DNA of 64,000 nt, from the IMG/VR virus record IMGVR_UViG_3300023109_000018; one strand, written 5' to 3'. Of the stretch, positions 1-64,000 are shown one piece after another. The notes beneath the pieces were generated by a model. The model was not told the DNA's origin. It ran no database searches and worked only from the letters and a program-made list of their open reading frames with translations. The position numbers and the translations under genes were made by a program. The stretch comes from a virus. How positions within the stretch are numbered: the stretch's first letter is position 1; every line of letters starts with the position of its first letter.

Positions 1-100
1 TTTATAACCAGCTGGCTTCATCATCGCTGAAATCTCGCTAAGTGATGGTATGTGCGACAAAAGTGTCAATTTTTCGACACATTTCACATAAGCTATCGCT

Positions 101-122
101 AAAAAAGGGGGCCGGAGCCCCC
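101..122 (-). terminator. Rho-independent terminator
   Basis: Minus strand GGGGGC-TCCG-GCCCCC followed by T6, just downstream of the 147..1103 stop. Confidence 0.85.
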
Positions 123-146
123 ATAAAGAGTAGAAAGAAAGACTGC

Positions 147-1103
147 TTACGCAGTCTCCGCCATTTCCACAGCCGTTTCCAAAGCAGTCAATTTACGCTT
201 TGCGTTGGCTCCGAACCAAGCCGATGCAGTTCGAGCATCAGCCGACCGACCCAGTTCGTGGTCAGTCAAGTAGGTGACTGCATTGTATGCATTCCACCAG
301 CTACCAGGTCGGAATTCAGCACCTGGTTGAGTGTCAACAATTTCAAAAGCACGTTCAGCAGTACGACTGAGTACCTTGTCACGCTTTGTAGACTCACCGA
401 ACACTCTTGCGAGGAACGTTTGAAAAGAGTCATTAGTGTAACGCTTTGAACCTAACAGTTCAGCTGCCTGTTTGAATTGTTCCACACGAGTGTGTGAAAT
501 ACCGAGGAGCGTCTTGACCTTCTCAGCGTCGAACTCAGTACGGTGGGAGAGTCGGACTGCAGGCATGCCCTTCTCAGTTAAAGCCATGGTAAGAGTATTA
601 TTACACACCACACGAGTCATTACGAATTTAACGTCAATACTCTTACCATATTGGTGCGGATTTGAGAATAGAAGGTAACCCTTCACCTCGTCACCGCCGA
701 ACAATGAGAACCCATCGTTCACATCAGCCGCAGCCCAGACAAGACGACCATCTTGTAGAGATCCAGCTGTATCCATTACCATGTCGCCATTAGAGACAAA
801 CTCGGTAAAGAATTCAAAGGCCTCTGAGTTCTGGCAAGGATTCCAACCCTCACCGACCATGGTAAGAATCTTACCATCGGTATTACGAACCAGAGCTTGT
901 TGCCCAGTTTTTTGGTTATCGCCACGATAGCGAATGAAAGTATCAACCTTTTCGACCTCCCAGTCGAGTCCAGCAGCAACCTGCATTTCACGTGGAGTCA
1001 TGTTATCATTCACAGGGACACCCATACCGTGCCAGGGTACACCAGAAGTCAAACGATATGCCATTTGAGCTTCGCCATTTACAATTTCAAGATTATGAGC
1101 CAT
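147..1103 (-). CDS. DUF932-family phage/plasmid protein
   Basis: MAHNLE..PWHGMG N-terminus, RVVCNNTL motif, SAWFG C-terminus. Confidence 0.8.
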   Translation of the reverse strand: MAHNLEIVNGEAQMAYRLTSGVPWHGMGVPVNDNMTPREMQVAAGLDWEVEKVDTFIRYRGDNQKTGQQALVRNTDGKILTMVGEGWNPCQNSEAFEFFTEFVSNGDMVMDTAGSLQDGRLVWAAADVNDGFSLFGGDEVKGYLLFSNPHQYGKSIDVKFVMTRVVCNNTLTMALTEKGMPAVRLSHRTEFDAEKVKTLLGISHTRVEQFKQAAELLGSKRYTNDSFQTFLARVFGESTKRDKVLSRTAERAFEIVDTQPGAEFRPGSWWNAYNAVTYLTDHELGRSADARTASAWFGANAKRKLTALETAVEMAETA

Positions 1104-1115
1104 AATATATTTCCT

Positions 1116-1259
1116 TTAAGAGTTAGCTTTTTCGAGTTTTTGAATTTTACGACGAATCTCAGCGATTCGACTCTCCAGTTGGGCGTTACCATCTTCTGAT
1201 AACTCTCCACGTACCTCACAGAGGCAAATTAATTCGTTATAGAGTCCTTCAAGTTCCAT
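1116..1259 (-). CDS. small coiled-coil hypothetical protein (47 aa, MELEGLYNEL...)
   Basis: Translated by hand; TAATG coupling with upstream ORF. Confidence 0.6.
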   Translation of the reverse strand: MELEGLYNELICLCEVRGELSEDGNAQLESRIAEIRRKIQKLEKANS

Positions 1260-1705
1260 TATGCAGCCTCGTACACGTAGGGCTTTCGAAAACGACCAGC
1301 ATCGATGTCGATGTAGTGCGACCGGTGAAAGTAGTCAGTCATCGCGTCATCTTCGTTGAAGAAGTTGGGTCCTTCCATAGCTGATTTCAATTCAGCGTAG
1401 AAGTCTGCAATTTCTTCCTCACCAATGATGCGAGAGTTTTCTTCACACCAGTATGGGTTAACCTGAAGGTAATCACCAATCTGGTAAGAAGGTCGACCTT
1501 CACGCTCAGCGATCCGATCATTTGATTTTTGAGCAGCTCCAAGTAGATCAAGCTGACCAGACTTAAGAGTCACACAAAGAGTTGAGTGATTCTTGACAGA
1601 AATAGTACCCTTCATCTTGTACTTCTTCAACACAGCTTTGATGCCGGGAGCCAGAGTTTTCTTGTCTTGTTGTGAAACAAACGCCATATCAAATTTCCTT
1701 CTCAA
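1259..1705 (-). CDS. conserved phage hypothetical early protein
   Basis: ORF directly behind a sigma70 promoter with SD; likely start MAFVS at 1687. Confidence 0.65.
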   Translation of the reverse strand: MRRKFDMAFVSQQDKKTLAPGIKAVLKKYKMKGTISVKNHSTLCVTLKSGQLDLLGAAQKSNDRIAEREGRPSYQIGDYLQVNPYWCEENSRIIGEEEIADFYAELKSAMEGPNFFNEDDAMTDYFHRSHYIDIDAGRFRKPYVYEAA

Positions 1706-1720
1706 TTAATTTATGTGACC

Positions 1721-1749
1721 ATTATATCAAGTAAAAGCATCTTTGTCAA
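1721..1749 (-). promoter_or_regulatory. sigma70-type early promoter
   Basis: TTGACA-N17-TATAAT with A-rich UP element. Confidence 0.85.
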
Positions 1750-1781
1750 CACTTTTTTTAAAATAATTTCAACTTTTTTCG

Positions 1782-1943
1782 TTATTCTCCACGAAAGTTC
1801 TGAGTCCAAGCAAAAAAGATCTCTTTGGCCTCTTCCTTAGAAAGACCAAAGGCTTCTTGCAGATGTTGTGGAGCACCAAACATGTTGATGGTACCACCAT
1901 CCCTCAGAGCATCGAGGTACGAAAAGTATTCTTTCAAAGTCAT
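1782..1943 (-). CDS. small hypothetical protein (53 aa, MTLKEYFSYLDALRDGGTINMFGA...)
   Basis: Translated by hand; coupled to upstream ORF. Confidence 0.65.
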   Translation of the reverse strand: MTLKEYFSYLDALRDGGTINMFGAPQHLQEAFGLSKEEAKEIFFAWTQNFRGE

Positions 1944-2239
1944 TACGCTACCACCTGTACACGGTTATCAAAATCAAAATCCATTTCAAAGGGGACGAAA
2001 CCAATGTCACCAATCCGAGAATCTTCCTCACGATCAGCACCAGTAATTTCAATGTGGAAACCTTTGAACATCGTAACACCAAACTCTGGGTGAACCACGT
2101 CACCTTTCTTAATGACACGACCAACGATAAAATGGTCATCGCGACCTTCCATGGGCTGGAAGTCTAAGGCCTTGATTGTGTCACCAACCTGGGCAGTGTT
2201 TTCAAATTTCAGTGAATCGTTCATGTTTTTCAGTCTCAT
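1943..2239 (-). CDS. hypothetical early protein
   Basis: ORF behind a sigma70 promoter. Confidence 0.6.
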   Translation of the reverse strand: MRLKNMNDSLKFENTAQVGDTIKALDFQPMEGRDDHFIVGRVIKKGDVVHPEFGVTMFKGFHIEITGADREEDSRIGDIGFVPFEMDFDFDNRVQVVA

Positions 2240-2259
2240 TTCAATTAATTTATGTGACC

Positions 2260-2288
2260 ATTATACCACCAACTACAGGTGCTGTCAA
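2260..2288 (-). promoter_or_regulatory. sigma70-type early promoter
   Basis: TTGACA-N17-TATAAT; the 25 bp 2241-2265 (-10 box plus leader) are identical to 1702-1726. Confidence 0.85.
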
Positions 2289-2365
2289 CGTTTTTTTTCA
2301 TTTTTTTTAGATTATTTTGGAATAAGAGCTGGAAGCCTTATAACTTTTCAGTATAAGGCGCGAGC

Positions 2366-2728
2366 TTAGTGGATTGTAGCGTCTTCCATATCGTCAAAGA
2401 GACCATCTAGCATATCGTATATGTGGTCGCCATACCCAGATTTGATGATTTCAATAACGTCTGGGTATTCTTCATCGGATTCAATGGGCATCGCATCAAG
2501 CTCTTCCCAACGTCTTGGAGCGAATACATCTTTGATATAGGCCTGAGCCATATTTTCAGAATTGAATGAGCAAGCCTTGGTGATGCAGAATGGATTATTA
2601 CTTGCAAATAGGGCATATCTCTTGTCGGAGGTCTCCGCACTTGGATCTTCGGCGACGTCTTCATCTGCGTACGTGCCTAGAAATACGCCTCTGTTTTGAT
2701 CAATTATTATGTACCTGGGTTTTTTCAT
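2366..2728 (-). CDS. hypothetical protein
   Basis: 120-aa ORF coupled to the exonuclease gene. Confidence 0.6.
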   Translation of the reverse strand: MKKPRYIIIDQNRGVFLGTYADEDVAEDPSAETSDKRYALFASNNPFCITKACSFNSENMAQAYIKDVFAPRRWEELDAMPIESDEEYPDVIEIIKSGYGDHIYDMLDGLFDDMEDATIH

Positions 2729-3386
2729 GAAGAGCCCTATATTTTTTTCTCACTTGTACCAAATGTTCTAGGTAATCGTAAGTATTAAATTTAAACACCT
2801 GAGGCTCAGAGTCATCTACAGCGATAAGAATGACACCTTGTTTGATCGGGATCCCGGTCATTTCATAGAAGGCTGCGGCATAGAATGAGATTTGCATAAA
2901 GTAGTTTTGAATGTTATCTTCGCTCTTCACACGTCTCGATGTCTTGAAATCGATTACCGAGAGTTCACCTTCGAACTCTGCAATACAATCGACCTGGCCG
3001 GCAGTCTTCAGCTTATCACTATATAGATACACTTCCTGAAACCATATGTTATTTATTTTTTTATCTAACACAGGTTTTAGCGTATTGAACATGAAAAGAT
3101 TGGAAGGTTGGTGTTTGCCCTTCCAATTTTCAACATTGTCGATATAATCTTCGCAGATCTTGTGGACAGCAGTACCTCGACCAGAGGCTTGCCTAGAGAT
3201 ACGATTTGCCTCTTCTTCACCAACACGCTTGCGCCATTCTATGATGGCTTGTTTGCTCAGAATACTGAGTACCGTGGTGATGGATGGATAGGCTGAACCG
3301 TCGGGTGTAAAGTATCTACGACCCTCTTCGGTGGTTTTACGTGTAAGTGTGGGTAACTCAACGCCGTGCTCTACGTGATCAAACAT
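2700..3386 (-). CDS. PD-(D/E)xK exonuclease (Cas4/RecB-like fold, T4-like phage exonuclease)
   Basis: GTAVH, QEVYL, GQVDC, IDFKTS motifs; no Cas4 Fe-S cysteine set. Confidence 0.85.
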   Translation of the reverse strand: MFDHVEHGVELPTLTRKTTEEGRRYFTPDGSAYPSITTVLSILSKQAIIEWRKRVGEEEANRISRQASGRGTAVHKICEDYIDNVENWKGKHQPSNLFMFNTLKPVLDKKINNIWFQEVYLYSDKLKTAGQVDCIAEFEGELSVIDFKTSRRVKSEDNIQNYFMQISFYAAAFYEMTGIPIKQGVILIAVDDSEPQVFKFNTYDYLEHLVQVRKKYRALHEKTQVHNN

Positions 3387-3412
3387 GATATATTCCTTTC
3401 AAATAGTCGTTA

Positions 3413-3441
3413 ATTATATCACAACTGATATTGTTTGTCAA
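3413..3441 (-). promoter_or_regulatory. sigma70-type promoter
   Basis: TTGACA-N17-TATAAT upstream of the exonuclease. Confidence 0.8.
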
Positions 3442-3710
3442 ATCGAGAGCTGAATGCCGGAAGTGACTTCAAGGTATTTTTTGGCAATCTCTTCGATTGT
3501 CTCACCCTGTGCAATAATAGAGTTTCGGTTGAATACCATCTCGCCGTCTTGAGCAGACATCATCCACGGGATCATTCCAAAGCCTTCCTGACCTGGTGTC
3601 AAACATACTGGCTTACACATTGTAATATCGCCATTTGATTCTTCACCTATGACTCGGCCAATGACCTCTTCACCTGAATTTAGTTTAAGTGTAATTACGT
3701 TCATAATCAA
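3438..3710 (-). CDS. small Sm-like-fold hypothetical protein
   Basis: TLKLNSGEEVIG beta-rich pattern common in T4-like phages. Confidence 0.55.
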   Translation of the reverse strand: MIMNVITLKLNSGEEVIGRVIGEESNGDITMCKPVCLTPGQEGFGMIPWMMSAQDGEMVFNRNSIIAQGETIEEIAKKYLEVTSGIQLSI

Positions 3711-3725
3711 TGTTCTCCAAAGTAT

Positions 3726-3950
3726 TTAATTATCTAAAAATTTAGCAAACTCTTTTGCGAAAAGTTTGTTCTCAAAGTAAAATGTATGCTCATAGACATC
3801 AGTCCATTCCTTGAGCTTCCATTCCCATTTATTCAGGTTATCCAAACACCATGCCTTTGCCTCTTCACTCCAATCAGAGTGTACTTGAACAAAAACAGTA
3901 GAGTCTCGCATCCATCTCATTTTATAATCTGAAATTTGTTGTGGTGTCAT
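3726..3950 (-). CDS. hypothetical protein
   Basis: MTPQQISDYKMRW N-terminus; ATGA overlap with PAAR gene. Confidence 0.6.
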   Translation of the reverse strand: MTPQQISDYKMRWMRDSTVFVQVHSDWSEEAKAWCLDNLNKWEWKLKEWTDVYEHTFYFENKLFAKEFAKFLDN

Positions 3951-4261
3951 CCTACTAGCACCGCAGGAGAGCCGGTGATAATTGCACCGTCTACCTCTAC
4001 AAGATCACCTACCCTTGCAGCAGGAAATCCACCAAAAAAGACCTTTGCAGATCCAGCGTTTACGGTACCGGTATGAGGTACACATGCGTCGCCTACCTTA
4101 ATACCATGTAGTGCGGTGACAGATCCCATAATTGCTGCTGGTGAGCCACTGATCATTACCGAAGGCATTCCGTTAGTGGCTATGGTGGAGACCAAAGAAC
4201 AGCCGTGTGTGGCTGGATTTCCGGTCGCGACCTGATCGCCTATTCTTGCTGCTGGGGTCAT
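3947..4261 (-). CDS. PAAR spike-tip protein (gp5.4-like)
   Basis: PAARIGD, PAAIMG, PAARVGD repeats; His/Cys metal ligands. Confidence 0.92.
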   Translation of the reverse strand: MTPAARIGDQVATGNPATHGCSLVSTIATNGMPSVMISGSPAAIMGSVTALHGIKVGDACVPHTGTVNAGSAKVFFGGFPAARVGDLVEVDGAIITGSPAVLVG

Positions 4262-6009
4262 TCGTTATCTCCAAAAAGGTCTTCTGCGTTTTGAATTGTC
4301 TCATTATATGTATTAGCAAATAGGTAATAATCTTCCTGAACCTGACTGATAGTCGGTGCAAATAGATCTTCGAATGCACCATTTGCTTGTGGCGTTTCTT
4401 CAATGACATTTTCAAAAATGCCTCGGCCGGGATCTGTCGACCAATAGTGACGTTGTTTAAATGTAACCTGTTGAGTTTCAATAGGAACATCGACACCATC
4501 ACCGGTATTCATTTCGAAAACATAATTGTATTCTTCTACCGAGGTTCTGTTGTTTCTCTCATCATCGGGAGCAACCCATTCTTTTAATATAATAGTATCG
4601 GCATTGGCCGTGTTACTATAGAATGAGTTCGCTTCTTCAAAGGTGACATTGGCAGTCGTCCGTGCAGAAGCTTCGAATACAGAATTTGCATATGTCTGAA
4701 ATATGTATTTTTCTTCGGGCCAGATTCTCGTATCATTCTTTGTAAATCTGACTTTGTCTGGTGACGTAATGGTGATATCTACATACGGATTGGGAGAACT
4801 GACCATGGTGATAGAATTCACATCAGCATTGGCACTCGGCGCATCAATATCTCGCACGATCCACCTCAATGGCACATCCGTACCAAGGCTGAGGTCTGGG
4901 TTATCCATTATCATTTCAAAGGTATCACCGATGGCATAATTTTTACCACCATCTATTATGTCAATTCTTGAGCCATACCACTCATAGTTTAGGCCATCAT
5001 CATGCACTGCCCCATTGGGTGATAAGAATCGGAATACGTATGCAGATGCCTCAAGATCCTTACCGGTGACGAGAGCATTTGTATCTGGATCTCTTCGTGG
5101 GCCATCGGATTGAACGAAGGTAAATGTTGGTGTACTTGGTACCGAGACCCAATCACTTTTCGGCGTTGCATTAAAATATTGATTGTAATCGATTCCAGTT
5201 GCTGGATTCACAAATTTGCCATCTGTGACTTCTTCTCTCAGTGCAGCTGGGTGATCATTTTTTAAGAATACAACCCCAGTATTAGCAACGGAGTCGTATT
5301 GAGGTGGGTATGGGTTTAATACCTCTACTCGTGAAATTGCTCCAGTTGGTATATTATACGGGTTACCACTAGAGTAATTAGCAGTATTGGCCTGAGGTGG
5401 TATAAAATAAGGTACTGTATTCGCTACAGTTGTGGCATATGATGCATTAATTTCATTATTGGCCACACCATATGCACCATAAACTACAATTTGTTCTGGT
5501 TGAGCACCAGCGTTATATGTATTCCAGAAATTTGTTGATGGGCTAACGAAGAAGCCTAAGTTAAATGGCTGAGTCCAATTTGCCCATTCGACATTTTCCC
5601 AGCGGATCTTGTGATCGTAGACTGTAATTGTACCATAAAGACCGGCAACGCCCGAGAAGGTATTGGCGACTCCATTGACAAAATCAGTATTATTGAAATC
5701 ATCCCAATACGCTACGAGATCGTGTGTCGATGTCGCATAACCACCACCGGCATTTGGACTTACATCGATTCTAATTGTTTGAGAGGGATCCAGTGGCTCT
5801 CCAGTCTGCACATCAAATGTGAATGGTTCGACTGAATCGCCACCGGTGTTGGCTAGTAACAGTTTACCTTCAAAGGTTAGCTCATATTCAAATGGCTCAT
5901 TGCCGTACACAGCAGGAAATTCATTGTGAGGTTCGTGTGGGAACGTATCTCTCTCAATGTACTTATCGTTGCTGTAAGTAAGTTCATAATCTATAACTGT
6001 GTTCGCCAT
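4258..6009 (-). CDS. putative virion structural protein (Asn/Thr-rich, acidic)
   Basis: 583 aa; IIDGGKNYAIGDT motif typical of tail/baseplate proteins; coupled to PAAR. Confidence 0.55.
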   Translation of the reverse strand: MANTVIDYELTYSNDKYIERDTFPHEPHNEFPAVYGNEPFEYELTFEGKLLLANTGGDSVEPFTFDVQTGEPLDPSQTIRIDVSPNAGGGYATSTHDLVAYWDDFNNTDFVNGVANTFSGVAGLYGTITVYDHKIRWENVEWANWTQPFNLGFFVSPSTNFWNTYNAGAQPEQIVVYGAYGVANNEINASYATTVANTVPYFIPPQANTANYSSGNPYNIPTGAISRVEVLNPYPPQYDSVANTGVVFLKNDHPAALREEVTDGKFVNPATGIDYNQYFNATPKSDWVSVPSTPTFTFVQSDGPRRDPDTNALVTGKDLEASAYVFRFLSPNGAVHDDGLNYEWYGSRIDIIDGGKNYAIGDTFEMIMDNPDLSLGTDVPLRWIVRDIDAPSANADVNSITMVSSPNPYVDITITSPDKVRFTKNDTRIWPEEKYIFQTYANSVFEASARTTANVTFEEANSFYSNTANADTIILKEWVAPDDERNNRTSVEEYNYVFEMNTGDGVDVPIETQQVTFKQRHYWSTDPGRGIFENVIEETPQANGAFEDLFAPTISQVQEDYYLFANTYNETIQNAEDLFGDNE

Positions 6010-6021
6010 TTTTCATTGCGC

Positions 6022-6774
6022 CTATGCTGCCCTTAGGTAGCTACTACAACTCTCCTTTGCTAGTATATATTCTTTAACCAAGCCTGATCGGACGATATCA
6101 TCCGTGCAGAAATTAATAATATCGAACGAATCAATTTTATTAAGAACCTTAAGAAAATCAGGCAATCCTGTTACATCGTGTTTGTGTCTTGTTCCTGCCA
6201 AGTCATCTTGGAATGTATCACCGCAGAAAATGATCTTAGACGACTCACCAACACGGGTGATAATACTATCGAGTTCGTGATATGTCATCGATTGGCATTC
6301 GTCTACGATAATGATAGAATTGTCAAATGTCAGTCCTCTTACGAACGACGATGTCATGAATTCTACCTGGTGCTTTGTTTTGAGTATTTCCCAAGCATCT
6401 CCTCTTTGAAATAGGTCATTGGTAATGTCGGAATAGGGTACCGTGAATACGGCTTCTTTTTGAGCCTTGGAACCGGGCATGAAACCCTGTTCTCGTGTTT
6501 GTACTGCAGATCGTATTACGATAAGTCTTTCATATTCAGGTTGGGTGAGAACATCGGTAAGCCCTAGGTACATTGCGCACATTGTCTTCCCTGTTCCAGC
6601 AGTCCCAATTGCTGCTATATTTCTATCGTTACGATAACTATCAAACATATCCTCCTGTGTATCAGTAATTGGTTCTATTCTTCGCATTGCGAACTTACTG
6701 TTCACGAGCTCATTTACATTTCTGTCCTGCCTTCGTTTTTCTTTGCGGGACATACGCCGACTTGCTTTGGCCAT
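6022..6774 (-). CDS. phoH: PhoH-family ATPase
   Basis: GTAGTGKT Walker A, RGLTFDNSIIIVDECQ, CGDTFQDDL. Confidence 0.92.
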   Translation of the reverse strand: MAKASRRMSRKEKRRQDRNVNELVNSKFAMRRIEPITDTQEDMFDSYRNDRNIAAIGTAGTGKTMCAMYLGLTDVLTQPEYERLIVIRSAVQTREQGFMPGSKAQKEAVFTVPYSDITNDLFQRGDAWEILKTKHQVEFMTSSFVRGLTFDNSIIIVDECQSMTYHELDSIITRVGESSKIIFCGDTFQDDLAGTRHKHDVTGLPDFLKVLNKIDSFDIINFCTDDIVRSGLVKEYILAKESCSSYLRAA

Positions 6775-6795
6775 GGAACCTCCTTCGAAAACTTC

Positions 6796-7047
6796 TTAGA
6801 AGTCATTGATTGTGTTTTTAGTATGACGAGAGCCAGGGTGGTGGCTCTTTATGTTTTTTAACACATCACGAAAACTATCTGAAGGCTTTTTGAGCCCCAG
6901 ACGGACCGGGTCACCGATTCCCGGCGCGGAAGTAATAATAGGTTCGAGGTGGGGATTTTCTTCTAGGAAGACTAACTTGTTAGAATAAGACATCATCTTA
7001 TCAAAAGTTTCTTGGGTTTCTTTATCTCTAAAAGAATAGGTAGGCAT
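6796..7047 (-). CDS. FmdB-like small protein
   Basis: MPTYSF start; late promoter upstream. Confidence 0.55.
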   Translation of the reverse strand: MPTYSFRDKETQETFDKMMSYSNKLVFLEENPHLEPIITSAPGIGDPVRLGLKKPSDSFRDVLKNIKSHHPGSRHTKNTINDF

Positions 7048-7067
7048 TGTTTCTCCACGTATGATTT

Positions 7068-7075
7068 TATTTATA
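7068..7075 (-). promoter_or_regulatory. T4 late promoter
   Basis: TATAAATA upstream of the 6796..7047-phoH-PAAR run. Confidence 0.75.
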
Positions 7076-7655
7076 CAAAGTTGTGGTACAAGTCAGCCCA
7101 ATTTTCTACCAGAGGGATGTCTTCGTTCTCATAGTTCTTGTTTTGTTCATGTTTCATTATTATAGATCGCAAACCTAGGGCAGAACCAACCTCAGCATTT
7201 GTAATCTTATCTTCAACCCATATGCACCCAGAATCTTTGTATTCGGACAGAGCCTCGTCCTTGTCAGCACCGCAATCAAGGATTACATATCGCTCAAAGA
7301 CAGATGGCCCAAATAATTCGCATAGGTTTTTGATTCTGAGATGTTGTGCATATTCGTCGTTAGTCTGACTGGTTATCGCATGAAAGACGAAACCTTTATC
7401 AGAGTGTAGTTTCTTGACGTATTTGATAGCATCTCGTAGGGGTGGGAGTCTACGAACCGTAGCACTCTCGTTGAACATTCGAATGAGTCGTTTCATTTCA
7501 AATTTGTCTATGGCATATGCCACAGCCATGTCGTACACACCCTCTTGTTTCTTTTCGTAATGGTGACGCTTCATCCACTGATCGAATGCATATTCCCAAT
7601 CAAGTAGAACACCATCACAATCAACTAGGATAACCTTATCGGCTAGACTGGTCAT
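7071..7655 (-). CDS. HAD-superfamily 5'(3')-nucleotidase-like protein (T4 gp30.2-like)
   Basis: DCDGVLLDW motif I, VEDK motif; start MTSLAD. Confidence 0.8.
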   Translation of the reverse strand: MTSLADKVILVDCDGVLLDWEYAFDQWMKRHHYEKKQEGVYDMAVAYAIDKFEMKRLIRMFNESATVRRLPPLRDAIKYVKKLHSDKGFVFHAITSQTNDEYAQHLRIKNLCELFGPSVFERYVILDCGADKDEALSEYKDSGCIWVEDKITNAEVGSALGLRSIIMKHEQNKNYENEDIPLVENWADLYHNFV

Positions 7656-7685
7656 ATTTTTCTCACAAATCAATTCAACCCGATA

Positions 7686-7714
7686 ATTATAACACGGGCA
7701 AAGTGTTTTGTCAA
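7686..7714 (-). promoter_or_regulatory. sigma70-type promoter
   Basis: TTGACA-N17-TATAAT. Confidence 0.8.
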
Positions 7715-7717
7715 CAC

Positions 7718-7882
7718 TTATTTGTCATTAAATTCTTTAAAACCGACTTTATCGTCTCTACGTCGGCGTTGGTCTTTTTTCTTTGACTGATTCTTACGCT
7801 TTTCTCTGACTCGGCCCTCATTCTTTGAACCCCAATCGTCATCGTAAGGATCTTTACGATAATTCTTAAATCGTTTAGCCAT
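7718..7882 (-). CDS. small basic hypothetical protein (54 aa, MAKRFKNYRKD...)
   Basis: Translated by hand; fills the gap after 7887..8324. Confidence 0.6.
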   Translation of the reverse strand: MAKRFKNYRKDPYDDDWGSKNEGRVREKRKNQSKKKDQRRRRDDKVGFKEFNDK

Positions 7883-7886
7883 GGTG

Positions 7887-8324
7887 TTATCCTATCTTGC
7901 TCCTGTAAATATCAGGAAAGGCCTCTACTAGAGTCTTTTCCGTTAATCCCTTAATGGGCTTTTGTGAAATCACATGATTAGCCAAAAGGTCTGCATCATC
8001 GTTATCAACATCTTCCAGAAGACTAATAAACAAAGATTCACGCTTGACCTGATTCAGGTTATCATAACCACCACCTTTCACAAAAATTCTGAGTCGTCGG
8101 GTCTCTTTATAGAGCATACCCTCAGTACCCACATGTGAATTCTTTTTCCAAGGTGGTGCTGTACCTGGTAAAAGGAACGTCACATTTTCTTTATCGTAAG
8201 TCAGACGAAGAATGGATCGCAAGGGAACCGTGTCGTGGCTGCGTAACCACTCTATCTTTTCGTCTTTCTTTTTCAGTTCAGAGACCTTGCCAAGTATCTC
8301 TGAAATTGATAATCTTATAGCCAT
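7887..8324 (-). CDS. conserved T4-like hypothetical protein
   Basis: 145 aa, immediately downstream of rnh; KRESLFISLLE motif. Confidence 0.65.
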   Translation of the reverse strand: MAIRLSISEILGKVSELKKKDEKIEWLRSHDTVPLRSILRLTYDKENVTFLLPGTAPPWKKNSHVGTEGMLYKETRRLRIFVKGGGYDNLNQVKRESLFISLLEDVDNDDADLLANHVISQKPIKGLTEKTLVEAFPDIYRSKIG

Positions 8325-8325
8325 T

Positions 8326-9183
8326 TTAAAAATCCTGTATATCAGTAAGTAGATTTTTCAATTTCTTTTTCATAAAGTAATTGAATAAATGCTCTCGACC
8401 AACTTCTTTTTCTTCGGCATATGCATCAAGAATCTGGTCCTTATATTCTTGTGGAATCTGACTGAGATCGATCATCATACGATTACGTTCGTAGTTTCTC
8501 AGCACCTCTTCGGGCATATTCTCACAACTCGAAAATTCATGCAACTTCTTTTTGGTCATTGGTCTTTGTCTCTCACCAACAGCCAAACAATTATCTGCAC
8601 TTAATACATTTGGAACACCATCGCCGGCATCACCCTTAAGTAAGTGTTCACTAAGGTATTTATCAGGATTATCATTTCTTATCCATCGTTTTCGAACCGG
8701 ATCATATTGATCAACATTGCCATAGCCTTGCAATTGAATGTAGTCCTTATCACCCGACAATACCAGATATTTTTCAGAACCAGTATTCAGTACGGTGCCT
8801 TCCTTGTGAATGATTGTGCCGATGATATCATCAGCCTCACATCGTTCAATGTCAATCACCTTATAGGGAAAGAACTCTCGGAGTTCGTCTTTGATTTTGT
8901 GCAAACACTCAAACAGAGCATTCCAGTCGAGATCGGAAGTGTCCCGATTCTTTTTACGATTTGCCTTATAGTAGGGATAATAATCTCTACGCCAGACATT
9001 TTTGTTGTCAGCACATATGATGATCTCGCCATACTCTGCCGTGAACTTTTTTCGATTCATTCGCAGAGAGTTGAGAAACATATGCCGAATTAGATTTTCG
9101 TCTAGGTCGACATTAGTGTGATTACCGATACTAGCGAATAAAGACGCAAGCATCACTTGGTTGTAGTCTACAAGAATTGCCAT
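8326..9183 (-). CDS. rnh: T4 RNase H (5'-3' flap exonuclease)
   Basis: ILVDYNQ, YKANR, EADDII, SGDKD, GDAGDGVPN motifs. Confidence 0.95.
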   Translation of the reverse strand: MAILVDYNQVMLASLFASIGNHTNVDLDENLIRHMFLNSLRMNRKKFTAEYGEIIICADNKNVWRRDYYPYYKANRKKNRDTSDLDWNALFECLHKIKDELREFFPYKVIDIERCEADDIIGTIIHKEGTVLNTGSEKYLVLSGDKDYIQLQGYGNVDQYDPVRKRWIRNDNPDKYLSEHLLKGDAGDGVPNVLSADNCLAVGERQRPMTKKKLHEFSSCENMPEEVLRNYERNRMMIDLSQIPQEYKDQILDAYAEEKEVGREHLFNYFMKKKLKNLLTDIQDF

Positions 9184-9217
9184 AATTATTTACCATTATT
9201 TAATCTGAACCACCATT

Positions 9218-9568
9218 TTAATCTATTTCGTCATCAATGTCAACCATTTTTTCGTTTATTTCTTCAATAGTGATATGTTCTATCGCAAAAGTCTGCAATG
9301 GGTGTTCGATACCACTAGTCTGTAGATGCAAAGATCTAATTGACTCTAAGATTAAAACCATAGACGGGTAGAAGGAGTCCATGTCTTTTTCAAAATCACA
9401 CCCAGCCCGGCCGAGTTCATTGATCACATTCTGCCAAAGAATGTCTGCAACCTCAGATGCATAACTCTCTTTATACTGGCGAAGGTGCTCTTGTACCTCT
9501 TCCATTGACTGGGGTGGAGCATCGATTTTGATTTTCGGAAACTCAATTATATTGCTTTCATTAGCCAT
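9218..9568 (-). CDS. hypothetical protein
   Basis: 116-aa ORF in operon. Confidence 0.6.
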   Translation of the reverse strand: MANESNIIEFPKIKIDAPPQSMEEVQEHLRQYKESYASEVADILWQNVINELGRAGCDFEKDMDSFYPSMVLILESIRSLHLQTSGIEHPLQTFAIEHITIEEINEKMVDIDDEID

Positions 9569-10529
9569 TTTTTTCGTATCCAGCGATTACGTTTGCCAGT
9601 GTTGCATCCCAAATAGTCTTAAATGAGCCGATACTGTTACGAGCAAGATTGAACCTATCTGAATAGGTAAACTTAGTAAAGTATTGATCATCGGCATTCA
9701 TTACTTGAACCAATTGCTTTGCCACTGAAAAAGCGTAATTAGCATGTTCGTTGTTGTTTTCTTTGAAGTCATACGTAATCGTAGCGTTTGCACAGGTCTC
9801 AGGCAACGCACCAAAATTTGGGTGAATGCAAACTACCTGGCTCTTGATAGCCTCAATGAGAGCGATGCACGACGTTTCCTTCCAGATATTGGGATACAAG
9901 AAAACATGAGCCTTATCAAGTGCCTCGAGAACTGTAGCGTTGTCCACCGAACCGTGATAGGTCATCTGTGGATGTGACTCAATCTTCTCAAACAAGTCTT
10001 TATAAGGCTCATCACGAGATTCCCAACCGTAAATACCAAATGATGAATACACATCCAAATGTATATTACTGAACTCTTTGGCGAGTGCTTCAAATACAGG
10101 CACAAGAAGCTCAAGTCCTCGGTGGGGAGTCGTGTGATAAATGAATCTTATAGTTTCCTGATCCTTCTCTTTTGGCGAATACTCTTTCTCTACCGCATTG
10201 TGAATCACCACACAGCGAGAATAAGGAATGCCATAGCGTAAGATATATTGGTCTCGTTGCCATGCTGATACGAAGATGAGTCGGTCAAATTTCTGCCAAC
10301 CACCATCTACCAGTACTCTGTTTTCTGGATCTTCTGCAAGATCATGGCACCACAAGATATTAGGAACATCATCGTACATCTCGCGGGTTCGTGAAAGGTG
10401 AACAGCGACCTTACCCAACAAATCGGGGTTGGCATTATCGACAAGGCGTTGCCTCATCATTTCGGTACCACCATTTGAATTCTTAGAAAGCTCGGTATTG
10501 ATCACCTCACCTTTATAAACCACGCTCAT
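9561..10529 (-). CDS. glycosyltransferase (GT-B, family 4-like)
   Basis: GGTE, TTPHRGL, ETSCIALIEA, GALPET motifs. Confidence 0.85.
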   Translation of the reverse strand: MSVVYKGEVINTELSKNSNGGTEMMRQRLVDNANPDLLGKVAVHLSRTREMYDDVPNILWCHDLAEDPENRVLVDGGWQKFDRLIFVSAWQRDQYILRYGIPYSRCVVIHNAVEKEYSPKEKDQETIRFIYHTTPHRGLELLVPVFEALAKEFSNIHLDVYSSFGIYGWESRDEPYKDLFEKIESHPQMTYHGSVDNATVLEALDKAHVFLYPNIWKETSCIALIEAIKSQVVCIHPNFGALPETCANATITYDFKENNNEHANYAFSVAKQLVQVMNADDQYFTKFTYSDRFNLARNSIGSFKTIWDATLANVIAGYEKNG

Positions 10530-10532
10530 ATT

Positions 10533-10787
10533 TTACTCCACAATTGTAATCGAATTTACATTTTCGACCCGAAAAGAACGCCAACCATTAGCCTCTAAAT
10601 CCCATGCTGCCACGACGGCTTCATTGACCGGCTTAGGTGAGAATTCACCATCTGACACTACTGGGGTTTCGGGTATTTGATCTGCGACTAGGGTACACTT
10701 CATCAATCGATTCTCACCATTTACTTTAGTGAAATCGACAATACATACATTTTCCGACAGGGCTGTTTTCAATTTATCATAAGTCAT
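10533..10787 (-). CDS. DUF2693/WYL-like SH3-fold protein
   Basis: FTKVNGENRLMKCTL and WDLEANGWRSFR motifs. Confidence 0.7.
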   Translation of the reverse strand: MTYDKLKTALSENVCIVDFTKVNGENRLMKCTLVADQIPETPVVSDGEFSPKPVNEAVVAAWDLEANGWRSFRVENVNSITIVE

Positions 10788-11470
10788 AATGCTATTTTTT
10801 CTCCACGTATAGGATGATCAAATTGGACCTGGGTCAGCCTCTCGATGCATCTCAACCGGTATTCAATACTGATTAACGATTGAAAGAAATCGTGTATCGT
10901 ACCATTATTATGTATACGATATGTCAAAAGCTTAGCAGGCATATCTAACACGAAATCATTTTCGATTTCGGTTTCATGATTGATGATAATTTCACTAGAC
11001 TCACCAGCAAACTTACCATCAAAATATCTACGAGAATCGCCTCTAAAATCACAGCCTTGACGAGTCAATTGTACGATCGCCACATTCTCCGCACCTACCT
11101 TATCAACGATTGGCTGTAATTCTTCAACGAATCCACCATCACTGATTACGTAGTTTTTATTCAAGTCTATTTCTTCGGCAACTTTTCGACCAAAGTAGTC
11201 GTTGCCTTTATTTGGTTTAATAATGTCTTCTGAGGTATAAATCATTGCAGTGCGACGAGAGTGGTTCTTAAGAGCTGCCTCTCGCGTTTCTTTTTTAGAA
11301 CGATCATTGTAGCCGTCCATAAACCAAGATTCTTTCACACCAAAATATTTGATCGTCTCTTTAAACAATTGCTTTTTGAAGCTTAGGTGTTCAAAGTTAA
11401 ATCGATTGCAGTAGAAGTCTGCAGCCTCATCTTTGCCTGTGCCGGGTGGTCCATTAAAGATCAGTATCAT
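10784..11470 (-). CDS. deoxynucleoside monophosphate kinase (gp1-like)
   Basis: NGPPGTGKD P-loop, ISDGGF; start MILIF. Confidence 0.75.
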   Translation of the reverse strand: MILIFNGPPGTGKDEAADFYCNRFNFEHLSFKKQLFKETIKYFGVKESWFMDGYNDRSKKETREAALKNHSRRTAMIYTSEDIIKPNKGNDYFGRKVAEEIDLNKNYVISDGGFVEELQPIVDKVGAENVAIVQLTRQGCDFRGDSRRYFDGKFAGESSEIIINHETEIENDFVLDMPAKLLTYRIHNNGTIHDFFQSLISIEYRLRCIERLTQVQFDHPIRGEKIAL

Positions 11471-12017
11471 TATGTTTTTGTTCCTCAAAAAATCCAAATT
11501 TTGCTATGTAATAGGCATCAATGATATCACTGATGGGGTTCCAATTCTTAGGGGACATTATATCAAGTCTAGCTCGAATGTCAACCCCTGTTTCAGCAAT
11601 AAATGCATCATACATCATTTCTTTACTGGCGTTACCTTTACCAGTGGCAAATTTCTTAATTACAGTTGGAGCAGGAATCTCAAACGGAATACCACATAGC
11701 CACAGTCGCTGTTTTAGGTAACCACCATTCTCAGCTATATTAAATACACGCCCAACAGCGCCAAATGCGTATCCCTCAATATAAGCATGCGTAACGTCTC
11801 CGTAGAACATGATGTCAAGGGACCAGGCTGAGAGGTTTTCGTATCGTTTTTGATCACAGTCCCACTCGGGGTAGTCATATCCAATGAATTCTTGTCCGTC
11901 GAGCTGTTTCTTCTTCCTGAAGAAATGGAATCTACAGTTTTCATATTTCCATTCAGCTCCGGTATGTACACAAATTGCAGGACTCGTTAAACTATAGTCC
12001 ACTCCAGCTATCACCAT
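11454..12017 (-). CDS. RuvC-like nuclease/resolvase
   Basis: AGVDYS, IEGY, KKFATGKGNA, DIIDAY catalytic pattern. Confidence 0.75.
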   Translation of the reverse strand: MVIAGVDYSLTSPAICVHTGAEWKYENCRFHFFRKKKQLDGQEFIGYDYPEWDCDQKRYENLSAWSLDIMFYGDVTHAYIEGYAFGAVGRVFNIAENGGYLKQRLWLCGIPFEIPAPTVIKKFATGKGNASKEMMYDAFIAETGVDIRARLDIMSPKNWNPISDIIDAYYIAKFGFFEEQKHNDTDL

Positions 12018-12050
12018 AACACTACTCCATAATATTATGGTAATATTTAT

Positions 12051-12575
12051 TCAATCTGCTCTATAGAAAATATGCGATCCAATTCGCCCAGTAGAATGAA
12101 ATGATTTTCTCCAAGATGGCTTTACATAGGTAGCATGATAATGTGTAGCCCCCTCAGTAATACCTCTAAACAATTCCTGCTCTAACATTTGATTGGCAAT
12201 CAGACGAGACTGGTACCAAGAATCCATATCAGTGGGCGTGTCTGTCTTGCCATCACAAAACCAACTGAATTGACATTTATTGCGAACAGGAACCTCTTTG
12301 CCTCGTTCTTCAAGATGCCATTTGCTCAATACGGCTTGATGTACAACGCCACAGACTGTATCGGGATACCGAGAACTTTCTACACGATTCAACACAACGT
12401 CTGACACAGCGTACATTCCAGCCAGATTCTCGCTTCTTGCTTCGTGGTAGATATTCATTGCAAGGCAATATTCGTCTTGTGGTATCGTTGGAAATTGAAT
12501 AAAAGGTTGTTCTTTTTCATTTGCCAGTGCAAACATGGCTGACACGCTGACTATAAGGGTGATCAAATATTTCAT
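12051..12575 (-). CDS. SleB/Hydrolase_2 cell-wall hydrolase
   Basis: Signal peptide, NIYHEARSE, VLNRV, CQFSW, GATHYHA. Confidence 0.9.
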   Translation of the reverse strand: MKYLITLIVSVSAMFALANEKEQPFIQFPTIPQDEYCLAMNIYHEARSENLAGMYAVSDVVLNRVESSRYPDTVCGVVHQAVLSKWHLEERGKEVPVRNKCQFSWFCDGKTDTPTDMDSWYQSRLIANQMLEQELFRGITEGATHYHATYVKPSWRKSFHSTGRIGSHIFYRAD

Positions 12576-12576
12576 A

Positions 12577-13476
12577 TTAAATAGGCCTTCGTTTTAGTAC
12601 AGTGGTTAAACCTTGGTGTTTCTGCTCTTCCTGATTCTCACCTTTCGGTGCGTGATCCCAGTCGATGGGGTCTTCGTTTGCTACATCCATTCTCATAATT
12701 TGTTCTTCGTCGACCAATGGATTCATTGTTTCACGATCTCTTTTAAACATACCAACAGAAACAACGAGTAACATTATGGCAAGAGGATCGAATACAACAA
12801 CAAGCATTATAATGATGCCACGCACAGCAGTATCAAACATGTCTTTGGCATCTTCGCCGTAGACTAGTTCCGCAATGTATTTGAGAGGACCAACCTCTAC
12901 TTCTATCGCAAGTTTCTCTTGCGTGAGCGGAGTGAGTTCTTCTTGGTATTGTTCGATTCTATCATACGCAGCGTTGATGTTTTCGTTGAGAGCAGACCTT
13001 TCTTCGGACTGACCCTTCCTCGTTGCGAGTGCACCGGACTCCCCCCTAATACGATCTGCGTCAAGGAGGACTTGGACCGTTTGGTCGAGTTGACTAAGCA
13101 CCTTTTCTGCGTCCGTAATAGTACGTTGCTGATTACCAATCTGTCGTTCCAAGTTAGTGATTCTGAGTTCATTTGTCCCACCTGTTGATATAGAATGTTC
13201 AAGATGTGCTTTAGATAAGAATCCAAATATACCCATGCTTGTAATAAACATGAGTACCAGGATTGATGTGATAAAATATGTTTTAACTAAAAATGTAACT
13301 CGATCCCACTCATGATGTAACCATGCTGCTGATACAAGTTTACCAACCTCCAAAATACCAGCCATGACAACGACCGATAAAAAGGCTCCAGAAAAAATGG
13401 CAGCCAAACCCACAATTGAGAAGTAGGCTGCTACCGATGCGATTGCGATTGACGTTGTGAGTGTTAAGTACTTCAA
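12577..13476 (-). CDS. membrane protein with coiled-coil domain
   Basis: Three N-terminal TM helices, coiled coil, GPLKY and FDPLA motifs. Confidence 0.65.
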   Translation of the reverse strand: MKYLTLTTSIAIASVAAYFSIVGLAAIFSGAFLSVVVMAGILEVGKLVSAAWLHHEWDRVTFLVKTYFITSILVLMFITSMGIFGFLSKAHLEHSISTGGTNELRITNLERQIGNQQRTITDAEKVLSQLDQTVQVLLDADRIRGESGALATRKGQSEERSALNENINAAYDRIEQYQEELTPLTQEKLAIEVEVGPLKYIAELVYGEDAKDMFDTAVRGIIIMLVVVFDPLAIMLLVVSVGMFKRDRETMNPLVDEEQIMRMDVANEDPIDWDHAPKGENQEEQKHQGLTTVLKRRPI

Positions 13477-13494
13477 ATGAAGATCCTTTAAGTC

Positions 13495-13944
13495 TTAACG
13501 CCCCATCCGAGATATTTCGGTTGCTTGTTCTTTATTAATAATGGGTACAGCATTGGATTTGTGCATAGTGCTGATTCCCTTCACTAAAGTACCCGTATAT
13601 TTTTGGGGTTCTTTTCTGGGCGTTGGGTTTGTTCCTCGTTGGTTTGAAGACGCATCATGTCTTTTCTGCGTAGGGCTTGCCGATGGGTAGTTTGGCGTTG
13701 GGCGCGTATACGGCTTGTGTTGCGTCTCATAGGGTCTAAATTCCTTTTTGATTTTTACATTTCCGTAGACATAATCTATATATTCAGCGAAGGTTCTTTG
13801 ATCACCGTGCATATGATTCTGGCGTAGGTGTTTATTGTCCTTAAGCCACTCCTTTTCGAGTTGGTTAAGCTTGACCTTGGTGATTTTAGGTTTGGGCTTT
13901 TTCGTGTTCAGTGACGAATAACCCTTCAATAAATGCATTGTCAT
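13495..13944 (-). CDS. conserved marine T4-like hypothetical protein
   Basis: YTGTLVKGISTMHKSNAVP C-terminal motif. Confidence 0.65.
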   Translation of the reverse strand: MTMHLLKGYSSLNTKKPKPKITKVKLNQLEKEWLKDNKHLRQNHMHGDQRTFAEYIDYVYGNVKIKKEFRPYETQHKPYTRPTPNYPSASPTQKRHDASSNQRGTNPTPRKEPQKYTGTLVKGISTMHKSNAVPIINKEQATEISRMGR

Positions 13945-13954
13945 AATAAAATAC

Positions 13955-14128
13955 CTAAAACATTGAAATCCTTTTTTCTAAAATTTCGATCTCGGCATCC
14001 TTACGGGCCTGCCACTTCTCTTGTGTACGGGCAACACCTTTTGCGTTGACCTTTTCAAAGAACTTAGACTCTTTAAGGCGAGCCAATGCACCTTCACGGC
14101 GCGTACGATCTGTAAATCTACCTCTCAT
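13955..14128 (-). CDS. small Arg/Lys-rich protein (57 aa, MRGRFTDRTRREGALARL...)
   Basis: Translated by hand; SD AAGGAG 5 nt upstream of ATG. Confidence 0.7.
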   Translation of the reverse strand: MRGRFTDRTRREGALARLKESKFFEKVNAKGVARTQEKWQARKDAEIEILEKRISMF

Positions 14129-14147
14129 AACTTCTCCTTATTAAAGT

Positions 14148-14211
14148 GAGTGATACGGGATCCATATTACCATTTTTCGGGGGTAAAGGCAGGTTCACCA
14201 CCGTATCACTC
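14148..14211 (-). ncRNA. unassigned structured element, copy 1
   Basis: Perfect 11-bp closing stem GAGTGATACGG/CCGTATCACTC; core shared with copy 2. Confidence 0.55.
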
Positions 14212-14222
14212 GTCCCCTGTAG

Positions 14223-14420
14223 TTATACCTTGATTTCATCCTTTGTTAAGGTGTCTCTGATCTCAATAATCGTATTTTTCAATATGTCATGATGTACACG
14301 ATCTTCGTCTATGATAATGATTCTATCACTAACAGGATTGTTGAAAGCGGCTAGCATACTACCGACAACCTCGTAGACTACATCTTTCTTTTTCCAGTGG
14401 TGATAAGTTACATGAACCAT
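14223..14420 (-). CDS. hypothetical protein
   Basis: 65-aa ORF between the two structured elements. Confidence 0.6.
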   Translation of the reverse strand: MVHVTYHHWKKKDVVYEVVGSMLAAFNNPVSDRIIIIDEDRVHHDILKNTIIEIRDTLTKDEIKV

Positions 14421-14439
14421 ATTGGTACCTTGAATTAAG

Positions 14440-14503
14440 GAGAGAGCCGAGTCTTATATGGCCGTTTTCGGGGTATATGGCAGGCTCACCACCCGGCATC
14501 TCT
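14440..14503 (-). ncRNA. unassigned structured element, copy 2
   Basis: Closing stem GAGAGA(T)GCCG/CGGCTCTCTC; same length and core as copy 1. Confidence 0.55.
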
Positions 14504-14531
14504 CGCCCCCTTGTTCGCAAATTAGAATGTA

Positions 14532-14560
14532 ATTATAACATGACTAGTTGGAATTGTCAA
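14532..14560 (-). promoter_or_regulatory. sigma70-type promoter
   Basis: TTGACA-N17-TATAAT directly upstream of copy 2. Confidence 0.85.
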
Positions 14561-14563
14561 CAA

Positions 14564-15004
14564 CTAAATGAACTCTGTTTCAACTCCTGCCTCGACAAAT
14601 AGATTGAGTGATTTGGAGTACGCAGCTACCCATTTCTCTGGTATCTCTCCAGCAGTTGCCATCACAACTCTTTTGATACCAACCTGAATAATACCTCTCG
14701 CACAATCATTACAGACAGGTAGACCCCAAACATATATCGTGGAATCTTTCAATGAAGTTCCGTTATATGTGGCATTATATATTGCATTCATTTCCGCATG
14801 AATGACATGATCGTACTTAGTTGGCTTATCAGCGTATCGTTCGGGTGAATCCTCAATACCTTTAGGAAACCCGTTGTAACCAGTAGCGAGGATTCTGCGA
14901 TCGTCATCTACGATTACTGCCCCAATCTTCATGCTGGGGTCCTTAGACCAGGTAGAAATCTCTCGGGCTAGGCTTACAAATCTCTTGTCCCACTTAGTAG
15001 ACAT
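14564..15004 (-). CDS. cd: dCMP deaminase
   Basis: SKDPSMKIGAVI, GYNGFP, HAEMNAI, PVCNDC zinc motifs. Confidence 0.92.
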   Translation of the reverse strand: MSTKWDKRFVSLAREISTWSKDPSMKIGAVIVDDDRRILATGYNGFPKGIEDSPERYADKPTKYDHVIHAEMNAIYNATYNGTSLKDSTIYVWGLPVCNDCARGIIQVGIKRVVMATAGEIPEKWVAAYSKSLNLFVEAGVETEFI

Positions 15005-15266
15005 AATCTTTTTTACCCTTAATTTGCCACTTCTCAGTCACTGGTTTGCCGCATTCATCTTCATCAACGACAATGTAAGCCACAGTCTTTTTGACCAGAC
15101 CATATCTCCAACCAGACATACCACAGACGCCCTTACCACCGACCCAGATCTTGTGGGGGTAACCATTGAATTCCGTCTCTTCGTTTTTAGAGAATTCAAA
15201 GTAATTACCAGCACTTTTCTCAGTGAAAACACCGATTGGGTCCTTGGTGTAAGTGAAATAAGCCAT
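14994..15266 (-). CDS. hypothetical protein
   Basis: 90-aa ORF coupled to the deaminase. Confidence 0.6.
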   Translation of the reverse strand: MAYFTYTKDPIGVFTEKSAGNYFEFSKNEETEFNGYPHKIWVGGKGVCGMSGWRYGLVKKTVAYIVVDEDECGKPVTEKWQIKGKKDYVY

Positions 15267-15267
15267 A

Positions 15268-15447
15268 TTAGGAAACCTTTAAGAAACAGTGAGCTGCATT
15301 AGAAAAGAAAGAACCGACCTCATCAAAACCGTACAATACACAACCATCTAAGGGGTCAGTACCCTTGGGGTATTCGACCAGATCAAATCCAGCAGGAATG
15401 GAACCACTGAAGGTGTTCATGTTGATTTCAATAATTTCTGTATTCAT
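15268..15447 (-). CDS. small hypothetical protein (59 aa, MNTEIIEIN...)
   Basis: Translated by hand; SD AAGGA behind an early promoter. Confidence 0.6.
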   Translation of the reverse strand: MNTEIIEINMNTFSGSIPAGFDLVEYPKGTDPLDGCVLYGFDEVGSFFSNAAHCFLKVS

Positions 15448-15478
15448 AATTTAATTCCTTATCTCAATTTATGTGTCT

Positions 15479-15507
15479 ATTATAGGCTACTTTGCGCCTG
15501 CTGTCAA
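15479..15507 (-). promoter_or_regulatory. sigma70-type early promoter
   Basis: TTGACA-N17-TATAAT followed by the CACATAAATTGAG leader. Confidence 0.85.
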
Positions 15508-15563
15508 CACTTTTTTGAAAAAAAATCAAATTTTTTTAGAACATTTTGGAATAAGGACCGAAC

Positions 15564-16526
15564 TTATATGATTTCTGGGTTATAAGGCAAAAAGAACTCG
15601 TGGAGTTCCTCGTCTTCTAACAGCAGATCTGGCAAATTCTCTATTGGGTAACTCTTCAGAAACTGGTTAGTATTACCGTTTAGGGCTGGTTTTCCTGCCT
15701 GGGGTGTCATTTCCTCTAGCCAGTCTTGGTACTCTTTGTCTTGGAATCCACCCTCGTAACCCATTTCTTTGAAGTTATCGTGAGCATGAGCAAATGACGT
15801 AGCCTTTGCCTTTCGAGTATTCTTGTTACCCATCCATGCAAAATGCCAACCCATTTCGGGGATACCTTTACCATGTGATCGGGGCCATACGGTCTTAAGG
15901 TTTACATTGCCACATCGAATATTACTTACGCTTGACTTGGAAAGTTGAGCCTTGGTCGCAAAGAATGTAGAACGATCCCAAGGAAACCAAGCACCTTTCT
16001 CACCCCGGCTGATATCCCATACTCTCAGATCAGCCCTACCCTGTAAAAAGACCATTGGTATTTTGACTACAATATTATTTCTTGCTGCTTGATTGATTGT
16101 GTTCGCGACCCATTTGATATGGATTGGATTGATGATTTCGTCGGCATCACCATAAATGAACACATCGTCGTCATTGAACATGTGCAAGGCCTGCAGCACA
16201 CCATCTTTCTGAAGCCTTTCACGAATCCGAGCTCTGACCGAATCGGGATTTGATGCATTCACACCTGCATTTTTGATATCAACTTCCAATGGCTCAAGCC
16301 ACTCTGAATCATTAATATGCTGTGGTATGTAGATGATTTTGTCCATTGGAAGCTTCAGCTCATTTGCGATTTCTTCAAATCTAAATGGTACTGGTTTTCC
16401 GCTGTGTGTCTTATTAGACTCTACAATAACAAATTTATCAACGATGTCCTTGTAGAGATTTACTCTCAGCTTTAAGAGTTCTTTGCCGGTTGGAGCGAAG
16501 AATGGAAATGAATCAATTATTTGCAT
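15564..16526 (-). CDS. glycosyltransferase family 17-like
   Basis: IIDSFPFF, FVIVESNKTHSG, GDADEII, GWHFAWMG. Confidence 0.8.
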   Translation of the reverse strand: MQIIDSFPFFAPTGKELLKLRVNLYKDIVDKFVIVESNKTHSGKPVPFRFEEIANELKLPMDKIIYIPQHINDSEWLEPLEVDIKNAGVNASNPDSVRARIRERLQKDGVLQALHMFNDDDVFIYGDADEIINPIHIKWVANTINQAARNNIVVKIPMVFLQGRADLRVWDISRGEKGAWFPWDRSTFFATKAQLSKSSVSNIRCGNVNLKTVWPRSHGKGIPEMGWHFAWMGNKNTRKAKATSFAHAHDNFKEMGYEGGFQDKEYQDWLEEMTPQAGKPALNGNTNQFLKSYPIENLPDLLLEDEELHEFFLPYNPEII

Positions 16527-17092
16527 CGTTCGAGTACTGTCAGACCATTGTTATTTGTGAAATGACTTTTGAATCTCCAGTGAGGATTTTCAATCATAAA
16601 ATCAATAATTGCTGGAAGTAGACCTTCACCTGCAATTGGCTTCTTTGGATACTCACCACTCATTCTTTCATCACGAGTACCAAATGTCTGCGTATCATGG
16701 AATGCAAGATATTTCTGAGCTTTATTACCATGAAGCCTAAGCTCTTGTCGAAGCTGACCGTTCGTGTGTAGAGTGTCAATGAATAATAAATCGACCTCGG
16801 GTATTTCAAGCTTAAGTACATCAGCCTCGATATACGAGACATCCCTACCATAGGTCTCTGACAAGAGCTTAAACATTTCAACAAGTCTTTGATTTAATAC
16901 GATATCATAGCATGTTAATTTAGCCTCAGTATTCATAAAGGCTCGTGTACTCATGCCTGACCGAACACCCATCTCAATAATCGTATCACACTCCCGACCC
17001 AGTTCGAGTAGGGTGGGGATATGTTCATTAATATCCGTTGGTGCATTTCGAGCAAAATTCAAAGCATTTTCTAAGAATGCATCAAGACTCAT
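16517..17092 (-). CDS. class I SAM methyltransferase (Methyltransf_24-like)
   Basis: IEMGVRSG, LLFIDTLH, AFHDT. Confidence 0.8.
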   Translation of the reverse strand: MSLDAFLENALNFARNAPTDINEHIPTLLELGRECDTIIEMGVRSGMSTRAFMNTEAKLTCYDIVLNQRLVEMFKLLSETYGRDVSYIEADVLKLEIPEVDLLFIDTLHTNGQLRQELRLHGNKAQKYLAFHDTQTFGTRDERMSGEYPKKPIAGEGLLPAIIDFMIENPHWRFKSHFTNNNGLTVLERCK

Positions 17093-17846
17093 GGTTAATC
17101 TCCGTGTTTATTCTTTGTCTCTTTCTAAGATTTATTAGTTCTTTTACCTGCTTATCATCCCTCTGATCTGCCGAGGGCAGGAAGTTTGCCTTGAGGTTTA
17201 CCGATGGGGTATTATCGTTAACCATATAGTACATGGCCAAACTATACCTGTCATTTTGACTCACGTTAGCTAACCCGTGATAGCTTTTTTCAGAGTTTTC
17301 AAATATCATGCAAGTATTATACTCTGGGTTTACTACCTTGTCAGGTTCTTCACATGCATGGGCACGGTCTTTATCCCACAGCCCTAGTTGACCCCCATCG
17401 GTCATTTGCCAATCTTTGTTAAGATAGACCAGTACACTGATTTTACGCCTGTATTTTAACTTGGGGTGGTGACTATAATCAATGTGTGGATTCAATTTAC
17501 CACCCGGTGGGTAATAATGCAGCCCACCACCATGTAGTCCCACATCGGGTTCTAACCCAGGTATCTCTAAGGTTTCAATCAGATAATCCGTGAATACTCT
17601 ACTCGATAGGTACGTAAAAGCCTGATATAGCTTACTATCAAATTTATCCCATATGTTCATAGTCTTTTTGTACTCTATGGGATTATTGTAATAGCCGTTC
17701 CACTTGTGAGAATTCGGCGCAGGCAATTCATCGTGCAATTCCTGGCAGAAGTCAGAATCCCAAAAATTTTCCAAACATGCATGTGGAAAGGGATCTGCCT
17801 GCCAGAAATTACTCAGACTTGACCTGTGCTTTTGGAGGTCGATCAT
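17082..17846 (-). CDS. 2OG-Fe(II) oxygenase
   Basis: GGGLH, HID, YHG and R motifs. Confidence 0.85.
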   Translation of the reverse strand: MIDLQKHRSSLSNFWQADPFPHACLENFWDSDFCQELHDELPAPNSHKWNGYYNNPIEYKKTMNIWDKFDSKLYQAFTYLSSRVFTDYLIETLEIPGLEPDVGLHGGGLHYYPPGGKLNPHIDYSHHPKLKYRRKISVLVYLNKDWQMTDGGQLGLWDKDRAHACEEPDKVVNPEYNTCMIFENSEKSYHGLANVSQNDRYSLAMYYMVNDNTPSVNLKANFLPSADQRDDKQVKELINLRKRQRINTEINHES

Positions 17847-18868
17847 ACCTCAAGCCATCTCGTATTCTCAAGTGTCCACTGTACGACTTCTTTAATACGA
17901 TCTTCAACAGGTTGTGGTTCCCAACCCATTTGTTTCATTCTCTCACCACTCAGTGCGTAGCGAAGATCATGTCCAGGTCGACTGCTGTGGAAGTCCATAA
18001 ACTGGTAGTTCAATTCTTTGCCTTGTGCATCAGCAATCATTTGTGCAAGCTCGAGGTTATTCAGCTCGGTAGCACCGCAGATGTTGAACTTCGGACACTT
18101 AATGCCATTATTCTCTTCTGCGTTGAGTGTATGCTCATTCTGAAGCAAGAAAAGAGTAGCATCAGCCACGTCTTCAGCATGAATATAATGTCGTGATCCT
18201 GGTATTGTCTTTGTCTCGTCAGAGTGAATCGTGATCATGTCACCATCTCTGGCTCGACGAATACACAATGGAATGAACTTTTCTGGGTGTTGACGTTGAC
18301 CAAATACGTTCATTGTATGCGTAATGTAGATTGGCATATTATAGGTATTTTGATATGCAACTGCAAGTTCTTCACCACCAGCCTTCGAAGCACTGTAAGG
18401 ATTCGTGCTGTTATACCTATCGTATTCATCATACTTGACACCGTTTGGTGCAGGGCCAAATACTTCATCAGTAGAGAAATACACGAATCTTTCTAGGTCT
18501 TCTTGCTTTCGAGCGAACTCAAGAATGTTACAAGTACCGACAACATTATCCATCACGAACTCCATAGGGTGATCGATACTGCGATCTACGTGAGATCCTG
18601 CTGCAAGGTGTGCGACGATTTCAACCGGACCAATATCAGCAATAATCTGAGGGTTCATTTCCGCCTTAAGATCGTGGAAAATGGTTCGAACTCTCTTACG
18701 CTCTTCTGCTGTACGATCTTGCAGGAGGTCATGCAGACGATTGAGATTACCACTATAATCTAGGCGATCAATGGTAACCACGTTCCAATCTGTGCGGATG
18801 AGTACTTGATTGATTAGATGGTGGGCAATAAAACCACCGCCACCAGTTATGAGAATTGTTTTAGCCAT
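17843..18868 (-). CDS. NAD-dependent epimerase/dehydratase (dTDP-glucose 4,6-dehydratase-like)
   Basis: TGGGGFIA, HLAAGSHVDRS, STDEVFG, YSASK. Confidence 0.88.
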   Translation of the reverse strand: MAKTILITGGGGFIAHHLINQVLIRTDWNVVTIDRLDYSGNLNRLHDLLQDRTAEERKRVRTIFHDLKAEMNPQIIADIGPVEIVAHLAAGSHVDRSIDHPMEFVMDNVVGTCNILEFARKQEDLERFVYFSTDEVFGPAPNGVKYDEYDRYNSTNPYSASKAGGEELAVAYQNTYNMPIYITHTMNVFGQRQHPEKFIPLCIRRARDGDMITIHSDETKTIPGSRHYIHAEDVADATLFLLQNEHTLNAEENNGIKCPKFNICGATELNNLELAQMIADAQGKELNYQFMDFHSSRPGHDLRYALSGERMKQMGWEPQPVEDRIKEVVQWTLENTRWLEV

Positions 18869-18905
18869 TTCGATTCCTTCATCAAAAACATTATATTGAA
18901 TTTAT

Positions 18906-19160
18906 TTATGTGTTGTCACCATCACGATATTTGATATCAGACTTATCAAAAGGCTTGATCCGATTACCATAATAATCGTGAGTTCCTGCTCGGTAATTTT
19001 TCTTGCGTTCATCTAGCATGAGAGTTGATTCCCACACGATTGCTGCCATGACCGCAAGAAAAATCATCATTAATACAAATTGTAATATAGCTATTAACAT
19101 AATAAAAGATCCTGTGATAAAATTCTTGACCATTCTATCACAAGATCCATATGATGTCAA
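18906..19160 (-). CDS. small membrane protein
   Basis: Hydrophobic segment, AGTHDYYGN motif. Confidence 0.5.
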   Translation of the reverse strand: MTSYGSCDRMVKNFITGSFIMLIAILQFVLMMIFLAVMAAIVWESTLMLDERKKNYRAGTHDYYGNRIKPFDKSDIKYRDGDNT

Positions 19161-19161
19161 C

Positions 19162-19647
19162 CTATTTTTTCTTTGCCATCAAAGCAACTGCTTTGTCATA
19201 ATCAGCCTGAGACACTACACCTTCCTTGAGTAATTTCTCACGGTTGGCTAGATGCGCTGCTTGCGTCTCTTCTTTCGAACCACCATAATAAGGTACACAA
19301 TGACCCTCGTCAGCCATAATTGCTGTCACTGCTCTCCAAGCATCATGTTTGGCATCATAGGCATCAAAATCACCTAAGACACGACCAAACTTACCCTTCA
19401 TATCCTCACCATCTTTGGCGACCTGGGTCTTCAATACACAAGTCTTGCCGAGCAAAGACTTAAGTCGATTCTTGGCTGCAAGACCAAAAATCTTTTCTAC
19501 CTTGTCACTTGTTCTTGATTCGGGTGTATCAATGCCCATGATGCGAACACGCTCATCAGACAAGACTACACCAAAACCAAGTTCAATATCTACATCAACA
19601 GTATCGCCGTCGACAACACGGTTAATCTTTGCTCTATATTCGTACAT
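19162..19647 (-). CDS. thermonuclease (SNase-like)
   Basis: RVVDGDTVD, RIMGIDTPES, GKFGRVLG. Confidence 0.9.
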   Translation of the reverse strand: MYEYRAKINRVVDGDTVDVDIELGFGVVLSDERVRIMGIDTPESRTSDKVEKIFGLAAKNRLKSLLGKTCVLKTQVAKDGEDMKGKFGRVLGDFDAYDAKHDAWRAVTAIMADEGHCVPYYGGSKEETQAAHLANREKLLKEGVVSQADYDKAVALMAKKK

Positions 19648-19684
19648 TGTGGTTCCTTTTTTATTATTAGAATATTTTACCTAT

Positions 19685-19990
19685 TTATTCCTGCGGGAAG
19701 CCTTCTTGTACAAATACACCTATCGTACCGATTTGACCATCAGTAAGCTGCATGGCTTGTGGCCACATCATTTGCGACTGGGGACCTACTATCTCACCAT
19801 TCTTATAGAGTGTGAGCTTGGTGATGATTTCATCAGCAGATTTGTAATAGAGAGAAGGGCCAATGGCACCCTCACCACGAGCTCCATGGCAGGCTGCACA
19901 GGTATTCCACAGTTGACGAATTTCATAGAAGCGATCTGCACTTGCAGGTAGTGCGAAAAGAATGCAAGTAAAAGCGATCAAATATTTCAT
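19685..19990 (-). CDS. class I c-type cytochrome (c553-like), exported
   Basis: Signal peptide MKYLIAF...ASA, CAACH heme motif, distal MM; SD GAGG. Confidence 0.88.
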   Translation of the reverse strand: MKYLIAFTCILFALPASADRFYEIRQLWNTCAACHGARGEGAIGPSLYYKSADEIITKLTLYKNGEIVGPQSQMMWPQAMQLTDGQIGTIGVFVQEGFPQE

Positions 19991-20001
19991 AAAGGTTATC
20001 C

Positions 20002-20166
20002 TCATTTTGTATCATAAAAAACGCATGTGTATGTATGACGATTATCAGTCTCACCACACACCATGCAACGGTTTTGTTGCTCTTTATAATCAAACTGCCG
20101 GTGGTGTTTATCTTCCCATAAAGCGCGGTCGGTTAATTTCTTTTGATCTTGGGTTGTATCAGTCAT
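20002..20166 (-). CDS. small putative zinc-binding protein (54 aa)
   Basis: Translated by hand: ...RCMVCGETDNRHTYTC...; overlaps glyA stop and cytochrome SD. Confidence 0.5.
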   Translation of the reverse strand: MTDTTQDQKKLTDRALWEDKHHRQFDYKEQQNRCMVCGETDNRHTYTCVFYDTK

Positions 20167-21304
20167 TTAAGTATTTCACGATTCTCTCGGCCAAATGTGC
20201 AAACCAAATCTCATCGCGTCCTCTTGTTGTCTCAGCGGCAGTGCCGATTCTTATACCAGACGTTTCCATAAAACTTCTAGGGTCGTTTGGTATTCCATTT
20301 TTGTTGACTGTAATCCGGCGACTCTCAAGTTTATCTGCCGCCTCTCTACCCGAATATTTGCTTTTACTTAAATCGAGTAGAATGATATGGCTGTCAGTAC
20401 CGCCTGTAAGAATATCAAAACCAGATTCGGTAAAGACACCAGCCATGGCCTGTGCATTCTTAATTACCTGAGCTCCATATTTCTCAAAGTCGGTAGTAGA
20501 AGCTTCAACAAAAGCCTGAGCCTTAGCAGCAATAGTATTCATTAATGGACCACCCTGAGTACCAGGGAAGACAGAACTATTAATTCTTCTACTGTATGAC
20601 TTATCGTTCCATAGAATGATACCACCACGAGGGCCACGTAATGTCTTGTGTGTCGTACTGGTAATCACATCGGCATATTCAACTGGACTGTCATATACAC
20701 CAGCTGCAATCAGACCTGAATAATGTGCCATATCAACCATCAGCAGGGCTCCGACTTGATCGGCAATAAATCTAAATGCTTCCCAATCTATTTGTCGAGG
20801 GTAGGCTGACGCACCAGCGATAATCATTCTTGGTCTATAACTACATGCCAATTTCAAAACTTCTTCGTAGTTAATATAGCCATCTTCGTCCACACCATAT
20901 GTCATTGCGTCATAGATTTTACCGGACATATTGACTGGAGCCCCGTGCGAGAGGTGGCCACCAGATGCAAGATCCATACCTAAGATTCTATCACCGGGTG
21001 TTAAGAATGCTTGAAAGACAGCCCCGTTAGCATTTGCACCAGAATGAGGTTGGACATTGGCAAATTGGCAACCATAGAGAGATTTGAGCTGTTCGATTGC
21101 AAATGTTTCAATCTCATCCATATGGTCACAGCCATTGTAATAGCGACGACCTGGGTAACCCTCAGCATATTTGTTTGTAAAGATTGAACCACATAGTGCC
21201 ATTACCTCATCACTAGCAAAATTCTCACTCGCGATTAGCTCTATCGTAGTTTCTTGGCGTTTCATTTCATTACGCCATATTAAATCAATCTCGGGATGTA
21301 ACAA
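20159..21304 (-). CDS. glyA: serine hydroxymethyltransferase
   Basis: LIASEN, NKYAEGYPG, GGHLSHG, TTTHKTLRGPRGG (PLP Lys). Confidence 0.96.
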   Translation of the reverse strand: MLHPEIDLIWRNEMKRQETTIELIASENFASDEVMALCGSIFTNKYAEGYPGRRYYNGCDHMDEIETFAIEQLKSLYGCQFANVQPHSGANANGAVFQAFLTPGDRILGMDLASGGHLSHGAPVNMSGKIYDAMTYGVDEDGYINYEEVLKLACSYRPRMIIAGASAYPRQIDWEAFRFIADQVGALLMVDMAHYSGLIAAGVYDSPVEYADVITSTTHKTLRGPRGGIILWNDKSYSRRINSSVFPGTQGGPLMNTIAAKAQAFVEASTTDFEKYGAQVIKNAQAMAGVFTESGFDILTGGTDSHIILLDLSKSKYSGREAADKLESRRITVNKNGIPNDPRSFMETSGIRIGTAAETTRGRDEIWFAHLAERIVKYLND

Positions 21305-21548
21305 GACTTGTATCCTCCATCATTAAATGTGTTTGAACCGCTTCGTGAAACTCTCTGTAATGGCCAATATATTTATCGTCCCACCATATGTGAGGTATCT
21401 TTTGCATGTCGACATGTTCTGAACGAAGCTGTTTGTAATACTTGGATAAGCCAATGTCTTTATATTCGTACGGGATTCCGTACTTCTTTGCAAGACTTAC
21501 TGCATCATGGCAGAATCCACACTGCGCTGTGCCGTAAATTGTGATCAT
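21285..21548 (-). CDS. glutaredoxin
   Basis: IYGTAQCGFC, KIPHIW, YIG. Confidence 0.8.
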   Translation of the reverse strand: MITIYGTAQCGFCHDAVSLAKKYGIPYEYKDIGLSKYYKQLRSEHVDMQKIPHIWWDDKYIGHYREFHEAVQTHLMMEDTSLVTSRD

Positions 21549-21901
21549 GCTTTAGGTTGCTTTTCTTCCCAATCATCAATAAACGATAACTTCTTTTCTT
21601 CACCCCAACCATCTGGTCCTTCGACGAGATATTTGTTATCAGTGTCGAAAATACCCAGTATTGTTTCGCGATCGACAAGTCCCTTGTCAACCGTGTGCTG
21701 ACCTAGCCAAGATTGAGAAAACTCTTTCACTTGTTCAGCCTGCACACACTCTTCGAGCCACACTAATGCGGTCTCTTCGTCCAAGTCATGATCTTCGTTT
21801 AATTGTTGTAGTTTTTCAACTGGAATAACATATCTTTGTCTGAAGGTAGACACTACCGTTGCAACTGCATACTTGCCTTCAATTTCACTTTTCATAACCA
21901 A
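21545..21901 (-). CDS. hypothetical protein
   Basis: 118-aa ORF in operon. Confidence 0.6.
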   Translation of the reverse strand: MVMKSEIEGKYAVATVVSTFRQRYVIPVEKLQQLNEDHDLDEETALVWLEECVQAEQVKEFSQSWLGQHTVDKGLVDRETILGIFDTDNKYLVEGPDGWGEEKKLSFIDDWEEKQPKA

Positions 21902-21910
21902 ATCACCTTT

Positions 21911-22054
21911 TTAAATGAATAATAAACCTACGAAGAATCCTATATTGAGCCCTAATGAGCAGACTAATAGAAAATCCTTCGAAAAACTAGACTTCTCAAA
22001 CGTTATTACTTGCCGATCGTCCACTACCCTGTAATGTACTTTGCTGTCTTCCAT
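21911..22054 (-). CDS. small membrane protein (47 aa)
   Basis: Translated by hand; C-terminal hydrophobic helix. Confidence 0.45.
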   Translation of the reverse strand: MEDSKVHYRVVDDRQVITFEKSSFSKDFLLVCSLGLNIGFFVGLLFI

Positions 22055-22163
22055 CCGATTTGATTAATACCCTTGTCCTGATATCAGATCCAAAGTCTCG
22101 AGCATAAACCGTTTTGCCACGGTCAGGTGACTCGTAGATTTTTGGTACGTTCGTATCTTTCAT
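21996..22163 (-). CDS. small hypothetical protein (IYESPDRGKTVYAR motif)
   Basis: Translated by hand; SD AGGAG. Confidence 0.5.
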   Translation of the reverse strand: MKDTNVPKIYESPDRGKTVYARDFGSDIRTRVLIKSDGRQQSTLQGSGRSASNNV

Positions 22164-22175
22164 TTCAACAACTCC

Positions 22176-22430
22176 TTACATATTTTTGACATTATCTTGA
22201 ATTCTTGCCCAGATATATTCTGCCTCTGGGAATTCGACCATCTCGTCCACTTGCATGTCGATATAGTCTAGCTCGTCTAACGAAGCTGTGGTCACCTCTA
22301 GTTTCCACATGTCAACAATTGCCTGACTAAATGCTGCGTTATTCAATGCTTGAGGGCCAAAAGCTCTCACGAGATCCTCCAGTGAATACTCACGTGGGGG
22401 TTGTTCATTTCTTCTATCCTTTTTGGCCAT
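22176..22430 (-). CDS. hypothetical protein
   Basis: 84-aa ORF in operon. Confidence 0.55.
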   Translation of the reverse strand: MAKKDRRNEQPPREYSLEDLVRAFGPQALNNAAFSQAIVDMWKLEVTTASLDELDYIDMQVDEMVEFPEAEYIWARIQDNVKNM

Positions 22431-22860
22431 GTGCGGTATCTCCTTTCAACCAACCGATCTTTTCACCGGCTTTTACTCGACGATCATACTCTTCTACCGA
22501 ACCTGGATATCTCCAAGCCCAGACTAGCCAGAAAAGCATGAATAAACCTATACTAATCGTAGCAACTAGCTTTAATTGTAAATAAAGAATCCAAGCAAGA
22601 CTGAATAGACAGCAAGCCAACATCATATATTTAGCTTTTGTTGGATACACTCTTTTATTTGTCCAATTTTGCACATAAGGTCCAAATGTGGGATGTTCCC
22701 ACACCCATTTTTCTAGTTTAGGTGAACTTTTACTAAAACACCATAACGCAAGGAGTAGAAAAGAAGTGGTCGGAATACCCGGCACGAGGGCTCCTATGTA
22801 AGCCATCCCTACCGACAATAATCCTGCTGCTCTCCATAAATTTCTACGTATGTTCATCAA
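22414..22860 (-). CDS. ybaN: YbaN/DUF454-family inner membrane protein
   Basis: [30 protein letters not shown] motifs. Confidence 0.85.
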
Positions 22861-24043
22861 ATACTCCCTTCAAAGCTGTGACCAAGTCATGCATCATACC
22901 ATCATCATGTAATGGGGTTGGTGTAATTCTCAATCGTTCTGTTCCCACATCTACAGTGGGGTAATTTATTGGTTGAATGTATAATCCATATTTATTTAAC
23001 AAAGTATCGCTTATCGATTTACATTTCTTTGCATCACCCACCATAACGGGGACAATGTGTGTACATGCCGAATCGTGTATTTTCAATCCAGCATCTTTGA
23101 TCATTTTCTTCAAAGTAGCAGCACGTTCTTGATGCTGTTCTCTTAGATTGTTATGATCTTTTAAATAACGTATTGACGCAATAGCTCCTGCACAAACGAC
23201 AGGTGATGTTGATGTGGTGAAGATGAAGCCTGATGCGACTGATCGGATTGCATCAAGAACATCACTATCACCAGCAATATACCCACCGTGACAACCAAAC
23301 GCCTTTCCAAGTGTTCCATTTACTATATCTACCCTCTCTTCACCTATTTTCTCACAATATCCAGCTCCTGTCAACCCATAAAGACCGACTGCGTGGACCT
23401 CATCAATATATGTGATCGCATTGTATTCTTCTGCCAGATCACAAATCTCCTTAATCGGTGCGACATCTCCATCCATACTATAGACCGACTCGAAGACGAT
23501 GCAAGGTGTCTTACCTTCCATCTTGGCCCAATTTAAATAAAATTTGAGTTCACGTAGATCATTATGTTGCCAGACTTTTTTATCGGCACCACTGTGTCGA
23601 ATGCCTTGGATCATGCTAGCATGATTCTTCGAATCACTTAGATAAACAAGATTGGGAATGATTTCTGCCAAGGCAACCAATGACCATTCATTGGCGACGT
23701 AGGCTGATGTGAATAAAACAGAAGATTCTTTTCCATGTAATTCTGCCAATTCTTTTTCCAAAGTTACATGAAAATGAGATGTTCCACCAATGTTACGTGT
23801 ACCACCACTTCCAGCACCTGTCTTATCAAGAGCCGTATGCATGGCATCAATCACATATTGATTCTGACCCATACACAGATAATCATTTGAACACCAATTT
23901 ACGATATTCTTCGGAGCGTATTTTCCGTACCAAGTTGCGTTGGGAAAATCACCCTTCGTTCTTACAATGTCATTAAAGACTCGATACTTACCTTCGTCTT
24001 TTAATGCTTTAATTACATTATTAAACGGTGTCTTGTCGATCAT
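22844..24043 (-). CDS. hemA: 5-aminolevulinate synthase (Shemin/C4 pathway)
   Basis: [54 protein letters not shown]; start MIDKTPF. Confidence 0.93.
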
Positions 24044-24401
24044 TAACTCTGTCCCAAATATTGTCGGCAGTAAACCGATAGGCCCCGATACATTCATACC
24101 GAGTCCATTTTTCAATTAAGCTCAGCATATACCCATTTTCTGCATTATACAGATAATATATATGCCCAACCTTTGGTACAAAATTGTATGTCGCACGATA
24201 CACCATCTCTGTTTGTTTTGCTGCTTCTACCAACTCTTCGTATTCACGATTAAGTTGACTCAGCCTCTCTTCAAAATATTTACTGGCATTTGCTCCACGT
24301 TCTGTTTTGAAGAGGTCAGTGTCCGGCAACTGAATAGCCGGAGCACTGACATTCGAACCATAAGGTAGGAGCCCAGGGGCACTAGGCAGCGTACGCTTCA
24401 T
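24021..24401 (-). CDS. DUF2452-like hypothetical protein
   Basis: [24 protein letters not shown] motifs. Confidence 0.65.
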
Positions 24402-25584
24402 CCCAATTGCCCGATAAGCCAGCTACTTCATACTCTGTCACTCGATTCTCAAAGAAGTTAGTATGGTCTGCACCATTCAATACCCATTCGAGCCAAGAAA
24501 GTGGGTTGTCTTTTACCCTGAAGTTCGGTTTCATGCCTAATTGAATCAATCGACGATCTGTGATATATCGAATGTATTGCTTGACCTCTGCCATTTCAAG
24601 GCCTTCAGTTTCACCCATCTTATAGGCTAACTCGACAAATTTGTCTTCTAACTTAACTACCTGTCGAGACATTTCATAGATCTCAGCCTTGAATTCATCA
24701 TCCACAATACGAGGATGTTCTTGGCAGAAAACCTTAAAGAGTTTAGAGTTGCCTTCTACGTGCATTGATTCATCACGGATAGACCATTCAACAACCTTGC
24801 CCATTCCTTTCATCTTACCGAATCGTTGGAAGTTCAGTAGCATTACGAATGATGCAAAAAGTGCGACACCTTCATTGAAGACAGATTTTGCAAGAGCAAG
24901 ACCAAGACCACGAATGGTATTAACGTCTGCCTCCATCATGTATTCAATCTTATCAGCCATTTCTTTATACTCAAGAAACGCATGATATTCTTCATTTGAA
25001 AGACCTAGTGTCTCATTCAAAAGAGCATAGGCTCTCTGGTGAATACCTTCCCGAGCAGCAAACGATGAAAGCATATTGCGAACCTCGTTGTTCTTAAACT
25101 TGGGAATGAACTGATCAAAATAGTTTTGGCCAACAGCAACATCGCTTTGTGTAAAGAGGCGAAGAATGTTGGTGATGTATTCCTTTTCGACATCGGTGAT
25201 CTTGCCACCCTTCCAATCGGATACATCTTCAGAGAGATCGAGCTCGTCTTCAATCCAATGAGCTTTTTCATGTCGAGTAGTGATGTCAATAGCCCATGGG
25301 TAATGAAAAGGCTTATATGTCTCAGAAAACTCCATCAAACCACCGGATGATTTCTTAATCAAAGTATCAGCGATTTTCATTAGATCATTATATGTTCCAA
25401 TTTGCTTGTCGTCGATAAAGATTTGAGGTACCGACCGGACGTTTGGATATTTCTGGTAGAATGACATACGTTGCTCTTCGTCATCCAATTTAATTTCTGT
25501 GAAAGTAAAATTGTGTAGTTTAAACCATGCCATTGCCTTTTCACAGAACGGGCAAAATGATTTAGAGTAGATTACTACTTGCAT
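24382..25584 (-). CDS. nrdB: ribonucleotide reductase class Ia beta subunit with N-terminal glutaredoxin
   Basis: N-terminal YSKSFCPFC..SVPQIFID Grx domain; EGIH, DESMH di-iron motifs; NFFENRVTEY. Confidence 0.93.
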   Translation of the reverse strand: MQVVIYSKSFCPFCEKAMAWFKLHNFTFTEIKLDDEEQRMSFYQKYPNVRSVPQIFIDDKQIGTYNDLMKIADTLIKKSSGGLMEFSETYKPFHYPWAIDITTRHEKAHWIEDELDLSEDVSDWKGGKITDVEKEYITNILRLFTQSDVAVGQNYFDQFIPKFKNNEVRNMLSSFAAREGIHQRAYALLNETLGLSNEEYHAFLEYKEMADKIEYMMEADVNTIRGLGLALAKSVFNEGVALFASFVMLLNFQRFGKMKGMGKVVEWSIRDESMHVEGNSKLFKVFCQEHPRIVDDEFKAEIYEMSRQVVKLEDKFVELAYKMGETEGLEMAEVKQYIRYITDRRLIQLGMKPNFRVKDNPLSWLEWVLNGADHTNFFENRVTEYEVAGLSGNWDEAYAA

Positions 25585-25653
25585 TGAGGGATCCTTATAA
25601 AGATAGTTTATAATTTGTTTGTGAATGATGCTTCTCGTCTTGTTGTACTCTAT

Positions 25654-27438
25654 TTACCCCTGGCATGCCACACACTCGTCTTGATTATCTTCCTTGCCAT
25701 TTACAAAACTACCAGGAGTCACCAAGTTGTCTAGCTTCTCTCGCTCAACCTTTTGTGAGACGTTTTCAGCCCTGTTTGATGATTCTGTGCGAAGATAATA
25801 TAAACCCTTGCAGCCCTGTTTCCAAGCTTGATAATGTACCTTATGGAGATAACCTTTGTCGGCTCCAGCAGGGAAGAATATATTCAAGGATTGTCCTTGA
25901 CACAAATGTTCTTGTCGATCACCAGCCAATCGAATGAGCCACAACTGATCAAGTTCGATTGCTGTTTTAAATACATCTTTCACATGATCAGACAAGAAAC
26001 GTAGATGTTGTACCGAGCCACCATTCGTAATAATTGATGACCAGATTTCATCGGTATTCTGACCCAGACGATCTAGTTCTGCTTCTAGGTATGGGTTCTT
26101 ATTTAGATGTGATCCCACACGAGTACGAGATGTAAATGCATTGGCTTTCCAAGGCTCGATACTGGGTGATGTATCTACAATCATTGAAGAATTTGCATTC
26201 GGAGCAATTGCCAACATGTGAGCATTACGGCGACCCGTCCCCTTCATGTCTGGAGCTTCTCCTTTCTCTTTACCCATCAGCAGTGTAGCTTTTACGGCTC
26301 TTGTTTTCATCAATGAAAAAATCTCGTCATTCTTTTCTACTGCTTCTTGTGAAGCGAATGGGATCATATTCTTTTGAAAGTATGAGTGTAGACCCATGGC
26401 CCCAAGGCCGAGTGATCTCTCACGCTGGGCACTAAATCGAGCTCGGTGAATTTCATCACCAGCATGATCAATGAAAAATTGCAGTACATTGTCGAGATAG
26501 ACTATAAGATCTTCGACCATCGTCGTATTTTTCCAGTCGTCGTATTTCTCTACATTGACTGAGGATAGACAACACACAGCAGTACGATCTTCACTAGTCA
26601 CGAGGTGAATTTCATTGCATAGATTAGAACCACGAATCTTTAGACCGAGGTCTTGCTGAGACTGTGGTAGTGCTCTATTTGCAGTATCGATAAAGTTTAG
26701 GTAAGGTTCACCTGTTCGATATCGAGTTTCTAATAGATGTTCCCACAATTTACGAGCCTTGATTGTATCTCTCACTGAATCATCATCGGGATCAATCAAA
26801 TCCCAATCCGCTCCGGCTTCAACAGCCTGCATGAATTTATCAGTTATATTCACAGCATGATGTAGGTTGAGATTCTTACGATTGACATCACCAGTTGGAA
26901 TTCTCATGTTTGAAAATTCAATGATGTCTGGATGGTCACAGTCGATATAGGCTGCATAAGATCCCTTACGAGTTCTACCTTGACGATACGCAACCATATC
27001 TGCATCAACAGTGTGAAGAAATGGCATCGGACCGGGAGCCTTCTTTGATACAGCTCGAATATCGGACCAATGACCACCGACACCACCACCCTTGACTGAC
27101 AACCACCGAAGCTCGGCACTATGGTCAATAAGACCCTCTAATGAATCTGGTACGTAAGTAAGAAAACACGAAATGGGTAACGCCTTTACAGGCTCACCTT
27201 CGATAGGAGCGTTTGAGAGAACTGGTGAAGCGAACATAAACCAACCCTTCGAAACGTAATCATAAATGCGTTGAGCAAGTTCTAAATCACCATAGGAATA
27301 AGCCACTGCTGCACGTGCAAATGCTTGTTGGGGAGTTTTCTCGTCTTCCCGACAGTAATAATCTTTCAACAACTTTGCTGACTGCTCCGATAGCAGTTTA
27401 TTTCTTCTATTATCAATTCGGATACCTAGGTGATCCAT
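25654..27438 (-). CDS. nrdA: ribonucleotide reductase class Ia alpha subunit (no ATP cone)
   Basis: SCFL, GSNLCNEI, CCLSS, APNANSS, C-terminal CVACQG. Confidence 0.95.
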   Translation of the reverse strand: MDHLGIRIDNRRNKLLSEQSAKLLKDYYCREDEKTPQQAFARAAVAYSYGDLELAQRIYDYVSKGWFMFASPVLSNAPIEGEPVKALPISCFLTYVPDSLEGLIDHSAELRWLSVKGGGVGGHWSDIRAVSKKAPGPMPFLHTVDADMVAYRQGRTRKGSYAAYIDCDHPDIIEFSNMRIPTGDVNRKNLNLHHAVNITDKFMQAVEAGADWDLIDPDDDSVRDTIKARKLWEHLLETRYRTGEPYLNFIDTANRALPQSQQDLGLKIRGSNLCNEIHLVTSEDRTAVCCLSSVNVEKYDDWKNTTMVEDLIVYLDNVLQFFIDHAGDEIHRARFSAQRERSLGLGAMGLHSYFQKNMIPFASQEAVEKNDEIFSLMKTRAVKATLLMGKEKGEAPDMKGTGRRNAHMLAIAPNANSSMIVDTSPSIEPWKANAFTSRTRVGSHLNKNPYLEAELDRLGQNTDEIWSSIITNGGSVQHLRFLSDHVKDVFKTAIELDQLWLIRLAGDRQEHLCQGQSLNIFFPAGADKGYLHKVHYQAWKQGCKGLYYLRTESSNRAENVSQKVEREKLDNLVTPGSFVNGKEDNQDECVACQG

Positions 27439-27447
27439 GTCTGCTCC

Positions 27448-28116
27448 TTATTCTGTTACGTATTCTTTCGCTAGTGGAAAGATTCGATAAATTGCGGTTG
27501 CACAAGCCCGTGCAAGTTCCATATGTTCCTTTTGGGTACCATTATCACTACGTAATTCAATGTAGTGAATCCAAGACCGTATGGTACCATTGACATAGAG
27601 TCGCGACACTGTAAGACCTTCAGGCAGTACTGATCTGGCCTGTTCTTTTGCAATCCCATTTTCGATTGCCCATTTATAGGCTAGTTTGGCTTCATGAATA
27701 ATACTCAATTGTTTCAGCTGCCAATCTTTTTTGAGTTCTGTGTCAGTTGTCGCGACACTATTTTGTCGGTTCTTCTCATCTTGTAAACGTGCTTCACGGA
27801 CTACAAAGTCAAGATCCTCGGTGGGATCTGCATAACGTTGACTAAATTCTTGAAAACTAAAACTACGATGACGCAATAATTGTCGAGCTATATCACGTGT
27901 AGTTTCAATTTCAAAACATGCAGAGGCCATTTCAAATGGCGACCAATGTTTATGTTTTGCCAGATATCTAAGAAGTTTCTCACTTGTTTCAGTATTCATC
28001 TGATTGGTTGGGTTTGAAACCCTTGCACAGAATGCTATAAGATCCTGAATATTATCAAGACCTTCTTGTTTCGTGGCTATTGTCGGCTGGGAGTAGCTGA
28101 TTAACCTTGCTTTCAT
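27448..28116 (-). CDS. thyX: flavin-dependent thymidylate synthase
   Basis: HWSPFE, RHRSFSFQEFSQRY, QKEH. Confidence 0.95.
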   Translation of the reverse strand: MKARLISYSQPTIATKQEGLDNIQDLIAFCARVSNPTNQMNTETSEKLLRYLAKHKHWSPFEMASACFEIETTRDIARQLLRHRSFSFQEFSQRYADPTEDLDFVVREARLQDEKNRQNSVATTDTELKKDWQLKQLSIIHEAKLAYKWAIENGIAKEQARSVLPEGLTVSRLYVNGTIRSWIHYIELRSDNGTQKEHMELARACATAIYRIFPLAKEYVTE

Positions 28117-28119
28117 TAT

Positions 28120-29142
28120 CTAAGTCCTTCTCCATTGTTGTAATTTTAATTTTGCTTCAAGTCCGCTGTAGATGTTATCTTTAATAACATGTTGAACGTC
28201 GCTGAAACCTGCCAATATCATCTCGTTTATATCCTTACCTGGCACATTATGTGGCCATATACAAATCTTGTATCCCTGTTCTATAAGTTTTTCCATTCGT
28301 TTATGGATCTCCTTATTACGAGGTTCAGCATCAAAAACAAAGACAGCATTTTCTTTCACATTTTTAAGGGCTGATGTTCCACCATCCGCACCAGCCATTG
28401 CCACGGAATTGCGTATGAAAAAACTGTCAATAGCACCTTCAACCACGTAGTACTGTCTACTAAAATCAACTGTGTCTAAGCCAAAGATCTTAGGTCGGTC
28501 ATCGAACATGATAGTAAGATAACGCACTCCCTTGGGATCAAAGCCTCGGGCAGATACACCAAAGACATTATTGTCTTTGTCTAAAAATGGTATAACCAAT
28601 CGTGGCTCGTCTTTACCTACATTTTCGAATTTATTTGGGATGATCGAGTTGATCCATCCTTTGAATTTTGGTGCGTAGTAAAGACGATAGTGCTGATTCG
28701 GAGGAATCTGCCTCTGATTTATATATCCCTTGACTGGGTGATTCCACTGGAGTTGACTAACTTTTTTAATTGCTTTTAAAGGGTTATTTTTCTTAGTAAA
28801 CTTCGGAGCAGCAGTTTTGAATTTGCTGTCGTCTGAGGTTGTAGTGATAGAGTTGTTTGCCTTTTTGATGAACTTCTCAGCGACATAATCATTGTACATC
28901 ATCTGGTCTTGACCCTTCAGAAAGAAAGGGAACGACATGCTGGCACCACAGTTGTGGCAATAATAGAGAAGCCCATTATCTTTTTCTAGGAGCCAACCTC
29001 GGGATTTGGAGCGAGACTTTTGAGAGTCTCCGCAGATAGGACATCTGAAATTAATCTTGTATGGGTTGGTCGAACGGATCTTGAAATTTTCCAATCTTGC
29101 CGAAAGAAGCTGGGCATACTGGATATCAACAAAATCTAGCAT
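28120..29142 (-). CDS. DNA primase (gp61)
   Basis: CPICGDS..CHNC zinc finger, RLVIPF, VEGAIDS TOPRIM, KDINEM. Confidence 0.95.
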   Translation of the reverse strand: MLDFVDIQYAQLLSARLENFKIRSTNPYKINFRCPICGDSQKSRSKSRGWLLEKDNGLLYYCHNCGASMSFPFFLKGQDQMMYNDYVAEKFIKKANNSITTTSDDSKFKTAAPKFTKKNNPLKAIKKVSQLQWNHPVKGYINQRQIPPNQHYRLYYAPKFKGWINSIIPNKFENVGKDEPRLVIPFLDKDNNVFGVSARGFDPKGVRYLTIMFDDRPKIFGLDTVDFSRQYYVVEGAIDSFFIRNSVAMAGADGGTSALKNVKENAVFVFDAEPRNKEIHKRMEKLIEQGYKICIWPHNVPGKDINEMILAGFSDVQHVIKDNIYSGLEAKLKLQQWRRT

Positions 29143-29176
29143 AATCTAAAGCCTATAAGGTTTAATTCATAGAGCC

Positions 29177-29205
29177 ATTATAATACAAACTCATATGATT
29201 GTCAA
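29177..29205 (-). promoter_or_regulatory. sigma70-type promoter
   Basis: TTGACA-N17-TATAAT upstream of primase-thyX-nrd operon. Confidence 0.8.
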
Positions 29206-29213
29206 CCGATTTA

Positions 29214-29684
29214 TTACATAAATCTTTCTAGGCCGATGAATGCAACTGCAGCACCCAGACCCATCATGTAATACTTCCAGTTCTCAAGTGTTCGGAGTCG
29301 CTCACCGTGTTCATCCAATGTTTTAGTGACCTCTTTCGCGACCTTATCAATCTTTTCAATGACTACTGTATCATGCTTTGTGCGATTCTTGGCTGTATGT
29401 TCTGCCAGACGCTTGTGGTCTTCACGAGAAGAGTCTCTGTACTCATCAAGTTTCTTGTGTACTGCTACCACACGACTTTCATCCTCTTTGCGATGACTCT
29501 CAATACGATCCTCAAGATCGTCTAATCTTTCGCCTGCAATTCTGAGGACTTCTTCTTGTACTGCCGTCATTTTTGATACATCAACCAGCGATTCCATGCT
29601 GCTCTCAACGCGACCAAAGAATTTCTCAATCTGCTTAATGTCTTTTTTAATGAGTGCGATATCTGTGTTTATATCGTCTGCCAC
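29214..29684 (-). CDS. coiled-coil protein with C-terminal TM helix
   Basis: Heptad pattern; LENWKYYMMGLGAAVAF anchor. Confidence 0.6.
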   Translation of the reverse strand: MADDINTDIALIKKDIKQIEKFFGRVESSMESLVDVSKMTAVQEEVLRIAGERLDDLEDRIESHRKEDESRVVAVHKKLDEYRDSSREDHKRLAEHTAKNRTKHDTVVIEKIDKVAKEVTKTLDEHGERLRTLENWKYYMMGLGAAVAFIGLERFM

Positions 29685-29764
29685 ATTAATACCTCTTAAG
29701 TAAGCACGTGCAGGTAAGTCTGCATTGCCAACTATTTATTAGGATAATGACTTGTGATGATAGA

Positions 29765-29793
29765 ATTATAACACCTGAGGAGGTTATTGTCAA
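29765..29793 (-). promoter_or_regulatory. sigma70-type promoter
   Basis: TTGACA-N17-TATAAT. Confidence 0.75.
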
Positions 29794-30545
29794 CTATTTT
29801 TCGGTGTGAAATATATCATAAATTCTGGTGGGAGTTTGCCGTATCGATCTTGAAGGTTATCGGCCAGTACGAAGCCATCATTCCAGATGTCCTTTTTGAT
29901 ACTGTTGTATTGGTATTGAACACGATCCTCTTCCCAATACCTTTTGAGAAATTCATCGCGAAACTTACGAAACTCATTCGAGCCAGTTTCACCAAACGTG
30001 TCTGTGTGTCTTCTATGTACTTCTAAAGCAATAAAATCTACATTCTCATAAATCCAGTCTAAATTTTCTTTGGTGAGAATGTCGTATTCACCACCTTCAC
30101 AATCAATCTTCAAGTAATCGATGTGGTCAATATTATAGTAATCAATGAATTCTGCAAACGTAAGCTTTCGATATTCTCCAGCCTCTTCTTCATTATAAAT
30201 GTAATTTACATGATCCGCCTGATTCATGATAGCTGCGTGAACTGGTACAATGGGTGATTCCTTTGCATTGATCACATAATCGCGGACATTGTTCATAGCT
30301 GTCTCTAGCAGACCCCTATTGGGTTCTATCATGTAAACTTTACTTGCTCCCTCATCAAGAGCCATAGCAGTAAACATACCAATACACGAGCCTATATCAA
30401 CACACACATCGCCCGGTTCTACCTGATGCCACCAACTGTATGTCATATCCCAAAAGAATTCTTTACGCATATTGGCGACATGGTCCATACAAAGAGAACC
30501 AGTGTCCATATTTTTGTGAAGTGCATGGTGATTCACATAATCCAT
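29790..30545 (-). CDS. FkbM-family methyltransferase
   Basis: VDIGSCIGMF, IEP, LKIDCEGGE. Confidence 0.85.
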   Translation of the reverse strand: MDYVNHHALHKNMDTGSLCMDHVANMRKEFFWDMTYSWWHQVEPGDVCVDIGSCIGMFTAMALDEGASKVYMIEPNRGLLETAMNNVRDYVINAKESPIVPVHAAIMNQADHVNYIYNEEEAGEYRKLTFAEFIDYYNIDHIDYLKIDCEGGEYDILTKENLDWIYENVDFIALEVHRRHTDTFGETGSNEFRKFRDEFLKRYWEEDRVQYQYNSIKKDIWNDGFVLADNLQDRYGKLPPEFMIYFTPKNS

Positions 30546-30563
30546 AATATAAAAACCAAATTG

Positions 30564-31127
30564 TTAAGGTGTGGGAGTTTCTTCTTGCTCTTCTTCGGCT
30601 TTAGGCTTCTTGACTGTGACCTCTTTATAGTACACAATCACCTCACCAAGTTCACGAATGTATCGACGAAGCTCTTGAATATTACCAGACATCAATTCAT
30701 AATCTTTAATAGTAGACGCAATAAAGAGGACGTCGCCTCCAGTAGCAATCTTAATATCCGACATGAATTTATCTAGGTAAGTATATCCGGCGGGCCAGTC
30801 TGGATTTTCTTTGTCTTCCTGAGCACAGACCTTAGGTCTACGCGTCTTAGGTGTGCCATCTTCTGTAAGTTCTGGCTCACCTGCCTCATCTAATCGAGGT
30901 ACCTGCTTACATAGATTAGGCACTACGGCTTCTGAGACTACATACCACTGTGGACTCTCCAGACTGAGTGGTCGTGGCATTGTTGGCTGAATGATTTCAA
31001 TCTCTACAGGCTTTGATACGACCTGAATTACCTTCTCTGGTTCTGCACCAATTCCCCATTTACCAAGAACTGAACAACCACTAATCAGGCTTATAGTCGT
31101 TAAGATCAGCAATGTTCTTGCTATCAT
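30564..31127 (-). CDS. lipoprotein, putative o-spanin
   Basis: Lipobox ISGC, Pro-rich; overlaps upstream TM/coiled-coil gene. Confidence 0.65.
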   Translation of the reverse strand: MIARTLLILTTISLISGCSVLGKWGIGAEPEKVIQVVSKPVEIEIIQPTMPRPLSLESPQWYVVSEAVVPNLCKQVPRLDEAGEPELTEDGTPKTRRPKVCAQEDKENPDWPAGYTYLDKFMSDIKIATGGDVLFIASTIKDYELMSGNIQELRRYIRELGEVIVYYKEVTVKKPKAEEEQEETPTP

Positions 31128-31482
31128 TCTCTATCTCCTCAAAAATCTTTTTTGTCGCTTTATTAGTTCGATTCGTTATCAGACCTGGCTTGGCAAGAGC
31201 AAGTTTATCCAGATTGTGACGAGCAAAGATTGCCATATAACGATCTTTCTCTGCATTGATTTCAGAATTCTTTTGCGACAGGTTTGTAAGGGCTGCAGCT
31301 TGTGTCTCAAATGCCTCTTTCATGGCACCCATTGCAGCCTTCTGTTCTTCGACTGCGAATTCCATCTTTTCGACATTACCCTTTAGAACTAGATTATTGG
31401 CCTCGAGAATTTGGTTTTGTTGATAGAACCAACCAGCTGCACCACCCAAAGCCATTATAATTACAAATAATATTTGATACAT
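31081..31482 (-). CDS. putative i-spanin
   Basis: N-terminal TM then periplasmic coiled coil; paired with lipoprotein. Confidence 0.65.
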   Translation of the reverse strand: MYQILFVIIMALGGAAGWFYQQNQILEANNLVLKGNVEKMEFAVEEQKAAMGAMKEAFETQAAALTNLSQKNSEINAEKDRYMAIFARHNLDKLALAKPGLITNRTNKATKKIFEEIENDSKNIADLNDYKPD

Positions 31483-31790
31483 TATTCTTCCTCAATCCGA
31501 TAATTCAGGCCACCGTTTGCCTTAATATTAACAATTTTCTTTTCGGCAGTAACGAAGCTGAGTTCCTTCCAAGTAGATTTGATCACCTTGGGTACATGTT
31601 CATAAACAACATCGTCTAGGTTACCAAACTTAGAGTCATACGAGACCGTGACCTTAAACGTAGGTTTCGCAGTCCACGATTTCCATGACCATACTATCGC
31701 TTTAAACGGGGCGGTAGCGATTACTACCAACCCCGTCCAAATTTTCTTAAAGAAAGTGCTAACCCAAGGGTATAACTTATTCATAATCAA
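31482..31790 (-). CDS. hypothetical protein
   Basis: Amphipathic Trp-rich N-terminus. Confidence 0.55.
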   Translation of the reverse strand: MIMNKLYPWVSTFFKKIWTGLVVIATAPFKAIVWSWKSWTAKPTFKVTVSYDSKFGNLDDVVYEHVPKVIKSTWKELSFVTAEKKIVNIKANGGLNYRIEEE

Positions 31791-31799
31791 AGACCAAAA

Positions 31800-32048
31800 T
31801 TATTTCTTCTTTTTGGACTCTTCTTTTTCTTCTTCGTCCTCATCAGACTCGTCTTCAGCTTCATCTTCTTCAGCTTCGTCCTCGTCCTTTTCTTCTTCTT
31901 CCTCGTCGTCCATCTCAGCCTTCATTTTGGCATTGACTTTCTCCTCAAGGGCAGCAGAGATGCGAGTGCGGACTTCCTCTTCGAAAGCCTCTTTCATTTG
32001 AACTGGGTTCTCAGCGAGAGCCTCAGCAATAATTTTTTCAACGGACAT
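31800..32048 (-). CDS. acidic prohead core-like protein (gp67-like)
   Basis: IIAEA N-terminus, helical, poly-D/E tail; late promoter upstream. Confidence 0.55.
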   Translation of the reverse strand: MSVEKIIAEALAENPVQMKEAFEEEVRTRISAALEEKVNAKMKAEMDDEEEEEKDEDEAEEDEAEDESDEDEEEKEESKKKK

Positions 32049-32084
32049 GATTTTCTCCTTTAGATTTATATTAAACTAACTTAT

Positions 32085-32092
32085 TATTTATA
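32085..32092 (-). promoter_or_regulatory. T4 late promoter
   Basis: TATAAATA. Confidence 0.75.
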
Positions 32093-32531
32093 CAGCTTCT
32101 AATCTTTCCATGAGTCTATTGGCACGAGGACCAACTTGACGAGCCCAGAGAGAATCTAATCCTTCTGGAGCTGCACCGGCATAATCGCCTTCAATAAGCT
32201 TTGCGTTAAAATTCTTAAATTTACTTAGACGTGGTCGTCCAAGATTGAACAGCATGTTGACGAGAACCTCTTGTACTTCGCCTGGGAATCCTTCCCAGTC
32301 ATCTCCGTATAGAGTAACACACTCATCAATTGCGATGTTAAGGTCACGTTCAAAGCATTCTCGAACTCTTTCTTCAGTAACAGGAGTTCCGACATCTTGT
32401 CCATGTTCCGGGTCGGACTCGAGTACCAAGTGGCCCACTCCGAAAGTAGGATATCCAAGGTGATCTTCGTAGATTTCATATACTACACCTTCATCGATTT
32501 TAAGTTGTTCAAATACGGATTCTCTGTTCAT
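32088..32531 (-). CDS. phage lysozyme (GH24-like)
   Basis: LKIDEG..IYEDHLGYPTFGVGH, NMLFNLG, DSLWARQVGPRA. Confidence 0.9.
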   Translation of the reverse strand: MNRESVFEQLKIDEGVVYEIYEDHLGYPTFGVGHLVLESDPEHGQDVGTPVTEERVRECFERDLNIAIDECVTLYGDDWEGFPGEVQEVLVNMLFNLGRPRLSKFKNFNAKLIEGDYAGAAPEGLDSLWARQVGPRANRLMERLEAV

Positions 32532-33055
32532 TTTATTTCCTTTGCGGTTTCTTTGAACGATTTCAACGTTCTTTTCTTATGTCTTTTTTGTGCTGCCTTG
32601 GACATGTGATTGCCATCCATACCAGCGATATTACCACTACCTACGTTATTAGCAGGAGCCTCTTCATCTTTTGTCGCTTCTTCTAACTCTACGTAGTTCA
32701 GATACCACTCTTCAAAACCTTCACATGCCAAATTTAAATCTTCGTCGGTGTGGCTCTCGTTCAAGACATTTTCGTCTGAGAATGTTTTGTATTCTTTGAT
32801 GAGCCACAATGCAGCTGCATAAGACCCAAGACGCGATGAACCGCCTGGCAATTTTGCCAAGAGCTTTTTGATGTTGAGTATCATCTGATCAAACACACCG
32901 AAGGCCTGTCGTTGAGCCTTTTTGGTGAATTGTTTACGCTTAATCAGGATGTTACCTTGATCATCAATAATTCCCTGTTCGAAAGCAGGCCAGTTATTGT
33001 ATGGAGTAACCAACTTACGAATGAATTGAAAGACTAAAAATAAGTCTACGACCAT
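32528..33055 (-). CDS. conserved T4-like late protein
   Basis: FIRKLVTPY..W.A..GIID..GNIL motif. Confidence 0.65.
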   Translation of the reverse strand: MVVDLFLVFQFIRKLVTPYNNWPAFEQGIIDDQGNILIKRKQFTKKAQRQAFGVFDQMILNIKKLLAKLPGGSSRLGSYAAALWLIKEYKTFSDENVLNESHTDEDLNLACEGFEEWYLNYVELEEATKDEEAPANNVGSGNIAGMDGNHMSKAAQKRHKKRTLKSFKETAKEIK

Positions 33056-33056
33056 G

Positions 33057-33431
33057 TTAGATCCCTATCAGCGTATCTACTATTTTTTGATCAGACGAGA
33101 TACTGTCAGCATTAATTTGAAGTTCTTCGTACATCACAATCCTTGGCATGTAATTAAGGTATACCACAAATGGTTTTAAATATTCATGAAACTCTTTTAG
33201 TTTCATAAACAGCATATTTGTAGCAGCCGGGCCAAATACATTATACAACACAATTAAATGATTTAGAATCAACCTTTCTTTTAACTCATCCTCGTGTCTG
33301 TAACGACCAAAGAGTTTTCTGAGATATTGAAATCGCTTCAAATCCTCTTCGAACTCGGTCATCTCAGTACACTGAGGGTTGTCGTAATGCTTCATAGCAT
33401 ATAGCAGAAAGGTTGATTCTGTCAAATTCAT
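33057..33431 (-). CDS. conserved T4-like hypothetical protein
   Basis: YAMKHYDNPQC, EFEEDLKRF, LILNHLI. Confidence 0.65.
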   Translation of the reverse strand: MNLTESTFLLYAMKHYDNPQCTEMTEFEEDLKRFQYLRKLFGRYRHEDELKERLILNHLIVLYNVFGPAATNMLFMKLKEFHEYLKPFVVYLNYMPRIVMYEELQINADSISSDQKIVDTLIGI

Positions 33432-33449
33432 AATAAAGAAAAAACTTTT

Positions 33450-33758
33450 TTAATCAGCAACAATAGCGTCGTCAGTCACACCTGTAACACCAAGGTCACC
33501 AGCATCACCAGAAGATACCTTAAATACACAAAGTGGCTCTGCCTTGTGACGGGTATTACCATTTTGATCGGTATAAGTGTGATACAAGTTCCAACCAGGC
33601 GTGTTGAGACCTTTTGCACGGTTACCCGCAACTTGTGCCTCAGTTACGTCGACTAATACTGCATTATCAATGTCATTGGACTTATTAGTATTGTTGGCAT
33701 CATCTTCAAGCCACTTAGGTGCGCCTGCAAGATTATCCGTTTTTGCCCATAGTGCCAT
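33450..33758 (-). CDS. putative virion protein
   Basis: MALW start, TPGW..Y..GNTRHKAE motif. Confidence 0.6.
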   Translation of the reverse strand: MALWAKTDNLAGAPKWLEDDANNTNKSNDIDNAVLVDVTEAQVAGNRAKGLNTPGWNLYHTYTDQNGNTRHKAEPLCVFKVSSGDAGDLGVTGVTDDAIVAD

Positions 33759-33796
33759 TGTTATTCTCCTTTATGTACTTGGGTTTGGTTTACTAT

Positions 33797-33985
33797 CTAT
33801 GATTCTTTTTTGGCCGGAGCCTTCTTCTTAGGAGCTGCTTTCTTTTTAGGAGCTGCTTTCTTCTTAGGTGCAGCTTTCTTAGGTGCAGGCTTCTCTTGCA
33901 CGGGAGGGGTAGCAGGAACAACAGGTTCCCTAGGATCATCCGTCCCAAAGCATCGTTTAAACAGATCTGTCAAAAGTGCAATCAT
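33797..33985 (-). CDS. small Lys/Ala/Pro-rich histone-H1-tail-like protein
   Basis: Tandem PKK(K)AA repeats. Confidence 0.6.
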   Translation of the reverse strand: MIALLTDLFKRCFGTDDPREPVVPATPPVQEKPAPKKAAPKKKAAPKKKAAPKKKAPAKKES

Positions 33986-33996
33986 TGTATAACTCC

Positions 33997-34674
33997 TTAA
34001 TACTTTTTACTGGCGCGTATTGCCTTGCCCATCTTTTTAATCTTACTAGCGGACATGGTACCACATGAACTTTCGTCGGTATCGACCAAATCGGCGTCTT
34101 CGACCTTATATTCTTTACCGGCGAACATAAATTTTGCATCGCCCTTTTCTTTTGCCATCTTAGCAGCATACATGAATTGCTTCTTGTCTTCTGACTTGAC
34201 AGTCTTTTCTTCGACACTGAACTGATTCTTATTAATCGTCTTGGCATGAGCAAGTGTCTTAGCATCATACTTCTGCGGAAAGTCGTCAATATGCATTCGT
34301 TGCTGACCGACCGTCATTTTGTTCTTCTTACCAAGATTAGTGATATATTTTACTGCAGCTTTGTGCGCAGCATCACCCATCGCTTCATCTACCACTTCTT
34401 CTGACTTGACAGCCTTGGAGATTGCAGCTCTGCGCTTCTTCAGATACTTATCTGAATCATCTACATCACCATCATTGTCGACATCGTCGTCTTCTTTACC
34501 GACTGGGTCGAGCTTCTTTGCTTCTGCCATATGATAGCCTTTGTCATCACAGTGTTCACAGCCTTTGCCTTCACACTTGGGACACTCTACCTTTTCACCT
34601 TCATCTTCAACAGTTACCTTTTTGCCTTCAAGCAGGTCCAGTACCATTTCGTCGATTTTATCTTTGAACGACAT
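33997..34674 (-). CDS. putative internal head protein
   Basis: MSFKDKIDE start, repeated xxE sites, CPKC/CEHC zinc ribbon, KLDPVGKEDDDVDNDGD. Confidence 0.6.
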   Translation of the reverse strand: MSFKDKIDEMVLDLLEGKKVTVEDEGEKVECPKCEGKGCEHCDDKGYHMAEAKKLDPVGKEDDDVDNDGDVDDSDKYLKKRRAAISKAVKSEEVVDEAMGDAAHKAAVKYITNLGKKNKMTVGQQRMHIDDFPQKYDAKTLAHAKTINKNQFSVEEKTVKSEDKKQFMYAAKMAKEKGDAKFMFAGKEYKVEDADLVDTDESSCGTMSASKIKKMGKAIRASKKY

Positions 34675-34705
34675 TTTTTTATCTCCGTAAGATCTGTATT
34701 TGAGT

Positions 34706-34993
34706 TTATTTATCTATTGGCGTGATTCGAATAACGAGATCATCCACACCTTTTATAATTCTATGATACTCACCAGGGTCTATTCTGAATTTCTGACCTG
34801 GCACTAATAACCAAGGTAAAGCATTTTCCCATTGGAATTGCCAACCATTGCCTCGCATTACCTCAATTTGTCGATATTCTTGGTCTCGATGCCAGACGTA
34901 ATGAGAATCCTCTGCATCGATACTGAATGTTCTAAAATTGTATTTGTCAACCCGTTCATCAAAGTACGGTTTACCAGAAGTAATCTCCACCAC
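34706..34993 (-). CDS. cupin-like protein
   Basis: WHRDQE and GEYHRIIKG motifs. Confidence 0.6.
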   Translation of the reverse strand: MVEITSGKPYFDERVDKYNFRTFSIDAEDSHYVWHRDQEYRQIEVMRGNGWQFQWENALPWLLVPGQKFRIDPGEYHRIIKGVDDLVIRITPIDK

Positions 34994-35354
34994 CTTTCAG
35001 CCCCAAATCACTAGCATATTTCGGTAATCGACAGGCCCAATAGCCGGGTGTCATCTTATCCGATTTCGTATCACAACTATGTCTTGCAGCAAATGATGCT
35101 GCTGCACCTCTATCATTTATCTTGGAGGTAAGACCACCCTTTTCATCACCAAATTCAATCTTTTTAATATTTCCGGTTTTGGGGTTCTTTACATAAACCA
35201 CGTATTTCTTGTTACCGGAGCTACGCTTTGGTGAATTTAATTCTGGTTCTTTCTCTTCCTGAAATTCAATCATCGGTCGCTCAAGAGGAACAGTGATGCC
35301 CTCATAGAGACCAAACTCTGGCTTTAAACCCGAGTGTTTGCCGAATGATTTCAT
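34971..35354 (-). CDS. putative internal head protein
   Basis: MKSF start; KKYVVYVKNP..IEFGD, SFAARHSC..PGYWAC. Confidence 0.6.
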   Translation of the reverse strand: MKSFGKHSGLKPEFGLYEGITVPLERPMIEFQEEKEPELNSPKRSSGNKKYVVYVKNPKTGNIKKIEFGDEKGGLTSKINDRGAAASFAARHSCDTKSDKMTPGYWACRLPKYASDLGLKGGGDYFW

Positions 35355-35755
35355 CCGAATTTCTTGGCGAATGCTTTTAGATCGAGAGTTTCGAAACCAC
35401 CAAACTCATCTACCACTCTAAAAGCAAGTTTTCCTTTATTCTCAACTGGCTTTGCAGAAAAAGAGGTCATTCCAGATTTAAGACCACTGATCTCGTTACC
35501 CTTGATAACCATTTTCTTAATCTTGGGTGCCTTAGCTTCTTCTACTTCTTCAACTTCTTCGTGAACACCAACCTCTTTCTTTGAGAGCTTGGTGAGAATA
35601 TCCAAAATCTGTGGAGGTCGAGTTCCAGCCTGCATCAGTGCTTGGTTAATATCACCCCACTGATAGAGCTCTTTATCGCCTCTTTTCTTGTACTTACCAG
35701 GTGCCTCAGAGAGATCTTCCGGTGACTCCGAAATGAATGTGGTAAAGTTTTTCAT
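35351..35755 (-). CDS. putative internal head protein
   Basis: MKNFTTFISE N-terminus resembling T4 IP capsid-targeting sequence. Confidence 0.6.
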   Translation of the reverse strand: MKNFTTFISESPEDLSEAPGKYKKRGDKELYQWGDINQALMQAGTRPPQILDILTKLSKKEVGVHEEVEEVEEAKAPKIKKMVIKGNEISGLKSGMTSFSAKPVENKGKLAFRVVDEFGGFETLDLKAFAKKFG

Positions 35756-36990
35756 TTTTTACTCCGTGTATATTCTTTAAATGATTGTGGTCCGGGAGTG
35801 TCTTTCTTAAGCTTTTTTGTAAGCTCTGGAGTACCTTCGTCTCCGGCTCCATGCTCTTCTCTTGCAAACCCTCGGTAATTCAATAGGTGTTTTGGCATGA
35901 TGCCATCCTTCACCATATCTTTGAAGACCTTGTCTAGGGCTCTGACATCAAGATCATGAATTTGAGCAGTCTTGACGAGATTTCTTTCTGCGTTGTGTGG
36001 ATTCTTTTTGCGAAGATCTAAGAATGTACGAACGGCTTTCTTATACGCATTACCATTTAATTTTCTATCTAAGTATCGTACCAGATCTGGCATCATAGCC
36101 TTCAATGTACTATCGCCACCAAAGACTCTTTCATCTAACTTGCCACCGGCATCAGCGAATGCAGCGACAGCCATCTGTTGTCTTTTCTTAACGTCTTTAC
36201 CTTTAAACTGAGGAGCGTCCGATTTTTGAAAGTCATCAATCCACGCAGCAAGACCATCAGATACTTTAAGCTTCTCGTCTAATGTTTCTTCCTTAATTCC
36301 CCGAGCTTTCTTTTGAGCTGAAACCCATTTCTTAGCGATAGGTGATTTGGGATCTTCTGCAGCCCATTTACCCACGTCTTTATATGCATTCAGAGCAGTA
36401 GCTTCGATATCACTGCCAGAAGAATTATCTATCACCATTAGATTATTTCTGAAAAGACCTTGAAATTTTCCAATATTATTTTGTACTGCTTTCCACATTT
36501 TTATTACCTCAGCATCAGGCAATGATCGTGGTCGCGTTTGATTTCTTTCTAATGCAGTGTCTAAATCTGTGTTGACAAACAGCATTTTAATTTCATAACC
36601 TAGAGCTCTCAGACCCTCGGCTTGAGTTTTGATCTTATCGTAATCTTTACCAGTACCATCAATAACCAAACCAAGTCGGCCGTTGATTGCTTGCTTTAAT
36701 TGCATACCGGTTAATCTCTTTGCCTTGGCTCTGGCTTTCTGACCCTGAGGGCTCATTAAACCTTGCGGTGTGAGAGCCACTCCAGCCTTGGCGAGAGCAG
36801 CCTCAAATGCGGGGTCGGAATTAATAAGTTTAAATCCGTGTGCAAGTAAAGATGCCTTACCAACAACAAATGATTTACCAGAACCTGGGCCACCAGCTAA
36901 GAAAACAGCCTTAAAGATTGCTGGGTCATTAATACCCTCTTCAAGTTCTGGTGTTTCAGATTCGTAAAAGTTTTTGAAATTAGAAATCAT
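35752..36990 (-). CDS. P-loop kinase (zeta-toxin/AAA_33-like) with C-terminal extension
   Basis: FLAGGPGSGKS, NSD, LVIDGTG, LERNQTRPR; MISNFKNFYE start. Confidence 0.8.
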   Translation of the reverse strand: MISNFKNFYESETPELEEGINDPAIFKAVFLAGGPGSGKSFVVGKASLLAHGFKLINSDPAFEAALAKAGVALTPQGLMSPQGQKARAKAKRLTGMQLKQAINGRLGLVIDGTGKDYDKIKTQAEGLRALGYEIKMLFVNTDLDTALERNQTRPRSLPDAEVIKMWKAVQNNIGKFQGLFRNNLMVIDNSSGSDIEATALNAYKDVGKWAAEDPKSPIAKKWVSAQKKARGIKEETLDEKLKVSDGLAAWIDDFQKSDAPQFKGKDVKKRQQMAVAAFADAGGKLDERVFGGDSTLKAMMPDLVRYLDRKLNGNAYKKAVRTFLDLRKKNPHNAERNLVKTAQIHDLDVRALDKVFKDMVKDGIMPKHLLNYRGFAREEHGAGDEGTPELTKKLKKDTPGPQSFKEYTRSKK

Positions 36991-36993
36991 ATC

Positions 36994-38943
36994 CTATTTA
37001 ACCTTAGCAGCAAGATCCTTATCTGCCTTGCCCCATGTTCCTTTAGATTTAGTAGCAAAACTATTTACTCTTGCAAGACCCCATTGAGCTGGAGTTGTGC
37101 CAGGTCTATGGCCCGTTCTCCAAGCTGCAACACCACGATCAAATACTTTCTTTAAAATTCCATAAGGCATCCCTGACTTTGCAGCCTTATCTTTTAATGC
37201 CTTTTCTGGGTTACTCTCAAAGATAAACTCAACAGATTCTGCAAGATCAAGTACCTCTGACATAATATCAAATTCTTCGGTCTTAGTAGCTACGAGTACC
37301 TTTTCAAATTCAGCCTGTTGCTTGAGCCACTTTTCTTTCCATGCCTTATAGACCTTAAAGCGATTGTCGAATTTAACTCCGCCCTTTCCGGCCATTAGCA
37401 TGTGTGGCCGCTTTTTTGGCATCATATCTCTCTTTGAAGCCTCCGTGACCTCATTGCGCTTGCTTTTCTGATATGCCTTGTATTCTTTACGTCTCTCTGC
37501 ATCTGCTTTTTTCTCGGCAGGAGTCATCTGTGATACTGGTTTCTTGCTTTCTTTAACACCTTTAAGTGCATAGTCAACTTGCTTGAGCAAATCTTGAAGT
37601 TTAACTACTTCGGGATCCTTGGTAGTCTTCTTCTTGAACTTAATGAGATCGTCAATCTGAGACAAGAAAGAGTTGCGAGTCTTCCGTAAGGATGCTTTGT
37701 CTTTACCAATATACTTGTTCTTGTATGATGGAGATAATGCTTCACCGTACATATCCTTGAATTTCTTGGTATGCCTAGATGGTTTGGTTCCTTTTTCTCG
37801 AGCTTCTTTGTCACCAGGTGCATCAGTGTATGCTGACGGGTTGTCATCATTCACCTTGGTCTTTCTTTTGAAATGTGCCTCACGATCGTCTTTCTTATCT
37901 TGTGCAACACCTGTGTAGTATTTTGAGGATTCTTCAACGTCAATTTTCTTTGACATTCTTTCCTTTTCTGCTGCCTTGACAGCAGGTAATTTCTTCTTCA
38001 CCAGATTCTTAATTTTGGCAGAAGAAATTTTCTTAATCTTCTTTTCGATTGCCTGTTTCTGAGATATGGAAAGATCGGCGTAATTCTTACCCTTTGCAAA
38101 CTTATCCTTTAGGGCTTTCTGTACCTGCTTTTCAGCACGACCTGTTAACTTCTCCTTTCCAGCCTTTTTCTTCATTGATCGAGCTCTTGCACGAGCAATC
38201 TTCTTGCCATGTTTCTTCATGACGATGGCTCTCTTTCTGCGTTGAGCCATATCCATAACCTCATCTAAGGTCATTTCTTCATTAATATCTTCATCGATAC
38301 CCATACCATTCCTCACTGCATCGAATACTTGTTGTGCTTTAGATTGTAATCTTTTAGGAAGACCTTTCTTAAATGTATTAAGATCATCATCTGCCGCTAG
38401 AGCTCTCATCTTAGAGGCTGACATACCAGATACGTCATCGGCGTCTGGGTCTCGTTCTCCCGCAGAGATGACCTCTATTGAATCAAATGTGTAGTCTTTA
38501 CCATTGTACTTATTTAAGAGTGTTCTAAACTCTCCCACACGATCTGAACCCACGACCAGAACCATATTCTTATATTGTCTTTGCAATTGAGCAGCAACTT
38601 GAATAATGGTCTTTGCGGATGATTTCACAACGATTTTACCAAATGCTGCTTGAGCAAACTTGATCTTATCATCGTATGAAAGGGGGTTCTTTTTAGGATC
38701 TGAGGAATGTGAAAGATAGATTGCTGGGACAGCCTTTCTGGCTTTTGCCTCTGAAGCTACCTTAAGGGCTAATTTTTCATGCCCTGATGTCACGGGGTTC
38801 ATTCTGCCCCACGATACTACAACAGTATCCGATCTGACTGCCTCGTCAAGTTCTGGTTTCGTGTTGATATACTTCGAACCATTTTTGATAGCAGTAGCAT
38901 CTTTCTTTTTGGTCGATTTCTTCTTCTTAGCTTCCGGTTCCAT
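36994..38943 (-). CDS. cytidyltransferase-like (HIGH-motif) nucleotidyltransferase with long basic linker and conserved C-terminal domain
   Basis: WGRMNPVTSGH, DPKKNPL, VVGSDR, SAGERDPD, MSASKMR; C-terminal RGVAAWRTGHRPG..QWGLARVNSF; start set after late promoter at 38984. Confidence 0.8.
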   Translation of the reverse strand: MEPEAKKKKSTKKKDATAIKNGSKYINTKPELDEAVRSDTVVVSWGRMNPVTSGHEKLALKVASEAKARKAVPAIYLSHSSDPKKNPLSYDDKIKFAQAAFGKIVVKSSAKTIIQVAAQLQRQYKNMVLVVGSDRVGEFRTLLNKYNGKDYTFDSIEVISAGERDPDADDVSGMSASKMRALAADDDLNTFKKGLPKRLQSKAQQVFDAVRNGMGIDEDINEEMTLDEVMDMAQRRKRAIVMKKHGKKIARARARSMKKKAGKEKLTGRAEKQVQKALKDKFAKGKNYADLSISQKQAIEKKIKKISSAKIKNLVKKKLPAVKAAEKERMSKKIDVEESSKYYTGVAQDKKDDREAHFKRKTKVNDDNPSAYTDAPGDKEAREKGTKPSRHTKKFKDMYGEALSPSYKNKYIGKDKASLRKTRNSFLSQIDDLIKFKKKTTKDPEVVKLQDLLKQVDYALKGVKESKKPVSQMTPAEKKADAERRKEYKAYQKSKRNEVTEASKRDMMPKKRPHMLMAGKGGVKFDNRFKVYKAWKEKWLKQQAEFEKVLVATKTEEFDIMSEVLDLAESVEFIFESNPEKALKDKAAKSGMPYGILKKVFDRGVAAWRTGHRPGTTPAQWGLARVNSFATKSKGTWGKADKDLAAKVK

Positions 38944-38983
38944 CTTTCCCTTGGCCTTATTGTTTGAATAGAGATAACTGTTA

Positions 38984-38991
38984 TATTTATA
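38984..38991 (-). promoter_or_regulatory. T4 late promoter
   Basis: TATAAATA about 40 nt upstream of ATG 38943. Confidence 0.75.
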
Positions 38992-39004
38992 ATAAAATGA
39001 GTCT

Positions 39005-39748
39005 TTATTTTGATTTTGTGGTGTTGACAGGGTGATGAGTTGCGCCATCTCCCGTATAGTTTTGTCCAAACGATTCAATCCACTTATAATTCATCACAGA
39101 AGAACACTCCCATATCGTTGAGTCGCGTACCCAACCAATTGCAGCAGTGGGATCCATAATTGCCATCGGTACATCTGTAAAACCTTTTCTACTACCAAGA
39201 AAGTACATATTATCAACAGCGGATACAACACCCTTTACTTCGATATCATTTAACATATCTGTGGCTGCATGCCATGAGATTGCATATGCGTGTGCGCCTT
39301 CATGCCCATGAATTCTTCGCAGATATCTTGGTGATCCTGATGCTACATGATCAAATTTTTCAATGTCTGGAGCTTTATAACCAAGTACAACAATTTCACC
39401 ATTGCGGACAGGTACTGGTCTTGGGTCATGTAACATAATTGCATCATGCTCAAGAATCACGGCTGTTTCTTTATTATCACGAATTTTTTTCCATATCTTG
39501 GCATGGCCGGCTGTACAAAGTTGTGCTGCAGCCACCCAGCTGGTTCGATTAATATGTCTCTTTAGACCAATCGAATTCCATGCTGCATTCGGATCCACCT
39601 GGTAGAAACCTTCAAAGTATTCCCACGGTAATCCTACTTTGTCGCAAGATTCTGCTGCAGTCTTCGCATATGCATAAGATGTCTCAGTTGGTACTCTGAG
39701 AATATAAGCCTTTTCAATTGTACTTCTACCTCTATCTACGTCTGTCAT
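39005..39748 (-). CDS. glycosyltransferase family 25-like
   Basis: CTAGHAKIW, VILEHDA, AHAYAIS..A. Confidence 0.78.
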   Translation of the reverse strand: MTDVDRGRSTIEKAYILRVPTETSYAYAKTAAESCDKVGLPWEYFEGFYQVDPNAAWNSIGLKRHINRTSWVAAAQLCTAGHAKIWKKIRDNKETAVILEHDAIMLHDPRPVPVRNGEIVVLGYKAPDIEKFDHVASGSPRYLRRIHGHEGAHAYAISWHAATDMLNDIEVKGVVSAVDNMYFLGSRKGFTDVPMAIMDPTAAIGWVRDSTIWECSSVMNYKWIESFGQNYTGDGATHHPVNTTKSK

Positions 39749-40467
39749 GATAATTGCAGTCCTGTTTCTAATTCAATAATTTTTTCAAAATCTTTTTCAT
39801 AATATTTTTTTACTGCGTCCATTGTTTTCTGGTCGTAGTATTGATCAATCAAATCAGCGTCTTTTGGTGTAAAACCTGATTTAAATTTTTGCAGATCGTT
39901 CTGTGGTACTACGTTATGCTGTTTGGCAAATGCATCCACATATCTATCTAGTTTATTATATAACCACCAATCGCCATAGTCAACATCACCCACGCGGGCA
40001 TAATCTGTCTGAAGTATTCTATTCGATGGATCTGATTCGTGTCTACCCTCTTTAAACAGATGCCTAAATTCACGGACACTCTTTTCTCGGCCTCGTCTCA
40101 AAAAGAAATAGAGGCTTAATTGTCTCATCAACGGATCACGAATTACTGATATGATTCGCTTACTGGCCAATTCACTTGGACCGATAACCTTATTGCGGAA
40201 TAACTCATCAAGCGTTAAATGAATAAATCGATAATTCAATTGGTATTTTTTGAGAAGTCGAGGGTCGACATTATGACTTGGAATGCCACAGTCATTGACC
40301 TCAGTCCATTTATCATCCATATCGCAGAAATTTTGTACAAAGAATTGAGCAAGACTAGAGCTTGCATTCTTCGGGATTCTGAGATATACAAAATTGTATC
40401 GTTCACATATTACCATTATTACCTCATTTTTGTCATAGAAGGCGCATCTAATGCATTTTGAAGACAT
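39745..40467 (-). CDS. sulfotransferase family 2-like
   Basis: RIPKNASSS (5'-PSB), IRDPLMRQLS (3'-PB), YYEKDF. Confidence 0.78.
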   Translation of the reverse strand: MSSKCIRCAFYDKNEVIMVICERYNFVYLRIPKNASSSLAQFFVQNFCDMDDKWTEVNDCGIPSHNVDPRLLKKYQLNYRFIHLTLDELFRNKVIGPSELASKRIISVIRDPLMRQLSLYFFLRRGREKSVREFRHLFKEGRHESDPSNRILQTDYARVGDVDYGDWWLYNKLDRYVDAFAKQHNVVPQNDLQKFKSGFTPKDADLIDQYYDQKTMDAVKKYYEKDFEKIIELETGLQLS

Positions 40468-40970
40468 TGAAGACTATCGTATTTGATTTCACCAAAAAGA
40501 TAGTATTGCAGCCCATCAATCATACCAGTGTGTTTATTTATCATCTGGTTAAAAGTCAGCACATACACATCATCTTGCTTACCCCATAGCTCAATTTCAT
40601 TTAAACGCAGAGGTGGTGTTTGTCTACCTGTAGCTGCATTCCATCGCTCATATGACTCTAAAATTTCTTCTCTATCTCTCAGCAAGAGAATCTTTTTTGT
40701 ATCCTGCAGTAAAGTTTGTCTTTGACTATCGAAAGGTAGGTGAGACACACCGAAAGAGCCATCCTTCAGATAGGTGATTGCATCTTTGAATTTGAGCTTT
40801 CGTGTAAACTTACCTGGATTTGTTCTGGCCTCATCCATCTTATCAGCTTTGTATTTCTGAAAATTGTTTGGGTTGAAGTGCATATAGCTCTGCTCTATAC
40901 CAAACTCTACTAGTAGATTACTACACAGATAAGTTCCTGCTTTAGGCAGACTAATGATCAGTGTCTTCAT
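40419..40970 (-). CDS. sulfotransferase-like P-loop protein
   Basis: ISLPKAGT, SHL, LLRD..I.ES. Confidence 0.65.
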   Translation of the reverse strand: MKTLIISLPKAGTYLCSNLLVEFGIEQSYMHFNPNNFQKYKADKMDEARTNPGKFTRKLKFKDAITYLKDGSFGVSHLPFDSQRQTLLQDTKKILLLRDREEILESYERWNAATGRQTPPLRLNEIELWGKQDDVYVLTFNQMINKHTGMIDGLQYYLFGEIKYDSLQCLQNALDAPSMTKMR

Positions 40971-41457
40971 GATACTTTAACTCGATATTTTTGTTGTTTT
41001 CAATGTGAGATCTTGTTCCCATTGGTGCATGGATTATTGTAGGCACATCAATTAATTCATTCCAATAACGAATCCATTCAGTATTCAAATCGGCTGCAAT
41101 TGCTTGTCTTACCCAATGTTCTTTATTGAATATCCTATCGGTAGATGATACCCAATTGTTTGAGAACAATAAATCGAAACCGTACAGTTCAAACTCATCA
41201 TATCCTTCGGTTCTCAAATGGTTATATGCATTATGTCCAGTATTCCAAGCCACATTAATACCACCTTTCTGTGTCATAAATGGCTTTGGCAGTACCTTTA
41301 ATTTTGGGTTATTCTTTTGACGCTTAATGACCTTTTGGTCACTGGCAAATATCACATCGACATCTGCCTCTGTCATATTGAAGCCTACCTTATACCCTTC
41401 CAAATCGGACGAATAATATTTACTCGATGGACCATTGCCTAACAGAATTGCTTTCAT
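40951..41457 (-). CDS. hypothetical, sialyltransferase/MptE-like Rossmann fold
   Basis: ILLGNGPS, NTGH.A, LYGFD. Confidence 0.5.
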   Translation of the reverse strand: MKAILLGNGPSSKYYSSDLEGYKVGFNMTEADVDVIFASDQKVIKRQKNNPKLKVLPKPFMTQKGGINVAWNTGHNAYNHLRTEGYDEFELYGFDLLFSNNWVSSTDRIFNKEHWVRQAIAADLNTEWIRYWNELIDVPTIIHAPMGTRSHIENNKNIELKYHEDTDH

Positions 41458-41978
41458 GCGAGAAGGTCACGTTCACGATACCGACCAGTCGTCTTCACTA
41501 CAGTAGGAATGTCACCACGTAAATCCTGAATGATATCTACCCACTCCTGATGCGATTTGAGAGTACAGTGTGCGTTCTCACCATTGGGTAATATGGCTTT
41601 GGCAGGTGAGGTCGCGATCTGGAAATACACAAATTTGGTAGCGTAACTGTAGATTTCTTTGATGACATCACGGACAAATTCTTCGGGTATGTGTTCCAAT
41701 ACATCTGTATTAATGACACCATCCCAAAGACCCTTAGGTTTATTATTGAATGCTCTAACGCCTGGGTCGTATCGATAGATCTCAGTAAGACCCCAATATT
41801 GATGCAGATTGTGTGGTGGGTTGTATTGTTCTCCATGACCACAGCCATAATCAATCACAGATTTGCAACGAAACTGTTCCAGCATTTCTTTGATATCATC
41901 TTTTGCTCTAATGACCGGATCATTATTTTCATATCCGCCTTTATCATAGAACTCTTGGTATTGCTCTAGGTATTTCAT
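41454..41978 (-). CDS. class I SAM methyltransferase
   Basis: VIDYGCGHG, YDP, DVLEHIPE. Confidence 0.85.
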   Translation of the reverse strand: MKYLEQYQEFYDKGGYENNDPVIRAKDDIKEMLEQFRCKSVIDYGCGHGEQYNPPHNLHQYWGLTEIYRYDPGVRAFNNKPKGLWDGVINTDVLEHIPEEFVRDVIKEIYSYATKFVYFQIATSPAKAILPNGENAHCTLKSHQEWVDIIQDLRGDIPTVVKTTGRYRERDLLA

Positions 41979-42697
41979 TGTGGTCCTTTTAATATATGAG
42001 ATCGATCAAAATCAGCTTTCATTTTATCTTTATGATTTCGGTGATAGTGAATAAGGCTTGCATCGAACCGCTTTTCGATTGGATTCAGGCCTAAATGATA
42101 ATTAAATTGTACTGGTAATGCTGAGTGCTTACCTTGATTACGAATCAGGCTGTTTATGATGCCCTGATCAAACCCACCCATTTGATTCTCTAGGCTGGTT
42201 CTTTTCTTGTCTCTTTCTTCAATTGTTTGTGCAAATTCGAACATCTCGTCGTACATGCTTCGAGGGAATATCACCACACCCGAATTGATATGACCATGTT
42301 TACCGAACCACTCTAACCCAGGCTTATTTGTCCAGCGATTGGTCGACATCATCCACCAAGCAGAGATGGCCTCGGCCGAAGCATGATCGAAAACATTCTT
42401 AGAATTTTTTGTGGCGAGAATATCACTATCGATGAAACAAAGATAGTCGAAATTATGAAACCATTCACGAGTACCCCGATCTATAAAAGGAGTAAAGATA
42501 CCGTAAAAAGGTGGGATGTTATTAGGTAGTTCCTGATCGAAAAAAGCATATGTGGCACCAACGCTTTCTGCATATGCTGATATGGATGCTCGGGACATAT
42601 TGTGATAACCAGTACCTGTTTTTACATAGGCACCAGCTCGAGACTTTGCAAGTACTTCTTGGTTTGGATCTCTATAATATTGATAAATTAAATTCAT
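41975..42697 (-). CDS. GT-A glycosyltransferase (GT8/GT34-like)
   Basis: FIDSDI DxD, INSGVVI, FDQG, IHY. Confidence 0.78.
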   Translation of the reverse strand: MNLIYQYYRDPNQEVLAKSRAGAYVKTGTGYHNMSRASISAYAESVGATYAFFDQELPNNIPPFYGIFTPFIDRGTREWFHNFDYLCFIDSDILATKNSKNVFDHASAEAISAWWMMSTNRWTNKPGLEWFGKHGHINSGVVIFPRSMYDEMFEFAQTIEERDKKRTSLENQMGGFDQGIINSLIRNQGKHSALPVQFNYHLGLNPIEKRFDASLIHYHRNHKDKMKADFDRSHILKGPQ

Positions 42698-42807
42698 AAC
42701 AAAAAATATTCAACCTTTAGATATTGGAAACCCCATAATACAACGCACCGAAAAAGAGCAGAACCAATGCTAGATCTTTCCAATCTTCGGGACTTTTAGG
42801 ATCGAAT

Positions 42808-43596
42808 TCACTCATTGTCGACTAGTATTAAATCAAACATTGCTGAACATGTTTGCCCACCCTGCGCGGCAACCACGTCTATTCTAATATCTGTCTTTTC
42901 TTCAAACTTCAATGGTATTGGATAATCTACCACTACGCTTTGACCGCCTGCGGTATATGAAATACCTTTGATTTGGAATACGTTTCCATTGTCTGTATCT
43001 CTAGCCATAAGTGAATATTTCATTGCGGCGTTGTTTGATGATTTGTCACCACCCATTTGAGTTTTTAGTAAGTATGCTGTCTTACCTGCTGGAACAGTGT
43101 AAACAGCCATAAGGGTTTGTGCTTGATCTTCGATAATCTTCGCAGCTACAGTACCACCCATAGTTAATGACACGTCAGCATCATTATTAGTATCAACCAT
43201 GTTTGCTCTGAAGATACGAGAGAATACAGTAGCACCAGTTGCGCCGATATTAATTGTTTCTGATACTGCATTATAATTAGCATCAAGGCCTTGGACTAAA
43301 ACTGCAGCACCTGAGTTTTGTGTAGAAGCGACTGCAACAACACTATCGGCTGGATATGGATAAGCTACATCGTCATTGTTGCCATCCCAAATAGTACCAG
43401 ATGTTACATCACCATCAGTCGCACCAAACTTGTTAATATGACCATACCCGGCTACACTTCCAGCAGCTATAGGTATATTTGAAGCAGAACCAAACGAGTT
43501 GATGATATTACCATCTTTATCTGCAAGCATGAATGCTTCAAATAAAGTTTTATTGCCCTGTAAATAGGCTTGATTGTCCTTATTCCAAATAGCCAT
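42808..43596 (-). CDS. putative virion structural protein
   Basis: Gly/Ala/Thr-rich beta protein, YTVPAGKTAYL motif. Confidence 0.55.
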   Translation of the reverse strand: MAIWNKDNQAYLQGNKTLFEAFMLADKDGNIINSFGSASNIPIAAGSVAGYGHINKFGATDGDVTSGTIWDGNNDDVAYPYPADSVVAVASTQNSGAAVLVQGLDANYNAVSETINIGATGATVFSRIFRANMVDTNNDADVSLTMGGTVAAKIIEDQAQTLMAVYTVPAGKTAYLLKTQMGGDKSSNNAAMKYSLMARDTDNGNVFQIKGISYTAGGQSVVVDYPIPLKFEEKTDIRIDVVAAQGGQTCSAMFDLILVDNE

Positions 43597-43607
43597 GAGA
43601 GTCTACC

Positions 43608-44846
43608 TTACTTTTGCCAGCCCTTAATGTATTCTGTACTGAAATTAGCTTTACTAAATTGTAGACGATCGACCAATTTAAGTGAACCTGTACCTAAATG
43701 GTCGATCGCTACGAATCCTTCTTGACCTGTTACTTCAAAACCTTTCTTGGTCTTAAGTAAAGTCCTTAAACCTCCAACGGTATCGAGTTTGGCTATTACC
43801 AACAATTTCGCATCGACCAAAATATTATATAGGGTGAACACTTTTTGTAGCTCTTTTAGATTGCGCTTGGTAAAGATTGAAAGCGCGGCATCTCGTTTTG
43901 CAGTTTGTGTATCTTTCCCTTTCTTCGTCTTTTTACTGTCGATTTGACCTTGGTAATATTCTTCAATATCACGTTGAAGTTCGATAACAAAGCCAGCGGC
44001 ATCACCGATACGGGAGCCCTGTCTGACCTTTTTGTTTATAAACACGTTAGTTCGGGAATTGAGATCCTCATTGTTCCCGAGTTCGTTAAGTACATTTGAA
44101 TTAATAGATCTGAATAAGGTCCCAGCTTGGGATAGTAGTGAAGTGAATTCTGCGGTCTCTGTGCCGGTAAATGTGGCTGTACCAGAGCGATCTTCGAATG
44201 TAGCATCTACGCTCCAAACAGAACTTACTGCTTTGAGACCTGGGACAATCGCCTTTCCAAAACTTGCTTGCATTGATTCAAAGTCTGATCCTCTGTATGT
44301 TGTGTGCCAAACCACACCGATTTTGGATCGTTGAATTTGTTTAGCAAGAGCGCTTTTTGCTGGTATCGCATAAACAATCGTGTTAGGATGAAAAGTAATA
44401 TGCGATTCTCCATCAATAGTTTCCGTTTTAATATCTTCTGTCGTATAGAGGAAATCACCTTGAACTACTCCTTCACTAATGCCAAGTTTACTCAACTCAG
44501 CCAAGGCGATCTTAAATTTAGAATTAAGCTCACCAGATAAATCATTATCAATTTCATCGTTTGTTTTGTAGATCTTTGGCGTCTTATTGAATACGCCTTT
44601 CTTTGCAATAAAGAATTTGCCATCACTTGGATCAATTCCAGCAAAGATTGCCGGAGCTCCATCCCATTTAACTGAAATCGTGACTGGAGCCGATGCATTA
44701 CCAGCTAACATATCACGTAATGCTCTTAGGTAATTGATGACGTTTCGGGTTCCCTTTACTCCACCATCAATAACTGCATCTTCAAGATGCGTCATGTGCA
44801 GGTTTTTGCCTGATGCTTCTTCCAGATATCGTCTAAATTTAATCAT
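43608..44846 (-). CDS. conserved T4-like protein with ligase-like KxDG motif
   Basis: NLHMTHLED, SVKWDGAP, QGDFLY, EGFV, LKLVDR; MIKFRRYLEE start. Confidence 0.6.
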   Translation of the reverse strand: MIKFRRYLEEASGKNLHMTHLEDAVIDGGVKGTRNVINYLRALRDMLAGNASAPVTISVKWDGAPAIFAGIDPSDGKFFIAKKGVFNKTPKIYKTNDEIDNDLSGELNSKFKIALAELSKLGISEGVVQGDFLYTTEDIKTETIDGESHITFHPNTIVYAIPAKSALAKQIQRSKIGVVWHTTYRGSDFESMQASFGKAIVPGLKAVSSVWSVDATFEDRSGTATFTGTETAEFTSLLSQAGTLFRSINSNVLNELGNNEDLNSRTNVFINKKVRQGSRIGDAAGFVIELQRDIEEYYQGQIDSKKTKKGKDTQTAKRDAALSIFTKRNLKELQKVFTLYNILVDAKLLVIAKLDTVGGLRTLLKTKKGFEVTGQEGFVAIDHLGTGSLKLVDRLQFSKANFSTEYIKGWQK

Positions 44847-45850
44847 ATCTTTTTACTTGTCCTTGACAGCTTTGCCTTCGGGAAGATACCAACACGAGCA
44901 TTCTTTACTACCTGACCTGCTGCTCTAGCATCACCTCGTCGAGCTTGGTATCGAATGAAGAAATAAGCCTCATAATCACCCCTAGGGAAATCACCATTGT
45001 TGCCCTTGTGGGTTGATACGATCTTATAAGGTCCAGCACCAGAACCTACCAGAGACATATTGCCTAGGTGGAATTCATCGACGTTACTAATACTGGCAGC
45101 ACCACCGTATTCGGGGCCGTAAATTGCTTCGAAAACAAGTTGTCGGTCTTTAATCTTACGATAAAAAGAATCACCTGATTTCAGACCATCTGGTCTGGCT
45201 GCAGCTACATCTTTCATAAAGCTCTGGACATCTCTATTTGCATTATAGCGCTTAGAAGATAGACCACCATATTGTTGATAATCCTTTGCAGACTTACCAG
45301 CCTTATGTGAGATATATGCCTGAGGATCACCTTGGACATTCACCAATGTGAAATCTGATTTTGGTTCTTTACCCTCAAACTTACCAGATGTACTAGCAAG
45401 GTGAGCTGCATCAACTGTACGACCATTGATTTGAACTTGTATTGAGGGAAGATTCTCTTTTACAAGTATGGCTGCTAGCTTATCATTAAAATCAGCCCTT
45501 GCAAGCTCTTCTGCGCTGGTACCAGATCCTTGACCCTTACCACCAAACGATGGAGTCTTCAGAAAGTCCTTAGGTATGACCAAAGGACCTCGGTTCGTGT
45601 TGACTGTCAGATTTGATTTGTTGGCAGGAAACTTACCATCATCGACGGTCATAAAATCAGTAACGTCTTGTAGCTCAGTTACATCAATAATAACCTCTCC
45701 GTTATCGACAGTGGCAAAAGGTGAGGCTGTGGCCACTTTCTTAATGAAGTTTTTTGGCCGATTCTCATCTTTCCGAAGATCTGGTATCGTCAATTTTCGA
45801 TACGGAATTGCAGCCTCAACAAGTTGTGAGAATCTTCTAAAGCGTAGCAT
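44843..45850 (-). CDS. putative PD-(D/E)xK nuclease-like internal protein
   Basis: E..., PKSDF, YISHK pattern; MLRFRRF start. Confidence 0.5.
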   Translation of the reverse strand: MLRFRRFSQLVEAAIPYRKLTIPDLRKDENRPKNFIKKVATASPFATVDNGEVIIDVTELQDVTDFMTVDDGKFPANKSNLTVNTNRGPLVIPKDFLKTPSFGGKGQGSGTSAEELARADFNDKLAAILVKENLPSIQVQINGRTVDAAHLASTSGKFEGKEPKSDFTLVNVQGDPQAYISHKAGKSAKDYQQYGGLSSKRYNANRDVQSFMKDVAAARPDGLKSGDSFYRKIKDRQLVFEAIYGPEYGGAASISNVDEFHLGNMSLVGSGAGPYKIVSTHKGNNGDFPRGDYEAYFFIRYQARRGDARAAGQVVKNARVGIFPKAKLSRTSKKI

Positions 45851-45886
45851 TGATTATCCTATTATAGTATAGACCCATATTGAATC

Positions 45887-45894
45887 TATTTATA
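45887..45894 (-). promoter_or_regulatory. T4 late promoter
   Basis: TATAAATA heading the 45850-downstream late operon. Confidence 0.8.
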
Positions 45895-45900
45895 ATCATT

Positions 45901-47355
45901 TTATCTTAATTCAACACTGTCGTCAAACACGCTACGTCTTTTTTTACCTCTCATACTGGAACCAATGTCAGTTTTATCAAATACCGGAGTATCATCATTG
46001 CGCTTGAATGAGGAAGAACCACCAGAATTATTGCCACCATCTAAATTGATGTTCTGCTGTGCACTTTCTTCAAGATCGTAGATCTTCATTTTGGCACGAT
46101 CAATACCGACAAGGAATCGTCGATAATATCCAAGGTCACCCCATCGATTCTTCAGCTGTTTGAGCATCACCTGCCCAAGTTCATCTAAATGTTCGGAAGT
46201 AACAATGCCGAGGATGCAATCTGCTGTATGAGTAATACCCATTGACTCGGAAGTGTTTGTAAGATCCACGTCTGAATTACCATAGCCATCGCGATTAAAC
46301 TGAGAAGAAGTGACAATCGCACAATTGAATTCCATTGCAAGTCCACGTATTTCCTCAGCAATTGATTTGACAAGTGTATATGAATTTGCTGCCGCAGCCC
46401 CACGAACTCTGGAAGATGCACAAATATTTAGATAATCAACAAATACAACGTCAGGTACGAAGCCTTTTTTCATTCTCAATTCATTCAGTAAGTGCCGCAT
46501 GTGACCAGCGTGAGCCGATCCGGTGGGGTACTCTTTAATCACAAGTTTGCCAGGAGTCTTGGTCTTGTATCTACCCATTCGTTTCTCATAAACATCTCGT
46601 GGGCATTCAGTGAGTTCATCTAGCGTGATGTCCATAATATTGGCATCAATACGCCGACCGATTTCTTCTTCAGCCATTTCCATGGTGACATATAATACAT
46701 TCTTACCATACATCAAATGATTAGCAGCGAAGTGACATTTCAATAAAGATTTACCACCACCAGTCGTGGCAAGTAATACAGTCATTGATTTGCGAGGCAG
46801 ACCACCCTTGGTGATCTTGTTCAGAATATCAATATCAAAAGGAATTCTTTCCTCTTTTCTGTGATAATAGTCATAACGATCTTCGAATTGTTCTAAGAAG
46901 TCGTGACCGACACTCGAGTCAAAGTTGATTCCGAGCGAATCAGATAAGATTTTTGGTATCGAGCCTTTGTCAGTGTCTTTGTCTTGGCCATCTAAGATTA
47001 GAATAGCCTTACGGATTGAGTTATACAAATCTTTGTCTTGGCAGAACTTCTCAGTCTCCGTGATCAAAAATTCTTGACTCGTATCTTTGTCGACTTGTAA
47101 TTCGTCAACAATGCCCATCACCTGGGAATATGTTTCTTCGTTTAGATCTTTGCGTTTGTCGATGGTGAGTTTGAGAGCCTCCGTTGAAGGAGGCTCTCTG
47201 TATTGCTCAACATAATCTACAAACGTTGAAAAGACCTTTTGAAGTGCGTTTTCGTCGAAATATTCTTCCTTAATATAGGGGTATACCTTTCGGTAGTACT
47301 CATCATTAAGTATCAAATTCGACAGTATCGTCTTCTCTAGCATCCTTAACCTCAT
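45901..47355 (-). CDS. replicative DNA helicase (gp41)
   Basis: ATTGGGKS, TMEMAEE, KEYPTG, VDYL, KQLKNR. Confidence 0.95.
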   Translation of the reverse strand: MRLRMLEKTILSNLILNDEYYRKVYPYIKEEYFDENALQKVFSTFVDYVEQYREPPSTEALKLTIDKRKDLNEETYSQVMGIVDELQVDKDTSQEFLITETEKFCQDKDLYNSIRKAILILDGQDKDTDKGSIPKILSDSLGINFDSSVGHDFLEQFEDRYDYYHRKEERIPFDIDILNKITKGGLPRKSMTVLLATTGGGKSLLKCHFAANHLMYGKNVLYVTMEMAEEEIGRRIDANIMDITLDELTECPRDVYEKRMGRYKTKTPGKLVIKEYPTGSAHAGHMRHLLNELRMKKGFVPDVVFVDYLNICASSRVRGAAAANSYTLVKSIAEEIRGLAMEFNCAIVTSSQFNRDGYGNSDVDLTNTSESMGITHTADCILGIVTSEHLDELGQVMLKQLKNRWGDLGYYRRFLVGIDRAKMKIYDLEESAQQNINLDGGNNSGGSSSFKRNDDTPVFDKTDIGSSMRGKKRRSVFDDSVELR

Positions 47356-48370
47356 CAGCCATTAGCAGTTTAAATTTACTTTCAATATAATTATTGAACC
47401 GAGGATCAGCAACAAGACCTTCAAAGAACTCATCGTCCTGTTCAATGTCTTTAGAGCGTCTCTTAGGTTCGATAATCTCGCCAGTATCCATGTTAACTAT
47501 ATTATACCATCCTTGATTGGCCTTTGTCAAGTGCCCTGATTCAAGTGCGAGTTCAAAAAGGGAAGACCATTTCTGAATACCCGAGTCATATAATACTTTA
47601 AATGGAAGTTTTGATTTCTCTTTTACATAACGAGATTTTTCAATGTTGATTGTGAATTTAAAGCCTGCAAGATCAGTACCATCTTTCTCTTGTGCCTTAG
47701 AGATAATAAAGATCTGATTGGCTGAATAGTAAATACCAGTACCACCGGATACAATATTCTTAGGGAACAGACCAATCTCCTTGTAGGTATGATTGATTGC
47801 GACCAATGGAATATCTTTGCCTGTGACCTTGGGAGTTACAATGCGGAAGAGTGATTTCAATTGTTTAGCACGTGACATGTCAGCAACAGATTTCTCATTC
47901 TCGGCATCTTCTACCTCTTTACGAGAAGCCAAGTTACCAACAGAGTCTATCATAATAAAAACTTTATCACCTTTGTCGATTTCATTCAATCGTTTGGTGA
48001 GGTCAAACTTGAGCTGTTCGACATCTTCAATCGGTATGTGCAATACACGATCGGTATCGATACCAATGCCTTCAAGATATTCAGGCGTGATACCGTATTC
48101 CGAATCATACAGCATTGCAATACTGTCTTTGTACTTCTTCAGATATGCTTTCATACAATAAAGTGACAAGAGAGTCTTGAAACTTTTTGATTCACCAGCA
48201 ATAACAGTCAGACCAGGGATCAGACCACCATGAAGTGAACCACTGAAAGCAATATTCACGATTGGAAGTTCAGTTTGAATGGGATCTTTCTCACCGAAGA
48301 AGGAAGATTTTGACAGGACCGAAGAGCCCTTGACCGAACCGGCCTTTAACATTTTATCAAGCAAACTCAT
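47306..48370 (-). CDS. uvsX: RecA-like recombinase
   Basis: AGESKSFKT, YDSEYG, IDSVGNL, SGGTG. Confidence 0.95.
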   Translation of the reverse strand: MSLLDKMLKAGSVKGSSVLSKSSFFGEKDPIQTELPIVNIAFSGSLHGGLIPGLTVIAGESKSFKTLLSLYCMKAYLKKYKDSIAMLYDSEYGITPEYLEGIGIDTDRVLHIPIEDVEQLKFDLTKRLNEIDKGDKVFIMIDSVGNLASRKEVEDAENEKSVADMSRAKQLKSLFRIVTPKVTGKDIPLVAINHTYKEIGLFPKNIVSGGTGIYYSANQIFIISKAQEKDGTDLAGFKFTINIEKSRYVKEKSKLPFKVLYDSGIQKWSSLFELALESGHLTKANQGWYNIVNMDTGEIIEPKRRSKDIEQDDEFFEGLVADPRFNNYIESKFKLLMADEVKDAREDDTVEFDT

Positions 48371-48372
48371 AA

Positions 48373-48651
48373 TTAATCTCCTTTCAAGATCTGATATAGC
48401 TTATCAGCAAACGCATCAAGTTTATCATAACGATCCGGCCAATAGATGTAATCTTTTTCTGGATTCGCTTTGAGATTATTGAGTAGCGGTACGACTGCAT
48501 CATAGATGAGTTGAGCCTTAGCAGCATTAGATTCAGCAGTTGCGGAAGTGGTCTCGGCCACCTGCTTTGCCTCTCTTACTACATCAAGCTCATCAGCATT
48601 TACCGCAGTAAAGCCAAAATCAAAATCGAGTATAGTTTCTTGTTTATCCAT
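48373..48651 (-). CDS. conserved hypothetical protein
   Basis: DFDFGF, PLLNNLKANPEKDYIYWP. Confidence 0.65.
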   Translation of the reverse strand: MDKQETILDFDFGFTAVNADELDVVREAKQVAETTSATAESNAAKAQLIYDAVVPLLNNLKANPEKDYIYWPDRYDKLDAFADKLYQILKGD

Positions 48652-48674
48652 ATGGATCTCCGTAATAGAAGAGT

Positions 48675-48740
48675 GGGGCAGAGGTGAGGCGCGCTGTACG
48701 GACGATGTTCAACCGAGCGCTTTTGAATCTCACATGCCCC
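48675..48740 (-). other. long interrupted GC-rich hairpin
   Basis: GGGGCA/TGCCCC, GTGAG/CTCAC, GCGCT/AGCGC, CGG/CCG nested helices. Confidence 0.55.
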
Positions 48741-48751
48741 AATGACCTTAA

Positions 48752-49678
48752 TTAACTTCTAGCAAGTTCTTTAAAAATTGATAGATCGTCGTCATCGTCA
48801 TCTTCTACAACACTAGATGCCATTGGAGATTCTGCAACCGGAGTCTCGGGTTCGGCCGAAGCCATGTTACCAAGATCTAAGTCATCAGTCGTGTCTTCCA
48901 TAGGGGAAGGTGCAACCGGTGCATCTGCAGTAATATCAAGTACCCGATAGAGCTTAGTCTTCAACTCGGTGTAAGACTTGAAGTTCTTAGGATCAATCAC
49001 CTCGTCAAGCGAGTGTTCTTGTGTCCATACCGCTTCCATCTCTGAATCATCATCAAAGAGTGGAGTCGGCGCATCGAACTCTGACTTATCGTAGTTGGGG
49101 TATCCTTCAAACTGTCGAATCTTCAGACGGAAGTTTGCACCTTCCCAAAGATCGAATGGGTTTACTGGATCCTCATCTTCAAAGCTAGGATTCATCAAGT
49201 CATTCAACTTATCAAAGATCTTTTTACCGAACTGATACATGAATACCTTACCTTCGTTTTCGGGATTTGCAGAATCCTTCACAACGTAGATATTAGAAAC
49301 ATACTTGAGTCGACGTTTCTGCTTTCGAGCCTGCTCTTTGTCGGCATCAATACCAGTGTTCCAGAGCTTAGAGTTAAACTCAGAAACAGGGTCATCATTG
49401 CCAAGAGTGGTCAGTGAGTTTTCGATGTACCAAAGGCCGGTAGGTCCTTGGAAGCCATGATCCCAGATACGAACGAATGGCATTTCTTCACCGTTTGGTG
49501 CAGGCAAGAAACGAATGATTGCGAAACCATTGCCAGCCTTGTCACGTACGGGTTTCCAGAATTTACCTTCATTAGGATCTGAATAGCTTTTTGTTTGGAT
49601 TTTGTCAAGCTGTTGATTGAGCTTGTCGAGGGATTTGCTTCGATTTTTCTTAAGTGCAGCGAAGTCTGTAGGTGCCAT
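48752..49678 (-). CDS. single-stranded DNA-binding protein (gp32)
   Basis: FWKP, IRFLP, HGFQG, YIENSLTT, FDL.EGANF, NYDKSEF, acidic tail. Confidence 0.95.
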   Translation of the reverse strand: MAPTDFAALKKNRSKSLDKLNQQLDKIQTKSYSDPNEGKFWKPVRDKAGNGFAIIRFLPAPNGEEMPFVRIWDHGFQGPTGLWYIENSLTTLGNDDPVSEFNSKLWNTGIDADKEQARKQKRRLKYVSNIYVVKDSANPENEGKVFMYQFGKKIFDKLNDLMNPSFEDEDPVNPFDLWEGANFRLKIRQFEGYPNYDKSEFDAPTPLFDDDSEMEAVWTQEHSLDEVIDPKNFKSYTELKTKLYRVLDITADAPVAPSPMEDTTDDLDLGNMASAEPETPVAESPMASSVVEDDDDDDLSIFKELARS

Positions 49679-49723
49679 ATTGTGTTTCTCCTTTGTATAG
49701 CGTTATATGCGATATATTTCATA

Positions 49724-50326
49724 TCAAATAAAGTGTTCGCGGACAATGTCTTTGAACTTCTTTTCATCAATAGCCAGAAAGGGTTTATACTTTCTAGCAG
49801 TTCTTATTATATCACGCGAAACTATTTTGTCAACCAATTTTTTGTCCCAATAATCAAAAATATTTGCGAAATGGACTAATAGAGTAAATGTCTCTATTGA
49901 GATCTGTTTCCGCAGATATGTCGTCATCAAAATTGGATGTTGACCATCGCGTGATACAAAATTAGCTTGATAATTTTCATCAAGCTGTTTCAGATCAGAC
50001 TTGAAAATGTAAGAGAGTGACTCTTGTTTTCGTTTCCAATCTACATAGACTTGTTCACCTTCGTGTTCAAGTATATCCTTTATCCAGCAGTTGGGTTTTA
50101 CCAACATATTGGACATAATTCTGTTGATGTAATCCTCTTTTTGTGCCAGTTTGGCAAAGAAGAATGCATCGTTTCGGGCTCTAAATGAATCCATTGAAGC
50201 CCTAACTTTACCATTGTATTTATGAAAATCGTAACCGTCAGTTGTAAAATGCTTCTTTAAAGCAAGATATTTGACGTAGGCCTCAAATGAGGTTTCATTC
50301 ACATAGGTCGGTGATGTTAGGCTCAT
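49724..50326 (-). CDS. helicase loader (gp59)
   Basis: YLALKKHFTTDGYDFHKYNG, HP, KYKPFL. Confidence 0.9.
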   Translation of the reverse strand: MSLTSPTYVNETSFEAYVKYLALKKHFTTDGYDFHKYNGKVRASMDSFRARNDAFFFAKLAQKEDYINRIMSNMLVKPNCWIKDILEHEGEQVYVDWKRKQESLSYIFKSDLKQLDENYQANFVSRDGQHPILMTTYLRKQISIETFTLLVHFANIFDYWDKKLVDKIVSRDIIRTARKYKPFLAIDEKKFKDIVREHFI

Positions 50327-50534
50327 CTTGTTTTACCATTCTCAAATCAACAGCTTCAGTTCTTACTTTTTCTTTCAATATCGAAGACTTCTTAACGATG
50401 TCAGCGATAGATTCGATCTCAAGATTGTTTTTCTCGGCGTAATGGACGAGAGCATCGATGTATGGAACACCGCGCGCAATCATGTTTGAGATGTCATGGT
50501 GGATCTTTTCGGGGGTCATTTTCACAACCGACAT
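50295..50534 (-). CDS. late transcription coactivator (gp33)
   Basis: YIDA.V.Y.E.N.LE.E.I..I....LKEKV..EA..L; synteny with gp59-gp32. Confidence 0.85.
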   Translation of the reverse strand: MSVVKMTPEKIHHDISNMIARGVPYIDALVHYAEKNNLEIESIADIVKKSSILKEKVRTEAVDLRMVKQDEPNITDLCE

Positions 50535-50562
50535 TAATACCTCCTTGATTTTTGAAGAGTAC

Positions 50563-50591
50563 ATTATATCAGGATATGCATACAATGTCAA
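50563..50591 (-). promoter_or_regulatory. sigma70-type promoter
   Basis: TTGACA-N17-TATAAT upstream of gp33. Confidence 0.8.
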
Positions 50592-50603
50592 CCAATTTCG
50601 CAA

Positions 50604-50642
50604 ATAAAAAAAACGGCCTGAACATTCTCACATTCAGACCGT
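50604..50642 (-). terminator. Rho-independent terminator
   Basis: ACGGTCTGAA/TTCAGGCCGT stem followed by T-run. Confidence 0.8.
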
Positions 50643-50643
50643 C

Positions 50644-50672
50644 ATTATATCAAAGTGCTACCACTATGTCAA
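50644..50672 (-). promoter_or_regulatory. sigma70-type promoter abutting the terminator
   Basis: TTGACA-N17-TATAAT. Confidence 0.75.
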
Positions 50673-50679
50673 GGGTTAT

Positions 50680-50850
50680 TTACAACATCGGTACCGGGAT
50701 CGAGTACATCATCAACTCCGGGTGGATCTGATAACTTGCGGGGCTTATAAGGGGCATCAAGCCACCAGCGATCGACAGTATAAGTATCACAGACAATGCT
50801 ATGATAGCAATACGATCTTCTTTTTTGGAATCCGTGGGCTTTTTCATCAT
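50680..50850 (-). CDS. small membrane protein (56 aa)
   Basis: Translated by hand: MMKKPTDSKKEDRIAIIALSVILILSIAGG... Confidence 0.55.
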   Translation of the reverse strand: MMKKPTDSKKEDRIAIIALSVILILSIAGGLMPLISPASYQIHPELMMYSIPVPML

Positions 50851-50981
50851 TGTGACACTGTCATTGCTATGATAATAAAGGGTAGGGCTATAGGCAAGGT
50901 TACTGCTGTTGTGAGGTACACTGCATCACAGAACAAACATAATTTACCATTGTTGCGGAAGTTAGACAGAAGGTTGTTCAT
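50847..50981 (-). CDS. small membrane protein with CxxC (44 aa)
   Basis: Translated by hand: MNNLLSNFRNNGKLCLFCDAVYL...LPIALPFIIIAM; SD GGAGG; ATGA overlap. Confidence 0.55.
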   Translation of the reverse strand: MNNLLSNFRNNGKLCLFCDAVYLTTAVTLPIALPFIIIAMTVSQ

Positions 50982-51195
50982 GACCCTCCTGCTCCATTCG
51001 GTGGTTCGCTATAATCAAATTTTTCATCTCAGAAAAACTCCTTTCATTTGGGGGATTTAAGGTGTAAAAGATAGTTTATTGTTACCTTTTGTAACAATCT
51101 TTCATTTTACGATAATATATATACAGCTAGATCGTCAGAATGCGTTATTTCTTCCATTTATTTTTGTCATACAATATATTACATAGCGGAATGTG

Positions 51196-51888
51196 TTAAG
51201 GATCGATCTCCTCAAACAATACATCATTGACATATTGCTCTATCTTACCTTCGTCTAGGTTCATTGCCCTAAGTGAGTTCCAGAGCTGCTTATTCTTTTT
51301 CTGATTAACACAGTAATTATTATGCCAATCCAAATGATCAACACCATTCTTCCAAAGAGCCCCATGTTGGACTTCTGAAAGATAGTAAGAAATCAATTTT
51401 AATGCATGCTCACAAAACTGCTCTGTTTCTTCACCCTCACGAATATTTCCTGCTGCAACCATATGAGGTGAAAATATCTCTTTGGCCCAATCGGGTAGCT
51501 CTCGTTCTTTCTTCCATACCAAATCTCTGGTGGCAAGACCAAATGTGGTAACAATGGGGTGCGTATCGTGAGACACGGGAGAGAAATCAAAAAAAGAACC
51601 ACTGATTTTATTCGGACCTGCAACAACATCGAGCCCCAAGATAGGGTAATGTAATGAGGCATCTGGGAAGACATTAATGTGTATCAACCAGAGTTTTGGC
51701 TTGCCTGGCAATGGCTCAATTATTTTTAGGTGTGCCTTACGAATGGAATCAGATCGCCAAAAGAGATCTGTCCAACCTTCAAACTCATTGACATGCTTTT
51801 CGTTATCAAATGATTCTAAATGATTGTCGAATAGTTTAATAATATCGGCCGACAGCTCTCGCAGTCTATTCAGTAATGGTGTATCCAT
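51196..51888 (-). CDS. pcyX: ferredoxin-dependent bilin reductase (PcyX/PcyA group)
   Basis: RKAHL, LIHINVFP, PILGLDVVAG, FFDFSP, RELPDWAKEIFS, YCVNQKKN; adjacent to heme oxygenase. Confidence 0.85.
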   Translation of the reverse strand: MDTPLLNRLRELSADIIKLFDNHLESFDNEKHVNEFEGWTDLFWRSDSIRKAHLKIIEPLPGKPKLWLIHINVFPDASLHYPILGLDVVAGPNKISGSFFDFSPVSHDTHPIVTTFGLATRDLVWKKERELPDWAKEIFSPHMVAAGNIREGEETEQFCEHALKLISYYLSEVQHGALWKNGVDHLDWHNNYCVNQKKNKQLWNSLRAMNLDEGKIEQYVNDVLFEEIDP

Positions 51889-51902
51889 AATGTATCCTGT
51901 GG

Positions 51903-52451
51903 TTAATCAGTTGTTGAGAAAATTGTATCTAATTCCCCAAATAATTTTGTTGCGTATTCAAAGCAAATAATTGCCTCATCGACCATATCATCGTACAACA
52001 ATTCTCGAATACCAGAAATCAATTCTCGTCTATTCTCAAATTCATACATTGAACCCGAGCCTGGTACTCTCTTTTTAATAATCTGACCACCGTGCATATC
52101 GCCGAAATGTCTTACATAAAGGTGGGCCATTAGATCGTCGTTATCTTCTAGGCTTAAAATATGATCGATGTAGTCATCAACAGATCTTAGGTTTTCAGAA
52201 ATCCATGTTAAGTTGTAGGACTCTTCTAATTCACACAAATCGGCCAGGATCTTGTCTGCCCTAAAGACACCGGTGAGTTCTTGTGCTAGATGTACACGTT
52301 CCTCAAGTGCCCGGTAAATTTCATATTGTGATTTTAAATAATATTGATATGCGACAGGAGTAATATCTCCACTAATCAACATACCGGCGAACCTTGATTG
52401 TTCGGCCATATCGTGGTGTTTCTGGGTTAATTGTTTTAGACTGGTAGCCAT
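51903..52451 (-). CDS. hemO: heme oxygenase
   Basis: T..HH..AE proximal His, HLYVRHFGDMHGGQII, EA..CF; start MATSLK with SD GAGGG. Confidence 0.92.
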   Translation of the reverse strand: MATSLKQLTQKHHDMAEQSRFAGMLISGDITPVAYQYYLKSQYEIYRALEERVHLAQELTGVFRADKILADLCELEESYNLTWISENLRSVDDYIDHILSLEDNDDLMAHLYVRHFGDMHGGQIIKKRVPGSGSMYEFENRRELISGIRELLYDDMVDEAIICFEYATKLFGELDTIFSTTD

Positions 52452-52539
52452 ATTCCCTCTCATTATTATTAGTGCCCCGGTTCGGTAGCAGGGCTGGGGC
52501 CACACCCTGTAGCGAGGCTGCGACTGCCTCGAGTGAATT

Positions 52540-52553
52540 TATTTATATAAATA
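52540..52553. promoter_or_regulatory. overlapping divergent T4 late promoters
   Basis: Palindrome TATTTATATAAATA gives TATAAATA on both strands. Confidence 0.75.
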
Positions 52554-52583
52554 ATTAAAATTCAAATAATAAGGGGGGTTTAT

Positions 52584-53381
52584 ATGCTGAATGAAGCTGC
52601 GAGACAATACGAAAAACATGTAGTTACCAGTTGGTTGGGACAATTACATGCAAAATTAGCCGCGGCAGCATATGAAGATCCCGATGTAGCAAAACCAATC
52701 TATAAGGCAGAAGGTTTCACCGGATCGAAATTTTTCGAAAAGGATGGAGCTCAAGCCTATGCAGTTTGGAACAAAGAATATATTGTTCTTTGCTTTAGGG
52801 GCACCGAGCCAACAGAAATTAGTGATCTCAAAGCAGATCTTAATGCCTGGCCGGATCGTGGAGAAGTTGGGGGACTTGTTCACGATGGCTTCCAAACCGA
52901 GGTGGATAAGATTTGGGGAAGTATTCTTAAAACAGTTTCTTCAAAAACTCACGCCTCTAAAAAGTTGACCATGTGTGGCCATTCGCTCGGTGGGGCAATG
53001 GCCACACTGGCAGCTTCCAGATTAAAAGACAGAGTACATTCTCTCTATACATTTGGTTCACCCCGTGTTGGCAATAAGAAATTTGTCAACGCAATTAAAG
53101 ACCTGACCCATTATAGGTTTGTTAACAACAACGACATCGTTCCTACAGTTCCTTTCATGTGGATGGGTTACCGACACCACGGTGAATGTATGTACTTTAA
53201 TTACTCTGGCATCTTAAGAAAGTTTACCTTCTGGGAAGATCGGCTGGATAAATTGAAGGGCAAATGGACAGCTCTTAAAAAGGGTCAAGTCTTTGATGGA
53301 CTGTATGATCACGGTACAAATTATTATTGTCAATATACAGCGAGTAATTATGAACATCAAGGAAAGAATAGCAAGAGCTAA
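52584..53381 (+). CDS. lipase class 3 (alpha/beta hydrolase)
   Basis: FRGTE, VHDGF, GHSLGG, TFGSPRVG, NNNDIVP. Confidence 0.92.
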   Translation: MLNEAARQYEKHVVTSWLGQLHAKLAAAAYEDPDVAKPIYKAEGFTGSKFFEKDGAQAYAVWNKEYIVLCFRGTEPTEISDLKADLNAWPDRGEVGGLVHDGFQTEVDKIWGSILKTVSSKTHASKKLTMCGHSLGGAMATLAASRLKDRVHSLYTFGSPRVGNKKFVNAIKDLTHYRFVNNNDIVPTVPFMWMGYRHHGECMYFNYSGILRKFTFWEDRLDKLKGKWTALKKGQVFDGLYDHGTNYYCQYTASNYEHQGKNSKS

Positions 53382-53562
53382 AGTATTAATCATGGGTATG
53401 TTCGACCCCTCATGGGATTGGAAACTTGGTCTAAATGTCAACGAAAGACTCAGAAGGTTAGAAGAGTGGACTCATCCGCCTGTTGCTCCTGGTGGTGCAA
53501 CTGAGCTTGATGATAAAATCCGTAAACTAGAAAAAAGAATAACAAAGCTGGAGAAGAAATAA
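53293..53562 (+). CDS. hypothetical protein
   Basis: EEWTHPPV motif; true start probably MNIKER. Confidence 0.55.
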   Translation: MMDCMITVQIIIVNIQRVIMNIKERIARAKVLIMGMFDPSWDWKLGLNVNERLRRLEEWTHPPVAPGGATELDDKIRKLEKRITKLEKK

Positions 53563-53762
53563 TGTCAGAAGACGAAACAGAAACTCATCGCGAGATTATG
53601 AATCACTATAGCAACTACTTAATGGAAGAGGCTAAGTTCGAACAGAAAGGTATTAAGGCTTCAGCAACAAGAGCTCGTAAGCACTTGGGCGAGATCGGCA
53701 AATTAGTAAAGATCCGACGTGCTGAAATTCAAGAAAAGAAAAATAGCATGGAGAGTAAGTAA
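53562..53762 (+). CDS. Hc1/histone-H1-like small protein
   Basis: KASATRARKHLGEI.KLVK.RR.EIQE.K. Confidence 0.65.
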   Translation: MSEDETETHREIMNHYSNYLMEEAKFEQKGIKASATRARKHLGEIGKLVKIRRAEIQEKKNSMESK

Positions 53763-53973
53763 AGGCCAAATGAAATGGAAATTTTGGGGGATTCATCCTC
53801 CCGAAAAAGAAACGATAGATGTCATGAAGGACGATACAGATCCTTCCGATGTCAGCATCGAAAACGCTTATAAGACTCGGTGGATTTGGTACCATACAAT
53901 TTTGGCATTGGAAATTTTGATGACTAATATATTATTGATCGCTATACTCATTGTTTTATCAATAAAATTATAA
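53719..53973 (+). CDS. small membrane protein
   Basis: AYKTRWIWYHTIL..E..TN..L motif, C-terminal TM. Confidence 0.55.
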   Translation: MLKFKKRKIAWRVSKGQMKWKFWGIHPPEKETIDVMKDDTDPSDVSIENAYKTRWIWYHTILALEILMTNILLIAILIVLSIKL

Positions 53974-53984
53974 GGAATTATTCA

Positions 53985-54308
53985 ATGGCAGAAGAAGAAA
54001 ATAAGACGTACCACCCAGCTGACACCAACGGTGATGGTAAGGTAACTGACGTAGAAGAGCAAATGTATTTAGAGTTCAAGCGAAAAGAACTTGAAGATGC
54101 AGATGCAATGAGAGATGCACAGAGATCAATGGCATGGTTTGCCTTGTTCGGTATGCTTCTCTATCCATTTGCTGTGGTACTTGCTACATTCGTGGGTCTG
54201 GATCAGGCTTCGAAAATCCTTGGTGACATGGCTGCAACCTATTTCGTGTCGGTAGCTGCAATCGTTGCTGCTTTCTTCGGCGGACAGGCATTCGCTTCAA
54301 AGAAATAA
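53985..54308 (+). CDS. two-TM protein with EF-hand-like loop, possible holin
   Basis: DTNGDGKV loop; two TM helices; basic C-terminus. Confidence 0.5.
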   Translation: MAEEENKTYHPADTNGDGKVTDVEEQMYLEFKRKELEDADAMRDAQRSMAWFALFGMLLYPFAVVLATFVGLDQASKILGDMAATYFVSVAAIVAAFFGGQAFASKK

Positions 54309-54309
54309 C

Positions 54310-55152
54310 TTAGCCTATAGGCATTACATTGCCATAGTTCTGAGTTTTCGGGCAACAATGTTCATAATCAAATAATTGATCTAATGTTGAATGTTGCCCG
54401 ACTCTTTCCCACCAGCTATTCACGTAATCATAGGATCTCTGTGCTACATGCTCGAGATCTTTTCGCGATCGTCGAACTGGATCTATCGTCTGAAATCTCG
54501 GGACGTTGTGGTTGATGATTGGATAAATGTAGAAGTAACCTAGACCAAAGACCGTATTCTCAATGGTAGCTTCCCATCTTTCATATGTGCCAGACCGAGG
54601 CCCATCAGCCGGTGGTCCTTGTTTTATGATAAAGGGCATTTTAAAATGAATCGTATTATCATCGGTAAAGTAGTAATCGATGATCTTTTTGGCATAATGT
54701 CTTTTGATAATATAACATTGCAGACCATGATCAAATCCATTTCGATGCCGAGGATACATTACAGCCCAACCTTCGTGCATCACACAAAGCTGTATACCAT
54801 CCCATAGAGGTCCGAATCTCTCAAGTAGCTGATCGAATCGAAAAGGCCATTTCTTGGTGACTTCGAAATCGGCGTCATCTTCAAAAATTGCAACCATATC
54901 TTCGTCGGACTCTTCATACCAACGCTTGATTGTAAGTAGGTGAGAAGTAGTAGCCCCAAGGGGTAACATATCTAATACCGCTTGATCTCCAGTCACTTTC
55001 ACATCGGAATTTTCCCAGCGTTCATACTGATAAATCTCATAGTCAGTAATGCCCAATTTGGCAAATTCTCCTGCCATGTATTCTCGACGATCGGCAGCTT
55101 CTTTTACATTGACTACCCTACACTGAGGAAAGCCTGTCATTCTCTCAATCAT
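54310..55152 (-). CDS. glycosyltransferase family 25-like
   Basis: DRREYM, SHL..IK.W, IFEDD, CYII. Confidence 0.8.
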   Translation of the reverse strand: MIERMTGFPQCRVVNVKEAADRREYMAGEFAKLGITDYEIYQYERWENSDVKVTGDQAVLDMLPLGATTSHLLTIKRWYEESDEDMVAIFEDDADFEVTKKWPFRFDQLLERFGPLWDGIQLCVMHEGWAVMYPRHRNGFDHGLQCYIIKRHYAKKIIDYYFTDDNTIHFKMPFIIKQGPPADGPRSGTYERWEATIENTVFGLGYFYIYPIINHNVPRFQTIDPVRRSRKDLEHVAQRSYDYVNSWWERVGQHSTLDQLFDYEHCCPKTQNYGNVMPIG

Positions 55153-55154
55153 GT

Positions 55155-55976
55155 TTACTCCATTTCAAAAAAAGTAGCTTCTCTTTGCATCCTTTCGGTC
55201 TTGAAAAACTCTGTAAGAACTTCAATGTATTGTGGCATGTCTTTTGGTACCCACACAGAGATTTTTGGTATGTCACCTATTCTGTGATAGTTTTGTTTTT
55301 CCATAAATTCAATTGCTTCCGTCACGCCATAATCTTCCAGCATCACAATGGGCTTATATTTTTGTAGAGTACCTTCAGAACCTTCCAATACCTTTTGCTC
55401 ATGTCCTTCCACATCAATGTGCATGCATACAATATTTGCCATATTATACATGTCGACTGTATGCGCATTAGTGAGTTGACCCCCAGCAGCAATATTTTTG
55501 CCATCAACCAGACTGCCTAGGACATCTTCTGTGTGCATGACCATTTGACTGTCGACCCAAAATGTACCTATCTCATTCGAAAGAGCTGCATGGTGAAGCA
55601 CGACATTCGATAATTTATTCTGGTTAGTAGTCAGCAGACAAGCATAGTAGTTTTCGTGGACTGGTTCAAATGCAAAGATCTTGCCTTCCGGGTTTGCCTT
55701 AGAGAACGAGGGTAGCATATCGCCAACGAACGCCCCAGCATGAACAACATCCTTGCCGGGTATTCTATCACATATATGTCGCACTAGCATGTGCGTGACT
55801 TCCTCAAATAAAAATCCACGAAGCAGACACTTAGCTGTGGCATGTTCCTGTACCACATCGGGAACAAAAAAGGTTTCTGGTCTACTTTCAAACAAATTCC
55901 ACCATTCAATCTGCTTGAACTTAATGGGAATCACTTTATCTTTAATCAGTACTCGAAGCATTTGGTGCTGTGACAT
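55155..55976 (-). CDS. FkbM-family methyltransferase
   Basis: VHAGAFVG, AFEP, HIDVEGHE. Confidence 0.85.
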   Translation of the reverse strand: MSQHQMLRVLIKDKVIPIKFKQIEWWNLFESRPETFFVPDVVQEHATAKCLLRGFLFEEVTHMLVRHICDRIPGKDVVHAGAFVGDMLPSFSKANPEGKIFAFEPVHENYYACLLTTNQNKLSNVVLHHAALSNEIGTFWVDSQMVMHTEDVLGSLVDGKNIAAGGQLTNAHTVDMYNMANIVCMHIDVEGHEQKVLEGSEGTLQKYKPIVMLEDYGVTEAIEFMEKQNYHRIGDIPKISVWVPKDMPQYIEVLTEFFKTERMQREATFFEME

Positions 55977-56120
55977 TTATAATCCTTTTTTATTATCGTC
56001 TTGGTCTGTCGTTTTCTTTATCAGTGTGAATGTAGTCACACCAGCGAATATAACAGCACACATGGTTACAACCATTATCGCTACCAAAATACTAGAGAGA
56101 ATTACATCTAACATATCCAT
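55977..56120 (-). CDS. small membrane protein (47 aa)
   Basis: Translated by hand; hydrophobic. Confidence 0.45.
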   Translation of the reverse strand: MDMLDVILSSILVAIMVVTMCAVIFAGVTTFTLIKKTTDQDDNKKGL

Positions 56121-56121
56121 A

Positions 56122-56859
56122 TTAGGCCCCATACTTCTGAATGAATTCGTAATCTAATTTGTAATAATTCGTCAACCAATCTATCTGCTTTGGGGTAAAC
56201 ATATCCCTTGTAATTTTATAGTTGGTTTTATTATCGTGCTTTTCAGTATCAAAAACCTTTCCGATATCTTTTTTCCAAGCAAATTGAAATTCACTAAACG
56301 CCTTTGTATCGACGTAAAGAGCTTGATTGTGGAAATGATGTACCTGATGCTCTGAATGCAAAACATCTAAATTATTAAAGAATAGATCCCAGCGTTCTTC
56401 ATATGATTTGAATGTGATATCGACACGAGCGTTATAGAAAAACGCATGTTGGCCAGTAGTCCAATAACGTCCATCTTCTACAAGATATGCATTGGCTGTT
56501 GATGTGAATCGGTCAATCGGATCTGTAAAGATAACATGTGGTTTATAGTTTGCCACCAGCTCTTGATAGACCGGATCCGATCTCTGAATGTGTTTTCGCT
56601 CTGGGTGAGATTCTTTTATCGTGACCGAACCGCTTCGGGGTATCTCAAACCAACACCGGTAATCGTTGGGGTCCTCATAGAGCTTATACAGTAAAGGCCA
56701 CTTGATTCTATCACAATGCCAACAGCGACAGTCTCTTAGGGTTTTGGGAGCGCGTAGAATGGTAGGACCACCCTCAATGTGCTTATCGCCAGAGACTTCT
56801 TTGACCTCTGGGTATTTTACCTTCTGGTAATCATTCAAAAATTCATTACGACTTAACAT
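56122..56859 (-). CDS. sulfotransferase family 2-like
   Basis: EIPRSGS, DPIDRF.S, HFHNQ, YYKLDY. Confidence 0.65.
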   Translation of the reverse strand: MLSRNEFLNDYQKVKYPEVKEVSGDKHIEGGPTILRAPKTLRDCRCWHCDRIKWPLLYKLYEDPNDYRCWFEIPRSGSVTIKESHPERKHIQRSDPVYQELVANYKPHVIFTDPIDRFTSTANAYLVEDGRYWTTGQHAFFYNARVDITFKSYEERWDLFFNNLDVLHSEHQVHHFHNQALYVDTKAFSEFQFAWKKDIGKVFDTEKHDNKTNYKITRDMFTPKQIDWLTNYYKLDYEFIQKYGA

Positions 56860-56862
56860 ACT

Positions 56863-57045
56863 CTAACTCAATTCAAATATTTCAATAACCTTGTCTTTGG
56901 GCACATCAATGACCATGCCATCATGACGCTTGACGAAATGGGACGACGCATCATCACCATTCAACTCTTCTGGTAAGACACCAGCAGTCTCCAGCTCGAC
57001 ACCCTCTTTCATTGGGTGAGTATAAGTGATTCTGACCTTACGCAT
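56863..57045 (-). CDS. hypothetical protein
   Basis: 60-aa ORF in operon. Confidence 0.5.
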   Translation of the reverse strand: MRKVRITYTHPMKEGVELETAGVLPEELNGDDASSHFVKRHDGMVIDVPKDKVIEIFELS

Positions 57046-57275
57046 TATACTGTCGCTCGATCTATGACCTGGCTGGTCGAATAGGTGTATTCCTTACCAT
57101 TCACATCGTACATAGTGAACGAATAATTCACCTCGCGAATATGGTAATTTCCATCGGCAGACTTATAAGTCGACTGTGTAGACTTCTCTGTCTGCACGAC
57201 ATTTGCTTGGGTTGCGGGATTGACCCGATATGAATCACTGAGAGCAACCACATTGTTGTTGTTAACACTATCCAT
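57045..57275 (-). CDS. hypothetical protein
   Basis: 76-aa ORF in operon. Confidence 0.5.
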   Translation of the reverse strand: MDSVNNNNVVALSDSYRVNPATQANVVQTEKSTQSTYKSADGNYHIREVNYSFTMYDVNGKEYTYSTSQVIDRATV

Positions 57276-57486
57276 AATTTTTTAACTCCGGCTTCTCTGT
57301 TTTATTGAAGACATAATGGGCGTAATCCTCATATAGTCGTGTCATGCCACCATTTTCTTGGCACATGGCTTGAATCGCTTTGCGTTCGTTGCTACCTTTC
57401 ACATAGTAACGATGATCGTCACTGTAGTTGTAGTACCAGTCATGCTTCTCAAGAAGCTCCCAAAGCTTTTCCATATCACTATCCAT
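57268..57486 (-). CDS. hypothetical protein
   Basis: HDWYY.YSDDH motif. Confidence 0.55.
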   Translation of the reverse strand: MDSDMEKLWELLEKHDWYYNYSDDHRYYVKGSNERKAIQAMCQENGGMTRLYEDYAHYVFNKTEKPELKNYG

Positions 57487-57697
57487 TTAGTTGTTGTATC
57501 AGCCCTGTGTCCCAATTCTCTGAGAGATCTTGAGCATAATAATAATTATGTTCGGGTAACTCTCTTGTCTGCACAAGCTTATTGTCTTCGTACAAATCGA
57601 CTACGAACATCTCACCAGATGCGCACTGCGGTGCAGGTACTCTTCGAATTTCACTGTGTCTATTTGTCATGCTCAATTCCTCTTTTCGAATGACCAA
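57479..57697 (-). CDS. hypothetical protein
   Basis: 72-aa ORF in operon. Confidence 0.5.
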   Translation of the reverse strand: MVIRKEELSMTNRHSEIRRVPAPQCASGEMFVVDLYEDNKLVQTRELPEHNYYYAQDLSENWDTGLIQQLNG

Positions 57698-57705
57698 AAG
57701 TGTAT

Positions 57706-57840
57706 TTATTCAAGCTCGTCACTTTTGAGCCTGTGCTTACGATAACCACGCGAGGCCGCTTTCTTGCGATCCTTGTGCGTGGCAGGTTTGTTGAACTTAT
57801 TCAAGTTCTTGGCTACCGGATTGCGCTTGTCCCTTTCCAT
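57706..57840 (-). CDS. small basic protein (NPVAKNLNKFNKP motif)
   Basis: Translated by hand. Confidence 0.55.
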   Translation of the reverse strand: MERDKRNPVAKNLNKFNKPATHKDRKKAASRGYRKHRLKSDELE

Positions 57841-57973
57841 GCTTCCTAAACCTTTTGTTGTAAGATCGCTTCGCGGCCTTGATCATTCTATTGTGGGGGG
57901 CGAGGAATTTTCTCCAGCCAGTGTGGACATCATACTCATCACCACCCTTCAAAGGAATGCGTTCTTTGGTCAC
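57797..57973 (-). CDS. small basic protein (LKGGDEYD motif)
   Basis: Translated by hand; GTG start overlaps groES stop. Confidence 0.5.
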   Translation of the reverse strand: MTKERIPLKGGDEYDVHTGWRKFLAPHNRMIKAAKRSYNKRFRKHGKGQAQSGSQELE

Positions 57974-58242
57974 GACACAATGGCCTTGACGTGTTCTGCA
58001 GAGACGATCACTGCTTCTTGGCCATTGATCTTCACCGGCATTGATTTATCCCAAGACAGATATACTGTGTCACCTTGCTGAATCATACCAGCCGAAGGGC
58101 CAACCGCAATGACGACACCAGGCTCTGATGCTGTCTTTTTGAGTTCACTTGTCAAGATGATACCACCGTCTGACATTGTTTCTTTTGTTTCTTTTGGGAC
58201 AGCTGCAATTAGCACGTTGTCGCCTATCATTTGAATAGCCAT
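57970..58242 (-). CDS. groES: co-chaperonin GroES/Cpn10 (gp31 analogue)
   Basis: GDNVLI, SDGGIIL, GVVIAVGP, GDTV. Confidence 0.85.
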   Translation of the reverse strand: MAIQMIGDNVLIAAVPKETKETMSDGGIILTSELKKTASEPGVVIAVGPSAGMIQQGDTVYLSWDKSMPVKINGQEAVIVSAEHVKAIVS

Positions 58243-58262
58243 TATTTACCTCATTATTAGAT

Positions 58263-58339
58263 TGGCCGACCCAGTAGGACTCGAACCTACAACCTACAGC
58301 TTAGAAGGCTGTTGCACTATCCGATTGTGCTATGGGCCG
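58263..58339 (-). tRNA. tRNA-Arg(UCU)
   Basis: Full cloverleaf, anticodon loop CTTCTAA, TTCGAGT T-loop, encoded CCA. Confidence 0.95.
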
Positions 58340-58347
58340 GGAATGTT

Positions 58348-58773
58348 TTATATGAACTCACCGTTTTCGAAACTTTCAACCAGTTTCAGTTGTAATCGTC
58401 GGGCTTCTTTTTCCCATGGTTGATCCCAGTATTCTGCATTAGAGAAGTTGCGTTTTTTCCAATGGGTCAACTGCGGGTTGAGTTCACCTCGAGCAAACTG
58501 TTTGACGTGAACCAACTCATGGGCAAGAATACTCATCCAGTTGGAATATAGAGCAACGTCAATAATGAATGTCCTCTTATCTATACAATCACAGAGACCT
58601 TCTGCACTCGTTCCACGCTCTACTACAATATTTTTGTGAAAGCGAATTTGGATCGATGTCTTCAGCCGATTTATCTTCAGTTGTTTACAAAAACTCGTTG
58701 CAGCCATTGTTGCCATAGCATTGAGAGTGATCGGTACATTACCACCATTAGGACCTGAGACCCATATATCCAT
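58348..58773 (-). CDS. zincin-like metallopeptidase
   Basis: LAHELVHVKQ, QPWEKEA. Confidence 0.75.
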   Translation of the reverse strand: MDIWVSGPNGGNVPITLNAMATMAATSFCKQLKINRLKTSIQIRFHKNIVVERGTSAEGLCDCIDKRTFIIDVALYSNWMSILAHELVHVKQFARGELNPQLTHWKKRNFSNAEYWDQPWEKEARRLQLKLVESFENGEFI

Positions 58774-58782
58774 GTGATTACC

Positions 58783-58932
58783 TCATACAATTAATATAAA
58801 CAGAATAAACAGCAGGAGTATCAAACCTGCATTGTCGAAAGCGACCTCAGCCACCTTTGCAATGATACCGAGAAAAACTGCGATAAAGAAAACAAAGATA
58901 AGTAGGGCAAAGAAGAAAGTCGCTTCAACCAT
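58783..58932 (-). CDS. small membrane protein (49 aa)
   Basis: Translated by hand; two hydrophobic segments. Confidence 0.45.
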   Translation of the reverse strand: MVEATFFFALLIFVFFIAVFLGIIAKVAEVAFDNAGLILLLFILFILIV

Positions 58933-58944
58933 TCGATATTGACC

Positions 58945-59151
58945 TTAATATTCCGCTTCACGGTGGACGAGATCCTCTCGCCCGATCTCACTGAAAGAAA
59001 AATCTTCGGCTCTGTCTATATAAAGAACAAAGTCAGAACTTCTGGTCTTGGTCAGTGCCTTGAGAGCCTTTGCATTTTTCTTCTTCTCTCGACGATCGGC
59101 CAATTCAAGTTCTCTCATGGCGATTTGGACATCATCTATTTCGTCATACAT
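58945..59151 (-). CDS. hypothetical early protein
   Basis: First ORF behind leftward early promoters. Confidence 0.55.
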   Translation of the reverse strand: MYDEIDDVQIAMRELELADRREKKKNAKALKALTKTRSSDFVLYIDRAEDFSFSEIGREDLVHREAEY

Positions 59152-59185
59152 ATTACATACCTTATTTCATTGAGTTGATGGATAC

Positions 59186-59571
59186 ATTTTAATTGGTTCT
59201 GAACGGTTTGTCAACACGTTGGAGAAAAAATGTTTAGATCTTTTTGGAATATACATATAACCAATTGAAAGGTTGTTTAAAGACATCTATCTTTTCATGT
59301 GATAAAAGGATTATAATTGGTTTTCGGCCACTTGTCAACACTTTTTTTCAATTATTTTGAACTATTTTTAGAACCCTATACAAATCAATTGTGTAGCATG
59401 ATCAAGTGAGATTGTACCTCAGATACCCCTGCTAAGTGATTGTTTTCATTAAAAAGACGAGAAAAGTGTTGACAGCGGTGTTCTGGCCTGATATAATGGT
59501 CGCATGAAATATGAAAAATATGAAATTATTTTAAAAAAATGGTTGACAGACAGAGCTAGACCTGATACTAT
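59186..59571. promoter_or_regulatory. divergent cluster of four sigma70-type promoters
   Basis: Minus: 59186-59214 (TTGACA/TAAAAT), 59310-59338 (TTGACA/TATAAT); plus: 59469-59497 (TTGACA/TATAAT), 59543-59571 (TTGACA/TACTAT); all 17-nt spacers. Confidence 0.8.
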
Positions 59572-59595
59572 GACAGATCTGAAATGGAGCACTGA

Positions 59596-61425
59596 ATGAA
59601 AGAAACTGAAGAATTTCGTATTCTCACAGCAAGACAACACGTTCGTGAGCGTATCGGCATGTATATGGGTTCATCTTCTAAAGAGGAGATAGAACGCTTT
59701 GTGCTGGGTCAATGGTCTAAGGCGACCTATGTTCCAGCCCTATCGAAAATGGTGGACGAGATACTAGACAACGCCATTGATGAGGCAATCCGAACCAACT
59801 TTAAATTTGCCAATAAGATTAATGTATCTATAGATGGTAATAAGGTCATCGTCACCGACAACGGCCGAGGTATCCCACAAGACGAAGTGTTTGATGAACA
59901 GACAGGTAAAAAGATCCTGCGTCCTGTCGCTGCATGGACTAAGGTCAATGCTGGTACTTCTTTTGATGATGAAAGAGTGACGATAGGAACCAATGGTGTC
60001 GGTTCTGCTGCCACCAACTTCTTATCCACACAATTCATCGGTCGTACCTGGCAGAATGGAAATCTTGTTGAGGTGAAGTGTCAACGAGGTGCTGAGGTGA
60101 CCAAGGTTGACCAGAAATCTCGGGATGGTAATGGTACCGAGGTCACGTTCGTTGCTGATTTCGATCTGTTCGAGGTTGATTGTCTTGATGAACTAGACAC
60201 TGTCGCCTTGATTGAGGATCGACTGATCAGTCTTCAAATGGCATTCCCTGAGATTGCATTCTCTTTTAATAAGAGACGAGTTAAGGTATCTGATCTAAAG
60301 AAATATGCAGCCCTCTATGATGAATCATGTGTCGTTGAGAAATCACAAGACTTGTCATTTTTCTTCGCACCTTCTGAGGATGGGTTTCGAACCAACAGTT
60401 ATGTCAACGGTGTGAACACTCGACAGGGTGGTACGTATGTTGATTACATTGTCAATGGTGTCGTTGAAGAACTGGTATCAATGATCAAACGTAAACACAA
60501 GGTTGAAGTTGCAAAGACTACCATCAAGGGTGGTTTGACCTTTATCAAGTTTGCTCGGAATTTTGTGAATCCAAAGTTTGACAGCCAGACCAAAGAACGC
60601 CTCACCAACCCAATGTCTAATGTACGTGAACACATGGATAAGGCTGAGGTTAAGGATTTTCAAACTCTCGCACGAAAGATCATGGGAACCTGTGCCATCA
60701 TTGACCCGATTATTGAGGCTCAATTGGCCAAGAAAATTGCTGCTGATAAACGTGCTGCAACTCTTGCCCAGAAAAAACTTCGTAAGGCAAAGGTCGCCAA
60801 ACACATCTCAGCTAATCGTGATGATGCGACTCTCAAAATTGTAGAGGGTGATTCGGCCATGGGTTTCTTATTGAAGGTGCGAGATCCTAATAAGGTTGGT
60901 GCATACCCACTCCGTGGTGTCATTATGAATACATGGGATATGGCACCAGCCAATGTGCTGAAGAACAAAGAACTGAGTGAATTGGTTGCTGTGTTGGGGC
61001 TGGATATCAATAACCCAGACAGTGTTGATGAAATGACGTATCGACGTATTGCAACCCTTACCGATGCTGACCATGATGGTATTGGTCACATCAGTCCATT
61101 GCTGATTGCGTTCTTCTACAAATTCTGGCCTCGACTGTTGCATGAAAGACGTGTCATGATTACTCGTACCCCTATTATGATATCGTCAAAGAAAGATCAA
61201 GTTAAATGGTTCTATAACTATGAAGACGCATCCGAGTTTAAGACCAAAAATGCTGATTGGAAACATCGGTATATCAAAGGTCTGGGTTCGTTGACTGAAG
61301 ACGAATACAGCGAAATTATTAATGAACCTGTTTATGATACTGTGTCAGTTGATGACGCTTCAATATTCCAAATGATGTTTGGTAGTGATTCTGCACCCCG
61401 AAAGGAGTTTATGTTCAATGGTTGA
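59596..61425 (+). CDS. DNA topoisomerase II large subunit (gp39+gp60 in one ORF)
   Basis: EILDNAIDE, DNGRGIP, GTNGVG, EGDSA, PLRG, DADHDG, YIKGLG. Confidence 0.95.
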   Translation: MKETEEFRILTARQHVRERIGMYMGSSSKEEIERFVLGQWSKATYVPALSKMVDEILDNAIDEAIRTNFKFANKINVSIDGNKVIVTDNGRGIPQDEVFDEQTGKKILRPVAAWTKVNAGTSFDDERVTIGTNGVGSAATNFLSTQFIGRTWQNGNLVEVKCQRGAEVTKVDQKSRDGNGTEVTFVADFDLFEVDCLDELDTVALIEDRLISLQMAFPEIAFSFNKRRVKVSDLKKYAALYDESCVVEKSQDLSFFFAPSEDGFRTNSYVNGVNTRQGGTYVDYIVNGVVEELVSMIKRKHKVEVAKTTIKGGLTFIKFARNFVNPKFDSQTKERLTNPMSNVREHMDKAEVKDFQTLARKIMGTCAIIDPIIEAQLAKKIAADKRAATLAQKKLRKAKVAKHISANRDDATLKIVEGDSAMGFLLKVRDPNKVGAYPLRGVIMNTWDMAPANVLKNKELSELVAVLGLDINNPDSVDEMTYRRIATLTDADHDGIGHISPLLIAFFYKFWPRLLHERRVMITRTPIMISSKKDQVKWFYNYEDASEFKTKNADWKHRYIKGLGSLTEDEYSEIINEPVYDTVSVDDASIFQMMFGSDSAPRKEFMFNG

Positions 61426-62782
61426 TTTGACTACATTTACAAGTGATTCGTCAGTGACTTATGATTATCCAATCTCGGCAGTTGCCAAGAATGAATGGTT
61501 GTCCTTTGCAAAATATACTGTAGAGGCTCGAGCAATACCCAACATGATTGATGGGATGAAACCTGTGCAAAGGTTCTATCTCTACTCATCAATTCTCAAC
61601 TCCAAACGAGATTACAAGAAGGTCTCGGCTGTGTCTGGTATCATTTCTGATTACGGCTATAACCATGGTGAGACATCGGCAGCCGGTGCCGGTCAATTGA
61701 TGGCAGCAAATTGGAATAACAACATCTGTCTCATTGAAGGCCGAGGTTCGTTTGGTACGCGACTGGTACAGGAGGCTGGTGCTGCTCGATATGTCTATAC
61801 TCGACTCCACGAGAACTTTGATCGTTATGTGACTGACCTTGCATTGTCACCAAAGCATGAAGATCCTGAACACGAACCCCCTGCGTTCTATCTACCCACG
61901 ATCCCACTGGTCTTGGCAAATGGGACAAAAGGTATTGCTACTGGATTTGCTACAAACATCTTACCTCGGGATCCTGCTGATCTTCTGCGTAAGTGCGAAG
62001 AGTACATTACCAAGGGCAAGGTATCACGACAGCCCAAAATCAAATTTCCAGAGTTCTCGGGTGATGTGAAGGCTGACCCCGAGTCACCCAACAAGTGGAT
62101 TGCATCCGGCACTTACGAGAAGACGTCAAAGACCATGATGACAATCACTGAGGTCCCTTATGGTTTCGACCGAGAGGGCTACGTCAAGGTTCTCGACAAG
62201 CTTGAGGAAGAAGGTGACATTGTTAGTTATGACGATCTCTGTGACAAGAATGGTTTTCGCTTTGAAGTGAAATTAAAACAGGTCACCTCTGCCAAATGGA
62301 ATGACGCAAAGATTGTTTCTAAATTCAAACTGAGCAAATCATTCGTTGAGAATCTGACTGTAATTGATTTCAATGGTCGTCTTCGTGAATATGATGACGC
62401 AAGAGAACTGATCAAAGACTTCTGCGATTATCGGTTGGGTGTTCTTCAAAAGAGAATTGAGCTTGAACAAGAACGTGCTCGAGAACTCGGTGGCTGGTTA
62501 AACGTAAAGATGCAATTTATTCAGGCTGTACTTGATGATAAAATTATCTTTAAGAACAAAAAGAAGGCTGAAGTGGCAAAACAAATTCTTGATGTCACTG
62601 ATGCGACGAAGGATCAGGTCGATCGCCTGCTACGTATAAATATCATGAGCCTAACTGACGAGATGGTCAAAGAACTCAAGAAAGAAATTGGTCAGGCTCA
62701 AAAGGACTACAAATTCTGGAGTAGAGAGACTCCAAAGAATCAGTTTATTTCTGACTTAGACGAATTACGGAATCAAAAATGA
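61418..62782 (+). CDS. DNA topoisomerase II medium subunit (gp52)
   Basis: RAIPNMIDGMKPVQR, YNHGE, AARY (catalytic Tyr), NGTKGIATG. Confidence 0.95.
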   Translation: MVDLTTFTSDSSVTYDYPISAVAKNEWLSFAKYTVEARAIPNMIDGMKPVQRFYLYSSILNSKRDYKKVSAVSGIISDYGYNHGETSAAGAGQLMAANWNNNICLIEGRGSFGTRLVQEAGAARYVYTRLHENFDRYVTDLALSPKHEDPEHEPPAFYLPTIPLVLANGTKGIATGFATNILPRDPADLLRKCEEYITKGKVSRQPKIKFPEFSGDVKADPESPNKWIASGTYEKTSKTMMTITEVPYGFDREGYVKVLDKLEEEGDIVSYDDLCDKNGFRFEVKLKQVTSAKWNDAKIVSKFKLSKSFVENLTVIDFNGRLREYDDARELIKDFCDYRLGVLQKRIELEQERARELGGWLNVKMQFIQAVLDDKIIFKNKKKAEVAKQILDVTDATKDQVDRLLRINIMSLTDEMVKELKKEIGQAQKDYKFWSRETPKNQFISDLDELRNQK

Positions 62783-63270
62783 TTACTAATTACTTATCAC
62801 CGGCCTCATTTACAATATCAATTGAGCGATTGCCGAACGTAGAGTTCTTCACCCAGACTCTTACAATACCAGATATCTCATCCTCTCCAGTTGAGGTAGC
62901 AAACCCACTGAAGGCACTATACGCCACAGGTGATCGATTGTCATATGGTGATCTGGATCTGAGCTTTGTCATTGATGAAGATATGCAAAATTATCTCGAG
63001 GTTTTGGGTTGGATGGAAGGCCTTGGTACACCAGACTCGACAGACCAATTCAAGGCTGTCAAGGCTTCATCGGCCGGTTTGGTAAGTGACATTCGTGTAT
63101 TGATTCAGAATAGCCATAAAAACCCCAATAAAGAATTTGTCTTCACCAATGCCTTTCCCACAGGTATGAGCTCTATTGACCTCGATATCACACAGGCCGA
63201 TATTACATATCCCAAGGCCACTGTGACATTTAGGTATGATGATTTTAAGGTCAATTCAATTTCTGGTTGA
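62779..63270 (+). CDS. tail completion/tube terminator (gp3)
   Basis: NYLSP..F...RLPNVEFF, GD.L.YGDL..F.IDEDM.NY, AFPT. Confidence 0.85.
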   Translation: MITNYLSPASFTISIERLPNVEFFTQTLTIPDISSSPVEVANPLKALYATGDRLSYGDLDLSFVIDEDMQNYLEVLGWMEGLGTPDSTDQFKAVKASSAGLVSDIRVLIQNSHKNPNKEFVFTNAFPTGMSSIDLDITQADITYPKATVTFRYDDFKVNSISG

Positions 63271-63295
63271 CAAACAGCTTCAAACCTGATATAAT
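63267..63295 (+). promoter_or_regulatory. sigma70-type promoter
   Basis: TTGACA-N17-TATAAT. Confidence 0.8.
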
Positions 63296-63304
63296 CCTTT
63301 TATT

Positions 63305-63838
63305 ATGAAACCTGTGATTCTTTATAAACACTTTGATGAAGATTTCGTCAACAAAATTTTGACCTTGCCTGAGAGTTACTATAAAGGGCATGTCCAAGTT
63401 GAACCTGGTCAGCCTACTCGATATATGCCCGATGCACGTCAAGTTGATTGTTACGATGTTGATGATCAGTCGTTAAGGGATACGCTGTTTGAATTAGCTC
63501 AAGAACACAACGATGGTATGGATATTACCCACACCGGCGAAGTGGTTCTTCTGCGATACAGACCAGGTGGGAAATTTGTCTGGCACTCTGATATACTGGA
63601 GGGTGATCCCCAAAGAAAATTGACCTTGGTGGTTCAACTATCCGAGCCAGATACCTACGAAGGTGGTCAGTTGCAGGTTAAAAAATGTAGCACAGAGCCA
63701 TTTTCACATCTAGGTTCTGTGATGTTATTTCCATCTAATATAAGTCATAGGGTGACACCAGTTACTGAAGGCGTTCGATATTCACTGATCACGTGGATTT
63801 ATGGACCCCACCGGCAACTGGATAAAGATTGGCACTAG
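63305..63838 (+). CDS. 2OG-Fe(II) oxygenase (PKHD-type)
   Basis: WHSD, RKLT, YEGGQL, FPS..SHRVTPVTEGVRYSL..W. Confidence 0.9.
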   Translation: MKPVILYKHFDEDFVNKILTLPESYYKGHVQVEPGQPTRYMPDARQVDCYDVDDQSLRDTLFELAQEHNDGMDITHTGEVVLLRYRPGGKFVWHSDILEGDPQRKLTLVVQLSEPDTYEGGQLQVKKCSTEPFSHLGSVMLFPSNISHRVTPVTEGVRYSLITWIYGPHRQLDKDWH

Positions 63839-63847
63839 GAGTATAGT

Positions 63848-64000
63848 ATGAGTACTGAAGATATAAGTGAAATGTGGTCACAAGATGCACCCATTGATGA
63901 AACTGATTTGGTTTCAGAGAGTCGTAAGATTCCCAAATTGCACAGCAAATATTATAACATGTATTTCAAGGAAGTGTTGCGCATTAAGAAGCTTAAGGCT
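63848..64000 (+). CDS. uvsY: recombination mediator UvsY (partial, runs off window)
   Basis: EMWSQDAPIDETDL..ES.KIPKLHSKYY; follows gp3. Confidence 0.8.
   Translation, partial: MSTEDISEMWSQDAPIDETDLVSESRKIPKLHSKYYNMYFKEVLRIKKLKA

What the first reader, a model, noticed from the sequence alone, without database searches (positions are those of the whole stretch)
13955..14560. Twin 64-nt structured RNA elements plus an Arg-rich peptide: possible RNA-protein regulatory module
A strong promoter (14532-14560) is followed by element 2 (14440-14503), a 65-aa ORF, element 1 (14148-14211), then a 57-aa Arg-rich ORF. Both elements are exactly 64 nt. Their closing stems differ in sequence but keep pairing (GAGTGATACGG/CCGTATCACTC vs GAGAGATGCCG/CGGCTCTCTC). 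Both keep TGGTGA(A/G)CCTGCC, CCCGAAAA in an inner hairpin and a 5' GGGG(A/G)CGAG, and each ends just upstream of a translation start. This covariation with an invariant core is the signature of a functional RNA, and I match it to no riboswitch or ribozyme I know. The GAAAA loop recalls lambda boxB and the peptide (DRTRREGALARL) recalls an N-type Arg-rich motif, so autoregulation or antitermination is one hypothesis.
Basis: partly seen in the sequence, partly recalled or inferred. Interest (0 to 1): 0.75.

Follow-up and report, generated by a model that had tools for sequence, protein, structure and literature searches.

The report
New double-pseudoknot RNA in marine phages
The two look-alike elements are real copies of an uncatalogued, about 73-base folded RNA kept by compensating mutations in a small group of uncultured marine T4-like phages; its job is unknown, and the proposed lambda N/boxB-type pairing with the neighbouring Arg-rich peptide is poorly supported.

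Summary
Observation confirmed. On the minus strand a perfect sigma-70 promoter (14560-14532) is followed by E2 (14511-14438), a 65-aa ORF, E1 (14218-14146) and a 57-aa basic ORF. The functional unit is 73-74 nt, not 64, because the conserved 5' G-run belongs to it.

No Rfam 15 family matches. A covariance model finds the element in three lineages of uncultured phages (10 distinct sequences), at one or two copies per contig. It finds none in GTDB genomes or isolate phages.

Comparative analysis supports a nested double pseudoknot:
- P1: GGGG/CCCC, invariant.
- P2: an 11-12 bp closing stem with many compensatory changes.
- P3: GGU/GCC.
- A second pseudoknot between the P3 loop and the stretch after an A-rich linker (CC/GG, ACC/GGU, GCC/GGC, GCACA/UGUGU, ACACC/GGUGU).

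The CCCGAAAA "boxB-like hairpin" is not conserved. About 70 loci carry homologues of the 57-aa protein without the element.

The element always lies on the sense strand at cistron boundaries of one locus (orf57/tRNA-Tyr): behind a promoter, just after stop codons, before Shine-Dalgarno (SD) sites, or 6-7 nt before tRNA-Tyr. It also marks mosaic joints between phages.

The topology recalls HDV-like ribozymes, but their defining features are not met. My best guess, at low confidence, is a cis-acting transcript-boundary (processing or stability) module. The rivals are put-like antitermination and orf57 binding.

The parts
14532..14560 (-). Perfect-consensus sigma-70 early promoter (TTGACA-17-TATAAT, with TG extension). 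It is one of 16 such promoters in the window.
   Evidence: 16 found against 0.1 expected
14438..14511 (-). Element E2, 74 nt. P1 5' strand GGGG 14510-14507; P2 14504-14492 with 14451-14440 (12 bp plus bulged U); P3 GGU 14490-14488 with GCC 14481-14479; P3 loop GAGCCU 14487-14482; C-run 14473-14470; A-rich linker 14469-14464; pseudoknot-2 strand GGC 14463-14461 pairing with GCC of the P3 loop.
   Evidence: CM R1 78.5 bits; helix table; orthologues L171, L194 and L200 carry a G.U to A-U change in P2
14223..14420 (-). 65-aa ORF of unknown function (no Pfam or PHROG match). Found only in the window's own clade.
14146..14218 (-). Element E1, 73 nt. P1 5' strand GGGG 14217-14214; P2 14211-14201 with 14158-14148 (11 bp); P3 GGU 14199-14197 with GCC 14190-14188; P3 loop GAACCU 14196-14191; C-run 14183-14179; A-rich linker 14178-14172; pseudoknot-2 strand GGU 14171-14169 pairing with ACC 14194-14192.
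   Evidence: CM R1 93.7 bits; 64-nt core folds with z = -4.5; helix table
13955..14128 (-). 57-aa basic protein (orf57 family, conserved RREGALxRLK...FFEK...WQxRKDxEIEILEKR). The predicted fold is a helix-loop-helix hairpin. The family is widespread in tRNA regions of marine T4-like phages.
   Evidence: no Pfam, PHROG or PDB family
14135..14238 (-). About 104-nt segment holding E1 that is exactly absent from the closest relative (L119). There the 65-aa ORF overlaps the orf57 start (ATGA). The segment is bounded by the direct repeat AAGGA.

Best explanation
E1 and E2 are two paralogous copies of a new family of 73-84-nt RNAs that fold into a nested double pseudoknot. A 5' G-run pairs with an internal C-run (P1). 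An 11-12 bp stem (P2) closes the body. A 3-bp hairpin (P3) sits inside, and its loop pairs with the stretch that follows an A-rich linker. The element acts as RNA, in cis, within sense-strand early transcripts of one locus (orf57/tRNA-Tyr) of a small clade of uncultured marine T4-like phages. Those steps are shown by sequence comparison. The next step is inferred and low-confidence. The element always sits exactly at transcript or cistron boundaries, and its conservation begins abruptly at the G-run. I therefore think it is most likely a self-contained transcript-boundary module. It would either cut the RNA at or near its own 5' end, as ribozymes of this topology do, or act as a knot that ribonucleases cannot pass. 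Either way it would separate and stabilise the neighbouring mRNA and tRNA segments. As a by-product, the conserved 73 nt serve as a homologous joint where gene cassettes are exchanged between phages.
For: Family and fold: a CM built from six copies recovers full-length matches of 75-94 bits in 9 IMG/VR and 8 metagenome loci. It also recovers divergent members at 28 bits, rising to 53-55 bits with model R2, in L132-L134. On 11 sequences 96% of cells pair. Nine pairs show changes on both sides, against 3.0 +/- 1.3 in shuffles (0/500) and 0-1 in slid controls. The second pseudoknot keeps its position between the A-rich linker and the AUAU stretch while its sequence changes: ACC/GGU, GCC/GGC, GCACA/UGUGU, ACACC/GGUGU. 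Boundary position: the 5' G-run lies 5, 10, 1 and 1 nt after stop codons (E1, L164, L189/L409, L184). It lies 14-24 nt after perfect promoters (E2, L120 type). The 3' end lies 8-12 nt before SD sites or 6-7 nt before the tRNA-Tyr 5' end. The base before the G-run varies (A, G or U) and nothing upstream is conserved. Locus-specific: only 1 of 16 perfect early promoters in the window is followed by the element. Mosaic joint: the left arm of L409 matches L189 and its right arm matches L120, and they join at the element. Small self-cleaving ribozymes with this nested double-pseudoknot topology are known next to phage tRNAs (PMC10879173).
Against: No known ribozyme family matches. No strictly conserved unpaired nucleotide that could serve as a catalytic base was identified. 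The junction that holds the catalytic C in HDV-like ribozymes has no C in L211 or L184. P1 never varies, so it is not proven by covariation. There are only 10 distinct sequences from three lineages. The closest relative has lost E1 without visible compensation, so the element is dispensable at that spot. Tight spacing to neighbouring genes is normal in phage genomes and may mean nothing.
Confidence: 0.3

Rival explanations
1. Put-like processive antiterminator. The nascent element binds the transcribing host RNA polymerase and lets it read through downstream terminators, as the two roughly 70-nt put RNAs of phage HK022 do without any protein.
For: The arrangement in the window mirrors putL/putR. 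Two similar elements of about 73 nt are present, one just behind a strong early promoter and the other about 290 nt further on after a small gene (PMC9378689). In relatives the element lies upstream of terminator-like hairpins. These include element S, a long imperfect hairpin plus U5 before tRNA-Tyr (L119, L120, L409, and directly after the element in L211). L184 has a 10-bp GC hairpin plus a U-rich tail 17 nt after the element. An invariant core with covarying stems fits a surface that must dock on a conserved host enzyme.
Against: The CM scores at most 7 bits on the HK022 PL/PR regions. The fold differs: a double pseudoknot here, two stem-loops with a short triplex there. Only 1 of 16 perfect early promoters in the window has the element. 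No convincing terminator follows E1 or E2 in the window itself. In L164 and L189 the next gene has its own promoter.
Confidence: 0.2
2. Binding site for the orf57 protein. This would act as a translational operator or as an N/nut-type module in which the basic 57-aa protein binds the element in the transcript. It is the first reader's idea in general form.
For: An orf57-family gene or its remnant lies within 350 nt in most contexts. It is directly downstream in E1, L120 and L409, with a remnant ATGAGAGG in L184. It is directly upstream in L189 and L409, and 140-340 nt upstream in L132-L134. All four operons with the MRG(R/K)F-type orf57 have an element in their leader. The protein is basic (net about +7) and is predicted to be a helical hairpin at pLDDT 90. 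The layout promoter - element - orf57 - terminator-like S - tRNA-Tyr parallels PL-nutL-N-tL1.
Against: About 70 of 80 orf57 loci have no element within 1.5 kb, by CM and by an architecture scan. C48C1, a complete genome, has orf57 and no element. The contigs of L164 and L211 have the element but no orf57. L119 lost E1 in front of orf57. In L189 the element is 3' of the gene and cannot control its initiation. The boxB-like hairpin is not conserved. The orf57-tRNA-Tyr synteny exists without the element, so the adjacency may be inherited position only.
Confidence: 0.17
3. Riboswitch. The pseudoknotted core binds a small molecule and controls the downstream gene.
For: It has a highly conserved core with covarying helices and a compact pseudoknot. 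It sits in 5' leaders in three contexts.
Against: There is no conserved expression platform. The SD is not sequestered by an alternative pairing. Downstream partners differ (orf65, orf57, a tRNA, a promoter, a terminator), and none is a metabolic or transport gene. No Rfam riboswitch matches.
Confidence: 0.07
4. Stable small RNA released from the transcript and acting in trans, as a decoy or guide. This would be comparable to the small stable RNAs of unknown function in phage tRNA clusters (T4 rnaC and rnaD).
For: It lies in or beside the tRNA-Tyr locus, in lineage C only 6-7 nt from the tRNA. Its size is tRNA-like and a long closing helix would protect it. It is driven by perfect promoters.
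Against: It shows no similarity to T4 rnaC or rnaD. It has no terminator or processing signal of its own, and in lineage A the SD of the next gene follows directly.
Confidence: 0.1
5. A purely DNA-level recombination sequence, like the PeSL cassettes of T4-type phages or an attC-like site, with no RNA function.
For: Indels and mosaic joints coincide with the element. These are the window against L119, L164 against L189, L211 against L120, and the L409 mosaic. PeSL-mediated shuffling is documented in T4-like phages (PMC2839356, PMC4122927).
Against: Compensatory changes preserve three helices and a pseudoknot that only make sense in a single strand read in one orientation. PeSLs are composite terminator-plus-early-promoter motifs present many times per genome, whereas this element has 1-2 copies and contains no promoter. 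The reverse strand scores 14.7 bits against 93.7.
Confidence: 0.05

Closest known systems
HDV-like (delta-like, including phage 'theta') self-cleaving ribozymes
   Same: The order of strands is the same: P1 5' strand, P2 5' strand, P3 hairpin, P1 3' strand, a loop-to-junction pairing (like P1.1), and P2 3' strand. That gives a nested double pseudoknot of 70-85 nt. Conservation starts at a 5' G. It occurs in phages and next to a tRNA in one lineage.
   Different: P1 is 4-5 bp rather than 6-7. A 4-5-nt spacer separates P3 from the P1 3' strand. An A-rich 5-8-nt linker separates P1 from the second pseudoknot, where P1.1 abuts P1 in HDV-like ribozymes. No conserved cytosine occupies the junction before the P2 3' strand. 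The element lies upstream of the tRNA, not downstream. No Rfam HDV-type model matches.
HK022 put RNAs (putL, putR)
   Same: There are two similar cis elements of about 70-73 nt per phage on early transcripts, one just behind a strong promoter and one about 270-290 nt further on. Terminator-like hairpins lie downstream in several relatives.
   Different: There is no sequence or structure similarity (at most 7 bits). put is two stem-loops with a triplex, not a double pseudoknot. This is a T4-like phage, not a lambdoid one. The element is tied to one locus.
Lambda N / boxB (nut) system
   Same: The layout promoter - RNA element - small Arg-rich protein - terminator-like hairpin is seen in the L120-type relatives.
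   Different: There is no 15-nt boxB hairpin with a GNRA-like pentaloop, and the GAAAA stretch is not conserved. No boxA is present. The protein family occurs mostly without the element.
PeSL cassettes of T4-type phages (Arbiol 2010; Comeau 2014)
   Same: It is a conserved short intergenic sequence at the borders of small variable ORFs in a T4-like genome, and it coincides with indels and mosaic joints.
   Different: PeSLs are a terminator stem-loop plus early promoter repeated many times per genome. This element contains no promoter, has 1-2 copies, and shows RNA-type covariation including pseudoknots.
T4 rnaC/rnaD and other unannotated structured RNAs in phage tRNA clusters
   Same: It is a non-coding structured RNA of unknown function embedded in a phage tRNA region.
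   Different: There is no sequence or model similarity. It is smaller (73-84 nt against 119-139 nt).

Membership tests
Any Rfam 15 family | Covariance-model score at or above the gathering threshold | tested here: not met
   The window at gathering score gave only tRNA-Arg. Region 13900-14620 at E<=10 gave only two chance hits elsewhere. Divergent members L132 and L133 and the L119 locus gave only tRNA.
HDV-like ribozymes | Nested double-pseudoknot strand order (P1, P2, P3, P1', P1.1, P2') | tested here: met
   Helix table from 10 sequences; covariation for P2, P3 and the loop pseudoknot.
HDV-like ribozymes | Catalytic cytosine at the first position of J4/2 (PMC10879173) | tested here: not met
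   The junction before the P2 3' strand is AAAAUUGAGAA in L211 and AAUAUGAAAA in L184, so no C is present.
HDV-like ribozymes | P1 of 6-7 bp directly continued by P1.1; P3 3' strand abutting P1 3' strand | tested here: not met
   P1 is 4-5 bp. A 4-5-nt spacer follows P3 and a 5-8-nt A-rich linker follows P1.
HDV-like ribozymes | Self-cleavage 5' of G1 | not testable with these tools
   Needs an in vitro assay.
Lambda-type nut site (boxB) with N protein | Conserved short hairpin with GAAAA/GAAGA pentaloop | tested here: not met
   The flanks of GAAAA pair by only 2 bp. The G is replaced in L163, L164, L189 and L184.
Lambda-type nut site (boxB) with N protein | Obligate co-occurrence of the RNA site and the Arg-rich protein | tested here: not met
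   most orf57 loci lack the element, and two element-bearing contigs lack orf57.
HK022 put RNA | Sequence and structure similarity to putL/putR (two stem-loops) | tested here: not met
   CM R2 over the HK022 nun-cI-cro-cII region with filters off gave at most 7 bits.
HK022 put RNA | Terminator read-through conferred in cis | not testable with these tools
   Only the positional parallel is available.
PeSL (promoter-early stem-loop) | Composite terminator stem-loop plus early promoter, many copies per genome | tested here: not met
   There is no promoter inside the element. The window has 2 copies and each related contig of 39-170 kb has 1.
Ribosomal protein bS21 (for orf57) | Match to Pfam PF01165 or to solved S21 chains or fold | tested here: not met
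   The Atlas feature search suggested S21 at 0.87. Pfam at E<=10 on 10 members, the PDB profile search and Foldseek on the AF2 model give no S21 match.

The most novel reading that the evidence does not exclude
The element is a new class of small catalytic or nuclease-resistant RNA. It would be a self-cleaving ribozyme, or an exoribonuclease-blocking knot, with an HDV-like nested double-pseudoknot topology but a different core. T4-like marine phages would use it to punctuate mRNA-tRNA co-transcripts.
Probability: 0.15. Interest if true: 0.85.

Novelty: new variant of a known kind. Interest (0 to 1): 0.58.

Why it matters
Only about a dozen natural classes of small self-cleaving RNA, and very few RNA-only transcription or decay regulators, are known. 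Most were found as exactly this kind of compact, pseudoknotted, conserved phage or metagenome motif. This element is short enough (73 nt) to test directly. It comes with natural variants that already supply compensatory-mutation controls. It sits in a locus (small basic protein, tRNA-Tyr) that is conserved across marine T4-like phages. Even if it proves to be a plain regulatory leader, it documents a conserved RNA acting as the joint at which gene cassettes are swapped between phages.

Tried and rejected
1. Rfam at gathering score and at permissive E-values gave nothing.

2. The exact 15-mer core scan of IMG/VR gave 117+ loci, almost all chance matches in GC-rich coding DNA. L110 looked similar but lies in a coding context.

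3. A pattern scan of GTDB genomes found no true member. The hits of about 26 bits in a Tanganyikabacteria MAG are partial, GC-rich chance matches.

4. HDV-like membership was rejected on P1 length, spacers and the missing catalytic C.

5. The S21 identity of orf57 (Atlas lead) was rejected.

6. T4 rnaC/rnaD and HK022 put show no model similarity.

7. The 9-nt identity of the P3 region to 16S rRNA helix 45 (from my memory of the E. coli 16S sequence) is about what chance gives and is lost in lineage C. I dropped it.

8. A k-turn reading, a mini-ORF in the element, and stop-codon read-through stimulation were considered and dropped, because E2 and the L120 type have no upstream ORF.

9. The possible weak promoter TTAACA-16-TATAAC in front of E1 (14249-14222) is not called by the scan.

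10. No isolate phage carries the element.

12. More contigs found through identical orf57 proteins gave no new sequence variants but did give one new context, L409.

Full report
**What is in the window**

Reading 13700-14800 on the minus strand shows the features in this order:
- a perfect sigma-70 promoter, TTGACA-17-TATAAT with a TG extension (14560-14532);
- a first element, E2;
- a 65-aa ORF (14420-14223);
- a second element, E1;
- a 57-aa basic ORF (14128-13955).

The two elements align with invariant blocks GGGGRCGAG, GGTGGTGARCCTGCC, CCCC, AAAA and GG. The 15-nt core occurs exactly twice in 64 kb, against 0.05 expected.

The closing stems differ in sequence but pair. E1 has 11 bp, and E2 has 12 bp with one bulged U. 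The 64-nt E1 core folds far better than shuffles (z = -4.5).

The unit is really 73-74 nt (14146-14218 and 14438-14511), because the 5' G-run is part of the conserved element.

**Not a known family**

Rfam 15 gives nothing at gathering thresholds for the whole window except a tRNA-Arg. It gives nothing at E<=10 for the region. It also gives nothing for the divergent relatives found later.

**Relatives**

The 57-aa protein led to 16 IMG/VR loci. In one group (L120-L123) a perfect promoter is followed by a copy of the element and then the orf57 homologue. Its stem reads GAGUGACACGG/CCGUGUCACUC, a compensated change from E1.

Pattern scans of IMG/VR, JGI metagenomes and GTDB genomes were scored with covariance model R1. 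This separated true members at 75-94 bits from chance hits at 27 bits or less.

Members occur only in uncultured phage contigs. Each related contig of 39-170 kb holds one copy, and the window holds two. No member was found in GTDB genomes or in isolate phages.

Three further loci (L132-L134) hold a much more divergent form. It scores 28 bits with R1 and 53-55 bits with the broader model R2.

In all there are 10 distinct sequences in three lineages. The host phage is a large T4-like virus, with topoisomerase II subunits, RNR and a DnaB-type helicase, and it has no close cultured relative. The window-type locus is found unchanged in at least 10 contigs from several samples.

**Structure**

On the 11-row alignment A5, 96% of cells form standard pairs. 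Nine pairs show changes on both sides, against 3.0 +/- 1.3 in column shuffles (0 of 500 reach it) and 0-1 when partners are slid by 1-3 columns.

- **P2, the closing stem.** It keeps an invariant GAG/CUC base. Above that, nearly every pair is exchanged in L132 and L133.
- **P3.** It is GGU/GCC, or GGG/CCU in L133.
- **Second pseudoknot.** A script that extracts helices from the stored sequences shows pairing between the 3' part of the P3 loop and the stretch lying between an A-rich linker and a conserved AUAU. The pairs are CC/GG in most members, ACC/GGU in E1, GCC/GGC in E2, GCACA/UGUGU in L132 and ACACC/GGUGU in L133. The positions are fixed, so two independent 5-bp matches are very unlikely by chance, about (6/16)^5 each.
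- **P1.** The 5' G-run and the internal C-run are invariant (one G-C to G.U change), so this helix is plausible but not proven.

Together these give the strand order P1, P2, P3, P1', loop pseudoknot, P2'. That is a nested double pseudoknot.

Relatives read CCCCCCAAAAUGG, CCCCCACAAAACGG and CCCCCGCCAAAACGG.

**Genomic contexts**

The element is always on the strand of the flanking genes. I found nine arrangements. In them, P is a promoter and E an element. S is a second non-coding element of about 62 nt, described below. orf57A, B and C are lineage variants of orf57. orf134 and orf745 are ORFs of that many amino acids, and orf149 is the 149-aa ORF downstream of orf57.
- P-E-orf57A-S-tRNATyr-orf149 (L120 type)
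- orf134-orf57B-E-orf57A-S-tRNATyr-orf149 (L409)
- orf134-orf57B-E-hairpin-P-orf745 (L189)
- orf134-E-hairpin-P-orf745 (L164)
- P-E2-orf65-E1-orf57-orf149 (the window)
- P-E2-orf65-orf57-S-tRNATyr-orf149 (L119, the closest relative)
- E-S-orf149 (L211/L166)
- gene-E-remnant of the orf57 start-strong hairpin with U-rich tail (L184)
- orf57C ... E-UUUUUC-tRNATyr (L132-L134)

The G-run lies 1-10 nt after a stop codon wherever an ORF precedes it, and 14-24 nt after the -10 box wherever a promoter precedes it.

L119 lacks exactly the roughly 104-nt segment holding E1 (14238-14135), which is bounded by AAGGA repeats. There the two ORFs overlap by ATGA. The E1-orf57 junction is homologous to that of the L120 type, so L119 lost E1 rather than the window gaining it.

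The window in turn lacks both tRNA-Tyr and the second conserved non-coding element, S. In relatives S stands between orf57 and tRNA-Tyr, and it folds as a long imperfect hairpin followed by U5.

L409 joins an L189-type left arm to an L120-type right arm at the element. So the element also marks a recombination joint.

**The peptide**

orf57 belongs to a well-conserved family of small basic proteins (alignment A6). It is predicted to be a helix-loop-helix hairpin (pLDDT 90). It has no Pfam, PHROG, PDB-sequence or Foldseek relative.

An Atlas feature search pointed to ribosomal protein S21 (0.87). None of the direct tests support that.

Among 80 IMG/VR loci with homologues, only the three lineages already known have the element within 1.5 kb. 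This held both for CM R2 and for an independent architecture scan looking for a G-run, a stem of at least 9 bp, and an enclosed C-run.

The complete genome of phage C48C1 (Kyanoviridae) has orf57 next to tRNA-Tyr but no element. Two element-bearing contigs have no orf57.

Thus the element is usually near orf57, but orf57 usually lacks the element. The orf57-tRNA-Tyr synteny is older than the element, so inherited position explains the adjacency at least as well as a functional pairing does.

**Mechanism**

What is shown: a conserved, strand-specific RNA fold at transcript or cistron boundaries, confined to one locus. Only 1 of 16 perfect early promoters in the window carries it.

What is inferred: its action. 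The candidates are ranked here.
- **Best guess (0.3): a self-contained boundary module.** It would either self-cleave at its 5' end or block ribonucleases. The reasons are the compact double pseudoknot, the abrupt start of conservation at the G-run, and the placement between coding and tRNA segments. These features are typical of small ribozymes, which are known beside phage tRNAs (PMC10879173).
- **Put-like antitermination (0.2).** It is suggested by the promoter-proximal plus 290-nt-downstream pair and by terminator-like hairpins downstream in relatives. There is no similarity to put, and the element is locus-specific.
- **Binding by orf57 (0.17).** This remains possible for these lineages only.
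- **Less likely:** riboswitch (0.07), trans-acting small RNA (0.1), and purely DNA-level recombination site (0.05).

**Comparison and novelty**

The topology is that of HDV-like ribozymes, but their defining features fail. P1 is 4-5 bp, spacers follow P3 and P1, and no conserved cytosine sits in the last junction. I therefore do not file it there.

It is not a nut site, a put RNA, a PeSL, or T4 rnaC/rnaD.

Earlier notes of this scan describe other uncatalogued pseudoknotted RNAs in phage tRNA regions on different DNA. None shares sequence with this one.

I rate it a new variant of a known kind: a nested double-pseudoknot phage RNA. Interest is moderate to good. The function is open and directly testable with a 73-nt transcript.

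**Limits**

There are only 10 distinct sequences. P1 is unproven. E-values from the shortened CM calibration are rough.

Noticed in passing
L119:3174-3238 and the matching stretches of L120, L409 and L211 (absent from the window; it would lie between 13955 and 13944): A second conserved non-coding element, 'S', of about 62 nt. It has a closing stem GAACCC/GGGUUC, folds as a long imperfect hairpin and is followed by U5. It lies directly upstream of tRNA-Tyr. In L211 it is present without the tRNA. It looks like a terminator or attenuator and has no Rfam match.
   Followed up: partly
window 13944-13955, compared with L119 and L120: The window has lost tRNA-Tyr(GTA) and element S, which its closest relatives carry between orf57 and the 149-aa ORF. 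Only a tRNA-Arg(TCT) at 58263-58339 remains in the window.
   Followed up: yes
window, 16 sites (e.g. 1721-1749, 11557-11584, 15479-15507, 29177-29205, 50563-50591): There are sixteen perfect TTGACA-N16-18-TATAAT promoters against 0.1 expected. Fourteen are on the minus strand, which indicates a dense set of host-type early promoters.
   Followed up: no
L409:1-1300 (ENA metagenome contig): A mosaic locus with two orf57 paralogues flanking one element. The left arm is like L189 and the right arm like L120, joined at the element. This is direct evidence of cassette exchange at this sequence.
   Followed up: partly
L200:2548-2575: An E2 orthologue with a tandem duplication of TAATTCAA between the element and the SD of the 65-aa ORF.
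   Followed up: no
window 13958-14128 (orf57): The orf57 family is a widespread small basic helical-hairpin protein in tRNA regions of marine T4-like phages, including Kyanoviridae phage C48C1. Its function is unknown, and the language-model features that resemble S21 are not borne out by HMM or fold tests.
   Followed up: partly

Follow-up and report, generated by a model that had tools for sequence, protein, structure and literature searches.

Viral 5-aminolevulinate (ALA) synthase genes that occur together with heme oxygenase (hemO) and bilin reductase (pcyA/X) genes were described by Wegner et al. (2024, Nat Commun; PMC11480375), who distinguish a cassette, a "broken cassette", and stand-alone forms. 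A viral alaS (valaS) gene complemented an E. coli ALA auxotroph, viral AlaS was found to lack the His342/Cys400 heme-feedback site, and the idea of iron supply was discussed. Deep-ecotype pelagimyophages, in turn, carry hemF and hemC (Zaragoza-Solas et al. 2020; PMC7029224). The core idea raised by the locus analysed here, namely that an ALA synthase gene goes together with those of a heme oxygenase and a bilin reductase, is already published (PMC11480375). The original prediction was right in its pathway logic, in which ALA synthase feeds host heme synthesis and the heme then passes to HemO and the bilin reductase; this corresponds to the published "broken cassette". One point is new: a small membrane-protein gene of the DUF454 family is almost always found beside viral ALA synthase. 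No paper connecting DUF454 with alaS was found in the literature searched.

The window, by which we mean the whole 64,000-nt stretch analysed (IMGVR_UViG_3300023109_000018; GC content about 41%), belongs to an uncultured T4-like phage from the sea; the stretch is represented in at least 13 seawater metagenome runs. It encodes a gp41-like helicase, UvsX, gp32, gp59, a late coactivator, a primase, NrdAB, and ThyX; the closest cultured gp41 relatives, 49–51% identical, are those of Caulobacter phage Cr30, Sinorhizobium phage PhiM12, and Methylophilales phage Melnitz. All six genes named in the original prediction (glyA, alaS, DUF454, cytochrome c, hemO, and the reductase) lie on the minus strand where it had placed them, and family profile scores above curated cut-offs, together with the best solved relatives, bear out its identifications (Table 1). 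Their frames are open, the genes look intact, and the T4-like neighbours surrounding them indicate that their presence is not due to chance. It is, in our opinion, likely that this phage carries the known "broken cassette" tetrapyrrole set in two accessory islands, with DUF454 as a specific companion of valaS and with glyA and cytochrome c as independent additions.

Table 1. Features of the window discussed in the text, with the matches or observations on which each assignment is based
Feature	Position	Strand	Basis
Exported class I c-type cytochrome (c553-like, predicted)	19685..20005	-	PF00034 27.4 bits vs cut-off 21.3; PDB 8yts E 4e-9
54-aa CxxC...HxxxC small conserved protein	20002..20166	-	ORF bridging glyA and cytochrome gene
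Serine hydroxymethyltransferase (glyA), 381 aa	20159..21304	-	PF00464 E 1.5e-145; NF000586 555.8 bits vs 335
Glutaredoxin (grx)	21285..21548	-	NCBIfam GrxA/Grx3-type matches, all below cut-offs; island position kept across relatives
orf118, conserved island gene	21545..21901	-	Follows DUF454 in most related loci (33–83% identity there); no Pfam, NCBIfam, or PHROG match
DUF454/YbaN-family inner-membrane protein (predicted)	22414..22860	-	PF04304 111 bits vs 35.1, E 3.6e-32
5-Aminolevulinate synthase (valaS)	22844..24043	-	TIGR01821 565 bits vs cut-off 338.55
DUF2452-like 126-aa ORF	24021..24401	-	PF10504 E 2e-8; insert separating nrdB from alaS, in some clade members only
Nucleotide block: glutaredoxin-NrdB fusion, NrdA, ThyX	24382..28116	-	PF00268 with PF00462, PF02867, PF02511
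Ferredoxin-dependent bilin reductase (FDBR), PcyX-like, Lys55 clade	51196..51888	-	PF05996 61.7 bits vs 31
Heme oxygenase (HO-1 family)	51903..52505	-	PF01126 68.5 bits vs 23
T4-type late-promoter-like TATAAATA	52540..52547	-	35 nt upstream of hemO

The tetrapyrrole genes occupy two separate conserved islands. The first follows nrdA-nrdB and consists of valaS, with DUF454 directly behind it, and variable extras, which here are glyA, the small CxxC protein, and cytochrome c. The second lies just upstream of gp59 and contains hemO and the PcyX-like reductase behind the late-promoter-like site. The distance from alaS to hemO is 27 kb in the window and 26–33 kb on contigs G001, G002, G006, G031, and G065. 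Complete phages with hemO-FDBR and without alaS exist; among the best 80 FDBR loci, FDBR is followed by gp59 in all and directly preceded by hemO in most, and none has alaS within 8 kb. In one RNA library, zero-mismatch contigs span the whole island; this evidence is weak, since carried-over DNA could explain it.

The valaS product is assigned to its family by its profile scores (565 bits for TIGR01821 vs 315 for BioF and 310 for Kbl), and its solved relatives include PDB 7x98 (E 2e-135) and 2bwn (E 3e-123). The reading frame is open to a TTG at 24115 (22844-24115); translation probably begins at the ATG at 24043. The PLP lysine is kept, the position of R. capsulatus His342 is taken by Lys, and the C-terminal Cys400 is absent.

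In the window, the DUF454 gene and the end of alaS share 17 nt. Of the 55 informative viral alaS genotype clusters, 54 have DUF454 no more than 3 kb from alaS, so that the grouping of these two genes in the original prediction is sustained. The viral subfamily is marked by an invariant C-terminal tail, WRYPGSxxE, with conserved Arg, Gly, Trp, and Lys; the window's protein is predicted to be all-helical (mean pLDDT 83), and its hydrophobic helices suggest a membrane location. Might the association be one of gene order only, DUF454 being a backbone membrane gene (for envelope or infection control, for example) beside which alaS was inserted once and then inherited? We give this possibility somewhat less than an even chance. 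Some related phages that have no alaS do carry DUF454 (L021, L125-127, G019-G029, and G062-G064, the last including a complete 194-kb genome), which could therefore be a backbone gene beside which alaS happens to sit. In some phages an epimerase gene comes directly after DUF454, or DUF454 lies among sugar-nucleotide genes. Moreover, in the nrdB-anchored set, alaS is accompanied just as closely by orf118, grx, and SNase as by DUF454; thus, shared ancestry inflates the DUF454-alaS count there. However, the adjacency outlasts changes of context (nrdB directly precedes alaS in about half of the viral clusters, other flanks in the rest), of spacing (from overlap to 2.6 kb), and of order: DUF454 is mostly downstream, but in 4 loci it comes directly upstream, and in L393 alaS has a copy on either side. 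The pair also adjoins SodFe, hemE, hemF, and hemC on the distant, jumbo-size 362-kb contig L129, while 29 control phage records, chosen independently via glyA or cytochrome c, contain neither DUF454 nor alaS. For these reasons, we favor a specific companionship of DUF454 with valaS.

The reductase is closest to PcyX among solved structures (5owg, E 9.7e-36 vs about 1e-13 for PcyA). Its His70 and Asp87 are invariant, and six members of the clade have Lys at the position of PcyA Glu76 and PcyX Asp55; owing to this substitution, the PcyX product, phycoerythrobilin (PEB), cannot be assumed. The heme oxygenase has a His aligned with that of the corresponding stretch in its best solved relative, 5kzl, and contains the motif GDMHGGQ. 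The window holds 7 late-promoter-like sites against 3.3 expected, a number reached in 4 of 100 window shuffles, and the run from nrdA to the cytochrome gene has none; for hemO itself, the late-promoter-like assignment rests on one octamer. It is conceivable, though in our view unlikely, that these genes serve iron supply and respiration and not pigment formation, with vAlaS supplying host cytochromes, HemO freeing iron late, and the reductase clearing biliverdin. The iron-supply idea of PMC11480375 points in this direction, as does the late-promoter-like site at hemO, whereas alaS lies in an early-type nucleotide block; in Pelagibacter phage Mosig, hemO and the reductase are grouped with a ferrochelatase-like gene and 2OG-Fe oxygenases. 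The original prediction had noted that no bilin-binding apoprotein is visible in the window. This holds, and it extends to the related contigs searched, including the 169-kb G002, in which no phycobiliprotein-like, GAF-domain, or ferredoxin gene was found; this, too, speaks for the iron reading. On the other side stands the reductase itself, which is strongly conserved, always paired with hemO (at least 592 viral stretches), and invariant in its catalytic His/Asp pair; this conservation and constant pairing argue that the bilin itself is selected for.

The cytochrome has a predicted signal peptide (...ALPASA|D), a CAACH motif, and distal Met residues, and it is matched by 56 metagenomic protein clusters at 52–96% identity; since the homologues have 101 residues, its true start is probably M6, at 19990. 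The 54-aa CxxC protein is 69–91% identical in L001, L003, and L005, the last of which lacks the cytochrome, indicating that the small gene travels with glyA. In the original prediction, all six genes formed one programme, leading from serine via glycine, ALA, and heme to bilin, with the released iron going to NrdB and the 2OG-Fe oxygenases and the extra heme to cytochrome c. The chemistry links all these steps; a 4.5-kb span of one strand holds glyA, alaS, DUF454, and cytochrome c, whose order is repeated in L001 and the L003/L004/L014 genotype, the closest relatives; and glyA follows alaS-DUF454-orf118 in 10 of the 41 alaS clusters having at least 6 kb of downstream flank. Nevertheless, such a co-selected programme is very improbable and largely refuted by the absent correlation: among 79 related viral glyA loci, alaS occurs within 8 kb only in the window's own clade (4 genotypes), and it is absent altogether from the 23 long glyA records outside that clade, two complete genomes among them; among 23 viral cytochrome c loci, it occurs in only 2 genotypes, and neither alaS nor hemO occurs in any of the 6 long records; the cytochrome fills the same nrdB-to-epimerase slot in alaS-free phages; and cultured Aeromonas T4-like phages have glyA without alaS. 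Judged by this distribution, glyA and cytochrome c belong to the common accessory genes that many marine phage contigs carry without alaS and mostly without hemO; each is independent, and neither forms part of a fixed module. The position of glyA inside the nrdA-nrdB-thyX nucleotide block makes a supply of methylene-THF to ThyX the simpler reading.

Under the two-island reading that we prefer, vAlaS, lacking both heme-feedback residues, would make ALA; its family is assigned here, and its activity is presumed from that of another valaS (PMC11480375). Host enzymes would take ALA on to heme; in keeping with this, hemB, hemC, and hemH are missing from the related contigs that were searched, G002 among them. 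HemO would then cleave heme, giving biliverdin, iron, and CO, and the reductase would make a bilin, PEB being expected by analogy with PcyX, with Lys55 leaving the product uncertain. Our best guess is that DUF454 acts on the membrane side as a partner handling ALA or a porphyrin, or else that it places vAlaS at the membrane. The most likely role of GlyA is to regenerate methylene-THF for ThyX; glycine, the by-product, may also feed vAlaS.

Compared with the contigs of Wegner et al. (2024), the window is alike in being a T4-like aquatic phage sequence with adjacent hemO and FDBR and with valaS elsewhere, and in an AlaS with the PLP lysine intact and both feedback residues absent. It differs in GC content (30–38% in their marine contigs) and in the position of alaS, fixed behind nrdB and far from hemO. 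The text and text-form supplements of that paper (PMC11480375) contain no mention of DUF454/YbaN, glyA/SHMT, or phage cytochrome c. The reductase shares its fold family with the phage PEB-forming reductase PcyX (PcyX_EBK42635) and keeps the pair equivalent to PcyA His88/Asp105; it differs from both enzymes in the Lys described above. The cultured Pelagibacter phage Mosig EXVC030M (MT647606), whose FDBR matches that of the window best among GenBank phages but is only 33% identical, is likewise T4-like, has a marine alphaproteobacterial host, and carries adjacent hemO and FDBR; unlike the window, it has them beside neck genes and not gp59, has a ferrochelatase-like gene, and lacks alaS and DUF454. 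The heme genes of deep-ecotype pelagimyophages (PMC7029224) resemble the cluster beside alaS-DUF454 on L129, whereas the searched relatives of the window are without hemB, hemC, and hemH. Finally, the DUF454 protein of the window matches the Pfam model of the E. coli YbaN family over the full length of the model. Unlike the bacterial and archaeal genes, of which none in 66 loci has alaS, hemO, or glyA within 8 kb, the viral genes pair with alaS, and their products carry the invariant C-terminal tail as an extra feature.

All six genes that the original prediction had combined into a single tetrapyrrole programme (cytochrome c, glyA, DUF454, alaS, FDBR and hemO) are real, each scoring over a curated cut-off. 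The observation is confirmed and the interpretation is partly supported: its core, consisting of alaS (ALA synthase), hemO and FDBR (ferredoxin-dependent bilin reductase), stands and is already published, whereas the presence of glyA and of cytochrome c is uncorrelated with alaS across phages. What is new here is the pairing of the viral ALA synthase gene (valaS) with DUF454, and what calls for caution is a reductase with lysine at position 55.

The window has a GC content of about 41%, and its minus strand carries nearly all genes. It encodes T4-type replication and late-control proteins, together with a glutaredoxin-NrdB fusion, NrdA and ThyX. The closest cultured relatives of the helicase are those of Caulobacter phage Cr30 (51%), Sinorhizobium phage PhiM12 (50%) and Methylophilales phage Melnitz (49%); the window therefore derives from an uncultured T4-like phage. 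At least 13 metagenome runs from seawater contain region 19685-24401. In one RNA library, zero-mismatch contigs cover every bin of 17800-28200, a weak sign of transcription because DNA carry-over is possible. Among the accessory genes, the P-loop kinase and the 694-aa protein that follows it could be an NAD-salvage or end-healing pair.

Features of the window, with strand where reported
Feature	Position	Strand
dCMP deaminase, GT17-like glycosyltransferase, 2OG-Fe(II) oxygenase, NAD-dependent sugar epimerase/dehydratase	14564-18868	-
54-aa ORF with RCMVCGETDNRHTYTC (CxxC...HxxxC)	20002-20166	-
alaS, from the likely start	22844-24043	
DUF2452-like ORF, 126 aa	24021-24401	-
Primase	28120-29142	
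P-loop kinase (Zeta_toxin/AAA_33), then 694-aa protein with cytidylyltransferase-like domain and DUF5824	35752-39078	-
Run of glycosyltransferase family 25, sulfotransferase and methyltransferase genes	39005-42697 and 54310-55152	- (39005-42697)
gp41-like helicase	45901-47355	
UvsX	47306-48370	
gp32	48752-49678	
gp59	49724-50326	
Late-transcription coactivator	50295-50603	
FDBR	51196-51888	
hemO	51903-52505	
Single tRNA-Arg (TCT)	58263-58339	-

The ALA synthase scores 565.4 bits on TIGR01821 (EC 2.3.1.37; equivalog cut-off, 338.55) and 314.6, 309.6 and at most 219 bits on the sister models BioF, Kbl and SPT, each under its own cut-off. The protein has the aminotransferase fold and matches solved AlaS structures over its whole length. 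The PLP-binding lysine (Lys248 in R. capsulatus), located in a GTLGKAFG segment that aligns to GTLAKAYG of 2bwn, is kept in 15 of 15 viral AlaS sequences compared. Both residues of the R. capsulatus heme feedback are absent: the position of His342 is occupied by Lys340, and there is no Cys400, the C-terminus (...KGVFDEHT) being devoid of cysteine. Loss of both residues was likewise reported for many viral AlaS proteins (PMC11480375). Although the frame extends without a stop to a TTG at 24115, translation probably begins at the ATG at 24043; the upstream DUF2452-like ORF ends just inside alaS. This small ORF, wedged between nrdB and alaS and overlapping both, is confined to some members of the clade. 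The GenBank phage search gave no phage homologue of the window's alaS or DUF454 among its matches; the matches were rejected as Kbl/BioF or YbaN genes in records that resemble bacterial DNA or transduced loci.

HemO scores 68.5 bits on PF01126 (HO-1 type; cut-off, 23). A histidine in QKHHDMAE aligns with that in SEEHKAAE of 5kzl, the best-matching solved heme oxygenase, and the distal GDxxGGQ motif is present (GDMHGGQ, aligned to GDLSGGQ). The PcyX-like identity proposed for the reductase holds, as the protein is far nearer to PcyX (5owg, E 9.7e-36) than to PcyA (about 1e-13), and the catalytic pair, His70 and Asp87, is invariant. The acidic residue at position 55, however, is replaced: the window's FDBR and five clade relatives have Lys55 where PcyX has Asp55 and PcyA has Glu76. 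Judged by this substitution, the window's enzyme may form a product other than phycoerythrobilin (PEB), which PcyX makes from biliverdin, and the Lys55 clade may represent a distinct product class.

Related loci were fetched from IMG/VR via each gene, and their neighbours were scored with the window's proteins. Relatives of hemO-FDBR occur in at least 592 viral stretches; in all of the best 80 FDBR loci, either gp59 lies 3' of FDBR at 1-3 kb or the contig ends first. In most of these 80 loci hemO is directly upstream of FDBR, and in none of them is alaS found within 8 kb. Relatives of alaS occur in at least 503 viral stretches, and in about half of the viral alaS genotype clusters the gene lies directly behind nrdB. 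The window itself has the layout termed "broken cassette", in which hemO adjoins FDBR and alaS is elsewhere on the same contig, here with T4-like core genes standing between them; the IMG/VR sample included no cassette of all three genes. On contigs that span both regions (G001, G002, G006, G031 and G065), alaS and hemO are 26-33 kb apart, and hemO-FDBR occurs without alaS in G062, a 194-kb record with terminal repeats that was judged complete, and in G063, G064 and G005. Thus, alaS and hemO-FDBR belong to distinct islands, with alaS as an optional extra. The converse class, contigs with alaS that truly lack hemO, was dropped, since most of these contigs end before the expected position of hemO, some 30 kb off.

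The two islands may be expressed at different times. A T4-type TATAAATA is located 35 nt upstream of hemO, and no T4-type late-promoter-like octamer was found in the nrdA-to-cytochrome run of the window. This single octamer hints that ALA supply could be early and heme opening late. A second T4-type TATAAATA lies on the opposite strand, facing a lipase gene.

Neither glyA nor the cytochrome gene, which the original prediction had assigned to the programme as glycine supplier and heme consumer, is correlated with alaS across phages; uncorrelated presence was a refutation that the original prediction had itself named. The glyA product is itself unambiguous (555.8 bits on NF000586, cut-off 335, model positions 2-379 of 404), and its short 381-aa SHMT form is conserved in relatives. 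Among 79 viral glyA loci (42-95% identity), alaS is within 8 kb in only seven, which amount to four genotypes, all of the window's own clade. Outside this clade, none of 23 long glyA records, two complete genomes included, contains alaS, and three contain hemO; cultured Aeromonas T4-like phages also carry glyA without alaS. From the alaS side, glyA is in the island of 10 of the 41 clusters with enough flank. A simpler role for glyA is folate recycling, given its position in the NrdAB-ThyX block and the use of methylene-THF by ThyX; glycine supply to AlaS may come as a secondary gain. Homologues of glyA with 68-70% identity to that of the phage also turn up on contigs labelled as giant-virus MAGs (L247, IMGVR GVMAG label) and on contigs that, judging by their estimated completeness, belong to genomes far larger than 200 kb.

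The cytochrome is a class I c-type protein that scores over the PF00034 cut-off. Its signal peptide has an AxA site, its heme site (CXXCH) reads CAACH, and its distal Met residues fall in a QMMWPQAM segment aligned with the Met region of 8yts and 2zzs. Relatives make up 56 clusters of metagenomic proteins and 23 loci in IMG/VR. Among these 23 loci, those with alaS represent only two genotypes, and none of six long records contains either alaS or hemO. The same slot between nrdB and the epimerase gene holds the cytochrome gene in other phages, there without alaS. The 54-aa CxxC...HxxxC ORF connects glyA with the cytochrome gene and is conserved in three relatives (69-91% identity), one of which (L005) has no cytochrome gene; the ORF therefore travels with glyA.

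DUF454 behaves differently from these two neighbours. The best 80 of the at least 503 viral alaS loci form 63 genotype clusters (at least 97% nucleotide identity in alaS), of which 55 are informative, and DUF454 is no more than 3 kb from alaS in 54 of the 55. The pairing persists although the spacing varies from overlapping frames (in the window, 17 nt are shared by DUF454 and the end of alaS) to a gap of 2.6 kb, and it persists across flanks, whether or not nrdB is upstream and whether orf118, a conserved island gene, or the epimerase gene is downstream. In L380, L385, L389 and L393 DUF454 is directly upstream of alaS. Conversely, neither DUF454 nor alaS was found in any of 29 phage records chosen via glyA or cytochrome c. 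Nor is the pairing a bacterial arrangement: alaS was not found within 8 kb of DUF454 in any of 66 bacterial or archaeal loci (L157-L222), which take in Agrobacterium, Rhizobium, Acidimicrobiales, a Pelagibacteraceae MAG and others, and hemO, glyA and cytochrome c were likewise not found beside DUF454 there. The few "genome" loci with alaS-DUF454 are contigs of 2-335 kb binned to non-alphaproteobacterial MAGs, with alaS 67-70% identical to that of the phage; these contigs are probably phage DNA mis-binned into bacterial genomes.

Several individual loci deserve mention. In L393 (9588-11591), alaS has a different DUF454 copy directly on each side, one with 61% and one with 46% identity to that of the window. 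In several relatives the epimerase gene is directly 3' of DUF454. Phage-type alaS-DUF454 occurs on contigs binned into MAGs of Neomarinimicrobiota, Polynucleobacter, Vibrio and Crocinitomicaceae (L145, L150, L151 and L154). A very large, viral-looking contig of 362 kb (L129-L133, ENA contigs of up to 362 kb; about 6800-12300 in L129) has an overlapping alaS-DUF454 pair and, in the same run, a gene of unknown function, Fe-superoxide dismutase (SodFe), hemE, hemF and hemC, with PHO4-like, lipase and transaldolase genes close by.

The pairing could also reflect common descent of the island. Other genes of the island follow alaS as closely as DUF454 does in the sample anchored on nrdB, so shared ancestry inflates that count, and related phages have DUF454 without alaS (L021, L125-127, G019-G029 and G062-G064). 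A general link between DUF454 and bilins was dropped, as Mosig and cultured cyanophages have hemO and FDBR without DUF454. In our opinion, the chance of a true functional link between alaS and DUF454 is about even, perhaps slightly better.

The DUF454 protein matches the Pfam family over model positions 1-114 of 115 (111.2 bits; cut-off, 35.1) but scores 66.5 against a cut-off of 163 on NF007818, the E. coli YbaN equivalog, so it is a DUF454 family member and not a YbaN ortholog. Past the Pfam domain, the viral proteins have a common invariant C-terminal tail. The AlphaFold model (mean pLDDT 83) gave no Foldseek match in the PDB at E <= 0.001, and VIA-align gave only helical-hairpin matches to residues 1-46, at Z values (up to 7.4) that are the background of helical proteins. 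A predicted complex with the viral AlaS dimer, run without controls, scored 0.00, a value that speaks neither for nor against binding. PHROGs has no family for DUF454, the DUF2452-like ORF, cytochrome c, orf118, orf84 or orf54. The literature search on DUF454/YbaN function yielded nothing useful, and no paper was found in the literature searched that joins "DUF454" and "aminolevulin". A dedicated membrane partner of the phage ALA synthase, acting in enzyme anchoring or in transport or buffering of ALA or porphyrin, is a tentative reading that we hold to be less likely than not. If true, it would for the first time give access to the function of this widespread and uncharacterised family of bacterial membrane proteins, and the viral Shemin module would have valaS-DUF454 as its real unit.

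Genes for hemB, hemC, hemH, ferredoxin, phycobiliprotein-like and GAF proteins were not found in the related contigs searched, including the 169-kb G002 (77% complete). This suggests a phage that would supply only the first step of heme synthesis and heme breakdown, relying on the host for the intermediate heme steps, the reductant and any bilin receptor. The wider question is how phages control the tetrapyrrole metabolism of abundant marine heterotrophs, and why phages of non-photosynthetic hosts make bilins. The window brings no new pathway step to it; rather, it separates noise neighbours (glyA and cytochrome c) from signal (DUF454), shows that the alaS and hemO-FDBR islands are separate, and flags a Lys55 branch of PcyX-like reductases, the product of which may differ.

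Viral alaS has been described in marine and freshwater phage contigs in three forms: alone, joined to hemO and pcyA/X in one cassette of three genes, and in the "broken cassette" layout. One freshwater valaS, CB_2 only, complemented an E. coli strain auxotrophic for ALA (Wegner et al. 2024, PMC11480375). The core idea and two of the proposed checks are therefore already in print; that paper and the text of its supplement make no mention of DUF454/YbaN, glyA/SHMT or a phage cytochrome c. Phage hemF and hemC were noted in a deep pelagimyophage ecotype (PMC7029224). In the cultured pelagiphage Mosig, hemO and FDBR lie together with a ferrochelatase-like gene. The Mosig FDBR differs from that of the window at the position of PcyX Asp55, where Mosig has Asp, the freshwater phage forms have Glu, and the window has Lys.
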